Origin: a virus
Lineage: Duplodnaviria; Heunggongvirae; Uroviricota; Caudoviricetes
Reading direction: 5' to 3' (one strand)
Length of the DNA stretch: 46,862 bases
Virus record (IMG/VR): IMGVR_UViG_3300012007_000008
Coordinates: 128,001-174,862 of that record
The notes under the pieces are model-generated. The model ran no database searches and was not told the origin of the DNA. It worked only from the letters and a program-made list of their open reading frames with translations. A program made the translations under genes and the position numbers. Within the stretch, counting starts at the first letter, position 1, and every line of letters starts with the position of its first letter. This document shows positions 1 through 46,862 of the stretch, piece after piece.

Positions 1-124
1 GAGCGGTAAGAATCAGCGGGTTATTCACCAGCTTCTTCTTGATAATCTCCTTATAGAAGATATTCTCGCGACCATTCTACTTCTTGTACTGGATGACATC
101 CTTGAGATTCTTGAAATTCTGCAT
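1..124 (-). CDS. 5' part of a virion morphogenesis gene, truncated by the window edge; one in-frame TAG (77-79)
   Basis: AAGGAGG RBS then ATG at 124; reads MQNFKNLKDVIQYKK*NGRENIFYKEIIKKKLVNNPLILTA through the TAG to the window end. Confidence 0.6.
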
Positions 125-137
125 ATTGGGCCTCCTT

Positions 138-1373
138 TCACATAAAGATTATGTCAAAGGATTCTTCACCCTGAACTTCAGAATCTTCGACAGTAGCGGT
201 ACAAGCCGCGATTATCCGCCGCCCGACGTATGAGTCATCTCCCAAGAACTTCACCTTGATCTTATTGTCTGTCACGCCAGGTTTGGTTTCTACCGGAGCC
301 TCAGTCCCATCGTCCATCCTGAACGACCAATTGTAAGACTGCGCCGGGATCTCTACCCCTTCCTCCGTAAAATATGTGGCAGTCAGCGTTTTGTACGCCC
401 CGCCGATCTTAAAGAGGGCAGTAGTAGAAGACACCACGACTGAGCCAAGCGGTACAATAGGTTCCTAAGATTCAGAATCATCTGTCTCAGGAGTTGCCGG
501 GAATTTGAACCAGTCCGCGTACATTCTCCAGTGATCTGGATCAGACTTGTCTATATAGTCGGTTTTGGGATTGAACGTATCCTGATAAAGCGTGAGCTGT
601 ACGACCCCTCTCGGAGTTGTATTCTCAACTTTAGAAATCTGCCAGGTAATAGGTACATCCATCGGCATACTCAAGATGACACGCTGATTATAGAAGATCT
701 CGTTCGATACACTGTTCCACGGAAGCCAAAACTTAGTTTGCATCTACATGACTGTGGTTTTGTCGAAACTGTAAATTCCCGAATTATATGACGACTGGGT
801 TCTCTGAGATCCCCACATTTTCCGCTTAAACCGACCCTCGGGTTTGTCTATCACCCAATCAAGCTGATAATTGCATCTGACAACGCCGAACTTCGGAAAC
901 TGGTTAGCCACATCCTCGTAAACAACCAGCCATTTCTGATAAACACCTCTGTCATCAGGAATGTCGACATATAAGCCAATCGGGTAACGGACACCGAAAC
1001 GCTTATATTCCCGGAAGTAATCCGGTACGATCGTCTGATTTTCAGGATCCTAGACCCCTTTATTCCAGTCTGACATAGTAAACTGAATGTAGTAATCCGG
1101 GTCATCCTTGGCCAACGACTTATAGTTCTTGATCAAGAACTTCAGCTTGACAGGAATTTTCGCAGAACCTTCTGGCGGGGCATAGTTCGCCCCATACTCA
1201 CATAGATCACTAGTAACCACATCGTCATGAAAATAGTCGTACAGGTAACAAAGCCGAGTTGTCACATCCAGATCAAATGTTTCATCCATGATCCGGTCGG
1301 CATCGGCCTTGATTTGCTTACCTACGGAAGCAGCCGTACCATAATAGCTATTCAACGCACTGAGATAAGCCAT
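138..1373 (-). CDS. Putative head-completion/neck protein (~411 aa), TAG-recoded
   Basis: ORFs 138-437, 465-743 and 1050-1379 share one frame and are separated only by TAG (465, 744, 1050); ends in TGA; lies downstream of the capsid gene. Function inferred from position. Confidence 0.6.
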
Positions 1374-1375
1374 GG

Positions 1376-1714
1376 TCAAACCACCTCCTCCTTCAGTTTC
1401 CCGATCTCTGCCCCAGCAGTGAGAATGCAGTTCCTATACGTCGGAAAGTCAAAATCCTCCCGCGCAAACTCATTCTTAGCAGATTCGAGCCAACTCATAC
1501 AACTGATTATTTCTGGCTGACATAGCAGTAGTTCATTCATCCCTGACAAGCGGCGGAGCAGATTCGTAAACGTCTTGTCAACATTTACCCCCGGGTAACT
1601 CGCGGCAGTTTCAGGATCCACAGCTAAGAGTAAGAAGAAAATAGAACTCCTAAGCCGTTTCTTTTCCTCCGCGATCTGTCCAGGCACAAATTCACCGCCG
1701 TACTTATGCTTCAT
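1376..1714 (-). CDS. Hypothetical virion-module protein (112 aa)
   Basis: Uninterrupted ORF; its ATG overlaps the TGA of the upstream gene (ATGA at 1711-1714). Confidence 0.7.
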   Translation of the reverse strand: MKHKYGGEFVPGQIAEEKKRLRSSIFFLLLAVDPETAASYPGVNVDKTFTNLLRRLSGMNELLLCQPEIISCMSWLESAKNEFAREDFDFPTYRNCILTAGAEIGKLKEEVV

Positions 1715-2172
1715 GACTACGAAGCCTCCACGGCAGCATTGTAGAACGTGTGATCCCTGATGAAGCGCTTCAGCTACACCTCACGCCGCTTAAGCTGTTG
1801 AAGGTTTATGTTAAGCGTATTCTTCAGGGCCTTTTCTTCTTTTCCACCAACGATATACGGACTGAGTGAGACAGAGTTATCCACCTGAGGATACATCCAC
1901 TCAATCGCCATCGCTTGAACGATCACGTCCTACACAAAAGCGTCCTCAGAAGCGGATTCGCCGTTGTTTATCCGCGTCCTGAGAACATAGTTGACTTCCT
2001 CGAAATCGTCATCCTGAGAGATAGAAGAGAAGAGTTTGCGGACTTCAGGTCGCGCCAACCCTCTCCTCAGATAATCTGCCAGGATAGATTTCCTGTCTTT
2101 ATTAGACATGGCTAATAGCGAAGGATCCTTTACGCGTGAGAGGAAGCTTCCGTAAATTTCGTTGTACTCCAT
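1711..2172 (-). CDS. Putative head-tail adaptor protein (153 aa), TAG-recoded
   Basis: ORF 1930-2172 continues through TAG at 1930, 1774 and 1717 to a TGA overlapping the next ATG; GGAGG-type RBS. Function from position only. Confidence 0.6.
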
Positions 2173-2188
2173 AGCTTCCTCCTTTCAG

Positions 2189-2875
2189 TTAGCTGAGGAA
2201 ATCCACGAGAACTGTGCCGGTAACATCGTCGATAATCTTCAGCTTGCTCACCGAAGGATAATTCTCGGCGTGAATCATGGAGATAGCTGTAAATTTGATG
2301 ATCTCGCGGATAGTCCTGTCCGCCGTGCGTAAGAACTTCTCAAAATCATCGTCCGACTTCTCGAACAGATCCTCCGGGTAATCAACCCCGATGAACGGCT
2401 TGTAGATATTACCGATGTCCCTTCTCCACTGGGACAGGAGATCCGGGTCTTCAATAAGAAGCTTCGGCCCAGTGATGATGTCCTGCTTTCTCCATGACTG
2501 AAGATCGCGGTAAGCAACATACTGTTCCGTTCCCCATCCCTCGAAGTAGTACGATCTCTGTTTGTCCATAGAGCTGATGTTCAGCTTCCACGGGCAGACA
2601 GACTTACACAGTATCTGATCGTCAGGAAGGAACTTCTTCTTTGAAACCGGGAGGGTGGCGGCCACATCAGGTTCAGACGCGGCCTTCTCATCGATCTTTG
2701 CCTATCCGATATAGACCTGTTTCTTCAGTTCCTCAAAATGTTTCTGTGCCACCGTGATCATGTCCTCGTCGGCATTCTGCATATGAGAGGAAACTTTGAA
2801 ACCCTGATCCTTCAGATAGGTGATGAGTTCCTTATTCTTGACGCCAAGCTCTTTAGATAAATCGTTAATTTTCAT
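2189..2875 (-). CDS. Protein following the major capsid gene (228 aa) with an N-terminal IF2_N-like domain; one TAG (2702)
   Basis: ATG at 2875 gives MKINDLSKELGVKNKELITYLKDQGFKVSSHMQN, resembling the N-terminal domain of initiation factor IF2; in frame with ORF 2189-2665. Confidence 0.65.
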
Positions 2876-2900
2876 ATCCTTTTAATCCCCTTTACTTCAA

Positions 2901-3995
2901 TTACTGAAGAAGAATCTCACCGAACAGCTCGTCTACGATGATACCAACACCCTGACAGAAAGCGATCAGGTGATCCTGGGTGTTATCCTGGATAGCGCCC
3001 TGCTGCGGATTCCTCTCGGTGTACTCAGTGACACCTTCAACAATGTACTTGATCGGCTTGAACTCACCATCATTCGGCATGATCATGATCTTGTTGTTGT
3101 TGAAGATGTTGGTACGAGTGTTGAGCTTGTTCATACGGTCAAGCGGCATAACATTGTAGCCCTCGTAATTGCCAAGGATCTGATAGTTGTGCCTGTCATC
3201 CTTCATCTGATTGGACCACAGCGAATACGGAACGGTGTTCTGAAGCTTCGCGATGGCAACCTTAGAACCAACAAGCGTGACATCCTTACCCGTCACGGAA
3301 CGAACAAGATCAATATGCTCGACGATAGCTTCGCGATCAGTGCCGTTGTCAGTAGTCGTACTCTGGATGATCATGTCAGACGGCAGGAACGTATCAAGGT
3401 TAGTGAACTCTTCATAGATCATCGCCTTGGTGTATTCCTCGATGGACTTCTCAGCGCGGGCAATCAGCTCGGTGAAGTCGATACGTCCAAGCATCATCTC
3501 GCGAACATTCGCGTATACAGCAATGTAAGCAAAGTCAGTATCAATACGATACGCTCTGCCGGGCTTCAGCTGCTGTCTCACAACGTCGGTGTGGTCATGT
3601 GCCCACTTCGAAACGATGAGTAGACTGTTATCCTTCACCCAGAATTCATTCATGTCACCCTCGGCAATGTTCTTCTGCTCAACCCAAGTCATGAAGAACG
3701 GATTAGTAATGCCGGACTGCATCTTGTCAGTAATGGTGTTCTCGATCAGAGAGTAGAGTTCGGGACCGTGAAGCCTCATGGCCTGACGTCTCTGCTGCGG
3801 GGTCGCGGTCTTGAAGTTAATTCCGAGAATGCGATCAAACTGAGTACGGAACATGTCGTTCGCCTAGTCATGACTGTACTTGACGTATACACCATTAGCG
3901 GCGTCATTCATGAGTTCCTGGAAAGCTTCAACGTTCTTTACGTCGTCATCAAACTTGCTGACCATGTAGTCAGAAAATACCAGAAGATTTCTCAT
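2901..3995 (-). CDS. Major capsid protein (364 aa), one TAG at codon 44
   Basis: ATG at 3995 after a strong RBS, in frame with ORF 2901-3854 via TAG 3864-3866 (KYSHD*ANDMFR); size and position after portal, protease and a ~200 aa gene match SPbeta YonB-type capsid order. Confidence 0.8.
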
Positions 3996-4020
3996 ATCTT
4001 TTCCCTCCTTTCTTCATTTA

Positions 4021-4635
4021 TTAAGAGATCTGCTTGTTCTGGACAGCCTGAATGTAGACCTTAGTGGTATACTCAAGGTTGTCAAAACCGAACTGATAGA
4101 TCTTACCGATAAAGCCGTAGGTAGCGGGATTAGCGGAAGCGACAGCCTTCCAGCCGCCGTTACCGTCAACTACAACATACTGGCCCTTCGCGAGCTTGTT
4201 TCCAGCGACGGAAGTGAAAGAATAATCAGCGATGCAGAAAATATCATAATCATCATCGGCGATCTCGTATGTCTTTACGTCCTTGCCGGCCTTGTTGTAG
4301 AAGAAGTGGCGCTCTTCCTGAGACTTGACAAGTGCATCCTTTACGATTGCAGGACTGCCTGTGATGGCGATCTTGTCACCAGCCTTAGCAATAGTTGCGT
4401 AGACCTCAGAAAGTCCATTTCCTGTTAGTTCACCGATCTTGACGGCGACTCCGTTATCCACATCAATCGGAACCAGCTTTGTTACAGCGCTAGCCCCTTC
4501 ACCTTCAGTTACTTCCTCGCAAACAAGCGCGTCCCAGATACGTCCACCGCCTGAGAACGTGCTACGAAGTCGACTAGATTCGAAGATTCCATGTCTATTC
4601 GCGGCTACAGCGGTTGCGTTAGTATAAATAGCCAT
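4021..4635 (-). CDS. Putative capsid-associated/decoration protein (204 aa)
   Basis: AGGAGG RBS before MAIYTNA; Gly/Ala-rich; sits between scaffold and capsid genes; no TAG. Confidence 0.6.
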   Translation of the reverse strand: MAIYTNATAVAANRHGIFESSRLRSTFSGGGRIWDALVCEEVTEGEGASAVTKLVPIDVDNGVAVKIGELTGNGLSEVYATIAKAGDKIAITGSPAIVKDALVKSQEERHFFYNKAGKDVKTYEIADDDYDIFCIADYSFTSVAGNKLAKGQYVVVDGNGGWKAVASANPATYGFIGKIYQFGFDNLEYTTKVYIQAVQNKQIS

Positions 4636-4668
4636 ATACTTATTCCTCCTTTTCATTTTTAAATACAT

Positions 4669-4695
4669 AAAAAGAGAGCGACCTAATCGCTCCCC
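4669..4695 (-). terminator. Intrinsic terminator-like hairpin
   Basis: GGGGAGCGATTAGGTCGCTCTC followed by a T run on the minus strand. Confidence 0.5.
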
Positions 4696-4707
4696 ATTCG
4701 TTCGTTA

Positions 4708-6408
4708 TTACCTCTTACTTCTATCTCTCAGCCCATCAAGGAAAGAGCTAGAAGACTCGTCCTTCTGAAGGAAGCCAAACATCTTCGGCTGCTTCTTCGA
4801 AGTGTCTTTACCCTAATCAGCCGCGAAACTCTGCTTCTTAGAAGGCTTGTCATCAAACTGAGCCGCAAAGGCCAGTTCACACTGAGTCTTCAGATCTTCC
4901 AGAGAATAATTCTCCTTATTCTCCCTCAGGGTCTTGAATTCCTCAGCTTCCTGATACTTCGCGTACTTCCCATCATTCAGGATCTCATCGCGCTTAGCGT
5001 TAAGTTCAGCCAACTCATACTTCGCAACCTTTTCCTGAAGAGAAGAATAGTTAGCCCTCATCTCATTCAGGGATGCCAGTTCATCGTCGGTCACGTATTC
5101 AGCATGAAGAGCGTAGCGCTCGCCATCCAAGTTTACGTTGTCGCCATCGACAGTGTACTTGGCTCCCCAGATCTGGTTTGACCAGAATCCTGAAGCGACG
5201 AACTTGCCGTCATATACCTTGTCGATGCAGTACCAGTCGTTGTCTTCCTCATCCCAACCAGAGATAAGGTTGTAGAGAGCGTAGCGGATGTCTTCATGGC
5301 TGATCTCAAAGTTCACGGAGAACTTAAGACCGTCGCGCTCGATTACACGGTTCAGAGAACGTTTCTTGCTGCCTGAATCGGTAGAAGAGTTGTCGTCATC
5401 GTCGCCATCGTCATCATCTTCATCGTCGTCACCGCTCGGCTCAGGGTCTGTCTGGTCGGGATCAGTTTGGTCATTGCCGCCGGTTTCTTCTCCGGTCTCA
5501 TCACCAGTCTCGCCGCCGGTTCCACCTTCACCTTCGCCATCAAACTGAGCGCCGTTCTCATTCAGATTCTCATTCTCTTCGTTAAGAGTTTTCTTCTTCA
5601 CTGTATCTTCCTCCTTCCCTTCATTATTTTTATTAAAGCTCTCGATTGTAGCCTTCAACCCGTCGAGAGATTCAATCAGAGTATTCATCTGATCTTCAGA
5701 GAAGGAAACTACAGGTTCTTCCTCTGAATAGGCAAAGTCTTTCAATTGAAGCTTTGAACCTACCATCCCTTCCTGAACAAATTCGCCCGTGTTAGGATTC
5801 TTACCTAAGAGGGTATATCCAGAAACTTCTACATCAGTCAGTTCAAGATATTTATCCTTTGCGTTATAAGAGCAAGCGTTTACTAAGAGTTCTACCGAAC
5901 CTTTAGTGCCACCTTCTCTTTCAATAATACTAGCAGCATGCGTATATTCTCTAGGGATAGCACATTCCGCTTCGAGATAATCTTTTCCGTTCTCGTCATC
6001 ATGAACAATCCGGGGTTCTTCGCTAGTGAAGCAACCAACCTGACGTTCTTGATATTCGACAGATCCGTCCTAATTGATGGTCATATCATGAGAAGTAAAC
6101 CATTCCAGTCCAGTTTCTGGATCAATCCAGAAATTAGCAAGAATAGGTTTATATTCGATAGTAGCCTTAGAATTCTCCGCTGCCTATTCAGTCACGCCCG
6201 ACCCATTTCTATTCCGAAATAAATGATATACACGGACAGTCCCAAATAACATTGTGTCAGTAGACTTGCTACTATTTTCCTCAAAGATAGCGGAAGAGCG
6301 GACAGCGATTTGGTATCCACTCTATTTTGCATCAAAATTGACGGAGTGATTATGGTCAACGAAAAAATAATAAAGATCATCCCAGGTCAGTATTTTCTTC
6401 CTCTGCAA
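4708..6408 (-). CDS. Prohead protease/scaffold fusion (566 aa), TAG-recoded
   Basis: TTG start after AGGAGGTG; single frame to TAA 4708 with TAG at 6322, 6184, 6070 and 4813; N-terminal NRNGS...KPILA and SVEL motifs, then an acidic linker and coiled-coil C-terminus; follows the portal. Confidence 0.75.
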
Positions 6409-6426
6409 CCAGATCACCTCCTTTAC

Positions 6427-6615
6427 TTAAAAATCAAGACGATTCGAGTATGTCGCGTTAGTAATATCTAACTCGTCATAAAGCTTCATGTCATTCAGGA
6501 ACGTTGCGGTTTTGCCGTCGTAGGAGAGAAGAGTAAACCCGAGCGATTCAAGCGTTTTCTTCGTACCCTCGTCCTGAGTCTTGATAAACTTCTGGTTCTT
6601 ATCTGTTTTATTCAT
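6427..6615 (-). CDS. Small hypothetical protein (62 aa)
   Basis: Start overlaps the portal stop (TAATG). Confidence 0.6.
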   Translation of the reverse strand: MNKTDKNQKFIKTQDEGTKKTLESLGFTLLSYDGKTATFLNDMKLYDELDITNATYSNRLDF

Positions 6616-8159
6616 TATTTATTCCCCTTATCCTCATTTTTACCGCTGTCGCGGGTTGATACGCCTTCAGGCGAAAGATCCCCTTCATCCTTCTCAGGGC
6701 GGCCATTTTTATTATCCGACTGGGTATAAGATGTTTGTAACGGATCCATATATTCCTGAATCTGAAGGATATCCTTCTCGAATAATAGTTTATTCTTCAA
6801 AGAGTACGGATCTGAGCCGAGAGCAATCAAGTAATCGGTTTTTGATCCGCCCAAAGTCGCTGCCTCCTTCTTCTCCGCTACATATTCATCGTGATTGTAG
6901 CGAGTAAGATCAAGAATCTCGAAATGCACATTCTCAGCAATATTCTTCTTGATATAGAAGTTGAACCAAGACTCGATCCGGCGAATCCAGATAGAGATCT
7001 TGCCAAGATCATTTGCAATACTGTACTTTATTCCAGAGGCATTTGAGGAATTTCCGCTACTTATGATTAGCCTGTTAATACCCGCATTAGCGAACAGGTT
7101 ATTCATGGCGTTGCCGAGTTCATCAGTATCCGCCGTAGAAGTAGACTTCTCAAAAGACACCACCTCAACATCACACGGCGTAGTACCGACTCCGACGTTA
7201 TCCGGGACAGCCTCTTCCTCCATAGCCTGGAAGTAGTTGAGCATATCCAAGGAGACCGCGAAGTCATCCACGTCCTCTGTATTCTTCAAGAACGGGATCT
7301 TGTTCAGGATCAGCTTGTAATTCTGAAGCTCGTTCTTATTCGCAATCAAAGTCTCTGTGTCCAAAAGCTGGAGCAGAGACTTAAATAAAGGTAGGAAGTA
7401 GGGGAGCGGCAAATAGAACTCGTCGCTTGTCGTCGCAATGAAACAAGCGGTTAATTCCGGTGTGAGCTGAAACCACTGATAATCACGCCCCTGGTTCTTA
7501 TAGGCGTTGTACCCATCAACAAAGCACGGATCCCAGAGGCCCGTGCCTTCTTCATCACCGTCTATGACAAAGTCTTTGTTGTTTCCCTGATCAAAATAGG
7601 AGGCGTCGAAGTAGACAATCCACTGACCTTCGGGCGTCTTACCGTAAATCCGGCAGTACTTGATGTCCAGCGGCATCAGGAACATGCCATTTTCTTCGGA
7701 GTTATACATGAACCCGACGAACATTCCGTCCCTGAGCATCTGAAAGATAATGTCGTTCAGTTCCCCGGGGAGATTAAACCCATGTAGGAGAGTGGCGACT
7801 GTATTGTAGTTCTTCAACTACTTGGCACTCATTCCCTTCGACAAGTCGACGAGAGGAGTGAGATTGTACCTATACTCGTACATAGAAGCGTAGTACTGAA
7901 GCATCAGCTTGTATGGCATGGACACACGAGTCAGAAACCGCGAGATTTCGCGGATGTTGTCAAGGTTGTTCAGCGGCGACTGTGTGTAGTCATCCAACGT
8001 CTCACGCGTATACTGAGTATACGTCTTCGTGAGCACCTTTGCCGGATTTCGCTGAAGGATCCTGTCAGATATACTCTGGAAGAAAGAACGATCCATTTCC
8101 TGAGCGCGTTCCCTCTTCAGTTTGTTACTGCTATTGCCGAAAAGATTAAAAATACCCGT
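6615..8159 (-). CDS. Portal protein (~514 aa), one TAG (7818)
   Basis: ORFs 6615-7817 and 7818-8168 are contiguous in frame; immediately downstream of the terminase; C-terminal PLQTSYTQS...GRP motif typical of SPbeta-type portals. Start uncertain: ACG 8159 is best spaced from the RBS, GTG 8168 lies inside it. Confidence 0.8.
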
Positions 8160-8175
8160 AGCGATCACCTCCTTC

Positions 8176-9633
8176 TTACGAATATCTTGTTACTTTCACC
8201 GGGCGGCGAATGCGTAACATATCTTTGTAGTTGCTCTCAATCTTGCGAGCTGGTATTATCTGTTTCCTACGTTCCAACATGAGGGCAAAACACGCCATTG
8301 CGGACACATAGGCGCGGTCATCATGCATACGTGAAGCCTTTTCTGGGATCAATTCAAATGAATCCTTACCAGACTATCTCCGTTTCCTTACCATGTTCGT
8401 AAGTTCCTATTTGAGAGCGTCCATATTAGCGAGAGCTATCTTATCTTCCCAATCGAGCTTGATAGTTTTCGTTTCAAGCTCTGACGTCAACTCCTACTTG
8501 AGCCGCTTTTCAAAATCTGCCTCGTTGAGTTTCTATTTCTTCAGTTTCTCTACTAGTTTGGCCTTCTTCTTAGCGGTCTCTTCTTCATCGATGTCGAACA
8601 CCGTCAAATGATCTTTATTGTCATAAGGCGCAGTAAAAGACACCTTATCCTGATTCATTAACTCTATCATGGATTCAAACATTTCAGATTTATATTGAGA
8701 CGGGGAAATAAGACGAAGCTTATCTACAGCGTTCGGGAATTTCTTCACGTATTCAGAAGAGTATTCCTTATCAATCAAACCCCGATGAACAATTCCTTCA
8801 GAATCAGTCCAGTCTGACATAAGAAAGTCGGCTATATTTACGCCGCCTCCACCAGACCCGGCATCAACAAAAACGCCTATGATATTCCCGTAAGCATCGG
8901 CCCCGCCGTTATAAGCGAGAATTACCTTCTTCAGATATTCAATCTGATCAGGCGTTTGCATAGGCGACTTAAGCCTTTTACCTACATCAACAAGATTGAT
9001 ACAATTGACAAAACGCATTCGTTTGTCTATGGCGCCATCAATTCTGATAAAATCGTATATCTACGCTACTAGAATCACAGAATTGTCGCGACTTCGGGCC
9101 GGGTCATAACAGATCACAAACTTTTTATCTCCAGTGTCGTTGTATAGAAGAGGTTTTCTGGTCTCTTCATTACGAATGATAACTGAGCGTTTGATGATCG
9201 CATCGGTTCCGGCATCTGTCGTGAATTCACAGTAATACTCACGACGGGCTTTGTCAGGATTGGTTCTAATCTCACTCTAAATAATCGAAGATTCGAAGAG
9301 CGGATTCATTAATTTACCGTGAATAGTCGGATGAAGCGGAATATCACACGTTATCACCGCCACGAAATATCTTTTATCACCCATGATCATTCTCTTGGAA
9401 AATTCCCTGAAAAAGCTATAAAACTTCGTATCTGTTGAAGAAGCAGAAGATATGTAAAATAATTGGTTAGGAATTTCTCTTGGAAGAGTGCGAAGTCTAA
9501 CGGAGTCAATCATATTTCCGTTTCCGTCACGTCCTGATTTAAACGATTTGTTAACGATAGCGAAAGCGCCGTAGACGTTCATCATTTCCTAAGATAAGAA
9601 ACCACACTAATCGAAAATTACGTTACCACGAGC
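8176..9633 (-). CDS. terL: Terminase large subunit, exon 2 (Walker B plus nuclease domain), 8 in-frame TAG
   Basis: ARGNVIFD*CGF (Walker B), YISSAS, YDPARSRDNS, VDAGSGGGG and HDDRAY motifs; open to TAA 8176 if TAG is sense. Confidence 0.9.
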
Positions 9634-11064
9634 CAATTTGTTATCCTTCAGGCTTTTTATCCTGAAGCTCTTGCAGTTTTAGTTCCTGCAACGTTCGGCG
9701 TACCTTTTCACCTACAGCGTTATCTGTTTAGGGGCGGGGACTCTTGGGAAGATTATATTCTGTTTCCAGCTTCACTTCCTACGCTCTGCGTGTGACCAAG
9801 CTTTTATACTTAGCCTTCCACTCGGATTGGCATTTCAGCCTTCCCGATTTCTTCCCCGCTTCAATAAACCAGTCATTTCTAACTGGCGAGGCCCTCGTGG
9901 TCATTATTATTCAAACTACTTAAATAACGCTTATATTTACGATCTAAGTAAATATTAGCATCATCATAAATCCAATGAAGATATTTTTGCGTAAATCCAT
10001 GTCCCGCAATCTGTAAACGGTAGCAATCCACAAATTGATCTTTTGCTGGTTTATGGAGGCAAATATAGGAATTAATTCCATTCTCATATAATATTGCCCT
10101 TAATTCCTCTAAGAAAACTTTAGATACAGAATAAAAACAACACTCAGCTACTTTATAATGAAAATAAATACACCCATCACCATCAAAAAATCCTCGCACA
10201 AAATCTTTATATAAATGTTTAGGAATTTGAGGCAAAGTCATAGTATATGTTTTGTCTCTGGTAACGCCAATTTTTTCAAGATCTTTCATCATTTTCTGAG
10301 AAAATATTCTGAGACAACATAATTCGTGCAGAGTATCATATTTACTTAATGAACATGGCCTCCACCTTGTTGTAATTCTATAATTACCGGCAATTGATTT
10401 ATTAAATTTTTTCAAATGGCTATAATCTTTAATGGCTAATTCTATGCCGACAACACCACTATGCGTAGTATCATTTTCATTTATCCAACCGTCTGCGTAA
10501 ATAAAACCAAGCCAATAAGCTTTTTCTTCTGTATCAATATTATGAAAGAAATCATAATCACAATAATAAGGGGATTTTTTTAACCCAAGTTTACTTCCTT
10601 TTATATGGATAGAATTCTATGTTCTCCCCATCATTTCTGCGATTTCAGGATTAGAGAAATCATAATATACAGATTTTAAGAATTCTATTTCTTCTTCTGT
10701 CCAGGAGTCTTTTTTAACAAGATTTAAGTCAAAACACTTAGCTCGAATATTACTCTCTGTTCTTCCTAATTTCTCGGCAATGTCAGAATATAACATGCTT
10801 TCATAGTTTTCTTTTAAGAAATTTACCTAATATTCTGTCCAACGTGTTTCTAACTTTTTTGTAAAACCTAATTGGCTCAATTTTGTAGATATAGTTCCTT
10901 TTGTTCTTCCTAATTTTTCTGCCATCTCCGCATGAGTCATTGTCATGTAGTTTTCTTCTAAAAATTTAATATCTTCATCTGTAAATCTTTTAATTTTCAT
11001 TTATACTTTCCTTTCTTCATATAGAAATTTAATTATATAAACAAAATAATTATAAGTCGATTCG
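9634..11064 (-). mobile_element. Group I intron in terL carrying a homing endonuclease
   Basis: Removing it joins KKRG|ARGNVIFD in frame; 5' exon ends in U and intron ends in G; guide sequence ACCACGAGGGCCTC (9888-9901) pairs with the 5' exon (GAGGU, U-G pair) and the 3' exon (CUCGUGGU); core-like motifs AAATCGGGAA, AATCCGAG, CAGAGCGTA and AAGGTACGCC at 9634-9870. Confidence 0.85.
9873..11000 (-). CDS. Intron-encoded double-motif LAGLIDADG homing endonuclease with three N-terminal HTH-like repeats (375 aa), 3 TAG
   Basis: AYWLGFIYADG and DFVRGFFDGDG motifs; C-terminal YLDRKY; ATG 11000 with RBS; TAG at 10827, 10617 and 9879; TGA at 9873. Confidence 0.85.
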
Positions 11065-11670
11065 ACCTCTTTTTTTATCAATATTGCTGTTGAGCGTCTG
11101 TGTATAAGACCCATTATACAAATTATAATTAAATCCGTTCGATGAATGGCTAAAACCGTCACCGGCACTATTATGAATTTCAACCTCATTTTTAAAAACG
11201 TTAAAGGTTGAACCCATAAACGAGTCAATGTTGTCATTCGCCAATCTTTCCAAAGTTGAAAATGTTTGTTCTGCTTGGCTTCCAGATCCACTGGCTATAT
11301 ATGTCCAATAATTATTCATCAACATATCATGAGCCATTGTAATAATATCAATTACGGAACTTTTCCCGTAACCCCGGCTTGCGACCAATAAAACATTTGG
11401 ACAAATCCACGCTTGCTGAACAATCCAAGCTTGAGAATCCAAAAGCTATACATTAAACCAGTCGTTTATAAACCTAACGGGGTTACACTGATAGTACTTC
11501 TGAGCATAGGCGATCTTTACCAAAGACTATATCTTTCTCTGAGAAAGGGCATAGATACCTTCCCTGACAAATATTTTATTTTCCTGATAATGGTTTTTTA
11601 GTTTATGCTCAGACACTTTACCCTAATCTATAAGCGACTGCTTTATTTGTTCAAAATCATCCAGTTTCAT
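11065..11670 (-). CDS. terL: Terminase large subunit, exon 1 (Walker A), 3 in-frame TAG
   Basis: ATG 11670 after GGAGGTG; NPVRF and ASRGYGKS (Walker A); TAG at 11623, 11527 and 11446. Confidence 0.9.
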
Positions 11671-12979
11671 CAGAATCACCTCCTTCTTCGGCGGCAAATT
11701 CTGAATACAGACTTTCAAGATCGATATACTTATATCCGGAGATTTCAATATCTTGATCCTTTATAAAATCCCTTAAATCAAGATTCTCGGACAATAATAT
11801 TCGGGATATCTATATATACTTATCCAAATCATACTGAAGCTTAGTAATCATCTATCTCTGCCCAGCAACTATATCCGACCACTAAGAATCATCTAAGCGA
11901 AGCTGTTGAAGAATAGAAGCATTACTCTAATCCATTACCTGTCGCATTGCCTTCGCGGTTTCAATGTCAAATCCGTTCATACGACCCTGTCTCAAATCAA
12001 GATCCTTAATTCGCTTAAGTTTTCCTGACCACGTATTCTACCCTTTCTTCGCGTTTTTATTATTCTTCAGCGAAATACAGGATTCCGCAGCCAGACTCGT
12101 AATCTGTGAAGTCAATTTTTGCTTCGAATCCTGAAGGCTTTTAATAGTGGCGGAATTCCGCTCTATATTCTTCGGATTAGACATCAGATGAGCTATAGTG
12201 TTGTCAATCTTCTGAACCTGAAGAAATCCTCTGACTATAGAAATACAGGAAGAGTTGCGCATCATGTCGTCGTTTTCATCTCCTCCGGCATCTATTAGGC
12301 CGATTAACTGAGAGTACAGAAACGGCTGGTCACTAACGGCCTCCATATCAAACGGGTCGTATCCAAGAAGCCGGGTGACATCTTTCTTGTTTTTTAAATA
12401 TTCATCAAGATTCTAAGTTCCGGCTTGTTTCTTCAATTTCTCGTTTTCCGGCAATTCATCATCATAGATGATTTTCTCTTTATAAAAATCGGAATCAAAA
12501 TACGTTTCTGTATTATATTGACCCATAGCAACATTCTTAATGTAAGCAGTCCATACGTTTGTTTTGATCTTACCAGTAATGAGATTTTCAGATTCCTGTA
12601 CAGAAGAATCCCATAACAAGTTATGAAAAGGCTTATTTAAATATCTAAGTGCAAGTTGGACAGATTCCTTAGTCGGTTCATGTTCGTCGCCATTTCGATC
12701 CACCCTAAGAGCAATCTTGCGAGCGCATTCCTTACAGATGGGGCAGATGCCGGACTATATCATCGGATCTGTGCTAACATAAAAATGGCTCCTGTCCTTA
12801 TGTGTATCACACATGTAACAGTAGCCATATGACTAAAATTTCTATACTTTATTTCTTAATTTCTAATACTATACTCGTAGCTATGCAGTCGTCATCTTTT
12901 TAGACACCACTTCATCATTAGCCTTTGCTTTTACTTTAGCAGTAGTGGTGCGTGATTTTAATGGTTTTACTTTATCCAC
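11657..12979 (-). CDS. Zn-finger protein upstream of terL, candidate terminase small subunit (440 aa), 12 TAG
   Basis: GTG after AGGAGGTG; CYMC...CPICKEC; ORFs 12038-12346 and 12413-12703 are in the same frame; ends in TGA overlapping the terL start. Confidence 0.65.
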
Positions 12980-13019
12980 TGAAGTGGCACCTCCTTTTAA
13001 TCCTTATTTCTTTTATTAA

Positions 13020-13091
13020 CGGGGGCTATAGGATTCGAACCTATACATATGGGGACCAAAGCCCCATGCCTTACCTTTTGGCGAAGCCCCT
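13020..13091 (-). tRNA. trnQ: tRNA-Gln(UUG)
   Basis: Cloverleaf; anticodon arm TGGGG-CTTTGGT-CCCCA; T arm ATAGG-TTCGAAT-CCTAT; G2-C71, G3-C70, G73 and unpaired 1-72. Confidence 0.9.
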
Positions 13092-13110
13092 ATTAGCTAA
13101 TTAAACAACA

Positions 13111-13183
13111 TCACCCCACTCGGATTCGAACCGAGGATTCCTGATTTAGAGTCAGGCGACTTAGACCGCTTGTCGATGGGGCG
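13111..13183 (-). tRNA. Amber suppressor tRNA (anticodon CUA) with a tRNA-Glu-like body
   Basis: CGCCCCATCGACAAGCGGTCTAAGTCGCCTGA-CTCTAAA-TCAGGAATCCTCGGTTCGAATCCGAGTGGGGTGA folds as a complete cloverleaf; anticodon at 13147-13149. Confidence 0.93.
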
Positions 13184-13461
13184 AGATCCGAGTCGTTGTA
13201 GACTCAGTAACTAGGTGGCTCACCCCACCTCGGACTATTACGGCCATACAATGTACCGTACTGTTAGAGATATTTGAAACGAGTAGTCGCTCGTTTATTT
13301 GTAGACTTTCTTCGTAAATGACGAGGAGTGCCCAACTCACCTTTGTAAACACCGAAAAACATACCGCTTATTAGATAAACGACATAATAATTCGACGTCT
13401 ATAATGAGTGAAAACAAAATCGAATTGCTTCTCAGATAACCCATCTCACCCTTGTAATATA

Positions 13462-13487
13462 TACTTCTGAAAACGGGAGAGTAGTAA
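13462..13487 (-). promoter_or_regulatory. Bipartite motif TTACT-N9-TTTTCAGAAGTA, copy 1 (candidate phage promoter)
   Basis: Exact motif and spacing recur at 23332 and 25935; intergenic, upstream of the suppressor tRNA. Confidence 0.65.
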
Positions 13488-13625
13488 CCCCATATTTTTT
13501 CAGATAATGCCGATTAACCAGACCACAGATCTAATCAATCGACATTTATAAATAGAAATGGCGGCCGAATGATTATCCTCCCGGTCATTCTGCGCCGCCA
13601 AATCTACATTCTCAATATTATGAAA

Positions 13626-13901
13626 TTAAGGATTGATAAAATCCTTCACTTCGTCTGAAAACTTTATCATTGGGATCATCTTTTTACCAACCTAGATTTT
13701 TTCACCGGTTACAGGATGAATAATTGTTCTTGGATTTTGAGTATGAGCCCAAAATGTGCCAAGCCCGGCCATTTTAACTTCTCCGTCTCGACGCATTCCT
13801 ACCTTGATCCCTTCAATGATTGCGTCGATATAGAGGCGAGCCTGTTTCTTTGATCCCCCAAGCTGATTAACAATCTAAGTAGCCAGATCTTTCTTAGTCA
13901 T
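13626..13901 (-). CDS. hup: HU family DNA-binding protein (91 aa), 2 TAG
   Basis: MTKKDLAT*IVNQLGGSKKQA...GEVKMAGLGTF...IIHPVTGEKI*VGKKMIPMIKFS matches the HU/IHF pattern; missing from the standard-code ORF track. Confidence 0.85.
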
Positions 13902-14469
13902 CGCATCCCTCACATAAGAATCTTTCTAAAAGTTCTATCACGAACTCTGTGTCTTCAGAGGAACACTCAACGGTTACTTCTGATCCGTCTGCGGATTGAC
14001 GATGAAAACAAAGGCTATGGCGAGATGGAATATTAAGTGTATCCTCCTCGTTAACATCCTCACACTCATCCTTATATTCACAGGACGTACAATCTTCATT
14101 GTCAAACTCAACAATATATGTGATTTCCTGGTCCAGCTTTTTAATTGCTTCAAAGTGAATGTCGTTTCTAATCATAACAACAGTATCATTATCAGCATGC
14201 AAGTCGAGGTATGCGTTATTGTTATAAAATTTCTCTACGTAAACTTCGCCGTCCGCCACAGTGACCAAATACTCTCTATCATAATTGTCATAAACAGCGT
14301 TATGGAGTTCACATTCCGTCAATATACAATCAGTGTTTTTGATCATGCAGTTTACAAACTCAGTTGTCTACAGATAGTCCCCTATAACATAAACCTGTTC
14401 AACTGAGTGACTTAATTCCTCAACCTAGAAGGTGAAATTGTCCATATTTCTAAAAAATAATTTATCCAT
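13894..14469 (-). CDS. Acidic hypothetical protein (191 aa), 2 TAG
   Basis: ORF 13894-14346 extends through TAG 14368 and 14425 to ATG 14469 with an RBS. Confidence 0.65.
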
Positions 14470-14512
14470 TTTTCAATCCTCTTATTTAAGCGAGATAAAT
14501 CGCGATTTTTTC

Positions 14513-14541
14513 TTTAAAAATATTCTGTCATTCCCTATAAT
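14513..14541 (+). promoter_or_regulatory. Sigma-A-like promoter
   Basis: TTTAAA-17 nt-TATAAT upstream of a small plus-strand gene. Confidence 0.5.
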
Positions 14542-14614
14542 AAAAGACGTCACGGGTATGCTATGTAACCGCGACGTCTCATAGTCATAGCGCACCTGAG
14601 AAAGGAGGTATCCA

Positions 14615-14758
14615 ATGAGCACCCTACTAATCATTGGACTCGCAGCCCTTCTCTCTGTCCCTACGGCGAAAGTGATCGTCTCTAAGATGATCATGGCCGA
14701 AAAGTAGGTTCCAGCAGAGAAAAGGATTGCGGCTGTCCTCAAACTCTGGGGACGGTAA
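14615..14758 (+). CDS. Small hydrophobic peptide (30 aa if TAG=stop, 47 aa if read through), type I toxin-like
   Basis: AAAGGAGG RBS; MSTLLIIGLAALLSVPTAKVIVSKMIMAEK*VPAEKRIAAVLKLWGR; antisense to surrounding genes; hairpin at ~14774-14806. Confidence 0.55.
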
Positions 14759-14806
14759 TCCCTGTATCAGCATAGCTCCGTATGATAGGCTTGGCGTACG
14801 GAGCTA

Positions 14807-15982
14807 TCACAATTCAACCGGATAATAAGCCTCTACGCCGTCTTCATCGCAGACGCATACCATCTGTGACGGCCTTCCGGTCAATCTCTTTTCTATAGTG
14901 AACGAATCCCCTGAACCACAGAGAGATCCGCCCCGGATCATCTTTACACCGTTACTCTCTGAGACTGAGCACGTATGAAGATGTCCGTATAACACTGCGT
15001 ACGGCACATGCCCAATCGCCATGCAAAGCTTCGACAATCCGGCGGGAGAGTAGTTATCATAGTCTCCATGGACTCCAATATATTCGTTTCCTCTGATGTA
15101 AATCTGAGAGATCCCAGTGTCATAATAGTTCGTCCTGTAGGCGAAATTATTCACGTTATTGAGCCGCAAAGAAACTGTCCACGCGATCAGGTCGTCTAAG
15201 CGCTCATTATGAATTGCATCTTCCTTACGATCTATTCTGGTATGATTACCGGAAACCGAGTGAAAATTTACGCACTCAAAATTTCGACAAAGCACATAAC
15301 AGAAATTTGTAATCAGATCAGACGCAATTTTAATCTGATCTATTACATTCTCTCTGTTACTGACCTGAATTGACTTGTGAATACTGCCGCTGATGATATC
15401 ACCCTGAAGAGACACATAGCAATTCTGACACTCATGTCTTCTGGCGATTTCAAGCACATGGCCTAAAAGCTTCGAAAGACGCTCTTTTGCCACATCTGAA
15501 TCATAATATCCGAAGTTGTTGTCAAACTTAGCTCCGATGTGAAAGTCGGAGAGTATAATCAGAATGTCTCTTTCTCCTGACCTGTTTAAAGGTTCAACGT
15601 TCGGGAATTCAAATCGACTGCTTTCCAACATCCTATCCGCCAGATAATCAAGCTTCTGATCAACTCTGGCGGAAAGATAGTTTTGTTTATTCCAGGCGTT
15701 ACGTTCATCTCGGAACTTAATTTTTTCCGCCTCAAACTCGCGGATCTTCTCATCAAGTTCGGCCATCTGTTTCTCTGTGTCACCTAACGCAGAACGATTG
15801 GCTTTATAAAACTTCGTAAAGTTATTGTATTCTTTCCGGTACTTGCTTTCTCCGTAGTTTTTCCCGGTTAACTCATTCAGAACCTAAGCGACATCATTCC
15901 AGGAGCCGATTAACTCCTTGTCTTTACAAATTCGAAAGATCAGTTCTTCGTCAGATTCTCCATTAAGTCGTTGATACTGCAT
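14807..15982 (-). CDS. Calcineurin-like metallophosphoesterase, SPbeta YonJ-like (391 aa), one TAG at codon 33
   Basis: SDFHIG, QGDII, SGNHTR, VHGD and GHLH motifs; ATG 15982 in frame via TAG 15884. Confidence 0.8.
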
Positions 15983-15985
15983 GAA

Positions 15986-16183
15986 TTAATCCTCTATATC
16001 ATGTTCCTCAATGCTCTTCAATGTTACGCTGAAGGTAATAGGAACTCCGTTGAACTTCTTCATGGCTTCAAGAATATCAAGCTCTCCGTCGTCTGTAATA
16101 ATTTCTCCTCGCTCGGCGTCGTAATCTCCGACGACCTTAAGTGTGGTGTTAGTTACAGTCTTAAAATCGATTGCTTTAGCCAT
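15986..16183 (-). CDS. YonK-like small protein (65 aa)
   Basis: MAKAIDFK...KKFNGVPITFSV after an AAGGAG RBS; directly upstream of the YonJ-like gene, as in SPbeta. Confidence 0.5.
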   Translation of the reverse strand: MAKAIDFKTVTNTTLKVVGDYDAERGEIITDDGELDILEAMKKFNGVPITFSVTLKSIEEHDIED

Positions 16184-16196
16184 ATCCTTTAACTCC

Positions 16197-16862
16197 TTAT
16201 TTTTTATTAAAAATCTCATCGAGAGATTTTATCTTCTTTGAACAAAGACCTTTTTCAACTGCTTCATCGGCCGAGATATACCATTCATTAGTAAAGTTCT
16301 CATTGAATTCTTCCTCGGATATATTAGTCCGAGACAGAACAAACTCGCCGAGGCGGTTAATCTGTTCCTGATAATTCAAGATTGCAGAAACGACGGCGTC
16401 ATACGATCCGCCAAAACTTCCACTTCCGCGATGCAAAAGGAACTCCCCATTTGGGAATGTATATCTCTTATGACAAGCGAGAAAAATAAAACATGCTGCC
16501 GAATACGCAATCCCGCAGTTAACTCCGATTACAGGAGTCTTGCTAAGTGTAATAGTGTCCACAAGAGAGTTATTAATATCCAAATCTCCGCCTGGAGAGT
16601 GGAAGAGGATAGTGATCGGCACCCTTTCCTTAACTGGCTTTCCCAAATCCTCTCGATTCCAATTCATAATGAATTTTTCGAGTTCAAGAGTGATGTCATC
16701 AACCTCCGAATCGATCCAAATAGTCCTATTATCAAGATTCTGGTAGTAGCTTAGCAGCGCCGGATCAGGTAACGACAAGTTCTCTGCATTACTCGCAGAA
16801 GAACTTGTTGTATAGAAAGAAATCTAATCAGCTCGTTTCTTAATGTCTTTAGTGTTAATCAT
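16197..16862 (-). CDS. clpP: ClpP-family protease (221 aa), one TAG at codon 13
   Basis: HSPGGD, AYSAA (catalytic Ser), LLH (catalytic His) and WYISADEAVEKGL motifs; ATG 16862 in frame via TAG 16824. Confidence 0.85.
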
Positions 16863-16877
16863 ATATATACCCCGCCA

Positions 16878-17303
16878 TTATACAGCCTTATCAACAGGCA
16901 CCTTCAGCACCTTTTCATCTCCACGCCTAGTTTCCTTCATAATCTCAGAGATGGCGGAATCAAGAGCATCCGTCTTATTAAAATAAAAGACCGTGCGATC
17001 ACTATTATTCTTATCAGGGTTGATGTCTGTCGGCCTAAACCCTCGTCTGATCAACTGGCGGGCAACAAGAGTGGAACTTACGACCTTCCTCTGAGTATCA
17101 ACTTCGTCATCAGTCTTCTTTGTTGCTTCGTCAAGATCCCTCGACAGCTTATCATTCTTCTAAAAAACAAAGACCGTCTTATTCCTATTCCCCTTATTCG
17201 GCTCGATATCAATGACATCATTTCCCATTCCAATCAATCTCTTGGCAACACGCTGCGAAAAAATTAACTTTCCAATTACTTCTTTGTTATTCTGATTATC
17301 CAT
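16878..17303 (-). CDS. Small protein with two tandem DUF5659-like repeats (141 aa), one TAG (17160)
   Basis: Repeat 1 IFSQRVAKRLIGMGNDVIDIEPNKGNRNKTVFVF*KNDKL; repeat 2 VSSTLVARQLIRRGFRPTDINPDKNNSDRTVFYFNKTDAL; AAGGAG RBS. Confidence 0.65.
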
Positions 17304-17376
17304 AATTCTTCTCCTTTAATCCTTTTTTTTTGATATTAATAAAGGTGATGCATAGCACCACCAAGTTAACATTATA

Positions 17377-17547
17377 TTAAATTGATTGTGTCATGTTGTT
17401 TCTATACTGTTCAAGCTTCTCTAGCAATCTTGGGTTCTCCGTCATATAGTAATGTTTATTCTTACTATAAGTATGAAAGAGAGTGGAATGCCAACGTGCG
17501 CCGTTCTTTTCAAGCCATCTGGCTTCTTCTTTCGTGATCTTTATCAT
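17377..17547 (-). CDS. Small hypothetical protein (56 aa)
   Basis: MIKITKEEARWLEKNG...; RBS present; co-oriented; below the ORF-track size cutoff. Confidence 0.5.
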   Translation of the reverse strand: MIKITKEEARWLEKNGARWHSTLFHTYSKNKHYYMTENPRLLEKLEQYRNNMTQSI

Positions 17548-17666
17548 AAATTATAATCATCCTTTTAAAATAGTAAGGAGCATTCCGATTAAAACACTCC
17601 CCCATATTACAAACGATATTTTTTTATTCAAAATATACGGACAACTCCGCATAAAATATGTGATAT

Positions 17667-20429
17667 TCAGGTTCGATGCTGTGAGTTTCCCTTTACGAAA
17701 TTTGACAAAAACAGATCTTTATCCATCCTATATAGGCAGTTTAATATCTGCCTTGAGTATTTTACGTTATTTCTCTGGTACACTTTATTCACTTTATTTG
17801 TGCTTCCGTCTAAATCCAATGCAGTTTCTATCAAACGATTGATAGTAACCGGATTCTTGATTCTGATTTCTCGTAACTACTTCGTAACTTTCCCCATAGT
17901 TCTAACAATCTCAGCAACCATCTCTTCGGGGCTGTCTACTCCTCCCATTAGCTGGCGGCGAAGAGTGTCACTATAAATTCTAATAATCCGAAGAATCTTC
18001 TATGACATATGCCTATTTGTATGCCCCTTCATTTTTATAAAAAACTATTCTGTCGGAATCCCTGGCTATCTTGTCATGCCCTGAATCTTATTTAGATGAT
18101 CCTGTAACCAGTTCATCGGACAGACGAATTCATTACTAATTCTATTCTTGAGCTTATTCTTGCCTTCTTTGACGATTTCATACGGAAGTTCTTCACCGTT
18201 TTTTGTATGAGGAACGTCGCGGGTGTACTTCATAAATAACGGAAAGTCTTTTTTTTGAGTGTGGACTTTACCAGAATTGTCTCTATACTGAATTTCTTTG
18301 ACCATGCATGGTTCACGGAGAATTCGTTTGATTTCTTCAAGACCGTCTTCTATTTCGTAGACTCTTTTACATCCATCTATGATTATTTGAGCAAGTACAC
18401 TTAGAATAATAAAATACTAATAATAACTTTGCATATCCTGTTTATTAGGATCTTGTTTTGCTAATTCTGTCCAAAAATAACTCATACAAAGTTGAGCGGC
18501 GTTAGAACTCCAGCCGATTCCCAACTGGGAATGAGCCATCATGTTGTCCATTCGCGCATAATCAGCCATGGTATTGTTGTATACCAAACCTGATTCTTTG
18601 AGGCTATTTACTATAGTAGGATATTTCTCATAGCAAATCTTCGCAGCTTTCACCAAAGTGGGATGATTGGACACAAAATTGAAGTCCGAATCAAAATCTT
18701 CGCCATTCATCCTAGACTGAATGTCTGTTTCTATGCAGTTTACCGCCATAATATTGGAGCTAAATTCGAAATACTTTTCCATTAGTTCATGTTTTATATT
18801 AAGGAAATACCCTAAGTTGTTGGGAGAGTTATGAGGGTTGCGTATCCCTAAAAGATACTCGCCATCCTAAAATCTTGGTGTATAACACTCGATTACACCT
18901 GATCTCGGCCTCAATGTTGGATCTTTTTGCCAATCTTCGCCAACAGAATAGAGTAGTAGAGCATAAGGATTTCCGCAAACCGTCAGATTATCCCCCTCAA
19001 CAAAGATTTTTCCGTTTCTCAATCTGAACACATATTGGTTGATAATTCCTCGTTTTTCCCGCCTAAACCATCTAGAATTAGCAATTTCAGGGTTATGCCT
19101 ATACAGATCCGCCATCATTTCGTAATGATTGATCTCGTTGGCGTTTTCTCGTAGGAATTCTTCAAACTTATCAGGATTTCTCTTTAATTCCTCGACATAT
19201 TCAATACTTGTCCTTGCTACCTCACCGATTTCATCTTTGTTTAACGGAAGAGTATTAACCATCTGGTATGACATCTGTTGGTATCTACCGAGTTTTGACG
19301 TGTGATCAGTCTTGACAATGCCCCATTTACATCCGTCGGCGCGAATTTTCTCGCACCAATAGTCGTAAGCAGCGGTGAGAGTACCGCCCATCTGAGACAA
19401 GAACTTTTTCCACTTGATGGAATTATCCGTAGTGATCATCTGGATATCTTTTAACCGATGCGAATACCCGAACATATCCTGAACTTCGTAAGTTTCGTAG
19501 TCGTTTCCCGTCTTTTCACACCAATCCCGGAAGAATTTCTGGATACGTGTCCTGAATGCGCAAGCCTTGAACATATGATTCCTCAGTAAGCACATCCCGT
19601 TGACCCAAAGCGGGAGAGAATCAGTGTCGATCAGCGCCATTCCATCCCATAAAGTGTTCTTTACCTACGTTTCCTCGTGCTAAACGACACATTTTTTCGC
19701 TGTTTCACCATTCGGTTTGACATAATCCTCGGCTTTTACGACTTCGGCGACCGTTTTGAAAAAAGAATCCTGGTCTTTTAGGATCAAGATGTTCTCTACC
19801 GGAATGCTGAGCAATCCGACTATTGTGGACGTCGTGAGAGGGGCATAAGCGCTCATTTCAACGATTTTCGCGCCTTTTTCGGGCAATTTTATGCCCATCG
19901 TGAGCCAATTATGCGCCGTTTCGTATAATTCCTCCCGGATAAACATCACTTCGCCGACTTTCGCCTTTGCCGGAGTCCTAAAAAGCATGACATAGTGGAT
20001 TTTGTCAGCATATTCGATGTTGCCTTCTGAATCTCGGTATTCATACACGACATCAACGCCTTCTTCGTAAAACTTCGTCCGAATCTATTCACGGGTTAAA
20101 GCGACATATTTTTCCTTGTTCTCATCAACTTTGTCCAGAATTCGCTGAATACTGGCGCGTTCTTCATCAGATTTTGCTTTCTCAAAAAGTTTTTCTACAC
20201 GTTTTCTCTACTCTTTATAGGATTTTGATCCGAAGTCAAATCGGAGGCAAATTACATCTCTTGTAGATTCTTCGTTGTAAACCTAAAGCCCATGTTCTCT
20301 CATGTAGTAGTAGAAGAGGGAATTGTTTAACATCGCATCCGTATAACTCACGTAATCCCTAATTCCGATATTATGCTAATAGAGCATTCCGGCAGAATAA
20401 TTCTTTATTCGGACACCGTATTCACTAAT
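17667..20429 (-). CDS. YonO-like single-subunit RNA polymerase of the RdRP-like two-barrel family (~920 aa), 12 TAG
   Basis: ORFs 18066-18305, 18417-18782, 18867-19640 and 19680-20048 share one frame joined only by TAG; NTLWDG, RNPHN and catalytic RMNGEDFDSD motifs; upstream of HU/YonK/YonJ/terminase as in SPbeta; likely ATT start after GGAGG. Confidence 0.8.
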
Positions 20430-20446
20430 AACAAACCGCCTCCTTC

Positions 20447-20710
20447 TTAGTAATAATAGGCCACAAATCTTGTACAGCCTTCGTATTCATCGACTAATTC
20501 CTTGTATTTCGGAGATCCGGGATTCAAGCAGTAGTATACCGATCCGGACTCTTGGCAAAAGATACACGAATTGCAGAATCTTTTTCTCAAAGGAACCTTA
20601 GTTTTCTTTTTATGTTTATAGGATTTGATAGAATTTTTAAAATCATCTATTTTATCAGAGTTGAAAACACTATCTCTAAAATCGTGTGGTTTTATTGTAA
20701 AACCATCCAC
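20447..20710 (-). CDS. Small Cys-rich hypothetical protein (87 aa)
   Basis: GTG after a G-rich RBS; CNSCIFC...C...C pattern. Confidence 0.5.
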   Translation of the reverse strand: MDGFTIKPHDFRDSVFNSDKIDDFKNSIKSYKHKKKTKVPLRKRFCNSCIFCQESGSVYYCLNPGSPKYKELVDEYEGCTRFVAYYY

Positions 20711-20735
20711 AATTATTCCCCCTTTTATGAATACT

Positions 20736-21120
20736 AATCTCGGCTGCTCCTCAAAAGACTGAAATTTAGACAACCTTTCCAATTTGAGAATTATGCTCTT
20801 AGAATACTAACAGCACAGATCTCCATAATAATTGTTATAAATAATATGCAGCTACTCCGAGCTGCGCTAATATCGAAACGTATTAAGATTGCTGAGTACC
20901 GATTTTTATGAGTGTTGAAAGATAGAGGTTTTGATTTACGTATAACAGGCCAAATGTCGTATATTCTCATCAAAATTTTACCTTGTTATCCTTACCCAAT
21001 ATTTGATGTTCCTAAACATACACACTGTTATTGCCACAGCTGGCGGCGTCTCCATACTTCGTACGCCCGAAGCGGTCAGCTATTGTCTACGTTTCAGTCC
21101 TTTGCGGAACAGCCGAGATT
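20736..21120 (-). ncRNA. Candidate ~385-nt structured RNA closed by a long terminal stem
   Basis: 29-nt inverted repeat (20736-20764 / 21092-21120) with 3 differences, two of them G-U pairs on the minus strand; no convincing ORF inside. Confidence 0.5.
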
Positions 21121-21129
21121 GTTCACTAA

Positions 21130-21750
21130 TTATGCGGTAAGAATGTCCTCAAGTGAGTCCTCTTCAGACCAGCGCGGATCGAAATTTACCTGAATGTTGA
21201 GATTGTATTTTTCGATCTCTTTTGAGGTTTCCTTCATCTCGCGCTTAAACCTATTCGCGATTCCTTTAATCTTATTCCGGTCAAAGTTAATTTTCTTTAC
21301 CGTAGTTATCTTATATACATAAGGCGTCTGCTTTCCGTCGATCTCATTCATCATGTAAGCAGTTCCGGAGCCTTCTGACTCCTGAGTCCTCATTCCGGCA
21401 ATACGATCGAGAAACGAAGCAAACACTCTCTTGTCTTTATTTGCCATACACGCGGCATCGATCTGCATGTCTGCCTGAGCCTTTGCCCGGGCAATAGCCT
21501 TTGCGAGGTTTTCTCTTTCTTCAATAACGGCGAGACCAAAATCGACAATCTGATCAGGCGTGATCTTAAGATCGGCAAGCGGATTCTTAGCAGTCTCAAT
21601 TTCATCAGACGCGGCCTTATTCGCATCTGATTTGTGGTGCGTTTTAACCGTGGTGGTGACGAAAGCATCTTCCGCTAAGTGCAATTGAATTTCGTCAAGC
21701 AAATCATGTAAAAAATTCTGATAGCGACAAGCATCATTAAAATCCATCAT
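21130..21750 (-). CDS. Helical hypothetical protein (206 aa)
   Basis: AAGGAG RBS; uninterrupted ORF without TAG. Confidence 0.75.
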   Translation of the reverse strand: MMDFNDACRYQNFLHDLLDEIQLHLAEDAFVTTTVKTHHKSDANKAASDEIETAKNPLADLKITPDQIVDFGLAVIEERENLAKAIARAKAQADMQIDAACMANKDKRVFASFLDRIAGMRTQESEGSGTAYMMNEIDGKQTPYVYKITTVKKINFDRNKIKGIANRFKREMKETSKEIEKYNLNIQVNFDPRWSEEDSLEDILTA

Positions 21751-21792
21751 AATTACACTCCTTTATATTGAACTGTAGTTTGTTAGTTGTTA

Positions 21793-22740
21793 TTACATCT
21801 CGTCCGCCACTCGAGCGACCTCTGAGCGGAAGATATTCGGAAGTTCAACTTCTCCGTAAAATTTATATCCTCTGAAAACTTCGGACATCCGTCTCATTCC
21901 GTTATTGCTTCCGGCGTACTGTAAACGATCAACCTGTGTCATATAGTCACCGTCTATAATCACCGGAGTATCTTCTCCTATTCGCTGTAGAGCCAGTTTT
22001 AACAGACTAATTGAGAAATTCTGCGCTTCTGTGATATACACAGCTACGGGGCCATCATAGCCAGACGTATCAACCCCTCTAACATCAGCCATAGGGAGAA
22101 GAATCAATTTTTCGTCATACATTAGTTTCTTGACCCCGAATTCGCCTCCAAGCTTAGACTTAAGAAAATTTCCTACTTGGCTGTCTAAAAGCTTCTCATC
22201 TTTGGAGCCGGGGTAAAAACCAAGTTGACAGGCATCACCTACGGATACAGGATTTGCGAAAATAATTATCTTCTCAATCTTATGCTTTTCAAGCATAGCC
22301 ATTAAGCAACCAATCGATAGATAACTTTTTCCGCTCCCTGGCTTACCTTTAATCATTGTGACTTGGTTCGTCATAATAGAATCAAGCGCCATTTTTTGAT
22401 ATATATCTCCGTTATAGGGCTTAACCTGTCCAAAAAATTGAGACTTGACAGTCGGTGTTTTACACAAAACGTTTCGAGTTCCGTCCCATTTATATATTTC
22501 CTTATTACCAGATGTCTGATTTGTAATCACAACATATTGATTCGTCAATAGATTAAAAACGTTCTGCTCTGGGTTCTCAAAAAATTCCGCTAATTGTTCT
22601 TCTGAAAAATCCGCATCAACCCAACCGGTGTAATTGTCATTTTGCGTTTCCAGTTCTCTTTGATTAGGAATCCTGTATATCAGTCCCTACTTTTGAAAGT
22701 GGCGGACTAGATCCTAAGTGTTTATTCCATATTTATTCAT
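21793..22740 (-). CDS. phoH: PhoH-family ATPase (315 aa), TAG at codons 9 and 18
   Basis: GKPGSGKS, LGFYPG, TEAQN, RIGEDT, DGD..QVD and IFRS motifs; ATG 22740 in frame via TAG 22714 and 22687. Confidence 0.85.
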
Positions 22741-22916
22741 TCTTTATCTACCTCAATACTTCTCAAACGTTCTCTTTCCTAGTATTCTTTTCTGCAAAGC
22801 TAGTTGAAAATCTAAGCTTTTATCAGATACGGAAGAGTAGTCCCTGGCAGATCAAATTGGGACAGTGTAATAAGTCCACTAAATTTTCTCCTGTTTGTAT
22901 AATTCTCTATTTCCAT
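22737..22916 (-). CDS. Small hypothetical protein (59 aa), 3 TAG
   Basis: Reading through TAG gives a frame ending in TGA that overlaps the phoH ATG (ATGA). Confidence 0.45.
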
Positions 22917-23133
22917 CCTTAATATAACGGTTTGTAGGTAATAAATACTTCATTGCCATCTCCCATGCGGAACGAGACGATGCTTAGTTTATCAAAATCG
23001 ATATTCGGCTTTGGGATATAAAAACAATGATTATCTGCATCCCACCTACCTTTAATAATAACCATCCGTATGCCTCCTTTTTAAATTTATTATGCTTGAC
23101 GCGTACTTAAGCTTATATTACGCCCAGATAAAC

Positions 23134-23206
23134 TGTGCCTGGAGGGGTTCGAACCCTCGACCCCACGATTAAAAGTCGTGTGCTCTGCCAACTGAGCTAC
23201 AGGCAC
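23134..23206 (-). tRNA. trnK: tRNA-Lys(UUU)
   Basis: Cloverleaf; anticodon arm CACGA-CTTTTAA-TCGTG. Confidence 0.93.
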
Positions 23207-23210
23207 TTGA

Positions 23211-23294
23211 TGCCAGAGGAGGGATTTGAACCCTCGATCTCATAGGAGCAGCGCATTTTAAGTGCGCTATGTATACCATTTCCATCACCCTGGC
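23211..23294 (-). tRNA. trnL: tRNA-Leu(UAA)
   Basis: Cloverleaf with long variable arm; anticodon arm GCGCA-CTTAAAA-TGCGC; A73. Confidence 0.9.
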
Positions 23295-23331
23295 ATGTTG
23301 CCGAGATCCGAAATCTCGGCCTTATAGCAAT

Positions 23332-23357
23332 TACTTCTGAAAATATGGCGGAAGTAA
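23332..23357 (-). promoter_or_regulatory. TTACT-N9-TTTTCAGAAGTA motif, copy 2
   Basis: Intergenic, just upstream of tRNA-Leu/tRNA-Lys. Confidence 0.65.
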
Positions 23358-23365
23358 GTCGTTAA

Positions 23366-24301
23366 TTAATGGGCAAATAAATCTGCTTCATGTAATTTTT
23401 CTAAATCAGAAATAAATTCTTCTCCGAACAATTTTACGTCTCTATCCTTCGCTTTGCCTGACTGTTTCCATTCCATGTAAGGCGCCATATGCCGTTCTAT
23501 AAGATTTGCGATATAAATACAGTCGTCTACGTTAAAGTGGCGGAAGAGTTTATTATTTGCCAAATAAAACAATGATTCATATGCTGATACATTATGGTGA
23601 TTGTAATAGTGTGCGTCTGTCGTGAGATTCCCGTTTCTGTCAACAAAACTCTTCGTGTATGGTTTCCCTATGTCGTGAAGAGCCGCCGCCGCTTCAAGTT
23701 TTTTATTCTCGGGCCAGTTCTCTCTGATATAATCTCTTGCGAGTTTCAGGTGGCGGCCGAGAGTGAGAGAGTGGTGCGAATTTTCCTGATCATAATCCCA
23801 GAAGGGATAATTATTATCTTCCCAAAATCCGGGTTCGGTATATTTTGTTAACGGACTATTAGAAAATATAATATTTACGGAATCGAAGCCCTCATAAGTC
23901 GACGCTGGCTGCCACGAATTACAGTGCTTAATAATTACTTTTGCAGGAACTTTTCTTTCTCTTGAAGTATTTCTTTCAAGACAGTCACCACAAGTACTCA
24001 TAATCATATATGCCGATTTTTTACACGGGATCTTTTTTATTTCTCCTAAGAACGCCATTCTTCTTTTGCGTTTTAAGTTCGTTGCGTCGTAGACTATGCT
24101 TTTACCTTCCGCAAGATCCCGCTTGATCCGCCTATGTAACTCCTGAAATAATTCCTGATTGTGTTCCTGATCACTTTCGTCTCCATAAAGTTCTTTCCGC
24201 AAAGTGTCGGACGAATGAATGACGTATCCAGGTTTAAGTGAATTAGCAAAGCTTGTCTTTCCGGCTCCAGCCAGACCTATTAGCATAAGCATTTCGGGCA
24301 T
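23366..24301 (-). CDS. Polynucleotide kinase-like P-loop domain fused to an HD phosphohydrolase (311 aa)
   Basis: GLAGAGKT, SSD.LR and YDATNL kinase motifs; HH..LG.H, LHDIGK and HEAD HD-domain motifs. Confidence 0.85.
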   Translation of the reverse strand: MPEMLMLIGLAGAGKTSFANSLKPGYVIHSSDTLRKELYGDESDQEHNQELFQELHRRIKRDLAEGKSIVYDATNLKRKRRMAFLGEIKKIPCKKSAYMIMSTCGDCLERNTSRERKVPAKVIIKHCNSWQPASTYEGFDSVNIIFSNSPLTKYTEPGFWEDNNYPFWDYDQENSHHSLTLGRHLKLARDYIRENWPENKKLEAAAALHDIGKPYTKSFVDRNGNLTTDAHYYNHHNVSAYESLFYLANNKLFRHFNVDDCIYIANLIERHMAPYMEWKQSGKAKDRDVKLFGEEFISDLEKLHEADLFAH

Positions 24302-25394
24302 TCTCTAAAAACCTCACTTTCTTATCTAATGTAAGTTGATTCCAGTATTCATTCGCGTTCTTCACTTTTCCGTCAAGAAGGGCGAATAACGGAGCGGAAT
24401 AGGGCGTCTTGGTCGCGTAAGCCGCAAAATCAGCGCGGTTCGTAGCTTTAGAAATCTCTTCATAAATCCTGTCTATTTCTTTACAGGTATTATCAATCTC
24501 CATCCTGAGTTCAGAAAACTGATCTTCATATTCCGGAAAATAAGTTAAAAATTCCGGCGCATCGTCCAATACTTTCAACATTCGTTTTTCCGTTACTGTT
24601 CCATTGCCGATTATGTGGTGAAGTGCGATCCATGCCGGCGATTTTACCTTGATTCGGTGCCAGTGGTTATCTACTACCACGAATCCTTCGCTGTCGTAGG
24701 GGAGTTCCTTTGCGACTTCAACGCATTCTTCCAGAGAAGAGAGAGAATACGTCTTTGGAGTAAATAAACCCAGGCTTTCAGCATTCCACGGGCGGCGTTC
24801 TTCAAAATCGTAAATATTGCGGCATCCGATCAAATATAAGGCGGGTTCTGGATACGGAACTACGATCCTGTTATATGGAGATACTAATTCAAAAATCCAG
24901 GTATACGGATAGGCAAGTTTGCTGAGATCTACATTCTGCCTCTTGGCGGCGTAATCAAACAATTCTCTGAAATTGCGGAATCCGGCAGAGTTTGGCGGAA
25001 GAGGAGCATCGGCCGCATCAACACACCCGGAAGTCGAAACGTGCGTTCCGTTGCCGTCTTTCCAAACAATGATCATTGAACCGTCGATTTTTTCCTGGAC
25101 TTCTGCTTTAACCCAGTTGATTTCGTCAGCGTAAGATTCACCGTAGTTGCCGAATTTTCGAAACGGCATTGCTACCACTGTATAGTCAACGGTTCTGCCG
25201 GATAAGACATCCTCTCTGATGATCAGACTACGGCATTCGCGGACAAGTTCATTTTTAAAATCCGCGTTAATATTATAATGCAGCATGATGTACGGTTTCT
25301 TTTCGATCACTTTTATTTGATAATCGTTTCTCAGCCGATCTTTCCAGTCATCAGGAAACGCGGCCATAAAATCCAGAATTCTCAATTTACTCAT
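24243..25394 (-). CDS. T4 Rnl1-like RNA ligase (383 aa)
   Basis: ECRSLI, PFRKFGN, EKIDGS (motif I), FELVSPYNRIVV, EGFVV and KVKS motifs; start MSKLR after GGAGG. Confidence 0.85.
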   Translation of the reverse strand: MSKLRILDFMAAFPDDWKDRLRNDYQIKVIEKKPYIMLHYNINADFKNELVRECRSLIIREDVLSGRTVDYTVVAMPFRKFGNYGESYADEINWVKAEVQEKIDGSMIIVWKDGNGTHVSTSGCVDAADAPLPPNSAGFRNFRELFDYAAKRQNVDLSKLAYPYTWIFELVSPYNRIVVPYPEPALYLIGCRNIYDFEERRPWNAESLGLFTPKTYSLSSLEECVEVAKELPYDSEGFVVVDNHWHRIKVKSPAWIALHHIIGNGTVTEKRMLKVLDDAPEFLTYFPEYEDQFSELRMEIDNTCKEIDRIYEEISKATNRADFAAYATKTPYSAPLFALLDGKVKNANEYWNQLTLDKKVRFLENARNAYANRSGWSRKDKLC

Positions 25395-25464
25395 AAAAAG
25401 AAGCCTCCTCTCTAATAGGAGACTTCTAAAACTGAGATGAAACCAAACCTCGAAAAAACGATGA

Positions 25465-25890
25465 TTAGCGGTTGAATAGCCCAGGCAATTCTCGCGGCTC
25501 GTAACTAAGCTTCTCAATGCTGTGTCCGGCTTTAGTTACTTTGCTAATATTCTTGTCCGTCAATGCGCCGTCAACTATAGATTGAAGAACTGAGTGTTCG
25601 TTTTTTATGTCTCGCCGCCTACGGAGTCTTGAGCGCAGATTCTTGATCAACAACCAGCTTCGGTACATGTCTAAGTTATCTGAGAACTCTATATAGTGCT
25701 CCAGATCCGAGATGGCGCGATCTTCGTAAGATAACTGTTTTGATATATGGCCGAATCTGAGTTTCGCGGTAGACGAATAATTGTTGAATTTTTTCAATTG
25801 TTCTTCTGCGAAAGTTGGAGAATCATATGAGGGGATTGCGTCCTTAAGAGCTTTTATACTTGCATTGATTTTGCGGCAATTGGTTGCCAT
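25465..25890 (-). CDS. Coiled-coil hypothetical protein (141 aa)
   Basis: AAGGAG RBS; DLEHYIEF...RRDIKNE...YEPR. Confidence 0.7.
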   Translation of the reverse strand: MATNCRKINASIKALKDAIPSYDSPTFAEEQLKKFNNYSSTAKLRFGHISKQLSYEDRAISDLEHYIEFSDNLDMYRSWLLIKNLRSRLRRRRDIKNEHSVLQSIVDGALTDKNISKVTKAGHSIEKLSYEPRELPGLFNR

Positions 25891-25934
25891 TAGATTTCTC
25901 CTTTCTGTTTTCTACTTTACGGCTTCCTAATAGA

Positions 25935-25960
25935 TACTTCTGAAAATCGGGATAAAGTAA
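25935..25960 (-). promoter_or_regulatory. TTACT-N9-TTTTCAGAAGTA motif, copy 3
   Basis: Intergenic, upstream of the operon leading to the RNA ligase and kinase. Confidence 0.65.
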
Positions 25961-25971
25961 GCTTCGATTTT

Positions 25972-26625
25972 TTAAGTGACGGACGGAGAAACAGATAATC
26001 TCCGCGATTTCGAGTATTCTATTGCTGTTTTAACATTTTCGGGACGGTAATATATATTTGTAGGTTTAACCATTTTTCCGTTTTTGAGTATGTATGGATT
26101 TGGCTTGAGAATCCCTATTATCCCTAATTCGATTAAAATATCATTGTATTTATCTATTGTTGCCAGAGATTTGTTTAACCCTTCGGTTATGTACGTCTGC
26201 GGCATATACCCGATTTTCCGCTTCATGTCAAATGTCGAAAACAGGGTACACATATATTTTAGAAGCCCCGATTTCTTGTTATGAGACTCGTAATTCATTA
26301 CTCTTGATATTTCATAGTCATGTACAGTAGTGAAAAAACTATCATCACAACATAACAGGCTATAATCAACAAGGTAGTGGAATCTGTCAATGTTGGAAAT
26401 AATTCCTTTTTCAAGTAATTCATCAAACCCAGCGGAAATTGCTCTGGCTAAAGATTTGCTTTCCGTGGCAGAAAGTTCGTAGGCAACTATTTTTTGAGTA
26501 ACAAGACCGGGCTTCCCGTCAGGGATATTTTTGGCATTTGAATGCAATAACAATCCGGTTAAGACCATAAAACCGTAGTCTGTAAGCTCTGTTAAATAGC
26601 GATTTTTAATGAAAATCTCACTCAT
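25972..26625 (-). CDS. Hypothetical protein, possibly winged-helix DNA binding (217 aa)
   Basis: RBS; C-terminal QTYITEGLNKSLATIDKYNDILIELGII...TNIY resembles a wHTH; borders the AT-rich divergence region. Confidence 0.55.
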   Translation of the reverse strand: MSEIFIKNRYLTELTDYGFMVLTGLLLHSNAKNIPDGKPGLVTQKIVAYELSATESKSLARAISAGFDELLEKGIISNIDRFHYLVDYSLLCCDDSFFTTVHDYEISRVMNYESHNKKSGLLKYMCTLFSTFDMKRKIGYMPQTYITEGLNKSLATIDKYNDILIELGIIGILKPNPYILKNGKMVKPTNIYYRPENVKTAIEYSKSRRLSVSPSVT

Positions 26626-27630
26626 ATTTTTAATTCCTCTCTCACTTCAATTTGTACCTTTCAGGTGTATAGTTTTAAAAAAATCTAATCATCATTTTTC
26701 TACATTCACGTACACTATATGGTCTATCTTATTACTCTAATAATATTATTACTCTAAACATATACAAAGCCGGTATTTTTTCGCTCTTAAACCTATCTTC
26801 TGAGTCTCTTTTAGTTTCAAACCCTTTATCTCGTCACTTGCAGCGCCGAGATATAAAAAGATCTACCTATTGATAAGAAAAGGTCGAGATAGAAGTCTGC
26901 TATAGATGAAATATAGGCGTAAAGATAATGACTAGTTAATTCACCATATCCAGGCATAACAGAATTTGACCGATTTGTTTAATGATAGTTTTTACATAAA
27001 TATTAAGGTCAAATATCTGTATTCGTGCAGGATTACAAGGAGATAAAATTATGCAGAATGGTTTGTCTTTTATATCTTTTAAGACTATTTTGAAAATCCG
27101 CTATTTTACTAGTTGGTAATTAATTAGTTTGAGGAATGATCCGATGTTTTTTTCGATGTTTTGTTCGAAGTTGCGCAAATTAAATATGTTTGTGGTTTTT
27201 CTATCAGAGAGATTCGTTATTATTCGCGATATGGGGAAGTGGTTATTCGATATAAGGGGAAGAAAGAGGAAAATTTTTGGGGTAGTGTGGGAGGTTACCT
27301 GCTAACCGGGAATTGTGGTGTTTCAATGGGGTCCAAAGTTTTATCCTACCCCCATAAATTATAGTTTGTGTGAGTTCTAATATAGTGTGCTCATGCAAAC
27401 TGTAAGTTACAAACAAACATATGTTCCCTATGTTACAATTAAACCATGAAAAGGATACAGGCAGGGGCTTGCTTTTCTAGCACAGGGGTGCGAATCAGTT
27501 TCATATTTGGGGTTTGAGTGTTTCACTCAAAATATCGTTTTTCCTGTTTTCGTTTATAGTCGTGAGTGTTTGAACGTCTCAAACACTGAATCTATAAATG
27601 AAAGCAATTGAATGAAAGTGAAGGTCTATT
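26626..27630. other. AT-rich ~1-kb divergent intergenic region (control region or origin candidate)
   Basis: Coding strand switches here; no credible ORF. Confidence 0.5.
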
Positions 27631-28269
27631 ATGTTGAACAAGATTTGGACAAAGTCGATCTGTCAGGCAACTGTTTACAATAAGAACGACAAGGCAATCG
27701 TTCTTAATGCACCCCGTGGGTTCATCGAAAACGGGAACAACGCCGAAACATGGCGTTCTGTAATTGACGATGCACACAAAGAACTTGTGCAGAATGGCGA
27801 CTTTTATGAGTCAGTTGCACGTGACTACACATCGATCAGGAAGCTCGAAACTGTTTATCTGTTCGCCGACGGCCTTGTGAACTGGAAATCAGCAGACGGA
27901 AAAGCGGGAACGGCTATGAATCCTGCTTGTGCTGAAATCATTGGATATCTTTCCCGGAATGAGGAAATTGACAAAAACAGAATGCGCACTCTGCTTATGG
28001 GGTGGATCGTATCCATTTACAGCGAGTCTGATTTGGATCTCGATAGTTCAGCCATTACTATTACCGGAAAACGGGTGGATGAGTTTATCTCCCGTATGGG
28101 AAAAGACAAGGCGAACAATCGTTTGGGCAACAAATCAATGGTATCCGGTAATAGGGAGACGATTTGGAAATCCAAAACGGCGTTCATGAGAGAATTGTGT
28201 CGTTGGACTGTTAGCGTGACACAAATGAAATACACCATTGTGCCACGTTTGGAGATTTCCGGAAACTGA
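27631..28269 (+). CDS. Hypothetical protein (212 aa)
   Basis: First ORF of the rightward arm, followed by a terminator. Confidence 0.75.
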   Translation: MLNKIWTKSICQATVYNKNDKAIVLNAPRGFIENGNNAETWRSVIDDAHKELVQNGDFYESVARDYTSIRKLETVYLFADGLVNWKSADGKAGTAMNPACAEIIGYLSRNEEIDKNRMRTLLMGWIVSIYSESDLDLDSSAITITGKRVDEFISRMGKDKANNRLGNKSMVSGNRETIWKSKTAFMRELCRWTVSVTQMKYTIVPRLEISGN

Positions 28270-28293
28270 ACAAATTATCCACTCGTTCAAATC

Positions 28294-28327
28294 GAGTGCC
28301 TGCTGAAAAGCGGGCACTCTTTTTTTT
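28294..28327 (+). terminator. Intrinsic terminator
   Basis: GAGTGCCTGCTGAAAAGCGGGCACTC followed by a T run. Confidence 0.75.
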
Positions 28328-28417
28328 AGTGTTTTTAAACTGAACAAGTTTCGAACTTGTTTCTTCCTATGTATAGACAAGTTCGCTGAACTTGTTCATA
28401 GATAGGAGGAAATAAGT

Positions 28418-29158
28418 ATGAGTAAGTACAGAATTCAATATAAGGATAAGCCCGTCACGGTCGGCGGGCGTATTGTCCCACCGTTCACTTTTTTTGTGAA
28501 TGAACAGGCAGTCATGACGGCATATCTTGCCGTCGACGAAATAAAGACGGACAAGCGCGGACGGGCGTTCTTGTCCATTCAGATTCTCTTGTCTGATTCA
28601 GGCAGAGGATTCTGGTATAGAGGCGTTTTATACGACAACGGGCGCGTTGCGTACATTGATGACGACAAACAATTCCACCGTTTGCGCGGGATATATCAGG
28701 GAGTGTACGACGGATTTATTTCCAAAATGGCGTCAACTGAGAGGCGTACTGCATCCGTCCGTCACGATTATGACGACGACGTGAGCGAGTTCGGAGCAAT
28801 ACCGACTATGCGTCAACCGCAGCGGGCTGACGATATAGTCCGGTACAAGGATACTAGGTATCAAATCGCTAAACTTTCGAGTTCTTATGACGGCTCCAAA
28901 GACTTTAACGAGAATAGATCTACCAATACGCCAATGTATTGGTGGACTCTCGAGAATGAAGGGCGTGGAAAAATTACACGTTCTTGCGCAAAAACTAAGC
29001 GCAAGGATTACACTCCGGGGACTCCCATTTACGCAGGAAAAACCAAAACGACTAAACACAAAGTTCGGTCGGAATACCTCGCTCAGTTTAATAAAGAAGA
29101 TTGGGCTGAAGTTATCTTCAGAGACGCCATGTTGGCGTTGCGGGACGATTTCGCATAA
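28418..29158 (+). CDS. Hypothetical protein (246 aa)
   Basis: GGGAGG RBS; uninterrupted ORF. Confidence 0.75.
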   Translation: MSKYRIQYKDKPVTVGGRIVPPFTFFVNEQAVMTAYLAVDEIKTDKRGRAFLSIQILLSDSGRGFWYRGVLYDNGRVAYIDDDKQFHRLRGIYQGVYDGFISKMASTERRTASVRHDYDDDVSEFGAIPTMRQPQRADDIVRYKDTRYQIAKLSSSYDGSKDFNENRSTNTPMYWWTLENEGRGKITRSCAKTKRKDYTPGTPIYAGKTKTTKHKVRSEYLAQFNKEDWAEVIFRDAMLALRDDFA

Positions 29159-29167
29159 GTAAATAAC

Positions 29168-29200
29168 AAGCGTTCGCCGACGGTCGGCGGGCGCTTTTTT
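29168..29200 (+). terminator. Intrinsic terminator
   Basis: AAGCGTTCGCCGACGGTCGGCGGGCGC followed by a T run. Confidence 0.7.
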
Positions 29201-29220
29201 AGTTAAAAAAGGAGAGAAAA

Positions 29221-29460
29221 ATGAGCGCAACAGAATTAAATATCAAATGTAACAATATTAAGAACAACTTCGCAGAATCCGGCATGACCGCCGGAGAATT
29301 CTGGGATGCGTTCGCGGATTATTGCGGACGCGAGTCGGACAAAATTTGTGGCCGACGGGCTATGCGTTACGCAAAGCTGCAGAAGATCGCCGACGTCATC
29401 TGCAGTGTTTCCGCAATCGCCGGAACTGTGTCGGTGCTCATCATGACGGCTATCCACTAA
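29221..29460 (+). CDS. Small protein with C-terminal hydrophobic segment (79 aa)
   Basis: AAGGAG RBS. Confidence 0.65.
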   Translation: MSATELNIKCNNIKNNFAESGMTAGEFWDAFADYCGRESDKICGRRAMRYAKLQKIADVICSVSAIAGTVSVLIMTAIH

Positions 29461-29473
29461 AATAGGAGGAATT

Positions 29474-29732
29474 ATGCGCAAAAAAATACAAAGTGACCTG
29501 CTTTGATAGTAGGTCCTATAAAGTCGTACACAAGTTTTTCATAACTTACACCTGGGATTACCTGAATCACAGGTGGATTGAGTTCAGAGAGTCTCTCTAC
29601 GGCGTTTCAGAAAGATTCTTTTCCGGTTCGCCGGAAGAAGCAGTCAAAAGCTTCCTGCCCGGTATGAACGGTGTTAACGCCTGGCAATACTGGACAGTAA
29701 AGCCAGTGTCCATATATTTTTTCAGCCCTTGA
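29474..29732 (+). pseudogene. Small gene with an apparent +1 frameshift in an A7 run
   Basis: The ATG at 29474 after AGGAGG is out of frame with ORF 29493-29732 by one A (29480-29486). Confidence 0.45.
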
Positions 29733-29841
29733 CCGGTTCGACTCCGTTCAAGGGTTTTTCTATGCCTAAACGGTATAGGTTACTATTTCCGCGCTTCGAG
29801 ACGGTCTCGTGGCGCTTTTTTATTGATATAGGAGGTCCAAT

Positions 29842-30168
29842 ATGTTCACGATAGATCTTGTATTTGACATGGAGCACGACGACTATTCGACTTTTCAGGC
29901 GGCCACACTGGAGGAGGCTAACTCCCTCTTCGACGTCACTGTTAAAAAGGTCGGCACTTGTTATGAGTCGGCCACCATTACCCTGACCGACCCCTCCGGG
30001 CACGTCATCCGGGACTATGACAAGTCCTGGGGCTACGCCGTCCCGTCACTCGCCGACTGGCGTGCGGAGAATCCTGCTCCGTCATGCTCTACTAACCTGT
30101 CCAACCTGCTCCGCAAGGCCGGAGTTCTCGACCCGATCAGTTACGATTGGGTTCCGGCGGAGGCTTGA
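29842..30168 (+). CDS. Hypothetical protein (108 aa)
   Basis: AGGAGG RBS. Confidence 0.7.
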   Translation: MFTIDLVFDMEHDDYSTFQAATLEEANSLFDVTVKKVGTCYESATITLTDPSGHVIRDYDKSWGYAVPSLADWRAENPAPSCSTNLSNLLRKAGVLDPISYDWVPAEA

Positions 30169-30514
30169 TTGGGCTGATCCCTAACGGTTCGGGGATAGAT
30201 GAACCGTACACGTTATCTGTGGCGTGTCTAATCATCACAGTGGCGTAGCGCTCCCAAAGCGCCGTAACTCGTCGATTCCGCCAGATTGCTACAAGTAGGT
30301 TTTGCGCCATGGATAAGATGTCGAGATCGTACTATCTCGAACACCCAGGGCAAAATCTATGGCTATCACACCTGATCGTTATTATTTTGATCACTGGCGG
30401 TTTCTTATATATAGAGGTGAAGAATAGATAGAGAAGAACCCTTGACCTAAGGCGGGTACGGTCTTAGTTCGAGGGTTTTGCTGTATCTATTGTTCAGAAA
30501 AAATTTCGCGGAGT

Positions 30515-30916
30515 GTGCAACCGCGTTACCAACACGCTTTAACCATGCTGTATTCAGAAAAAGTAACCCTGATGAATCTGCTTAAGGAGGGTGAATACGT
30601 CGCTCTCCGCTATCTGACTGCCCGCCTTGGCGTTTCCATGGCCGGCATCGTGGCCTGGGTTTCCGAAGTAGAAGAAGTTCCGAAAATCTACTTCGAGGAA
30701 CACGATGACCAGATCGACGCCGATCGTTGGTCTGACAAGACCGCGATTTTTACGGCGGATAACGAATACGCCGATCCGACACAGTTTAAGGACGGCGACA
30801 TTCTGATGCTCGCCGAAATGCCGTTTGATAAGGACGGCCACCACGCCACCGGCTATGCTATTTGGCAGAAAGCCGCCGCAGGAAACTATTGCTGGCAGAA
30901 TGAGTACGAGGACTGA
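30515..30916 (+). CDS. Acidic hypothetical protein (start uncertain)
   Basis: ORF on the coding strand; true start probably further downstream. Confidence 0.55.
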   Translation: MQPRYQHALTMLYSEKVTLMNLLKEGEYVALRYLTARLGVSMAGIVAWVSEVEEVPKIYFEEHDDQIDADRWSDKTAIFTADNEYADPTQFKDGDILMLAEMPFDKDGHHATGYAIWQKAAAGNYCWQNEYED

Positions 30917-31082
30917 GCCGATCCGGTAGAGGAGGTTTCGATGGATAGCAGTTGATATCTTTTTCTTATTCCGTCACTGGTCTGCAGTTTCCGTTTAGAA
31001 GATCGTCTCCGGGGAAGTGTGCAATCTCCCGCTGAGGCCGCTATTAAAACACAGGTAGAGCTTATCTGAGGAGGAAAAACAC

Positions 31083-31472
31083 ATGATAAAGAAAGCAATC
31101 ATTACAGCACTGGTAACTGTACTGGCAACCGCGACCGTTTCTGCTGGGAACGTAAACTACCGCGCAATGGTAGAACGCAAGGGAATCGGCAGAGTAAGGG
31201 AGTACTACTGTAACGAACTGACCGCCGACATTCTGGAGAACCGAGGTGATGACATCGTGATCGAGAAGATCATAGGTGTCTGTGAGAACCGCAAAGGAGA
31301 CGGGCGCATTCTGAATACTGCGGATCCTGATTACGACTATATCAGCTACCACAGCGTCAATGGAGTCAAGCCCGGAGATGTAGTACTAACCATCTGTATC
31401 TACCAGCCCGGCAATGGATACGTAGATGACGTGGCTGACCGGTTCGATTATGTGATCGACGAAGCCGAGTAA
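31083..31472 (+). CDS. Putative secreted protein (129 aa)
   Basis: GAGGAGG RBS; signal-peptide-like N-terminus MIKKAIITALVTVLATATVSA. Confidence 0.7.
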   Translation: MIKKAIITALVTVLATATVSAGNVNYRAMVERKGIGRVREYYCNELTADILENRGDDIVIEKIIGVCENRKGDGRILNTADPDYDYISYHSVNGVKPGDVVLTICIYQPGNGYVDDVADRFDYVIDEAE

Positions 31473-31677
31473 CCGAACAACGCAAAGAGGATATATAGAG
31501 AGGAATCCTCCTATTCAGGAGGGTTCCTCTTATTTATATATGAGCGGAGTTTTTTATATTAAGAAACTCGGACTGCATAGGTCCGCGCCGCAAGGGAAAT
31601 AAGGTTATATAGAGATCAATAAACCGCCGGAAATTTTCTGACGGTTATTTTTATTTAGAAAGGAAAGGGAAAAGAAA

Positions 31678-31941
31678 ATGGGAGGTTACTCGGTGTCTTA
31701 TAGGAACGCAAACGGAAAATTGGTCAGTCGCAACTTTGACATAGATTCCTGGTTTTTCAAGGGAATTTATTCCGCAAAGGAAATGGCAGAGGAGGTAAAG
31801 AAGATTCTTGAGGATCGCGGTTACGCAGAAGTAACTATCAGAAACAGGGAAGCGACCACGCCTTCCTATAACTCATACACTCCAGTAAGCCGCAAGGCAA
31901 GGGAAAACGCCGCTTGGAAAGAGAGGCTCGGGATCGCATGA
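31678..31941 (+). CDS. Hypothetical protein (87 aa)
   Basis: Purine-rich RBS; co-oriented. Confidence 0.65.
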   Translation: MGGYSVSYRNANGKLVSRNFDIDSWFFKGIYSAKEMAEEVKKILEDRGYAEVTIRNREATTPSYNSYTPVSRKARENAAWKERLGIA

Positions 31942-32099
31942 AAAAGGCAAGAGAAATCGGATTCATTCTGTCCGCAATAGTTCTGTTTCTTTCCGTTGCC
32001 TCAATGGAAACGGGTAACGTAATCATCTGCGTCATCATCGCAGCAATCTCGGCGCTTGTCGCTTGGATCTGCGTAGACAAGACAAACGCGCACTGGTAA
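31938..32099 (+). CDS. Small two-TM membrane protein (53 aa)
   Basis: ATGA overlap with the previous gene; two hydrophobic segments. Confidence 0.55.
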   Translation: MKKAREIGFILSAIVLFLSVASMETGNVIICVIIAAISALVAWICVDKTNAHW

Positions 32100-32281
32100 A
32101 GGAGGTGAAACCGTGGGTATCTTACTGGCCGCTATGATTATTCTGATTCCGCCTCAGCAGCATCCTGTAGTAACGGAAATCGAGGGAAACGTGATCACCC
32201 TCGAAGACGGAACAGAAACCGCAGACTGGTTTCTGATCGACGACAATGAACTCGTAATGTAAGCAAAAGGAGAGAAAACAA

Positions 32282-32872
32282 ATGGGAGACTACGCAAAAG
32301 AAATCGCTGAGATGTGGGTAGACGACACCTACAGAACCAAGGCAAACGATCTCTTCAATAACATCATGCTCCAGGCACTCTGGGCGACACGACATGAACA
32401 GGATGTCGCAAACGATGTCTCAGCATACCGCAAGGCAGCCGAGGAGGCCGATGATTACTTCGCGGATTTAATTGCTGATGATTACTTCGCGGATTTAATT
32501 GCTGATGATTACTTCGCGGATTTTAATAAGGAAGAGATTCCTTCAGCCGCCACTATCCCGATCCCGGAAGACAGGTTGAAGAGGTCCGCCCGCCGTAAGT
32601 CAGACATCCGGCACAAGGCAAAGAATGCCGAAACTCTCCGCCGGATTTACGATAAGACGAAGCCGGATCCGGAAGCGTCTCGTAAGGCAGATCACGCCGC
32701 CCTGGATTTCAAGTTCTTCGGCCGTGACATCGAAGATCTCGTCTCAAAAGGAAAACGCCTCTCCGAGATCGGCGGAGTTCCGAAGAGAAAGAACTACTCC
32801 AAGGGTACTCGCCGGGATCCTGAGGTGCCCATGCGCGGCTCCGGCTACAAGAAGTCGCAGAACTGGAAGTGA
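32282..32872 (+). CDS. Hypothetical protein with acidic repeat and basic C-terminus (196 aa)
   Basis: AAGGAG RBS; ADDYFADLI repeated about three times. Confidence 0.7.
   Translation: MGDYAKEIAEMWVDDTYRTKANDLFNNIMLQALWATRHEQDVANDVSAYRKAAEEADDYFADLIADDYFADLIADDYFADFNKEEIPSAATIPIPEDRLKRSARRKSDIRHKAKNAETLRRIYDKTKPDPEASRKADHAALDFKFFGRDIEDLVSKGKRLSEIGGVPKRKNYSKGTRRDPEVPMRGSGYKKSQNWK
32447..32523 (+). repeat. 27-bp in-frame tandem repeat, ~2.9 copies
   Basis: GCYGATGATTACTTCGCGGATTTAATT at 32447, 32474 and 32501. Confidence 0.95.
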
Positions 32873-32882
32873 GGCAAACACT

Positions 32883-33260
32883 ATGGCATTATTTTCAGGA
32901 ACAGCAGCCGAACCGTTCATCGTGTCAACCTATAGACCGATCGATGAGGAAGATTCAGAATCAAGGGAAATCACTGTATTCGGAGAGGGAAACGCTCGTA
33001 GAGTGTTTAGAAGAAAAGTCTCGTCTGAAGTATATATGTGTATACGCCTTGACCGAGCAAGATACAACGAACACAATGGAGCAATCGATTATAATGGAAA
33101 ACTCGAATACTGGGTAAGTCAGTCCGCCCCATGGTGGATGAATGGAGATAGTCGAAGCAATTCAGATATTCCTTGGTGGGTAGACAACGGAGAAGAAGAA
33201 GAATATGCGTTGTCAGATGAACGCTATTACGAGTTGTCCGGCGATCCATGGGATGTATAA
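32883..33260 (+). CDS. Hypothetical protein (125 aa)
   Basis: GAGG RBS before MALFSG; 3' part of track ORF 32625-33260. Confidence 0.6.
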   Translation: MALFSGTAAEPFIVSTYRPIDEEDSESREITVFGEGNARRVFRRKVSSEVYMCIRLDRARYNEHNGAIDYNGKLEYWVSQSAPWWMNGDSRSNSDIPWWVDNGEEEEYALSDERYYELSGDPWDV

Positions 33261-33336
33261 AGGAAACAATTAAATACAAGTTAACTCGCTCCTGAAATAA
33301 TTCAGGAGCTTTTTTATTACAAGGGGGAAAACAAAA

Positions 33337-33738
33337 ATGGCACAGGTAACTTTTACAACACTCGGCAACTCGGTAATCAGCAACGGACTTTTCTCCGTCC
33401 GGTATGTGGTGGACGACAAGGGAACTCCTCTGTTTGTCCTCAGAGATGTCATCACTGATCTCGGGTACAACAACATATCACAGGAGGGAGCCTACTGGTC
33501 AAAGCAGTTCGGCAGAGAAAAGCTTTACAGCACCAAGAGGGGTCAGGTTGTGAACTGCGTCACCAAGGAACAGGTGGATGAACTCCTTCGCCGTAACAGA
33601 AAGAATCGGTTTGCAGACGTCTATCGTCTTTTCTGGAAGGATGTCGTTTCCCGGGTCGAAACGGAAGCCGAGATCCGCCGCCTGAAGGCAAAGATCGTTT
33701 CACTTGAAGCCGCGCTGAGAGAAAGGGAGGTCGCCTGA
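33337..33738 (+). CDS. Bro-N domain protein (133 aa)
   Basis: FSVRYVVDDKGTPLFVLRDVITDLGYNN matches the Bro-N N-terminus. Confidence 0.7.
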   Translation: MAQVTFTTLGNSVISNGLFSVRYVVDDKGTPLFVLRDVITDLGYNNISQEGAYWSKQFGREKLYSTKRGQVVNCVTKEQVDELLRRNRKNRFADVYRLFWKDVVSRVETEAEIRRLKAKIVSLEAALREREVA

Positions 33739-34036
33739 GATGTTCGCACTGTTCTGTGTCGTCCTGATTTTCATGATCGTGGTTTATATCACGTACTGAC
33801 TCTGAAGTAAAGAGAAATAGTACCTGTTGAGAGCCTCCCTTAGTCCGCTAAGGAAGGTTCGACTGTAGGCATTATTGGGTTCTCAAAAAAGGAGGAAAGT
33901 ATGTTATTCATCACGAAAATCGAAACGGAGTTTGTCTACATGTACGGAGAGGAGTGCTTGGTAACAACGTACTACTACTCCGACGGAACCACAAGGGAAG
34001 TAGTCAAGAGATGTGCATGAGAAAGGAGGCTACTAC

Positions 34037-34276
34037 ATGCCTGATTTCACGGTCTATTGCTACAGGGATAAGAAAAATCCCGAGATTCGCGGAACGATCT
34101 TTCACACAGGGAAAAAGAATTTCGGCTGGAAAGTGATCGTGTCAAATGAAGTCGGCTCCGTGCTCTTCTCAGATTATTACAACTCACTTCTAGGAGCACA
34201 GAGTCAACTCGGGAAACATACTCCTAACGGAGTAAAGAGAACAAAGGTAATCAAGGAGGTGGAAGCAAATGCTTAA
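34037..34276 (+). CDS. Hypothetical protein (79 aa)
   Basis: AAGGAGG RBS before MPDFTVY. Confidence 0.65.
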   Translation: MPDFTVYCYRDKKNPEIRGTIFHTGKKNFGWKVIVSNEVGSVLFSDYYNSLLGAQSQLGKHTPNGVKRTKVIKEVEANA

Positions 34277-35933
34277 CGTACAGACAAAAGAATTAAGGCC
34301 GTTCGAAGTGCCGGATGCAACTATTGATCGTCTCGTTGGTGAAGCCTGTGATCTGTTCGACGAATACAGGCATCTCTACAAAAGGGAGGCCGTCCGGAAT
34401 CTGATCAAGACGGCGATCGAGAGAAAAACGCAGGAATTGATTCCTCTTCTCCAAAATGTAGAGGGCTGGGATCCGGAGAATCTTCACGTACACCTTTTTG
34501 AGGAACTCGATCTTCAGAAAGACAAGGGTTTCGTCCGTACTTTCTTCAACAATATGAGAAGAGCATGGGGGAATAAAAAGAGAATATTAGTAGAGGCTGA
34601 GAAAGATGGGCACACCTATGGAGAGTGGAGAGCCCGGAAGGACAACCTCTATTCGATATACAACTGGTTCTGCGATCACGTTAATTTGTCTGGATCGAAC
34701 ACGTTTACTTCAATAGTAAACGAAAACAATTATGCGGAAACAAGGTTCGGCGGTCTTACCTACGACGAGATCGTAGCTGAATTAAGGAAAAGCGTTGAAA
34801 TTTTGGACGGTATGCCTGGTGGATATACGGCGGAATCAATGAGCCGATGGGAAAACTTTGAAGACTTCTGTAATCACTTCATGTACGAAATGGAAGAGAA
34901 AATTTCAGACTCTACCGCCAGATACGTCAACGACTTATTTCCTGATATCAGAGCGAGAGAAGGTCAGCCGACAACTCGTATTGTGCGGAAGTTTTTCGAT
35001 CATTACCCGGAAGCAAAAGAAATGACAGAGATTGTCTCTATGCCGGACAGAGACGAGAACGGGACAATCATAAGGAATGAGTCCGGGCAGATTGCCGGGT
35101 ATCACAATGAAGAAGTGAAGACATTCAACAAAAGAATGGTCGAGTACTGTGAGTGCATAAAGCCTATCAAGGCAAAGCGCCACTTCATCGTGTCCGTCAA
35201 TCCGATTGACTTTCTCACGATGTCATTTGGAAATTCCTGGGCATCGTGCCACACGATTGACAAACATAATCTGCGAAAGCGCGGAGAGCACTACAACGGA
35301 ATGTATTGTGGCGGAACGCTTTCATACATGCTCGATGAAACAACAGCGATTTGTTACACGGTAGACAAAGACTACGCCGGTGACAAATTCGAGCTCCAGG
35401 ATAAGATCGACCGGAATCTTATTCATTACCACGACGGGGTATTTATCCAGGGACGTCTGTATCCTCAGTCAAACGACGGCAGCTCCGGAAACACGCTGTA
35501 CAAGCAGTTCCGCAGCATCGAAGAGAGGGTGATAGCCGAAGGGCTTGGTGCTCCTAATATCTGGAAATACAACAAAGGGACAGAATCGAACAAAAAATAC
35601 AGAACGACCACGCTGCACTCTGTGCATTACAAAGATTATGACAATTACGACACGACTGGCGTATGCAGGATAAATGTGGCAGACGGCGTAGTCAGAGGAG
35701 ACGCCGCGGATCCAAATGGTGGTTACGAAAAAATGAAGATCGGTGCGGTAGGAATAGATATATGTACGGGGAGTCCCGTGTCTATAGGCGGAGCACTCAC
35801 CGCAGTGTTCGAGAGATATGGACGTTATTGCGTCTATGACTACCATGGATGCATCATCTACTTAGACCACGCAGTTTATAACGATGAATATAACGGTTAT
35901 GAAGGTAAACGCTCCATAGTGAGAGCCGCTTAA
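34269..35933 (+). CDS. Large unknown protein, paralog 1 (554 aa)
   Basis: SVNPIDFLTMSFGNSWASCH, YCGGTLSYMLD and QGRLYPQ motifs shared with 37206 and 39077. Confidence 0.8.
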   Translation: MLNVQTKELRPFEVPDATIDRLVGEACDLFDEYRHLYKREAVRNLIKTAIERKTQELIPLLQNVEGWDPENLHVHLFEELDLQKDKGFVRTFFNNMRRAWGNKKRILVEAEKDGHTYGEWRARKDNLYSIYNWFCDHVNLSGSNTFTSIVNENNYAETRFGGLTYDEIVAELRKSVEILDGMPGGYTAESMSRWENFEDFCNHFMYEMEEKISDSTARYVNDLFPDIRAREGQPTTRIVRKFFDHYPEAKEMTEIVSMPDRDENGTIIRNESGQIAGYHNEEVKTFNKRMVEYCECIKPIKAKRHFIVSVNPIDFLTMSFGNSWASCHTIDKHNLRKRGEHYNGMYCGGTLSYMLDETTAICYTVDKDYAGDKFELQDKIDRNLIHYHDGVFIQGRLYPQSNDGSSGNTLYKQFRSIEERVIAEGLGAPNIWKYNKGTESNKKYRTTTLHSVHYKDYDNYDTTGVCRINVADGVVRGDAADPNGGYEKMKIGAVGIDICTGSPVSIGGALTAVFERYGRYCVYDYHGCIIYLDHAVYNDEYNGYEGKRSIVRAA

Positions 35934-35948
35934 GAAAGGAAGTGAATT

Positions 35949-37106
35949 ATGAAACAGTATTATTGTGACAACTGCGGAGATCCGTTTGATATCTCCGAAA
36001 TGCAGGATCTCTGCGGAGGTATGTATTGCCCCACTTGCTATAGCAATATTATGGACTACTTCCGTGGTGAAACCGGAGAAACGGAAAAGAAAGACACTAA
36101 AATAGTAGAGATTCGGCCGGCCGTTACCAATACCGGGATTCCCGGAAACAAGAAATTCCAGAAAATCCTTAGGAAAACGCAGCCGGAATTGAAGGCGTAC
36201 GTCCAGAAGGAACTCGTCAACACCGGCTATGATTACGTAGTCGAGGGAGACGGATTTGTGTACGCAAGAGGGACACTGCCTGTTCTTCTGGTGGCCCACA
36301 TGGACACTGTACATAAGAGTATCCCGTCCGTTATCCATACCGAGAACGGAATTGTGAGCAGTCCTCAGGGAATCGGAGGTGATGATCGCTGCGGAGTTTA
36401 CTCGATCCTGCAGATCATCAAGGAACGCAAATGCCATGTGTTATTTGCGGAAGATGAAGAGGTCGGCTGCATTGGGACGCAGAAGTTTATCAAAACTACG
36501 CTGTGCCCCGAAGTAGCGGAAGAGATCAACTATATGGTTGAGATTGACAGGCGCGGCAGCACCGATCTTGTCTATTACGACAATGACAACAAAGAATTCC
36601 ACGATTTCTGTGCCAACGCAACAGGATATAAGAAAGCCTGGGGTTCTTGCTCCGATATCTCGTTCCTTATGGATGCGATGAATAGATCGGGGGTGAATAT
36701 TTCTTCCGGCTATTATAACGAGCATACTTTAAAGGAAACGATCAACCTCGGTGAAATGGAAACCACCATAGAGGCCGTCAAAAAATTGATTGATGCCCCG
36801 TGCGAGAAGCCGTTTGAATATGTGGAAAAGCAGTATTGGCATGGGGACTTAGGCGCTTTATCAGACTGGTATTACCGGGATGATCCTTATGACGGAGGGA
36901 AAGACAAGAGAACGTACGCAGATTACATCGACCCAGATTCGGATCTGCGAATGTTTATGATCGTCTATATTGATTGGACGACCGGAATAGAGCATGAAGA
37001 GTATGTCTACGGAATCACAAAGGATGCAGCGATTGGGAGGTTCATGAGGGCACATCCCGATCTCTGTTATTCGGAAATAGAAGAGGTCGAAGTAGTGACT
37101 TTATAA
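35949..37106 (+). CDS. M20/M28-like zinc peptidase with N-terminal Zn ribbon, paralog 1 (385 aa)
   Basis: AHMDTVH, GGDDRCG, DEEVG, EIDRRG and NEHT metal-ligand motifs; CDNC...CPTC. Confidence 0.8.
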   Translation: MKQYYCDNCGDPFDISEMQDLCGGMYCPTCYSNIMDYFRGETGETEKKDTKIVEIRPAVTNTGIPGNKKFQKILRKTQPELKAYVQKELVNTGYDYVVEGDGFVYARGTLPVLLVAHMDTVHKSIPSVIHTENGIVSSPQGIGGDDRCGVYSILQIIKERKCHVLFAEDEEVGCIGTQKFIKTTLCPEVAEEINYMVEIDRRGSTDLVYYDNDNKEFHDFCANATGYKKAWGSCSDISFLMDAMNRSGVNISSGYYNEHTLKETINLGEMETTIEAVKKLIDAPCEKPFEYVEKQYWHGDLGALSDWYYRDDPYDGGKDKRTYADYIDPDSDLRMFMIVYIDWTTGIEHEEYVYGITKDAAIGRFMRAHPDLCYSEIEEVEVVTL

Positions 37107-37205
37107 AGGCGGGATAGAGCCGCTCAACTGAAAAGTTGGGCGGTTTTCTTATGCCAAGAAATAAGAACAAGTATTAGGCACTCATACAAGAAAGGATGTG
37201 GAATT

Positions 37206-39080
37206 ATGAAGCTGAATGTGCAGACAAAGGAAACAAGAAAATTTGAACTGACCGATGAGGCAAAGCAGAAACTGACGTACGAGATGGTAAGTGTTTTGAA
37301 CAAATACGACTGGGAGCCAACCTACGAAGCTTGTGCCGCCATTGTCGATAAGTGGGCGGAGGATAAAGCACCGCTGATCGAGGTGCTCCAGAATCACCCG
37401 AATTGGGTGGCGGACAAATTCCAGGTGGTATTCAACAAGACCTTTAATCGGGTAACCGATGAAGACGCAGTTAATCATTATCTTTCCTGGCTTTACGACT
37501 TTTTCAGGGAGAATTGCCTGACAAAGAGAACCATCGATGGACATGATAAGGACTTCTGGCTCAATAGGTATTATAAAACACGATCTAGATCTGACTGGGA
37601 TAAGTGTATGAGCCTCTCAGACCATCCTTACGAAGAAGAATCCACAAGGAAGCTTATAGAGTTCAATCGGATGATCCAGTGGTTTAGGGACAATAAGACG
37701 GCCAAGGTTGATGAAGAAGGAGCCAGTCTTATGAATGAGCTTTACCCGGATGTAATCAGGGCGAAGGAAGGAATGAAGACGTCTCGTTTGATGCACAAGA
37801 TCTGCACAGGAGTTTATAAACTCGGTGAGATCTGGGACGAGAGAACGAGATACCGTAGCGTCGACGGGAAACTTGAATCATACAAAGAGAAATACCGTCC
37901 TTTTAACTCAATGTTCTGCAAGTATGCGGACGCGATCAACCCGATCGAGTACCAGATGCATACGATCATTTCTGTAAATCCGATCGATTACTTAACGATG
38001 TCAATCGGAAACTCCTGGACGAGCTGCCACGGAATTGATCTGGATCATGAGGGAGATGGATACAACGCATGCTATTGCGGTGGGACGCTATCGTATATGC
38101 TCGATTCTGTTTCGGCGGTCACCTATACGGTGAAGAACACCTATACAGGGCGCGATTTCGAACTGGAAGAGAAAGTGAATCGGCAGATGATTCACTACAA
38201 AGACGGCATCATGATCCAGGGCAGACTCTATCCTCAGAACTGTGACTATGGTTGTAACGATCAGTACAAAGTCTGGAGAGAAATCGAGGAGGCCACATTC
38301 GCAGAAGCTCTTGGTATGCCGAATCTTTGGAAATATAAGAAGACAAATAGCGTCGGTGAGTACGTGACTTCTAAAGGTGTTCATTACAGAGATTACACGA
38401 GTTACGACACTTGCGGGACCTGCAGGATCAGTGTAGATGACGGTGTTTTCCGTGGTGACTGGGAAGATCCGAACGGAGAATACGACATTATGACAATCGG
38501 TCACGCTGGGCTGGATATTTATTTCGCCGGGGAGCAGATCCTCGAAGAGAACACTCTTACAAAGAGAGGTCGTCCGGATGAAGATTTCGTATTTTGCTCA
38601 CATTGCGGCGACCGCATCTCGCGTGACGACGCCATTGAGTACGAAGGGGAATACTACTGCTGTGACTGCATCGGTTTCTGTAACTATTTTAGAAGATATA
38701 TTCCGTACCATATGACTGAATTCACTTACGTTAGGGGAATGGGGGACGTATGTGAAGATGCACTTACTGAACTTATGAAAAGGGGAGAAGTTAAGTGTGA
38801 TGACTATACAGGGTATTATTACCTGGTGTCAATATATCCGGGCGGTTATGACGAAGATGGGAATTGGCATTCCAATAATACACTTCGCACGTATTTTGTA
38901 ATCCCTGAAGGGGGAGATAAATATATCCGGAAAGGTAATGCTGTTGAGTACGAAGGAAAGTGGTACAGGCTCGAAGACTGTATCACTTGTTCGGAATGCG
39001 GACAGATATTTCCGAAAGTTTTCGACAATGAAAGGCATATATGCCTTGACTGTTTGCATGAAAGGAGGATGTCGGCGTGA
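37206..39080 (+). CDS. Large unknown protein, paralog 2, with C-terminal CxxC repeats (624 aa)
   Basis: SVNPIDYLTMSIGNSWTSCH, YCGGTLSYMLD and QGRLYPQ motifs. Confidence 0.8.
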   Translation: MKLNVQTKETRKFELTDEAKQKLTYEMVSVLNKYDWEPTYEACAAIVDKWAEDKAPLIEVLQNHPNWVADKFQVVFNKTFNRVTDEDAVNHYLSWLYDFFRENCLTKRTIDGHDKDFWLNRYYKTRSRSDWDKCMSLSDHPYEEESTRKLIEFNRMIQWFRDNKTAKVDEEGASLMNELYPDVIRAKEGMKTSRLMHKICTGVYKLGEIWDERTRYRSVDGKLESYKEKYRPFNSMFCKYADAINPIEYQMHTIISVNPIDYLTMSIGNSWTSCHGIDLDHEGDGYNACYCGGTLSYMLDSVSAVTYTVKNTYTGRDFELEEKVNRQMIHYKDGIMIQGRLYPQNCDYGCNDQYKVWREIEEATFAEALGMPNLWKYKKTNSVGEYVTSKGVHYRDYTSYDTCGTCRISVDDGVFRGDWEDPNGEYDIMTIGHAGLDIYFAGEQILEENTLTKRGRPDEDFVFCSHCGDRISRDDAIEYEGEYYCCDCIGFCNYFRRYIPYHMTEFTYVRGMGDVCEDALTELMKRGEVKCDDYTGYYYLVSIYPGGYDEDGNWHSNNTLRTYFVIPEGGDKYIRKGNAVEYEGKWYRLEDCITCSECGQIFPKVFDNERHICLDCLHERRMSA

Positions 39081-40912
39081 ATTGGGAACTTGATCCAAAA
39101 ATTAAAGAGTGTTTGATTCAAGAGGCCTATGATCTACTTAGAGAGTATGGTCATATGGCCGAGAAAAAGGGAATCGAAAAGGCGATTGATGAGTGGGCGG
39201 CCAATAAAAAGCCGTTCATTCAGCTTTTACAGAATCATCCGAACTGGGATCCGGAGAAGTTTCAGATCAGGTTCGATACGGATTATTCTCTCCAGAAGGA
39301 CCAGAACATAATTCGCTATTTTTTCGACATGTGGCAGGAAAAATATAATTATCTAGAAAACATTCTGGTCGAAGATGAATATGACGGACACAAATATTCG
39401 GAATGGGATAACAGGTATCGATCTTTGTGCGCAATCGTGGATTCAATGGAGCGTGCAACAAGGCATTCTGCCGGAACAACGGAATTTGAAAATCCGTTTT
39501 GTAAGGAAACATCTGTGTATATAAACGGCAAAAGCCTGCAAGATCTCGTCTCCGAGAGGAATAGGGCTTATGCTTATCTCGCGGCGAACGATAGGTATAC
39601 AAAGGAATCTATATCTCTCTATCAGGGGTATGACAAGGTTGTCAACCGATTTAGAGATTATAAGTCGGACGTAGTATCGGAAGATCTCGCTAACTACGTG
39701 AACGCCATTTTTCCTAAGCTTAGAGCGAAGGAAGGAATGAAGATGTCGCGTCTAGTCAACAAATTCTTTACGAAGATTTTCCATGTTGACAAGATCGAAG
39801 ATAAGAAGAGGACGGTCAGAATGAGAGGCGGAAGGGTTATAGAAGAAGTGGAAACATACCGCCCGTATAACGCTGAGTTCGCCAAGTACGCCGATGCGAT
39901 CAACCCGATCAAGGTAAAACGGCATACGATTATTTCCGTAAATCCGATTGACTACCTCACTATGGCGTTTGGGAATTCCTGGTCATCATGCATGACGATC
40001 GACAGAAAAAATAAGAGAGATCGCGGAGATGAGGTATTCCGTGGTTTATCTTGTGGAGGAACATTGTCCTATATGATGGACGGTGTAACGGCGGTCGTTT
40101 ATACGGTAGATTCGAAATATGACGGAAATTGTTTCGAACTTGAAGACAAGATCAACAGAAATCTTATTCACTATAAAGACGGAATTATGATCCAGGGTCG
40201 GCTTTATCCTCAATCAAATGATAACGGAGCAAACGATCTTTATGAACAGTTCCGTAATATTGAAGAAAAAGTAATAGCCGACTGCCTGGGAGTCCCCAAC
40301 CTTTGGAAATACGAAAGAGGCACAGAAACGAATTCCAGATACTGCAGAAACGCAAATGTGTCTGTTCATTTCGCCGATTACTTCAGATTTGAACAGACGG
40401 GGACGTGTAGACTAAAGATGAGCGATCATTATGCTGGTGACAAAAACAGAGAGAAGATTGAGATAGGGCACTCGGGAATTGACCTCAGAACTGGAGAAGA
40501 ATACACAAATTCGGAATCTCTTCTCGATGAAAGGTACATTGTAGATGAAGAAGGATACGTAATCTGTGCGGATTGCGGAAGAAGAATACATGTCGATGAG
40601 GCACGGGAAATCGACGGACTGTATTACTGTGATGAATGCAGTGCATACTGTGAATACCATGGGAGGTATGAGCCGTTCTCACGCGGATTATTAATCGCTG
40701 TGTCAGGATACGGAAATGTTTGTCCTGAAGGAAAAGATTATATGGTCGCTGAAGGGATTTTGAACTATTGCGACAGTCATGATGGTTGGGTGTACGGAGA
40801 AAATCAGGGACATAAATACAATGACGAATGGTGCTGCAATAGATGTGCCGAGAGGGCACATTTGATATACGATCGAAGGCAAAATGTATGGAGAAAGAGA
40901 GGGGCCGCCTGA
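39077..40912 (+). CDS. Large unknown protein, paralog 3, with C-terminal CxxC repeats (611 aa)
   Basis: SVNPIDYLTMAFGNSWSSCM, SCGGTLSYMMD and QGRLYPQ motifs; GTGA overlap with paralog 2. Confidence 0.8.
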   Translation: MNWELDPKIKECLIQEAYDLLREYGHMAEKKGIEKAIDEWAANKKPFIQLLQNHPNWDPEKFQIRFDTDYSLQKDQNIIRYFFDMWQEKYNYLENILVEDEYDGHKYSEWDNRYRSLCAIVDSMERATRHSAGTTEFENPFCKETSVYINGKSLQDLVSERNRAYAYLAANDRYTKESISLYQGYDKVVNRFRDYKSDVVSEDLANYVNAIFPKLRAKEGMKMSRLVNKFFTKIFHVDKIEDKKRTVRMRGGRVIEEVETYRPYNAEFAKYADAINPIKVKRHTIISVNPIDYLTMAFGNSWSSCMTIDRKNKRDRGDEVFRGLSCGGTLSYMMDGVTAVVYTVDSKYDGNCFELEDKINRNLIHYKDGIMIQGRLYPQSNDNGANDLYEQFRNIEEKVIADCLGVPNLWKYERGTETNSRYCRNANVSVHFADYFRFEQTGTCRLKMSDHYAGDKNREKIEIGHSGIDLRTGEEYTNSESLLDERYIVDEEGYVICADCGRRIHVDEAREIDGLYYCDECSAYCEYHGRYEPFSRGLLIAVSGYGNVCPEGKDYMVAEGILNYCDSHDGWVYGENQGHKYNDEWCCNRCAERAHLIYDRRQNVWRKRGAA

Positions 40913-42093
40913 TGTATGGAACAACGACCACAACGTATGAAACAACGAAAACAAATTATTACAACTGGGCGTATAAGCCGAAATGCGACTATTGTAACCA
41001 GCCAGTGGATAAGATGAGTCTGATCAAAGTGGACGGAGCAGATATTTGCCCTGATTGCTATGAAAAAACTGGGGGAGCAAGAAACACAGGTGTCCCAGGA
41101 TATGAGGACTTTGAAAAGATCCTTAAGTTGAGCCAGCCGAAACTCAAGAGATATCTGAAGAAGAGATTGAGAAGGATGGGGTATGATCCTGTTCTCGAAG
41201 ACGGGTATTTGTACGCGAAAGGGGAAGTCCCGGTTCTTCTTATCGCGCATCTTGACACGGTTCATGAACAAGAACCGGAAACTATAAATACTACAGATGG
41301 AGTAGTCTGGAGCCCACAGGGGATAGGAGGTGATGATAGATGCGGAGTATATGCTATTCTGAGGATCGTTAAAGAACAGAAATGCTCAGTGTTATTCTGC
41401 GAAGACGAGGAGATCGGTTGTGTTGGGGCCGGGAAGTTCGCGGAGACGGCTTTATGTAAAGAAGCAGCGAAAGACATCAACTTCATGGTTGAGATCGATC
41501 GTAAAGGAAATAATGATCTGGTCTTTTACTCAAATGGGAATACGGCATTTAAGAACTGGTGTGAAAAGGTAACTGGATACACAACGAGCTGGGGCACTTG
41601 TTCCGATATTTCGAAGCTGATGCCCGCCATGAACAGGGCTGGAGTGAATATTTCAGCTGGTTACTACGACGAACATACGTTAAGTCACACGATTGTTCTA
41701 TCAGATCTGGAAAAAACGATAGAGGCCGTTACGAAGCTTGCGACTGAAGAGATTTCGACTGGCCCGTTCCATTATATCGCGAGTTACAGCTATGGATACG
41801 GTAGACAATATGGTAAATGGGATGACTACTATGATGACTACGATGGTTATTCCTATGGCGCAAGCTCCTATTATGGGTCAAATAAGAAAGAAGAAAAAAC
41901 GGACGACGTGAGTAAATACGGTATCAACCCTGATCTTGATGTAAAAGGCAAAAAGATCATGTGGTACACGACGGACGGAAGCATAATGACGACTACGGTG
42001 TACGGGATTACGGAAGCATCTATTTTCGGCAACTTTTTCCTCACGCATCCTAAGGTCTGCTATGAGGATATTTTTAGTTTTGAAGAAGTTTAA
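40912..42093 (+). CDS. M20/M28-like zinc peptidase, paralog 2 (393 aa)
   Basis: AHLDTVH, GGDDRCG, DEEIG, EIDRKG and DEHT motifs; TGATG coupling to the upstream gene. Confidence 0.8.
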   Translation: MYGTTTTTYETTKTNYYNWAYKPKCDYCNQPVDKMSLIKVDGADICPDCYEKTGGARNTGVPGYEDFEKILKLSQPKLKRYLKKRLRRMGYDPVLEDGYLYAKGEVPVLLIAHLDTVHEQEPETINTTDGVVWSPQGIGGDDRCGVYAILRIVKEQKCSVLFCEDEEIGCVGAGKFAETALCKEAAKDINFMVEIDRKGNNDLVFYSNGNTAFKNWCEKVTGYTTSWGTCSDISKLMPAMNRAGVNISAGYYDEHTLSHTIVLSDLEKTIEAVTKLATEEISTGPFHYIASYSYGYGRQYGKWDDYYDDYDGYSYGASSYYGSNKKEEKTDDVSKYGINPDLDVKGKKIMWYTTDGSIMTTTVYGITEASIFGNFFLTHPKVCYEDIFSFEEV

Positions 42094-42108
42094 GAGAGGA
42101 GATGGAAG

Positions 42109-42375
42109 ATGAAGAAACAGAGGCTTTCAGAGATCGCAAAGGAAATGGCGAGAGCGTTTTATTATGAGTTCGGAGACTTCTGCGGCGACGTATTCACGAG
42201 TCTGTGTCTGGATCAGGAAGAACAGGAATTTTTCGGAATCTTCCTGGATGATGATGGCAGATGGGTTACGCGACCAGAAGGCGCTTTCCCGTTGGCCGAC
42301 GACTACTCGGAAGAGAGCGACGCATACACGAATGTGGACAGAGAGGTGAGATATGGAGCGAAGTATTCGGCCTAA
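42109..42375 (+). CDS. Hypothetical protein (88 aa)
   Basis: GAGGAG RBS. Confidence 0.6.
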   Translation: MKKQRLSEIAKEMARAFYYEFGDFCGDVFTSLCLDQEEQEFFGIFLDDDGRWVTRPEGAFPLADDYSEESDAYTNVDREVRYGAKYSA

Positions 42376-42631
42376 AGTGATGTATGCCGGGTGTTACGGG
42401 AAGTGGCACGACATAAGAAAACGCCCTTACACATCTTTTGAGGAGGCTCGGATTGCTGTTGTAAATCTCGGAAAGAGATTCAACTGTAAAACGATCCTCC
42501 ATGTGGGGGATGTATCTATTGAAATAACTACAACTCCAGAAGCGGACGAAGACATGAAGATAATTGATGTCAAGTATCTGGAGAGAATAGGTGATAAATA
42601 TTTTGTGGTAGAAAAATAGGAAAGGAGATGA
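42353..42631 (+). CDS. Hypothetical protein (88 aa to TAG, 92 aa to TGA)
   Basis: GAGGTG RBS; TAG 42617-42619 is followed in frame by GAA AGG AGA TGA overlapping the next ATG. Confidence 0.6.
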
Positions 42632-43002
42632 TGGAAGTGTGTAACCGAAGACATACCAGCCCGAGAAAGGTATCTTATCGTTCGGCAAAGGCGCTGCGAG
42701 ATCTTGACCTCGCAATGAAGAGAGATAATACAATAGACATCAGTGATTTCTGCAAAGATCACGGAATTAAGGCGAGTCGCAGTGGCGACTCTTTTTATTT
42801 CCAGATAGGAGGTGTTAAGTACAGATTCAGCAACCATTCGAAGGGATATTCAAACCTGTGTGCTTACGATTCATACGGAAGAAAAAGAAGGAGGCTGTAT
42901 CACACAAAGGACGATGCTACTGTTGATATAATCGGAGATTCATGTGATCTTCCGAAGGTCTATAAGAAGTTGAGCGAAAGATTGAGCGAGAGGCTCGCGT
43001 AA
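42628..43002 (+). CDS. Hypothetical protein (124 aa)
   Basis: AAGGAG RBS; DSFYF...YRFSNH. Confidence 0.65.
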   Translation: MMEVCNRRHTSPRKVSYRSAKALRDLDLAMKRDNTIDISDFCKDHGIKASRSGDSFYFQIGGVKYRFSNHSKGYSNLCAYDSYGRKRRRLYHTKDDATVDIIGDSCDLPKVYKKLSERLSERLA

Positions 43003-43019
43003 GGAAAGGAGACCGGACA

Positions 43020-43613
43020 ATGGCTATTAATGATGTTATTAGTGTAAGCGAGAACGATCCTAGATATTCGTACTTGACAGATTTGATTTCAAACGCAGAC
43101 GATGACAAACTTACAATCATAGCAAGGAGTGAAAAGAATCGAAAGGACAAGAAGATTCCGCCACTCTCCGTAATTAACGATATTTACTTCTATGTGGCCT
43201 ATGAGTTAGATGAAGCGACGGCTTTTATTGGGGCACCGACCAATGCTCAGATTATCCTGGCAAAGGAGAATTTTGAGAGAAAAGTAGTCCTCATGACGAT
43301 GGACGCAATAGACTCTATATCTCCAATCGAGGACTTTCGGGATACGAATAGCTTTATGATTATCGCGACAACTACAGATAAAAGAAACGGAGCCAGTATT
43401 CTGTATTTTCCGGACATTCTTTTGCGGATTAAAAGCAAGATCGGCCGATATAGAATTTTGCCGAGTTCCATTCATGAGATCATCCTCGTGCCTGAAAAGG
43501 CGGGAATCGAGGCAAGTAAATTAGATATGTTGGTAAGTCAAGTCAATCGTTATTCCGTCACTGAAAATGAATATCTTGCGGATCGATCCTTCGCATTGGA
43601 GGAATGGATCTAA
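43020..43613 (+). CDS. DUF5688-like protein (197 aa)
   Basis: NGASIL.F...ILPSSIHEIILVP...VNR..V...EYL motif. Confidence 0.7.
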   Translation: MAINDVISVSENDPRYSYLTDLISNADDDKLTIIARSEKNRKDKKIPPLSVINDIYFYVAYELDEATAFIGAPTNAQIILAKENFERKVVLMTMDAIDSISPIEDFRDTNSFMIIATTTDKRNGASILYFPDILLRIKSKIGRYRILPSSIHEIILVPEKAGIEASKLDMLVSQVNRYSVTENEYLADRSFALEEWI

Positions 43614-43690
43614 AGAACGAGCCTCTCTTCTTTCTTAGGAGGGAGGCTTCTTTATACCTATTTTTCAGAAGAACTAAGAAAGGAGATACT

Positions 43691-43972
43691 ATGAGATTCT
43701 TTGAAACAGTAAATCACAGGATAAAAGACGAAGATCAGATTGAAGAAATTCTGTATCTGATCACTGGAGAGCATTATACCGATGAGATGTTTGACCGTCA
43801 GAGAGAAACACTTATTCCCGGAATTAAAGAAGAAGTATCCCCGATTGATTGGGAAAGATTTGTAACCACAGATAGAGTCGGAGCGATGAGGTTATATAGA
43901 AGTCTGACTAATTGCAGTCTTATAGAAGCGAAAGAAAAGGTCTACGAAAGGAGTGAGTATGCAAGTAGGTGA
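43691..43972 (+). CDS. Small protein with L7/L12 C-terminal-like motif (93 aa)
   Basis: AAGGAG RBS; AMRLYRSLTNCSLIEAKEKV. Confidence 0.55.
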   Translation: MRFFETVNHRIKDEDQIEEILYLITGEHYTDEMFDRQRETLIPGIKEEVSPIDWERFVTTDRVGAMRLYRSLTNCSLIEAKEKVYERSEYASR

Positions 43973-44162
43973 TATTGTATCATTCTGGAACAATATGGAA
44001 GAGGCATATTGTATGGGTGTTGTAATGGAAATTAAAGATAAAACGATTACTGTTCAGGATATCGAATATGAGCAATACGATCTTCCGGCGGATAAAGTAA
44101 GACATGCGGACGACGATGACATGTTGGAAGAACTGAGATGTCTGTACGGTTTTTACCACTAA
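43959..44162 (+). CDS. Small SH3-like beta protein (67 aa)
   Basis: AAGGAG RBS; MQVGDIV...GVVMEI. Confidence 0.55.
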   Translation: MQVGDIVSFWNNMEEAYCMGVVMEIKDKTITVQDIEYEQYDLPADKVRHADDDDMLEELRCLYGFYH

Positions 44163-44195
44163 TAAAATAGATGATTTATTAGAGGAGGTGATCTG

Positions 44196-44513
44196 ATGGC
44201 AACGGAAGAAAAGATGACTTTCGTAGATATCTACGCCGACACAACCGGACAATATTCGGAAGACGAAGTCCTCCGTTGTAACTGTGTATGCGTTCAGATT
44301 CCTGAGCGGATTGTTCGCCTCTGGTACGAAGAGAATTTCGGACAAGAAGAGAAATTATATTTCTGCGGGGATCCGTTTGAGAACACTTTCGGAACGTGGC
44401 TCAAAGAAGTATACACCTGTGACGACACAGACGGTCTGTATCAGTTCTCAGTGGAACATGGTTATTGTCCGATCTGCGGTCGCAAGTGTGATGGCTGGAT
44501 CTGGTACGAGTAA
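44196..44513 (+). CDS. Hypothetical protein (105 aa)
   Basis: GGAGGTG RBS. Confidence 0.65.
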   Translation: MATEEKMTFVDIYADTTGQYSEDEVLRCNCVCVQIPERIVRLWYEENFGQEEKLYFCGDPFENTFGTWLKEVYTCDDTDGLYQFSVEHGYCPICGRKCDGWIWYE

Positions 44514-44532
44514 GAGAAAGGAGGCTTAGGAT

Positions 44533-44841
44533 ATGGTATACAGAAAAGAAATTAGAATTACAAAGAAACTTGCTGACGAAATTAACCATCTTCTTACCGT
44601 GGTTGATAAGAATTTTGGTGACGATTCAACTATTTCTGTGACTGCGATATTTGATAATGGTTCTGAAATGGATATTAAATGTTGCGGATCCAACGAAGAA
44701 CCGGCATGGACAGAAGCCGTTTTATTCCATAACGGAAGCGAGGTTTGCTGCTCAGATCCATCAGATGAATTTGTCGGAGAATGGGAATTAAGAAATGATG
44801 AGGATATATATATCGTAAACGTGACGGTCGAGAATAGCTAA
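44533..44841 (+). CDS. Hypothetical protein (102 aa)
   Basis: AAGGAGG RBS. Confidence 0.7.
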   Translation: MVYRKEIRITKKLADEINHLLTVVDKNFGDDSTISVTAIFDNGSEMDIKCCGSNEEPAWTEAVLFHNGSEVCCSDPSDEFVGEWELRNDEDIYIVNVTVENS

Positions 44842-44860
44842 ATTGAGGGAGATACAAGAT

Positions 44861-45052
44861 ATGACAATCTATTTGGTTTGGTGTGGCAACGATGAGATAA
44901 ATGATATGCTCGTTGGAGTCGCAGACACAAGAGAACAGGCAGAAAAAATGAAAGAGCAATTGGAAAAGGTTTTTGAAGATGCATACGAATATCGTATTCA
45001 GTCTTGGATAAAAAATCAGGTAACGATTAATGATATTCAGTATAGGTATTAA
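44861..45052 (+). CDS. Small hypothetical protein (63 aa)
   Basis: GGGAG RBS before MTIYLV. Confidence 0.55.
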   Translation: MTIYLVWCGNDEINDMLVGVADTREQAEKMKEQLEKVFEDAYEYRIQSWIKNQVTINDIQYRY

Positions 45053-45064
45053 TAAAACGGTTAT

Positions 45065-45310
45065 TTGAAGGGAGATAAAATATTGAATAGCGTAAATCTT
45101 TTTACACTCGACGAACTTGGTTATATGGCTATTCCCACAAGTGCAGTATATGAAAAGGTATCATATCAGGAAGCGTTAATTCAGACAGAGAACGTAATGA
45201 GAAGAGTGTTTGCTATGTATGATTCAACATATCTCGATGAAGATGATTTACTTGATTTTGCAAAGGAAAGAGATATGAAATTTGATAAGAATGGAAATAT
45301 TATGTGCTAA
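45065..45310 (+). CDS. Small hypothetical protein (start uncertain)
   Basis: Co-oriented ORF. Confidence 0.55.
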   Translation: MKGDKILNSVNLFTLDELGYMAIPTSAVYEKVSYQEALIQTENVMRRVFAMYDSTYLDEDDLLDFAKERDMKFDKNGNIMC

Positions 45311-45340
45311 ATAAAAAACAGCTTTTATAGGAGGAAAGAG

Positions 45341-45601
45341 ATGATTATTGTAGGAAGACACATTAACGGAATCACGTTAAATGATCTTGAGTATCTTCTG
45401 GATGAAGACGGTGATGTAATGGAATTCGATAATAAAGAAGAAGCTGTTGAGTTTCTTAAGAACGCTGGGTTTTCCGATGATGATATTGAGTGGTTTGTAT
45501 TTTTAGAGAAGTGCCCTGTATGTGGTGAATATGTAAATGAGGGTGAGTTAGCATGGTTAGGAAATGTTCTGTGTTGTAATAGTTGTGCGGCATTGATATA
45601 A
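45341..45601 (+). CDS. Small protein with C-terminal Zn ribbon (86 aa)
   Basis: AGGAGG RBS; CPVC...CNSC. Confidence 0.65.
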   Translation: MIIVGRHINGITLNDLEYLLDEDGDVMEFDNKEEAVEFLKNAGFSDDDIEWFVFLEKCPVCGEYVNEGELAWLGNVLCCNSCAALI

Positions 45602-45630
45602 AAATTATCTTTGATGAAGGGAGAAATACT

Positions 45631-46011
45631 ATGATTAAAATTAAATACGAAAGATACCATAACGATTACAATAGAAAGATTGAAGAGAAAACATTTTACG
45701 ATCTTAAGAAGGTTGCGGACTGGTTATTCAACAATGTAAGTGGGAATTACAAAGACAAAATGTTTTTCATTGATCCGGATAGTAGATTGCCCTATTTGGG
45801 TGACAAGTTAAGACTCGATAGTTCATGTATTAGTACGAGATATGATGTTTCTGGTTATGAAACTTTGGTGCTTCTGATCGAAAAAGATGGGGCGATTATT
45901 TATTCAACTGGCAGATTTACAAATGGAATTTCGTACTGGAACGAAGAAGTTAAACAGTGGCTGCGTGATTGTCGTGAAAGGCAGTTACATCCAGTGTTTA
46001 ATTTCGGTTAA
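45631..46011 (+). CDS. Hypothetical protein (126 aa)
   Basis: GGGAG RBS before MIKIKY. Confidence 0.65.
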   Translation: MIKIKYERYHNDYNRKIEEKTFYDLKKVADWLFNNVSGNYKDKMFFIDPDSRLPYLGDKLRLDSSCISTRYDVSGYETLVLLIEKDGAIIYSTGRFTNGISYWNEEVKQWLRDCRERQLHPVFNFG

Positions 46012-46056
46012 GAAAAATCAAGTTTTATGATGCGTAAGAGAAAGGAGAACAACGAC

Positions 46057-46272
46057 ATGAAAGAGATTTGGATAAGGGTCGGAATGACTGTCAAGGTAAC
46101 AGAAAGCCAGTATGAAGAACTCAGAAAGGCATCCTTAGATAAGGAAGCTAGTGAGGCGTATGGATATTCCATATATAGAGATCTTGACGACTTCCCGGAT
46201 TGGTTTGAGAAGAAGATCGAAGAGGAGGCGGAAATTGACGGCGATTCATATATACCGAGTGAGTGTTGGTGA
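46057..46272 (+). CDS. Small hypothetical protein (71 aa)
   Basis: AAGGAG RBS before MKEIWIRV. Confidence 0.6.
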   Translation: MKEIWIRVGMTVKVTESQYEELRKASLDKEASEAYGYSIYRDLDDFPDWFEKKIEEEAEIDGDSYIPSECW

Positions 46273-46305
46273 TAAGAAACAAAATTAACGAAAGGAGAAA
46301 CGTAC

Positions 46306-46785
46306 ATGGCAAGCGAAATTAGAAACGAATTTGTCTGGGAGATGGACGAGAATAGGTGGAAAAAGTTCGCGGATGCTTTGAATCGCGGAGCTTATAAGAC
46401 GGCTCAAAAAGTAGGAGAATGCCTCGGTTATTGTCGGATCGGTGATCTGTGCTTCGATGTAAGAGCCTGGAACGGAGGTGAATGGGCTGGCTGGGGCTTC
46501 GAATTGTACTGCGGAGGTGTAGACACCGGCTACGGATACTCCGCGGAGGATGCGTTTAAGAAGAAAGAGTATAAAGATAAATGGGATGTGCCAGATGAAG
46601 AGTTATATCCCTATGATGAGGTTGAATACGGAGAATTCTCTGATTCAATGGCTGGATACACGATGAAGGAATTTCAGAAAAGAGCGGAAGAGGCATTCAG
46701 AGATTTAATCATCTATAAACGTGATAGTTATCTGGACCTGGCAGATCTCGTAGAGAAAGCAAACGAGCCGCTTCATGTATGGTAA
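46306..46785 (+). CDS. Hypothetical protein (159 aa)
   Basis: AAGGAG RBS; uninterrupted ORF. Confidence 0.7.
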   Translation: MASEIRNEFVWEMDENRWKKFADALNRGAYKTAQKVGECLGYCRIGDLCFDVRAWNGGEWAGWGFELYCGGVDTGYGYSAEDAFKKKEYKDKWDVPDEELYPYDEVEYGEFSDSMAGYTMKEFQKRAEEAFRDLIIYKRDSYLDLADLVEKANEPLHVW

Positions 46786-46862
46786 GAATGGAGAAGGGAG
46801 GATGGTGATTAGATGGATGAAGAACGCTTCAAGCGTGAATGCGAAGAAGTCAAACGGCTTGG

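Follow-up and report, generated by a model that had tools for sequence, protein, structure and literature searches.

In-frame TAG codons of a large gut phage stand at glutamate positions and are very likely translated as glutamate

Introduction

Reassignment of the stop codon TAG to glutamine (genetic code 15) has been described for gut phages including crAss-like, Lak, Agate, Sapphire, Garnet and Topaz phages (10.1101/2021.08.26.457843; PMC9523058), and according to Borges et al. the only changes seen in phages with a non-host code are those of TAG into Gln and of TGA into Trp (10.1101/2021.08.26.457843). Glutamate as the meaning of UAG is known from ciliates: the nuclear code of Oligohymenophorea sp. 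PL0344 reads UAG as Glu and UAA as Lys, peritrichs read both UAA and UAG as Glu, and the CUA suppressors involved are derived from tRNA-Glu (PMC10553269). A further prokaryotic reassignment of TAG via a CUA tRNA is the archaeal pyrrolysine code (10.1101/2024.09.30.615893; PMC13695967). Phages with TAG=Gln and ciliates with TAG=Glu were present in the literature searched, and no TAG=Glu phage was, in agreement with the original prediction that such a phage had not been reported.

The phage studied here (G000; IMG/VR record IMGVR_UViG_3300012007_000008) is a large gut phage represented by a linear, 88%-complete metagenomic contig of 174,862 b; the window, i.e. the whole stretch of DNA analysed, comprises 46,862 nucleotides, and the features listed below lie in its positions 1-22916. 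Like the code 15 phages, it carries sense TAG mainly in structural and lysis genes, encodes its own CUA tRNA, probably has a Firmicutes-type host, has close relatives on other codes, and yielded neither a phage synthetase nor a release factor, both usually missing there as well. Coding density restored by one sense stop, late-gene TAGs and a phage suppressor tRNA were found as in other stop-recoded gut phages, whereas the alignment of TAG with Gln that marks code 15 was not; judged from the alignments, the residue would be Glu instead. In contrast to the ciliates, which are eukaryotic, recoded genome-wide and have reassigned UAA too, G000 is a virus whose bacterial host presumably uses the standard code, with TAA still a stop. 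It differs from the archaeal pyrrolysine system in the canonical cloverleaf of its tRNA (G18G19; acceptor and D stems separated by two bases), in TAG columns that are Glu, and in that no PylRS or Pyl family occurred among the Pfam matches of the 138/176 proteins scanned; the 'Pyl' label assigned by ARAGORN comes from the anticodon alone.

Results and Discussion

In-frame TAG codons and coding density

Our own gene caller detected 333 in-frame TAGs genome-wide. The 64 minus-strand TAGs originally counted in positions 1-22916 were recovered, 61 of them in 18 called ORFs and three in a 59-aa ORF; those at 1717 and 9879 are placed one codon ahead of TAA/TGA and could be true stops. The features of this region are as follows (all on the minus strand).

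138..6417, minus: seven head-module genes (phrog_5251, phrog_3853, phrog_5329, phrog_4088, phrog_4147, phrog_3313); 12 TAGs, spread over five of the seven
6615..8168, minus: portal protein (phrog_2739); 1 TAG
8176..9633, minus: terminase large subunit, 3' exon (phrog_2); 8 TAGs, at 9607 (Walker B), 9589, 9277, 9061, 8533, 8494, 8407 and 8374
9634..11064, minus: insertion within the terminase; contigs of X2 and X4 omit exactly these 1431 b
9873..11000, minus: homing endonuclease of the LAGLIDADG type, carrying HTH repeats; 3 TAGs
11065..11748, minus: terminase 5' exon; 3 TAGs, two of them at columns with E in 74/79 and 78/79
11657..12979, minus: conserved gene upstream of the terminase (phrog_3314); 12 TAGs
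13020..13091, minus: tRNA-Gln(UUG) with Gln-type ends (unpaired A1.C72, G73), adjoining the CUA tRNA (ARAGORN; Rfam)
13111..13183, minus: suppressor tRNA, anticodon CUA, Glu-type body (ARAGORN; Rfam tRNA 57.5 bits)
13626..17303, minus: HU, unknown, exonuclease, ClpP-like protease and DUF5659 genes; 7 TAGs
17667..20387, minus: 906-aa protein (phrog_8308); 12 TAGs
21793..22740, minus: PhoH-like protein; 2 TAGs
22737..22916, minus: 59-aa ORF ending in an ATGA overlap; 3 TAGs

Reading TAG as sense raised the coverage of positions 1-22916 by ORFs of at least 150 aa from 0.50 (code 11) to 0.865; a sense reading of TGA or of TAA regained less (0.70) and was rejected. The predicted ATGA overlaps were present at 1711-1714 and 22737-22740. 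The gain in density extended beyond this region, the minus-strand coverage at 105-120 kb of the genome rising from 0.00-0.43 to 1.00. TAGs clustered on the minus-strand late arm (10.2 per 1000 codons) and were about six times fewer on the plus, early strand (1.6 per 1000 codons), with none in the DNA polymerase, helicase and primase genes.

Residue at the TAG sites

A glutamate reading of TAG is proposed because the TAGs stand where related phages carry glutamate, and the proposal of Glu rather than Gln held in every comparative test run. Taken together, the residues at the TAG columns of standard-code homologues were Glu-like. For 73 TAG columns from 19 genes, compared with homologues after dereplication at 90%, the best residue was E, with D at -24 and Q at -33 nats; bootstrapping over genes returned E in 1999/2000 replicates, and equal-size draws of nine control codons were called correctly in 1000/1000 cases each. 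Compared with 86 standard-code loci, 39 TAG columns contained E at.37, D at.15, K at.11 and Q at.06; GAA showed E.42, D.12 and K.10, and CAG showed Q.39. TAG sites behave as GAA/GAG sites. Among highly conserved TAG columns, nine of 15 were E and one was Q. Columns with other residues exist (Q 70/70 at one, Q 66/78 at another; R, K, I or D elsewhere), and GAA/GAG columns scatter much like them.

Several single sites had been put forward in the original prediction as natural Glu positions (motifs are given with the TAG codon written out). The codon following VIFD in the terminase Walker B (9607-9609) indeed faced E in 78/78 homologues, as did ALK-TAG-EL (78/78), FNV-TAG-LLD (78/79) and IN-TAG-DGS (3/4). 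Other sites did not bear out the expectation: at RF-TAG-DGE the standard-code homologues carry N (five), A (two), D (one) and S (one), at GRT-TAG-NSI two homologues carry Tyr, and the HU column is variable (E, P, K and R in solved structures; Ile in the close relative G001 and Lys in the sister phage G002). No standard-code homologue was aligned at VFVF-TAG-K. The DTR-TAG column of an ERCC4 nuclease contained E in 81/81 homologues; the copy of this G000 protein in a public protein collection carries Gln at all four TAG sites, and no match to the nuclease was obtained in the PDB.

Sister phages and a second lineage

The identical pipeline called TAG as Gln in G002. The G000 TAGs faced E 35 times and Q never in G002 (n=66), and the G002 TAGs faced Q 35 times and E four times in G000 (n=61); against the standard-code phage G009, the G000 TAGs faced E 20 and Q 1 (n=44) and the G002 TAGs Q 21 and E 3 (n=36). 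Only two TAG sites are common to G000 and G002. A switch from a Gln-coded ancestor to Glu is disfavoured by this small overlap, and conserved-Gln columns are rarely GAA, GAG or TAG in G000 (one each). Among the other relatives, G001 was called E, and L076, L091 and L094 were called Q; L114 and L115 were ambiguous (Q.21 versus E.18-.20), and L089, L090 and L092 offered too few columns for an amino-acid call. The tree was computed by a quick method with SH-aLRT support only; in it G001 was merged into G000 at 90%, and the placement of L082 and L090, which have long branches, is uncertain. A Ser/Leu reading in L076 and L091, considered on account of their 92-nt CUA tRNAs, was dismissed, the TAG columns there being Gln.

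A distant complete phage, G006, was reached through the G000 CUA tRNA and likewise showed TAG=Glu (E.61 and Q.08 over 74 columns; E at 30/32 of the conserved ones); among its 79 relatives, 35 loci were TAG-recoded, and 35/35 were consistent with TAG=Glu. Relatives of G000 were located in Clostridia assemblies.

CUA tRNA and proposed decoding

The CUA tRNA falls within positions 1-22916 and had been missed in the earlier reading of this region. Its MFE fold is a cloverleaf, with C1-G72, G2.U71, A73, a 4-nt variable loop, a long D arm and no U1-A72. An anticodon-blind classifier assigned it to Glu (0.978); this classifier is small and redundant, wrongly assigned six non-Glu tRNAs to Glu and failed to call Gln for the two suppressors of Q-coded phages. 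Among phage tRNAs, those for Glu have A73 in 30/32 and a 4-nt variable loop in 29/32 cases, those for Gln G73 in 18/19; the CUA tRNAs of the Q-coded L076 and L091 possess G73 and a body unlike that of G000.

According to PMC9976931, tRNA-Glu is marked by the lack of residue 47 as a determinant, amidotransferases need U1-A72, and E. coli GluRS recognizes U34, C36, U11-A24 and U13.G22:A46. The CUA tRNA is without these E. coli determinants (A11-U24, A13.A22, anticodon CUA), A11-U24 being present in just 3/32 phage tRNA-Glu; the G001 suppressor has U11-A24, U13.G22 and A46. The one GluRS aligned from a relative-bearing host keeps Arg at the position of T. thermophilus 358, the residue that presumably reads C36, and charging of a tRNA with A36 is therefore left unexplained.

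Of the four viral and 11 metagenome stretches matched in tRNA pattern scans, only L125, L132, L136 and L138 were called CUA tRNAs, the remaining ones having matched via other anticodon loops; the TAG columns of L132 and L136 found no homologues in the comparison set. A promoter scan upstream of the CUA tRNA stayed at chance level.

From these comparisons, in-frame TAG at Glu positions is very likely translated as Glu, probably via the phage's own CUA tRNA charged by the host glutamyl-tRNA synthetase, with TAA and TGA as stops. Host charging is proposed because no phage synthetase was found: Pfam searches of 138/176 proteins detected neither an aminoacyl-tRNA synthetase nor a release factor, and the 88%-complete record yielded neither an RF-1-family nor a tRNA-synt_1c gene. 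The paired C1-G72 and A73 would keep GlnRS and the amidotransferase off the tRNA. TAG-bearing late proteins would be made only after this tRNA outcompetes host RF1, and late expression would therefore be timed.

The 906-aa protein is a candidate single-chain (YonO-like) RNA polymerase, alike in size to YonO (PMC5467207) and with weak matches (24-36%) to phage genes annotated as RNA-dependent RNA polymerase; it gave no match in SPbeta, Pfam or NCBIfam, and NCBIfam searches of four proteins in all were without match. We tentatively suggest, at somewhat less than even confidence, that TAG=Glu with TAA/TGA stops constitutes a distinct and widespread phage code masked as 'code 15', determined by CUA tRNAs with a Glu body that form a mobile family common to at least two distant Clostridia-phage lineages, independent in origin from the TAG=Gln of the sister phage since only two TAG sites are shared, and gating the whole late programme in G000, since 12 TAGs would have to be read to make the candidate late RNA polymerase.

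Alternative readings

For a linear, incomplete metagenomic contig, the TAGs might be put down to sequencing errors or to nonsense mutations of a decaying phage. This reading is refuted by the conservation of the sites: TAG is kept at 31/86 aligned TAG sites in G001 at 70% protein identity, and in contigs of X2, X4 and X6, three runs from other studies, none of 38 differences across 8360-9640 affects the eight terminase TAG codons, all of which are covered by X4 pieces. Moreover, frames are broken by TAG only, and a single gene contains 183 TAGs in an otherwise open frame of 6353 codons. Glutamine, as in code 15, has its precedent in other recoded gut phages, in G002 and in the two Q-majority columns; with Q 33 nats below Glu, opposite none of 66 sites in G002, and forced into the invariant Walker B and ERCC4 DTRE glutamates, it is very improbable.

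A mixed decoding, mostly Glu with a sizeable share of Gln, is unlikely, although conservation shows the dominant residue only. Amber tRNAs with U35 attract GlnRS, from which such a share would follow; the amber variant of E. coli tRNA-Glu inserts Gln to some extent, GlnRS and GatB occur in 5/5 bacterial genomes that hold relatives, and Gln stands opposite 4/55 TAG sites differing in G001. Against this, the likelihood of an E/Q mixture, which concerns the sites tested and not molecules, is maximal at 100% E and about 2 nats lower by 80%, and the CUA tRNA has neither G73 nor a weak 1-72 pair. It is improbable, too, that Glu decoding of TAG belongs to the host itself, with the phage simply conforming to the host code: TAG terminates only 2/47 long plus-strand ORFs in G000 versus 25/125 in G009, and conserved TAGs occur in a few plus-strand replication-region genes, but the early strand is poor in TAG, the phage has a CUA tRNA of its own, none of six relatives from bacterial assemblies contains an in-frame TAG, and the tRNA motif was absent from a sample of 401 Clostridia genomes.

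Implications of glutamate decoding

With Glu decoding, G000 breaks the main survey's rule of Gln as the sole new meaning of TAG in phages, and with it the explanation that just GlnRS and TrpRS can be repurposed. Code 15 annotation pipelines mistranslate such genomes at catalytic residues. The sister phages, in which the same codon yields two residues with an own suppressor tRNA each, represent a natural experiment on the amino-acid choice in codon capture, and natural amber suppressors inserting Glu would serve as reagents.

Split terminase gene

The terminase, for which no match among GenBank phages was found, is encoded in two parts, which corrects the earlier description. The separating 1431-b insertion is missing in some contigs and gave no Rfam match; the terminase frame is open once it is removed. 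With U preceding it and G at its end, the insertion is likely a group I intron.

Evidence for TAG recoding in G000

The studied phage G000 is a linear viral contig of 174,862 b (estimated 88% complete), the window representing its final 46,862 b; its gene content includes portal, terminase, integrases, DNA polymerase III alpha and lysins. Runs with a gut or sheep metagenome label yielded contigs 97-99% identical to G000, and terminase relatives (60-79% identity) occur in Clostridia assemblies (Eubacteriaceae, Blautia, Ruminococcus, Acetatifactor).

The original prediction that about 64 in-frame TAGs interrupt the genes of window 1-22916 was reproduced with the same count: Reading TAG as sense raised the long-ORF coverage of this interval from 0.50 to 0.865, compared with only 0.70 for TGA or TAA as sense. 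Genome-wide, a greedy gene caller yielded 333 TAGs across 176 genes (a few of them in doubtful N-terminal extensions or directly before a stop), the TAG density per 1000 codons being 10.2 for the minus and 1.6 for the plus strand. More than half of the genome total resides in one gene:

G000:C1:101488-120549, likely tape measure gene, 6353 codons, 183 TAGs

Its orthologue in the relative G001 contains 83 TAGs in 6813 codons. All eight terminase TAGs were identical in contigs of three other studies (run X1, which may be the source of G000, was left out of this comparison). TAG recoding in G000 is real; stop-codon recoding of gut phages is known, but here the residue is almost certainly Glu.

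Residue inserted at TAG

Read-through proteins were aligned to related loci with TAG-recoded loci excluded, and columns were kept if they were free of gaps and 4 or more of their 10 neighbours were identical. At the 39 TAG columns for which three or more homologue residues were available (10 of 96 loci excluded as recoded), the composition was E.37, D.15, K.11, N.07 and Q.06, a profile that matches GAA/GAG and differs from CAA/CAG. In a test of 73 TAG columns from 19 genes (172 standard-code loci, redundancy removed gene by gene at 90%), E scored best, with D at -24 and Q at -33 nats, the emission table being derived from the same alignments as tested; gene resampling returned E in 1999 of 2000 cases, and same-size draws from nine sense codons gave the correct call every time. 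The catalytic Walker B position of the terminase (TAG 9607-9609) is E in 78/78 homologues of a redundant set. In an ERCC4 nuclease outside the window, the decisive TAG column is E in 81/81, the other three showing E in 62/67 residues, E 44 versus Q 13, and a K/E/Q mixture. Against Glu stand several TAG columns in which Q, K, R, I or D predominates, about as often as at GAA and GAG columns. Tabulation of homologue residues pointed to Glu and not Gln, as had been predicted, and on these alignments Glu is almost certainly the dominant residue at TAG in G000.

The same pipeline called Glu for G001 and Gln for L076 (a locus of the sister phage G002), L091 and L094, and is therefore considered free of a Glu bias; the call was ambiguous for L114 and L115, and L089, L090 and L092 offered 3-8 columns each. 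In a quick tree, G002 was the sister of G000 (SH-aLRT 99), adjoining standard-code phages. Over 8,661 aligned codons, the G000 TAGs (n=66) stood opposite E in 35 and Q in 0 cases, the G002 TAGs (n=61) opposite Q in 35 and E in 4. A code switch between the two phages is disfavoured, since just 2 sites are TAG in both; from these few shared sites and the opposite residues we infer that TAG was captured separately in G000 and G002.

Distribution among other phages

A scan for the motif of the G000 CUA tRNA retrieved G006, a complete phage of 142,127 b with 409 TAGs, whose portal is 23.5% identical to that of G000. Its 74 TAG columns against 41 standard-code relatives gave E.61 and Q.08 (conserved columns: E in 30/32). 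Among 79 loci related to G006, 35 were TAG-recoded and 3 TGA-recoded (L307, L308, L309); E was the top residue (0.45-0.77) in 35/35 of the former, some of which are near-duplicates. The CUA tRNA type of G000 also occurs on the metagenome contigs L132, L136 and L138; in two of the three PDB alignments shown, all three TAGs of the L138 sigma factor stand opposite E, the remaining alignment giving E, E, P. At L138:1093-1274, two different CUA tRNAs lie side by side, adjoining this sigma-70 gene with its 3 TAGs.

The CUA tRNA and its putative charging

Window 13111-13183, minus strand, CUA tRNA within the recoded arm

The acceptor end of this tRNA shows C1-G72, G2.U71 and A73; its D arm measures 17 nt and its variable loop 4 nt. 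In a set of 394 distinct phage tRNAs taken from the analysed loci, tRNA-Glu had A73 in 30/32 and a 4-nt variable loop in 29/32, whereas tRNA-Gln had G73 in 18/19 and never G1-C72 or C1-G72. A naive-Bayes classifier without the anticodon assigned the G000 tRNA to Glu (0.978); in leave-one-out, Glu was correct in 29/32, no Gln was called Glu and 6 others were wrongly called Glu, while two suppressors of Gln-coded phages were not assigned Gln. The G001 suppressor combines the G000 acceptor stem with U11-A24, U13.G22 and A46, which are among the GluRS determinants (PMC9976931); the G000 tRNA is without these and without U34 and C36. The CUA tRNAs of Gln-coded relatives (L076:7259-7350, L091:13991-14082) have an unusual 23-nt variable insert and G73. 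A tRNA-Trp-bodied tRNA with anticodon CUA in a standard-code relative (L008:7782-7857) may reflect a recent suppressor mutation or an error. At L081:6476-7529 (G001 52428-53607), tRNA-like genes are clustered; their acceptor stems are alike and their anticodon arms aberrant.

The Glu reading together with the phage tRNA as decoder is very likely. The 88%-complete G000 contig yielded neither a tRNA-synt_1c nor an RF-1-family gene, and GlnRS and GatB were present in 5/5 bacterial genomes bearing relatives. Charging of the CUA tRNA with Glu by host GluRS would be the likeliest route, although it does not follow from the anticodon: the aligned GluRS of one such genome keeps Arg at the T. thermophilus 358 position, which discriminates for C36. 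The paired 1-72 and A73 may keep out GlnRS and amidotransferase, as suggested by PMC9976931 and the phage tRNA comparison. The TAG distribution in G000 suggests that TAG decoding might time late expression, as proposed for code-15 (TAG=Gln) phages (10.1101/2021.08.26.457843). Weak matches connect a 906-aa gene, which contains 12 TAGs, to phage genes with the annotation RNA polymerase; if it were similar to YonO, a late-gene polymerase (PMC5467207), the CUA tRNA would also gate late transcription.

Comparison with known codes

In Blastocrithidia, TAG encodes Glu. With its very likely Glu reading, G000 resembles a ciliate code with UAG=Glu (PMC10553269) and differs from code-15 phages. According to Borges et al. 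(10.1101/2021.08.26.457843), Gln was “in most cases” the best match to phage TAG and the sole reassignment of TAG observed; Gln at TAG was detected by MS in two crAss-like phages (Peters et al., PMC9523058), code 15 was assigned from coding density (PMC13037316), and TAA/TAG-to-glutamate calls in archaeal assemblies were attributed to contamination (10.64898/2026.04.02.715157). In agreement with the original prediction, no earlier TAG=Glu phage was found in the literature searched, mostly non-subscription papers.

Introns and further features

Window 9634-11064, terminase insertion directly before Walker B, likely a group I intron, with a LAGLIDADG endonuclease
L098:9594-9850 (G000 26594-26850), anaerobic ribonucleotide reductase gene, intron assigned to group I by Rfam

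The 1431-b terminase insertion encodes a LAGLIDADG nuclease. Contigs of run X7 contain it, those of X2 and X4 lack it; once it is removed, the reading frame continues into the Walker B motif. Rfam did not detect 9634-11064 as an intron. A GIY-YIG nuclease with 5 TAGs lies near the ribonucleotide reductase intron.

Three large plus-strand genes at window 34269-40912, without match in a Pfam search, are alike in size and sequence style and apparently paralogues. G000 also carries a Tad8 Thoeris inhibitor and IS605 TnpB (34136-34357 and 46930-48123) and genes of tRNA/RNA repair and modification type (window 23366-25517; G000 32875-33681, 36550-37467, 48335-48796, 53590-54696): a kinase-HD, two RNA ligases, Thg1, HAD_SAK_2 and a cysteine desulfurase.

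Follow-up and report, generated by a model that had tools for sequence, protein, structure and literature searches.

The large gut phage examined here (record G000) shows a real and new form of phage stop-codon recoding. It probably uses an unpublished code in which UAG encodes glutamate and UAA and UGA remain stops, a code that would be imposed by phage suppressor tRNAs of tRNA-Glu descent alone and that would have persisted while these suppressors were swapped between unrelated phage families. A36 and the inverted 1-72 and 11-24 pairs would not prevent a discriminating host GluRS from charging the suppressors, and sisters of one phage family would follow the standard code, TAG=Gln or TAG=Glu. 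The window, i.e. the whole stretch of 46,862 nt that was analysed, corresponds to positions 128,001-174,862 of the 174,862-nt record, which is 88% complete, and it carries a tRNA gene with a CUA anticodon (13111..13183, minus strand).

Phage genome and distribution of TAG codons

Coding density, estimated by a greedy procedure, was 0.722 under code 11 and 0.889 with TAG read as sense, the values for TGA and TAA being 0.798 and 0.806. Among strand-consistent ORFs of at least 150 aa, drawn from a mechanically defined ORF set, in-frame TAGs occurred in 33 of the 39 that lie in the late region (minus strand) and in 14 of the 51 in the early regions (plus strand; p 5.6e-8), and TAG made up 15% of the TAG+GAA+GAG codons in late genes and 1.4-2.5% in early ones. 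The genes for DNA polymerase III alpha, helicase and primase contain no TAG; it is present in those for the terminase, portal, tail and endolysin and in a gene for a probable RNA polymerase of 906 aa. This 175-kb phage reads TAG through, mainly in its late genes.

Within the window, the portal protein gene (6615..8168, minus strand, phrog_2739) has a single TAG and the 906-aa gene (17667..20387, minus strand, phrog_8308) has 12; the product of the latter is likely a single-subunit, YonO-like phage RNA polymerase, going by its DFDSD motif. Reading through TAG also restores a block of late genes at 138..6417 (minus strand), whose position makes them probable head genes. Elsewhere in the record, a 6353-aa ORF (L007:88-19149; G000:C1:101488-120549, minus strand), probably encoding the tape measure protein, holds 183 TAGs, or 29% of its TAG+GAA+GAG codons.

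The terminase large subunit gene is split into a 5' piece with three TAGs (11050..11748, minus strand), whose real start is probably downstream of the listed TTG, and a 3' piece with eight (8176..9636, minus strand, phrog_2). Both pieces match a single ORF in each of the relatives G001 and G002, and the interruption is due to an insertion of about 1.43 kb (9634-11071, minus strand) holding a LAGLIDADG ORF (9873-11000, three TAGs). The insertion is likely a group I intron; Rfam returned no group I intron in it at the gathering threshold. The record also encodes a set of RNA repair and modification proteins (Thg1, two RNA ligases, HAD_SAK_2, a kinase-HD protein and an IscS-like desulfurase) at L002:15175-15981, L002:18850-19767, L003:10935-11396, L003:16190-17296 and window 23366-25517, with a ligase and kinase pair adjoining tRNA-Lys and tRNA-Leu. 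A PDB search with an ERCC4-like ORF as query gave no match.

Assignment of TAG by comparison with homologs

For 22 window genes, translations in which each TAG became X were aligned with 161 loci of three collections, these being translated in all six frames, so that the resulting tally carries no prior assumption about the code. Homolog data were obtained for 47 of the 60 TAGs in these genes, and the majority residue at these columns was E in 22, D in 8, N in 4, K in 3, Q in 2 and another residue in 8. The E-majority share (22/47) is lower than that of Glu codons (250/400). All ten strongly conserved TAG columns were E and none was Q, the control values at conserved columns being E in 63 of 73 for Glu codons, and Q in 34 and E in none of 40 for Gln codons. 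TAG columns differed from Gln-codon columns (Fisher p 3.4e-9), with an lnL of Gln of -38.9 relative to Glu. Once 12 recoded or suspect loci had been removed, the TAG columns were E in 8/8, 9/9 and 6/6 cases at three thresholds, five were invariant Glu across 35-49 contexts, and no conserved one was Pro, Tyr or Lys. At the level of single codons, Glu was faced by the TAGs at 11448 (43/46) and 11529 (36/42) in the 5' piece of the terminase gene, at 8409 (40/40), 9063 (38/38) and 9609 (35/35) in its 3' piece, and at 11812 (45/45), 11884 (37/44) and 12040 (49/49) in a conserved 440-aa gene with 12 in-frame TAGs (11657..12979, minus strand, phrog_3314). Internal repeats supplied three usable TAG columns only (E, S, D).

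When 32 TAGs of G000 were compared with G002, the opposite codon was GAA in 12 cases, GAG in 8, TAG in one and CAA or CAG in none; reciprocally, 30 TAGs of G002 faced CAG 19 times, CAA 6 times and GAA once in G000. With G001, 26 of 56 TAG sites were common, and the 30 non-shared TAGs of G000 stood opposite GAA (11), GAG (5), CAG (4) and others (10). Among the loci compared, TAG was assigned to Glu in G000, G001 and L197 and to Gln in L026 (G002), L022/L024 and L235, with no sign of recoding in most other loci. These alignments indicate that TAG almost certainly means glutamate in the G000 phage, as the original prediction had proposed from the tRNA.

We consider it very improbable that UAG is ambiguous or read as Gln, with the Glu alignment reflecting tolerated Glu-to-Gln changes. 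In E. coli, amber suppressors frequently end up inserting Gln or Lys according to the accessible text of PMC1483225 (Normanly classes), and the four CAG codons of G001 opposite G000 TAGs could be read in the same sense, but TAG-CAG is a transition, expected with TAG=Glu as well. A Gln share of up to about 26% would be compatible with the ten conserved TAG columns; none of them is Gln, however, the five invariant Glu columns span 35-49 contexts, an identical test gives the reverse pattern for the TAG=Gln sister G002, and the tRNA has neither G73 nor U1-A72 nor G3-C70.

A quick one-gene tree of 40 rows, which retained the long rows L010, L018 and L032, joined the Glu clade (SH-aLRT 99), a Gln clade (99) and a pair with the standard code at an open trichotomy (97), and L022 appeared as a separate Gln lineage. 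A passage of the Glu clade through a TAG=Gln stage is disfavoured, because only 1 of 32 TAG sites is common to G000 and G002.

The CUA tRNA gene and its surroundings

The Rfam RF00005 match is exactly 13111-13183 (minus strand; 57.5 bits, E 6.3e-10), ARAGORN calling the gene at 13110-13184 (minus strand), and no CCA is encoded. Numbering of this Glu-type body gives an acceptor end made of C1-G72, a G2.U71 wobble, C3-G70 and A73, a D stem of G10-C25, A11-U24 (an inverted pair), C12-G23 and A13.A22, a D loop of 9 nt with G18G19 present, a 5-bp anticodon stem with the loop CU-CUA-AA, and a variable region of 4 nt (AATC) with U46 and without nucleotide 47. The CUA anticodon, C1-G72, A73, enlarged D loop and AATC variable region first described for this gene are all borne out by ARAGORN, Rfam and the numbering, and G2.U71, A11-U24, A13.A22 and U46 are to be added to that description. 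The exact D-arm and anticodon pattern had zero matches among viral contigs. An MFE fold recovered the acceptor, anticodon and T arms; folding energy adds little here, because z was only -1.83.

Genuine tRNA-Pyl is marked by a 6-bp anticodon stem, a 3-nt variable loop, a D loop lacking GG and a PylRS nearby. The label of tRNA-Pyl assigned by ARAGORN was rejected on the basis of the 5-bp anticodon stem, the 4-nt variable region and the presence of G18G19; neither PylRS nor any other synthetase occurred among the 133 Pfam-scanned ORFs.

A contig from run X2, which agrees with the possible source run in year and habitat and is perhaps not independent of it, spans the gene with three differing letters (13097, 13108 and 13206), all outside it, and contigs of runs X4, X5 and X7 likewise span it. 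A promoter scan gave four weak sites against 2.3 expected, and a terminator scan one against 0.9. The roughly 100 nt immediately upstream of the suppressor (window 13190-13290) display apparent inverted complementarity by eye, possibly a structured leader.

ARAGORN at its default threshold found only four tRNAs over the whole 174,862 nt: Gln(UUG), the CUA tRNA, Lys(UUU) and Leu(UAA). The conventional tRNA-Gln(UUG) lies 19 nt downstream of the suppressor (13020..13091, minus strand; ARAGORN 13019-13092, also matched by Rfam) and possesses the features earlier ascribed to it, with an A1/C72 mismatch, G2-C71, G3-C70, G73, a shorter D loop (7 nt) and a 5-nt variable region; its score in the classifier presented below is Gln +23.2 bits.

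Isotype of the tRNA body

For isotype assignment, a naive-Bayes classifier was trained on 462 tRNAs of the Acetatifactor family and of this phage family, with the anticodon masked, and recovered 47/51 Glu and 39/41 Gln tRNAs in leave-one-out trials. Glu was the top class for the window CUA tRNA, 24.8 bits ahead of Gln, at an absolute Glu score of only +1.9 bits, a result that ranks it weakly as Glu. The Glu-Gln difference was +29.7 for the CUA tRNA of G001, -16.5 for the suppressor of L026 (TAG=Gln) and -9.3 for the CUA tRNA of L251. There was at least one false positive, L374 (+16.8), whose TAG columns were nevertheless Q in 6 and E in 1 of 10.

In the consulted part of PMC9976931, the Glu determinants of E. 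coli include G1-C72 and U2-A71, both of them weak, and U11-A24, U13-G22:A46 and C36, and the CUA tRNA has none of these five. Set against the bacterial tRNA-Glu presented there, it retains U35, A37, the missing nucleotide 47 and the enlarged D loop, and departs in carrying A36, C1-G72 for G1-C72, A11-U24 for U11-A24 and U46 for A46. Among the 51 training tRNA-Glu, C1-G72 was found in none, G2.U71 in 22, A11-U24 in 4 and U46 in 5; A13.A22 is common to the CUA tRNA and all 25 host-family tRNA-Glu. Host tRNA-Gln displays G73 (27/27), U1-A72 (22/27), G3-C70 (27/27) and C11-G24 (27/27), where the CUA tRNA has A73, C1-G72, C3-G70 and A11-U24, together with A36 in place of G36. The proposal of a Glu-like body stands insofar as the gene is closer to Glu than to Gln, and is weakened by the low absolute score and by the several textbook Glu elements that are missing. 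As signs of Glu identity, the 4-nt variable region and A73 are not diagnostic, since both occur in crAss-like CUA tRNAs (nearly all with U1.G72), the pattern used to find the latter having itself required these two features. C1-G72 fares less clearly, being absent from the training tRNA-Glu but present in 17 phage tRNA-Glu(CUC) genes.

A charging of this tRNA with some other residue, or its idleness while another tRNA reads UAG, is scarcely credible. C1-G72 with A73 marks recognition by ProRS and archaeal TyrRS, C1-G72 being listed for bacterial Pro and archaeal Tyr in the text seen of PMC9976931; the training set has the pair in 19 Pro tRNAs and 6 Tyr tRNAs, and ARAGORN proposed Pyl. Against these hints, the conserved TAG columns are free of Pro, Tyr and Lys after filtering, no second CUA tRNA was found in the record, and the top class of the classifier is Glu.

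Probable host and aminoacylation

The original prediction had seen no synthetase or release factor in the window, an observation that now extends to the whole record. Six-frame searches detected no GluRS/GlnRS catalytic domain (PF00749) in G000 or five other records, including the complete G073, no GluRS anticodon-binding domain (PF19269) in four records and no RF-1 domain in the 88%-complete record, and tblastn with the host GluRS gave a best E of 0.25. Pfam scans were run on 42 ORFs of the window and, outside it, on 91 of the 108 candidates of at least 90 aa, omitting 17 ORFs judged to lie on the wrong strand and the 6353-aa ORF; the six-frame searches span the record in full. A phage synthetase or helper, lying in the missing 12% or unrecognised, would be needed if the tRNA were too atypical for host GluRS alone. 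The inverted 1-72 and 11-24 pairs, A36 and the RNA-handling genes of the phage (Thg1, two RNA ligases, the kinase-HD protein and the IscS-like desulfurase) lend this some colour, but it is given very little weight in view of the domain and tblastn searches and of the natural phage tRNA-Glu(CUC) genes that share the acceptor end.

Relatives of the phage occur in four MAGs titled Clostridia, Eubacteriaceae and Acetatifactor, and named NifS homologs belong to Lachnospiraceae at about 50% identity; from these titles and matches, the host would be a Clostridia bacterium, probably of the Lachnospiraceae. In the Acetatifactor family, glnS exceeds the cut-off in 58 of 61 genomes and gatB in 29 of 41, and 23 of 25 GluRS have Arg at the position of T. 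thermophilus Arg358. This residue acts unalike among bacteria and is no universal marker of discrimination, as stated in the accessible text of PMC3927822.

The original prediction had favoured a non-discriminating GluRS and made escape from GatCAB the key step. In the inferred host family, neither point finds support in the frequencies of glnS, gatB and Arg358-type GluRS. A host without GlnRS, whose non-discriminating GluRS would charge the tRNA while C1-G72 blocks GatCAB, is consequently unlikely if the host guess holds. In its favour, one of the four MAGs with relatives has no glnS match over the cut-off, a GluRS tolerant at position 36 would ease the handling of A36, and GatCAB needs U1-A72 according to the part of PMC9976931 consulted; against it, the sister phages with TAG=Gln have G73 suppressors, which fits GlnRS-bearing hosts.

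The most likely route is an ordinary host GluRS, which would probably charge the CUA tRNA with Glu so that UAG would be read as Glu in late infection. As a counterpoint, an Arg358-type GluRS should disfavour A36. In E. coli, the glutamate amber suppressor described by Normanly et al. (1990) reportedly inserted mostly Glu, with some Gln. GlnRS captures many amber tRNAs, as described in the available portion of PMC1483225.

Related suppressors in other phages

When tRNA-Glu(CUC) genes that end in U71-G72-A73 were sought, the scan yielded 120 loci, 40 distinct matches and 24 cloverleafs, their Glu label coming from the anticodon only. C1-G72 was present in 17 of these 24 genes selected for U71-G72-A73, and the acceptor end of the suppressor is, by this count, natural for a phage tRNA-Glu class. 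The phage tRNA-Glu(CUC) genes (L389, L400, L491 etc.) share with the window tRNA the acceptor end and the 4-nt variable region, have a variable 11-24 pair and differ by the anticodon, CUC instead of CUA, a single change (C36A).

A second scan, for CUA tRNAs whose D stem is of the Glu type, gave 26 loci. Outside the anticodon, the nearest kin (in L356/L362/L371) agrees with the window tRNA at 55 of 68 positions, and 8 of the 13 differences amount to four swapped base pairs (1-72, 11-24, 27-43 and 49-65). In L356 this tRNA has G1-C72, U11-A24, A46, C73 and an encoded CCA (L356:1810-1885), and it adjoins a tRNA-Glu(UUC) and a C1-G72 tRNA-Glu(CUC) (L362:9701-10054). The G000 terminase had no match in the kin records, four of five of which are fragments, and the kin loci have almost no match to G000 proteins, so these phages appear to belong to another family. 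The holder of the nearest-kin tRNA (G070) has few in-frame TAGs; one tail-gene column was mixed (Q 28, E 23), and alignments of its integrase with PDB entries were uninformative on the meaning of TAG. This meaning was tested at 27 loci, 18 of them without a usable homolog column. The CUA tRNA of L381 (G072) is identical at 50 of 68 positions, and the strongly conserved TAG columns of its phage were E in 4 and Q in none of 8; 18 TAGs of G072 faced GAA or GAG in 10 cases and CAA or CAG in none when compared with G070.

G001 possesses its own Glu-type CUA tRNA with U11-A24, U13.G22 and A46, encoded in the early region and identical to the window tRNA at 40 of 68 positions. Since the two phages nevertheless share TAG sites, the code would have been kept while the tRNA gene was replaced. 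This suppressor (L119; G001:C1:118774-118846) has C33 in place of the near-universal U33.

Several further tRNA genes were observed in these collections. The CUA tRNA at L084:7782-7857 (G005:C1:26437-26510) has a clear Trp body (+31 bits), belongs to a relative with no recoded TAG in the genes compared, and is either a suppressor without recoding or a one-base tRNA-Trp variant. The CUA tRNAs at L026:7259-7350 and L019:13991-14082 are about 92 nt in length and combine G73 with a long variable arm; the L026 phage reads TAG as Gln, for which such a body is unusual. A cluster of tRNA-like genes (L109, L123, L126, L129 and L132, G001:C1:52429-53607; L130 and L133 in G002) combines similar acceptor and T arms with anticodon arms that depart from the norm, having loops of even size or long inserts. 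L160, on a contig of 63% GC whose coding density peaks with TGA read (0.98), has a CUA tRNA with C1-G72, G2.U71 and A73.

The proposed mechanism starts from the CUA tRNA as decoder of UAG, a role given to it because no other CUA tRNA was found in the record. In a host equipped with GlnRS and a discriminating GluRS, C1-G72, C3-G70, A73 and the missing C11-G24 would keep this tRNA off GlnRS and GatCAB, the acceptor end serving mainly GlnRS exclusion, and U35, A37, the missing nucleotide 47, the enlarged D loop and A13.A22 would permit charging by GluRS despite A36, probably inefficiently. CCA would be added by the host, the suppressor would compete with host RF1, and the TAGs in polymerase, terminase, tail and lysis genes may gate late expression on the suppressor level. 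The suppressor gene likely arose from a phage tRNA-Glu(CUC) via C36A and would move between phage families.

Place among recoded genetic systems

The accessible text of Borges et al. (10.1101/2021.08.26.457843) describes two reassignments only, TAG to Gln and TGA to Trp, in phages whose code departs from that of the host, and TAG is likewise taken as Gln for the recoded phages in the parts consulted of PMC10607447 (phAss-1) and PMC13037316. No published report of phage TAG=Glu was found by our search, outside which fell most subscription papers and preprint supplements (Borges Table S1). The code-15 gut phages (crAss-like, Lak, Agate), as described in the texts available, likewise concentrate TAG in structural and lysis genes, carry a phage CUA tRNA without a synthetase, infect hosts of standard code and include close relatives differing in code; they read Gln, whereas G000 reads Glu and has a CUA tRNA devoid of Gln determinants. 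By description only, the size and mixed codes of the Agate clade of Borges et al. would fit G000. Outside phages, UAR=Glu is described in peritrich ciliates, with UAA=Lys and UAG=Glu in an uncultured ciliate (PMC11687900), and UAR=Glu in Blastocrithidia (PMC12153298). In the sections seen of these sources, such eukaryotic codes are nuclear and genome-wide and reassign UAA too; in G000, by contrast, UAA and UGA are still stop codons, and the phage imposes the reassignment on a bacterial host of standard code.

Conclusions

A phage in which TAG means Glu breaks the published generalisation that amber recoding equals glutamine, and counters the idea that GlnRS and TrpRS alone are easily hijacked. 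Annotation that assumes code 15 by default gives such phages the wrong residue at TAG. For one tail protein of a TAG=Glu phage, the five nearest public homologs (P0117-P0121, >85% identical) have Q at 13 of 14 TAG sites, likely through code-15 translation, and more distant homologs have E at conserved TAG sites. A natural Glu amber suppressor may serve genetic-code work, and the window tRNA with its four-pair-swapped kin constitutes a natural experiment on the identity rules of GluRS. Sister clades with three codes offer a way to study how a stop codon gains a new meaning.
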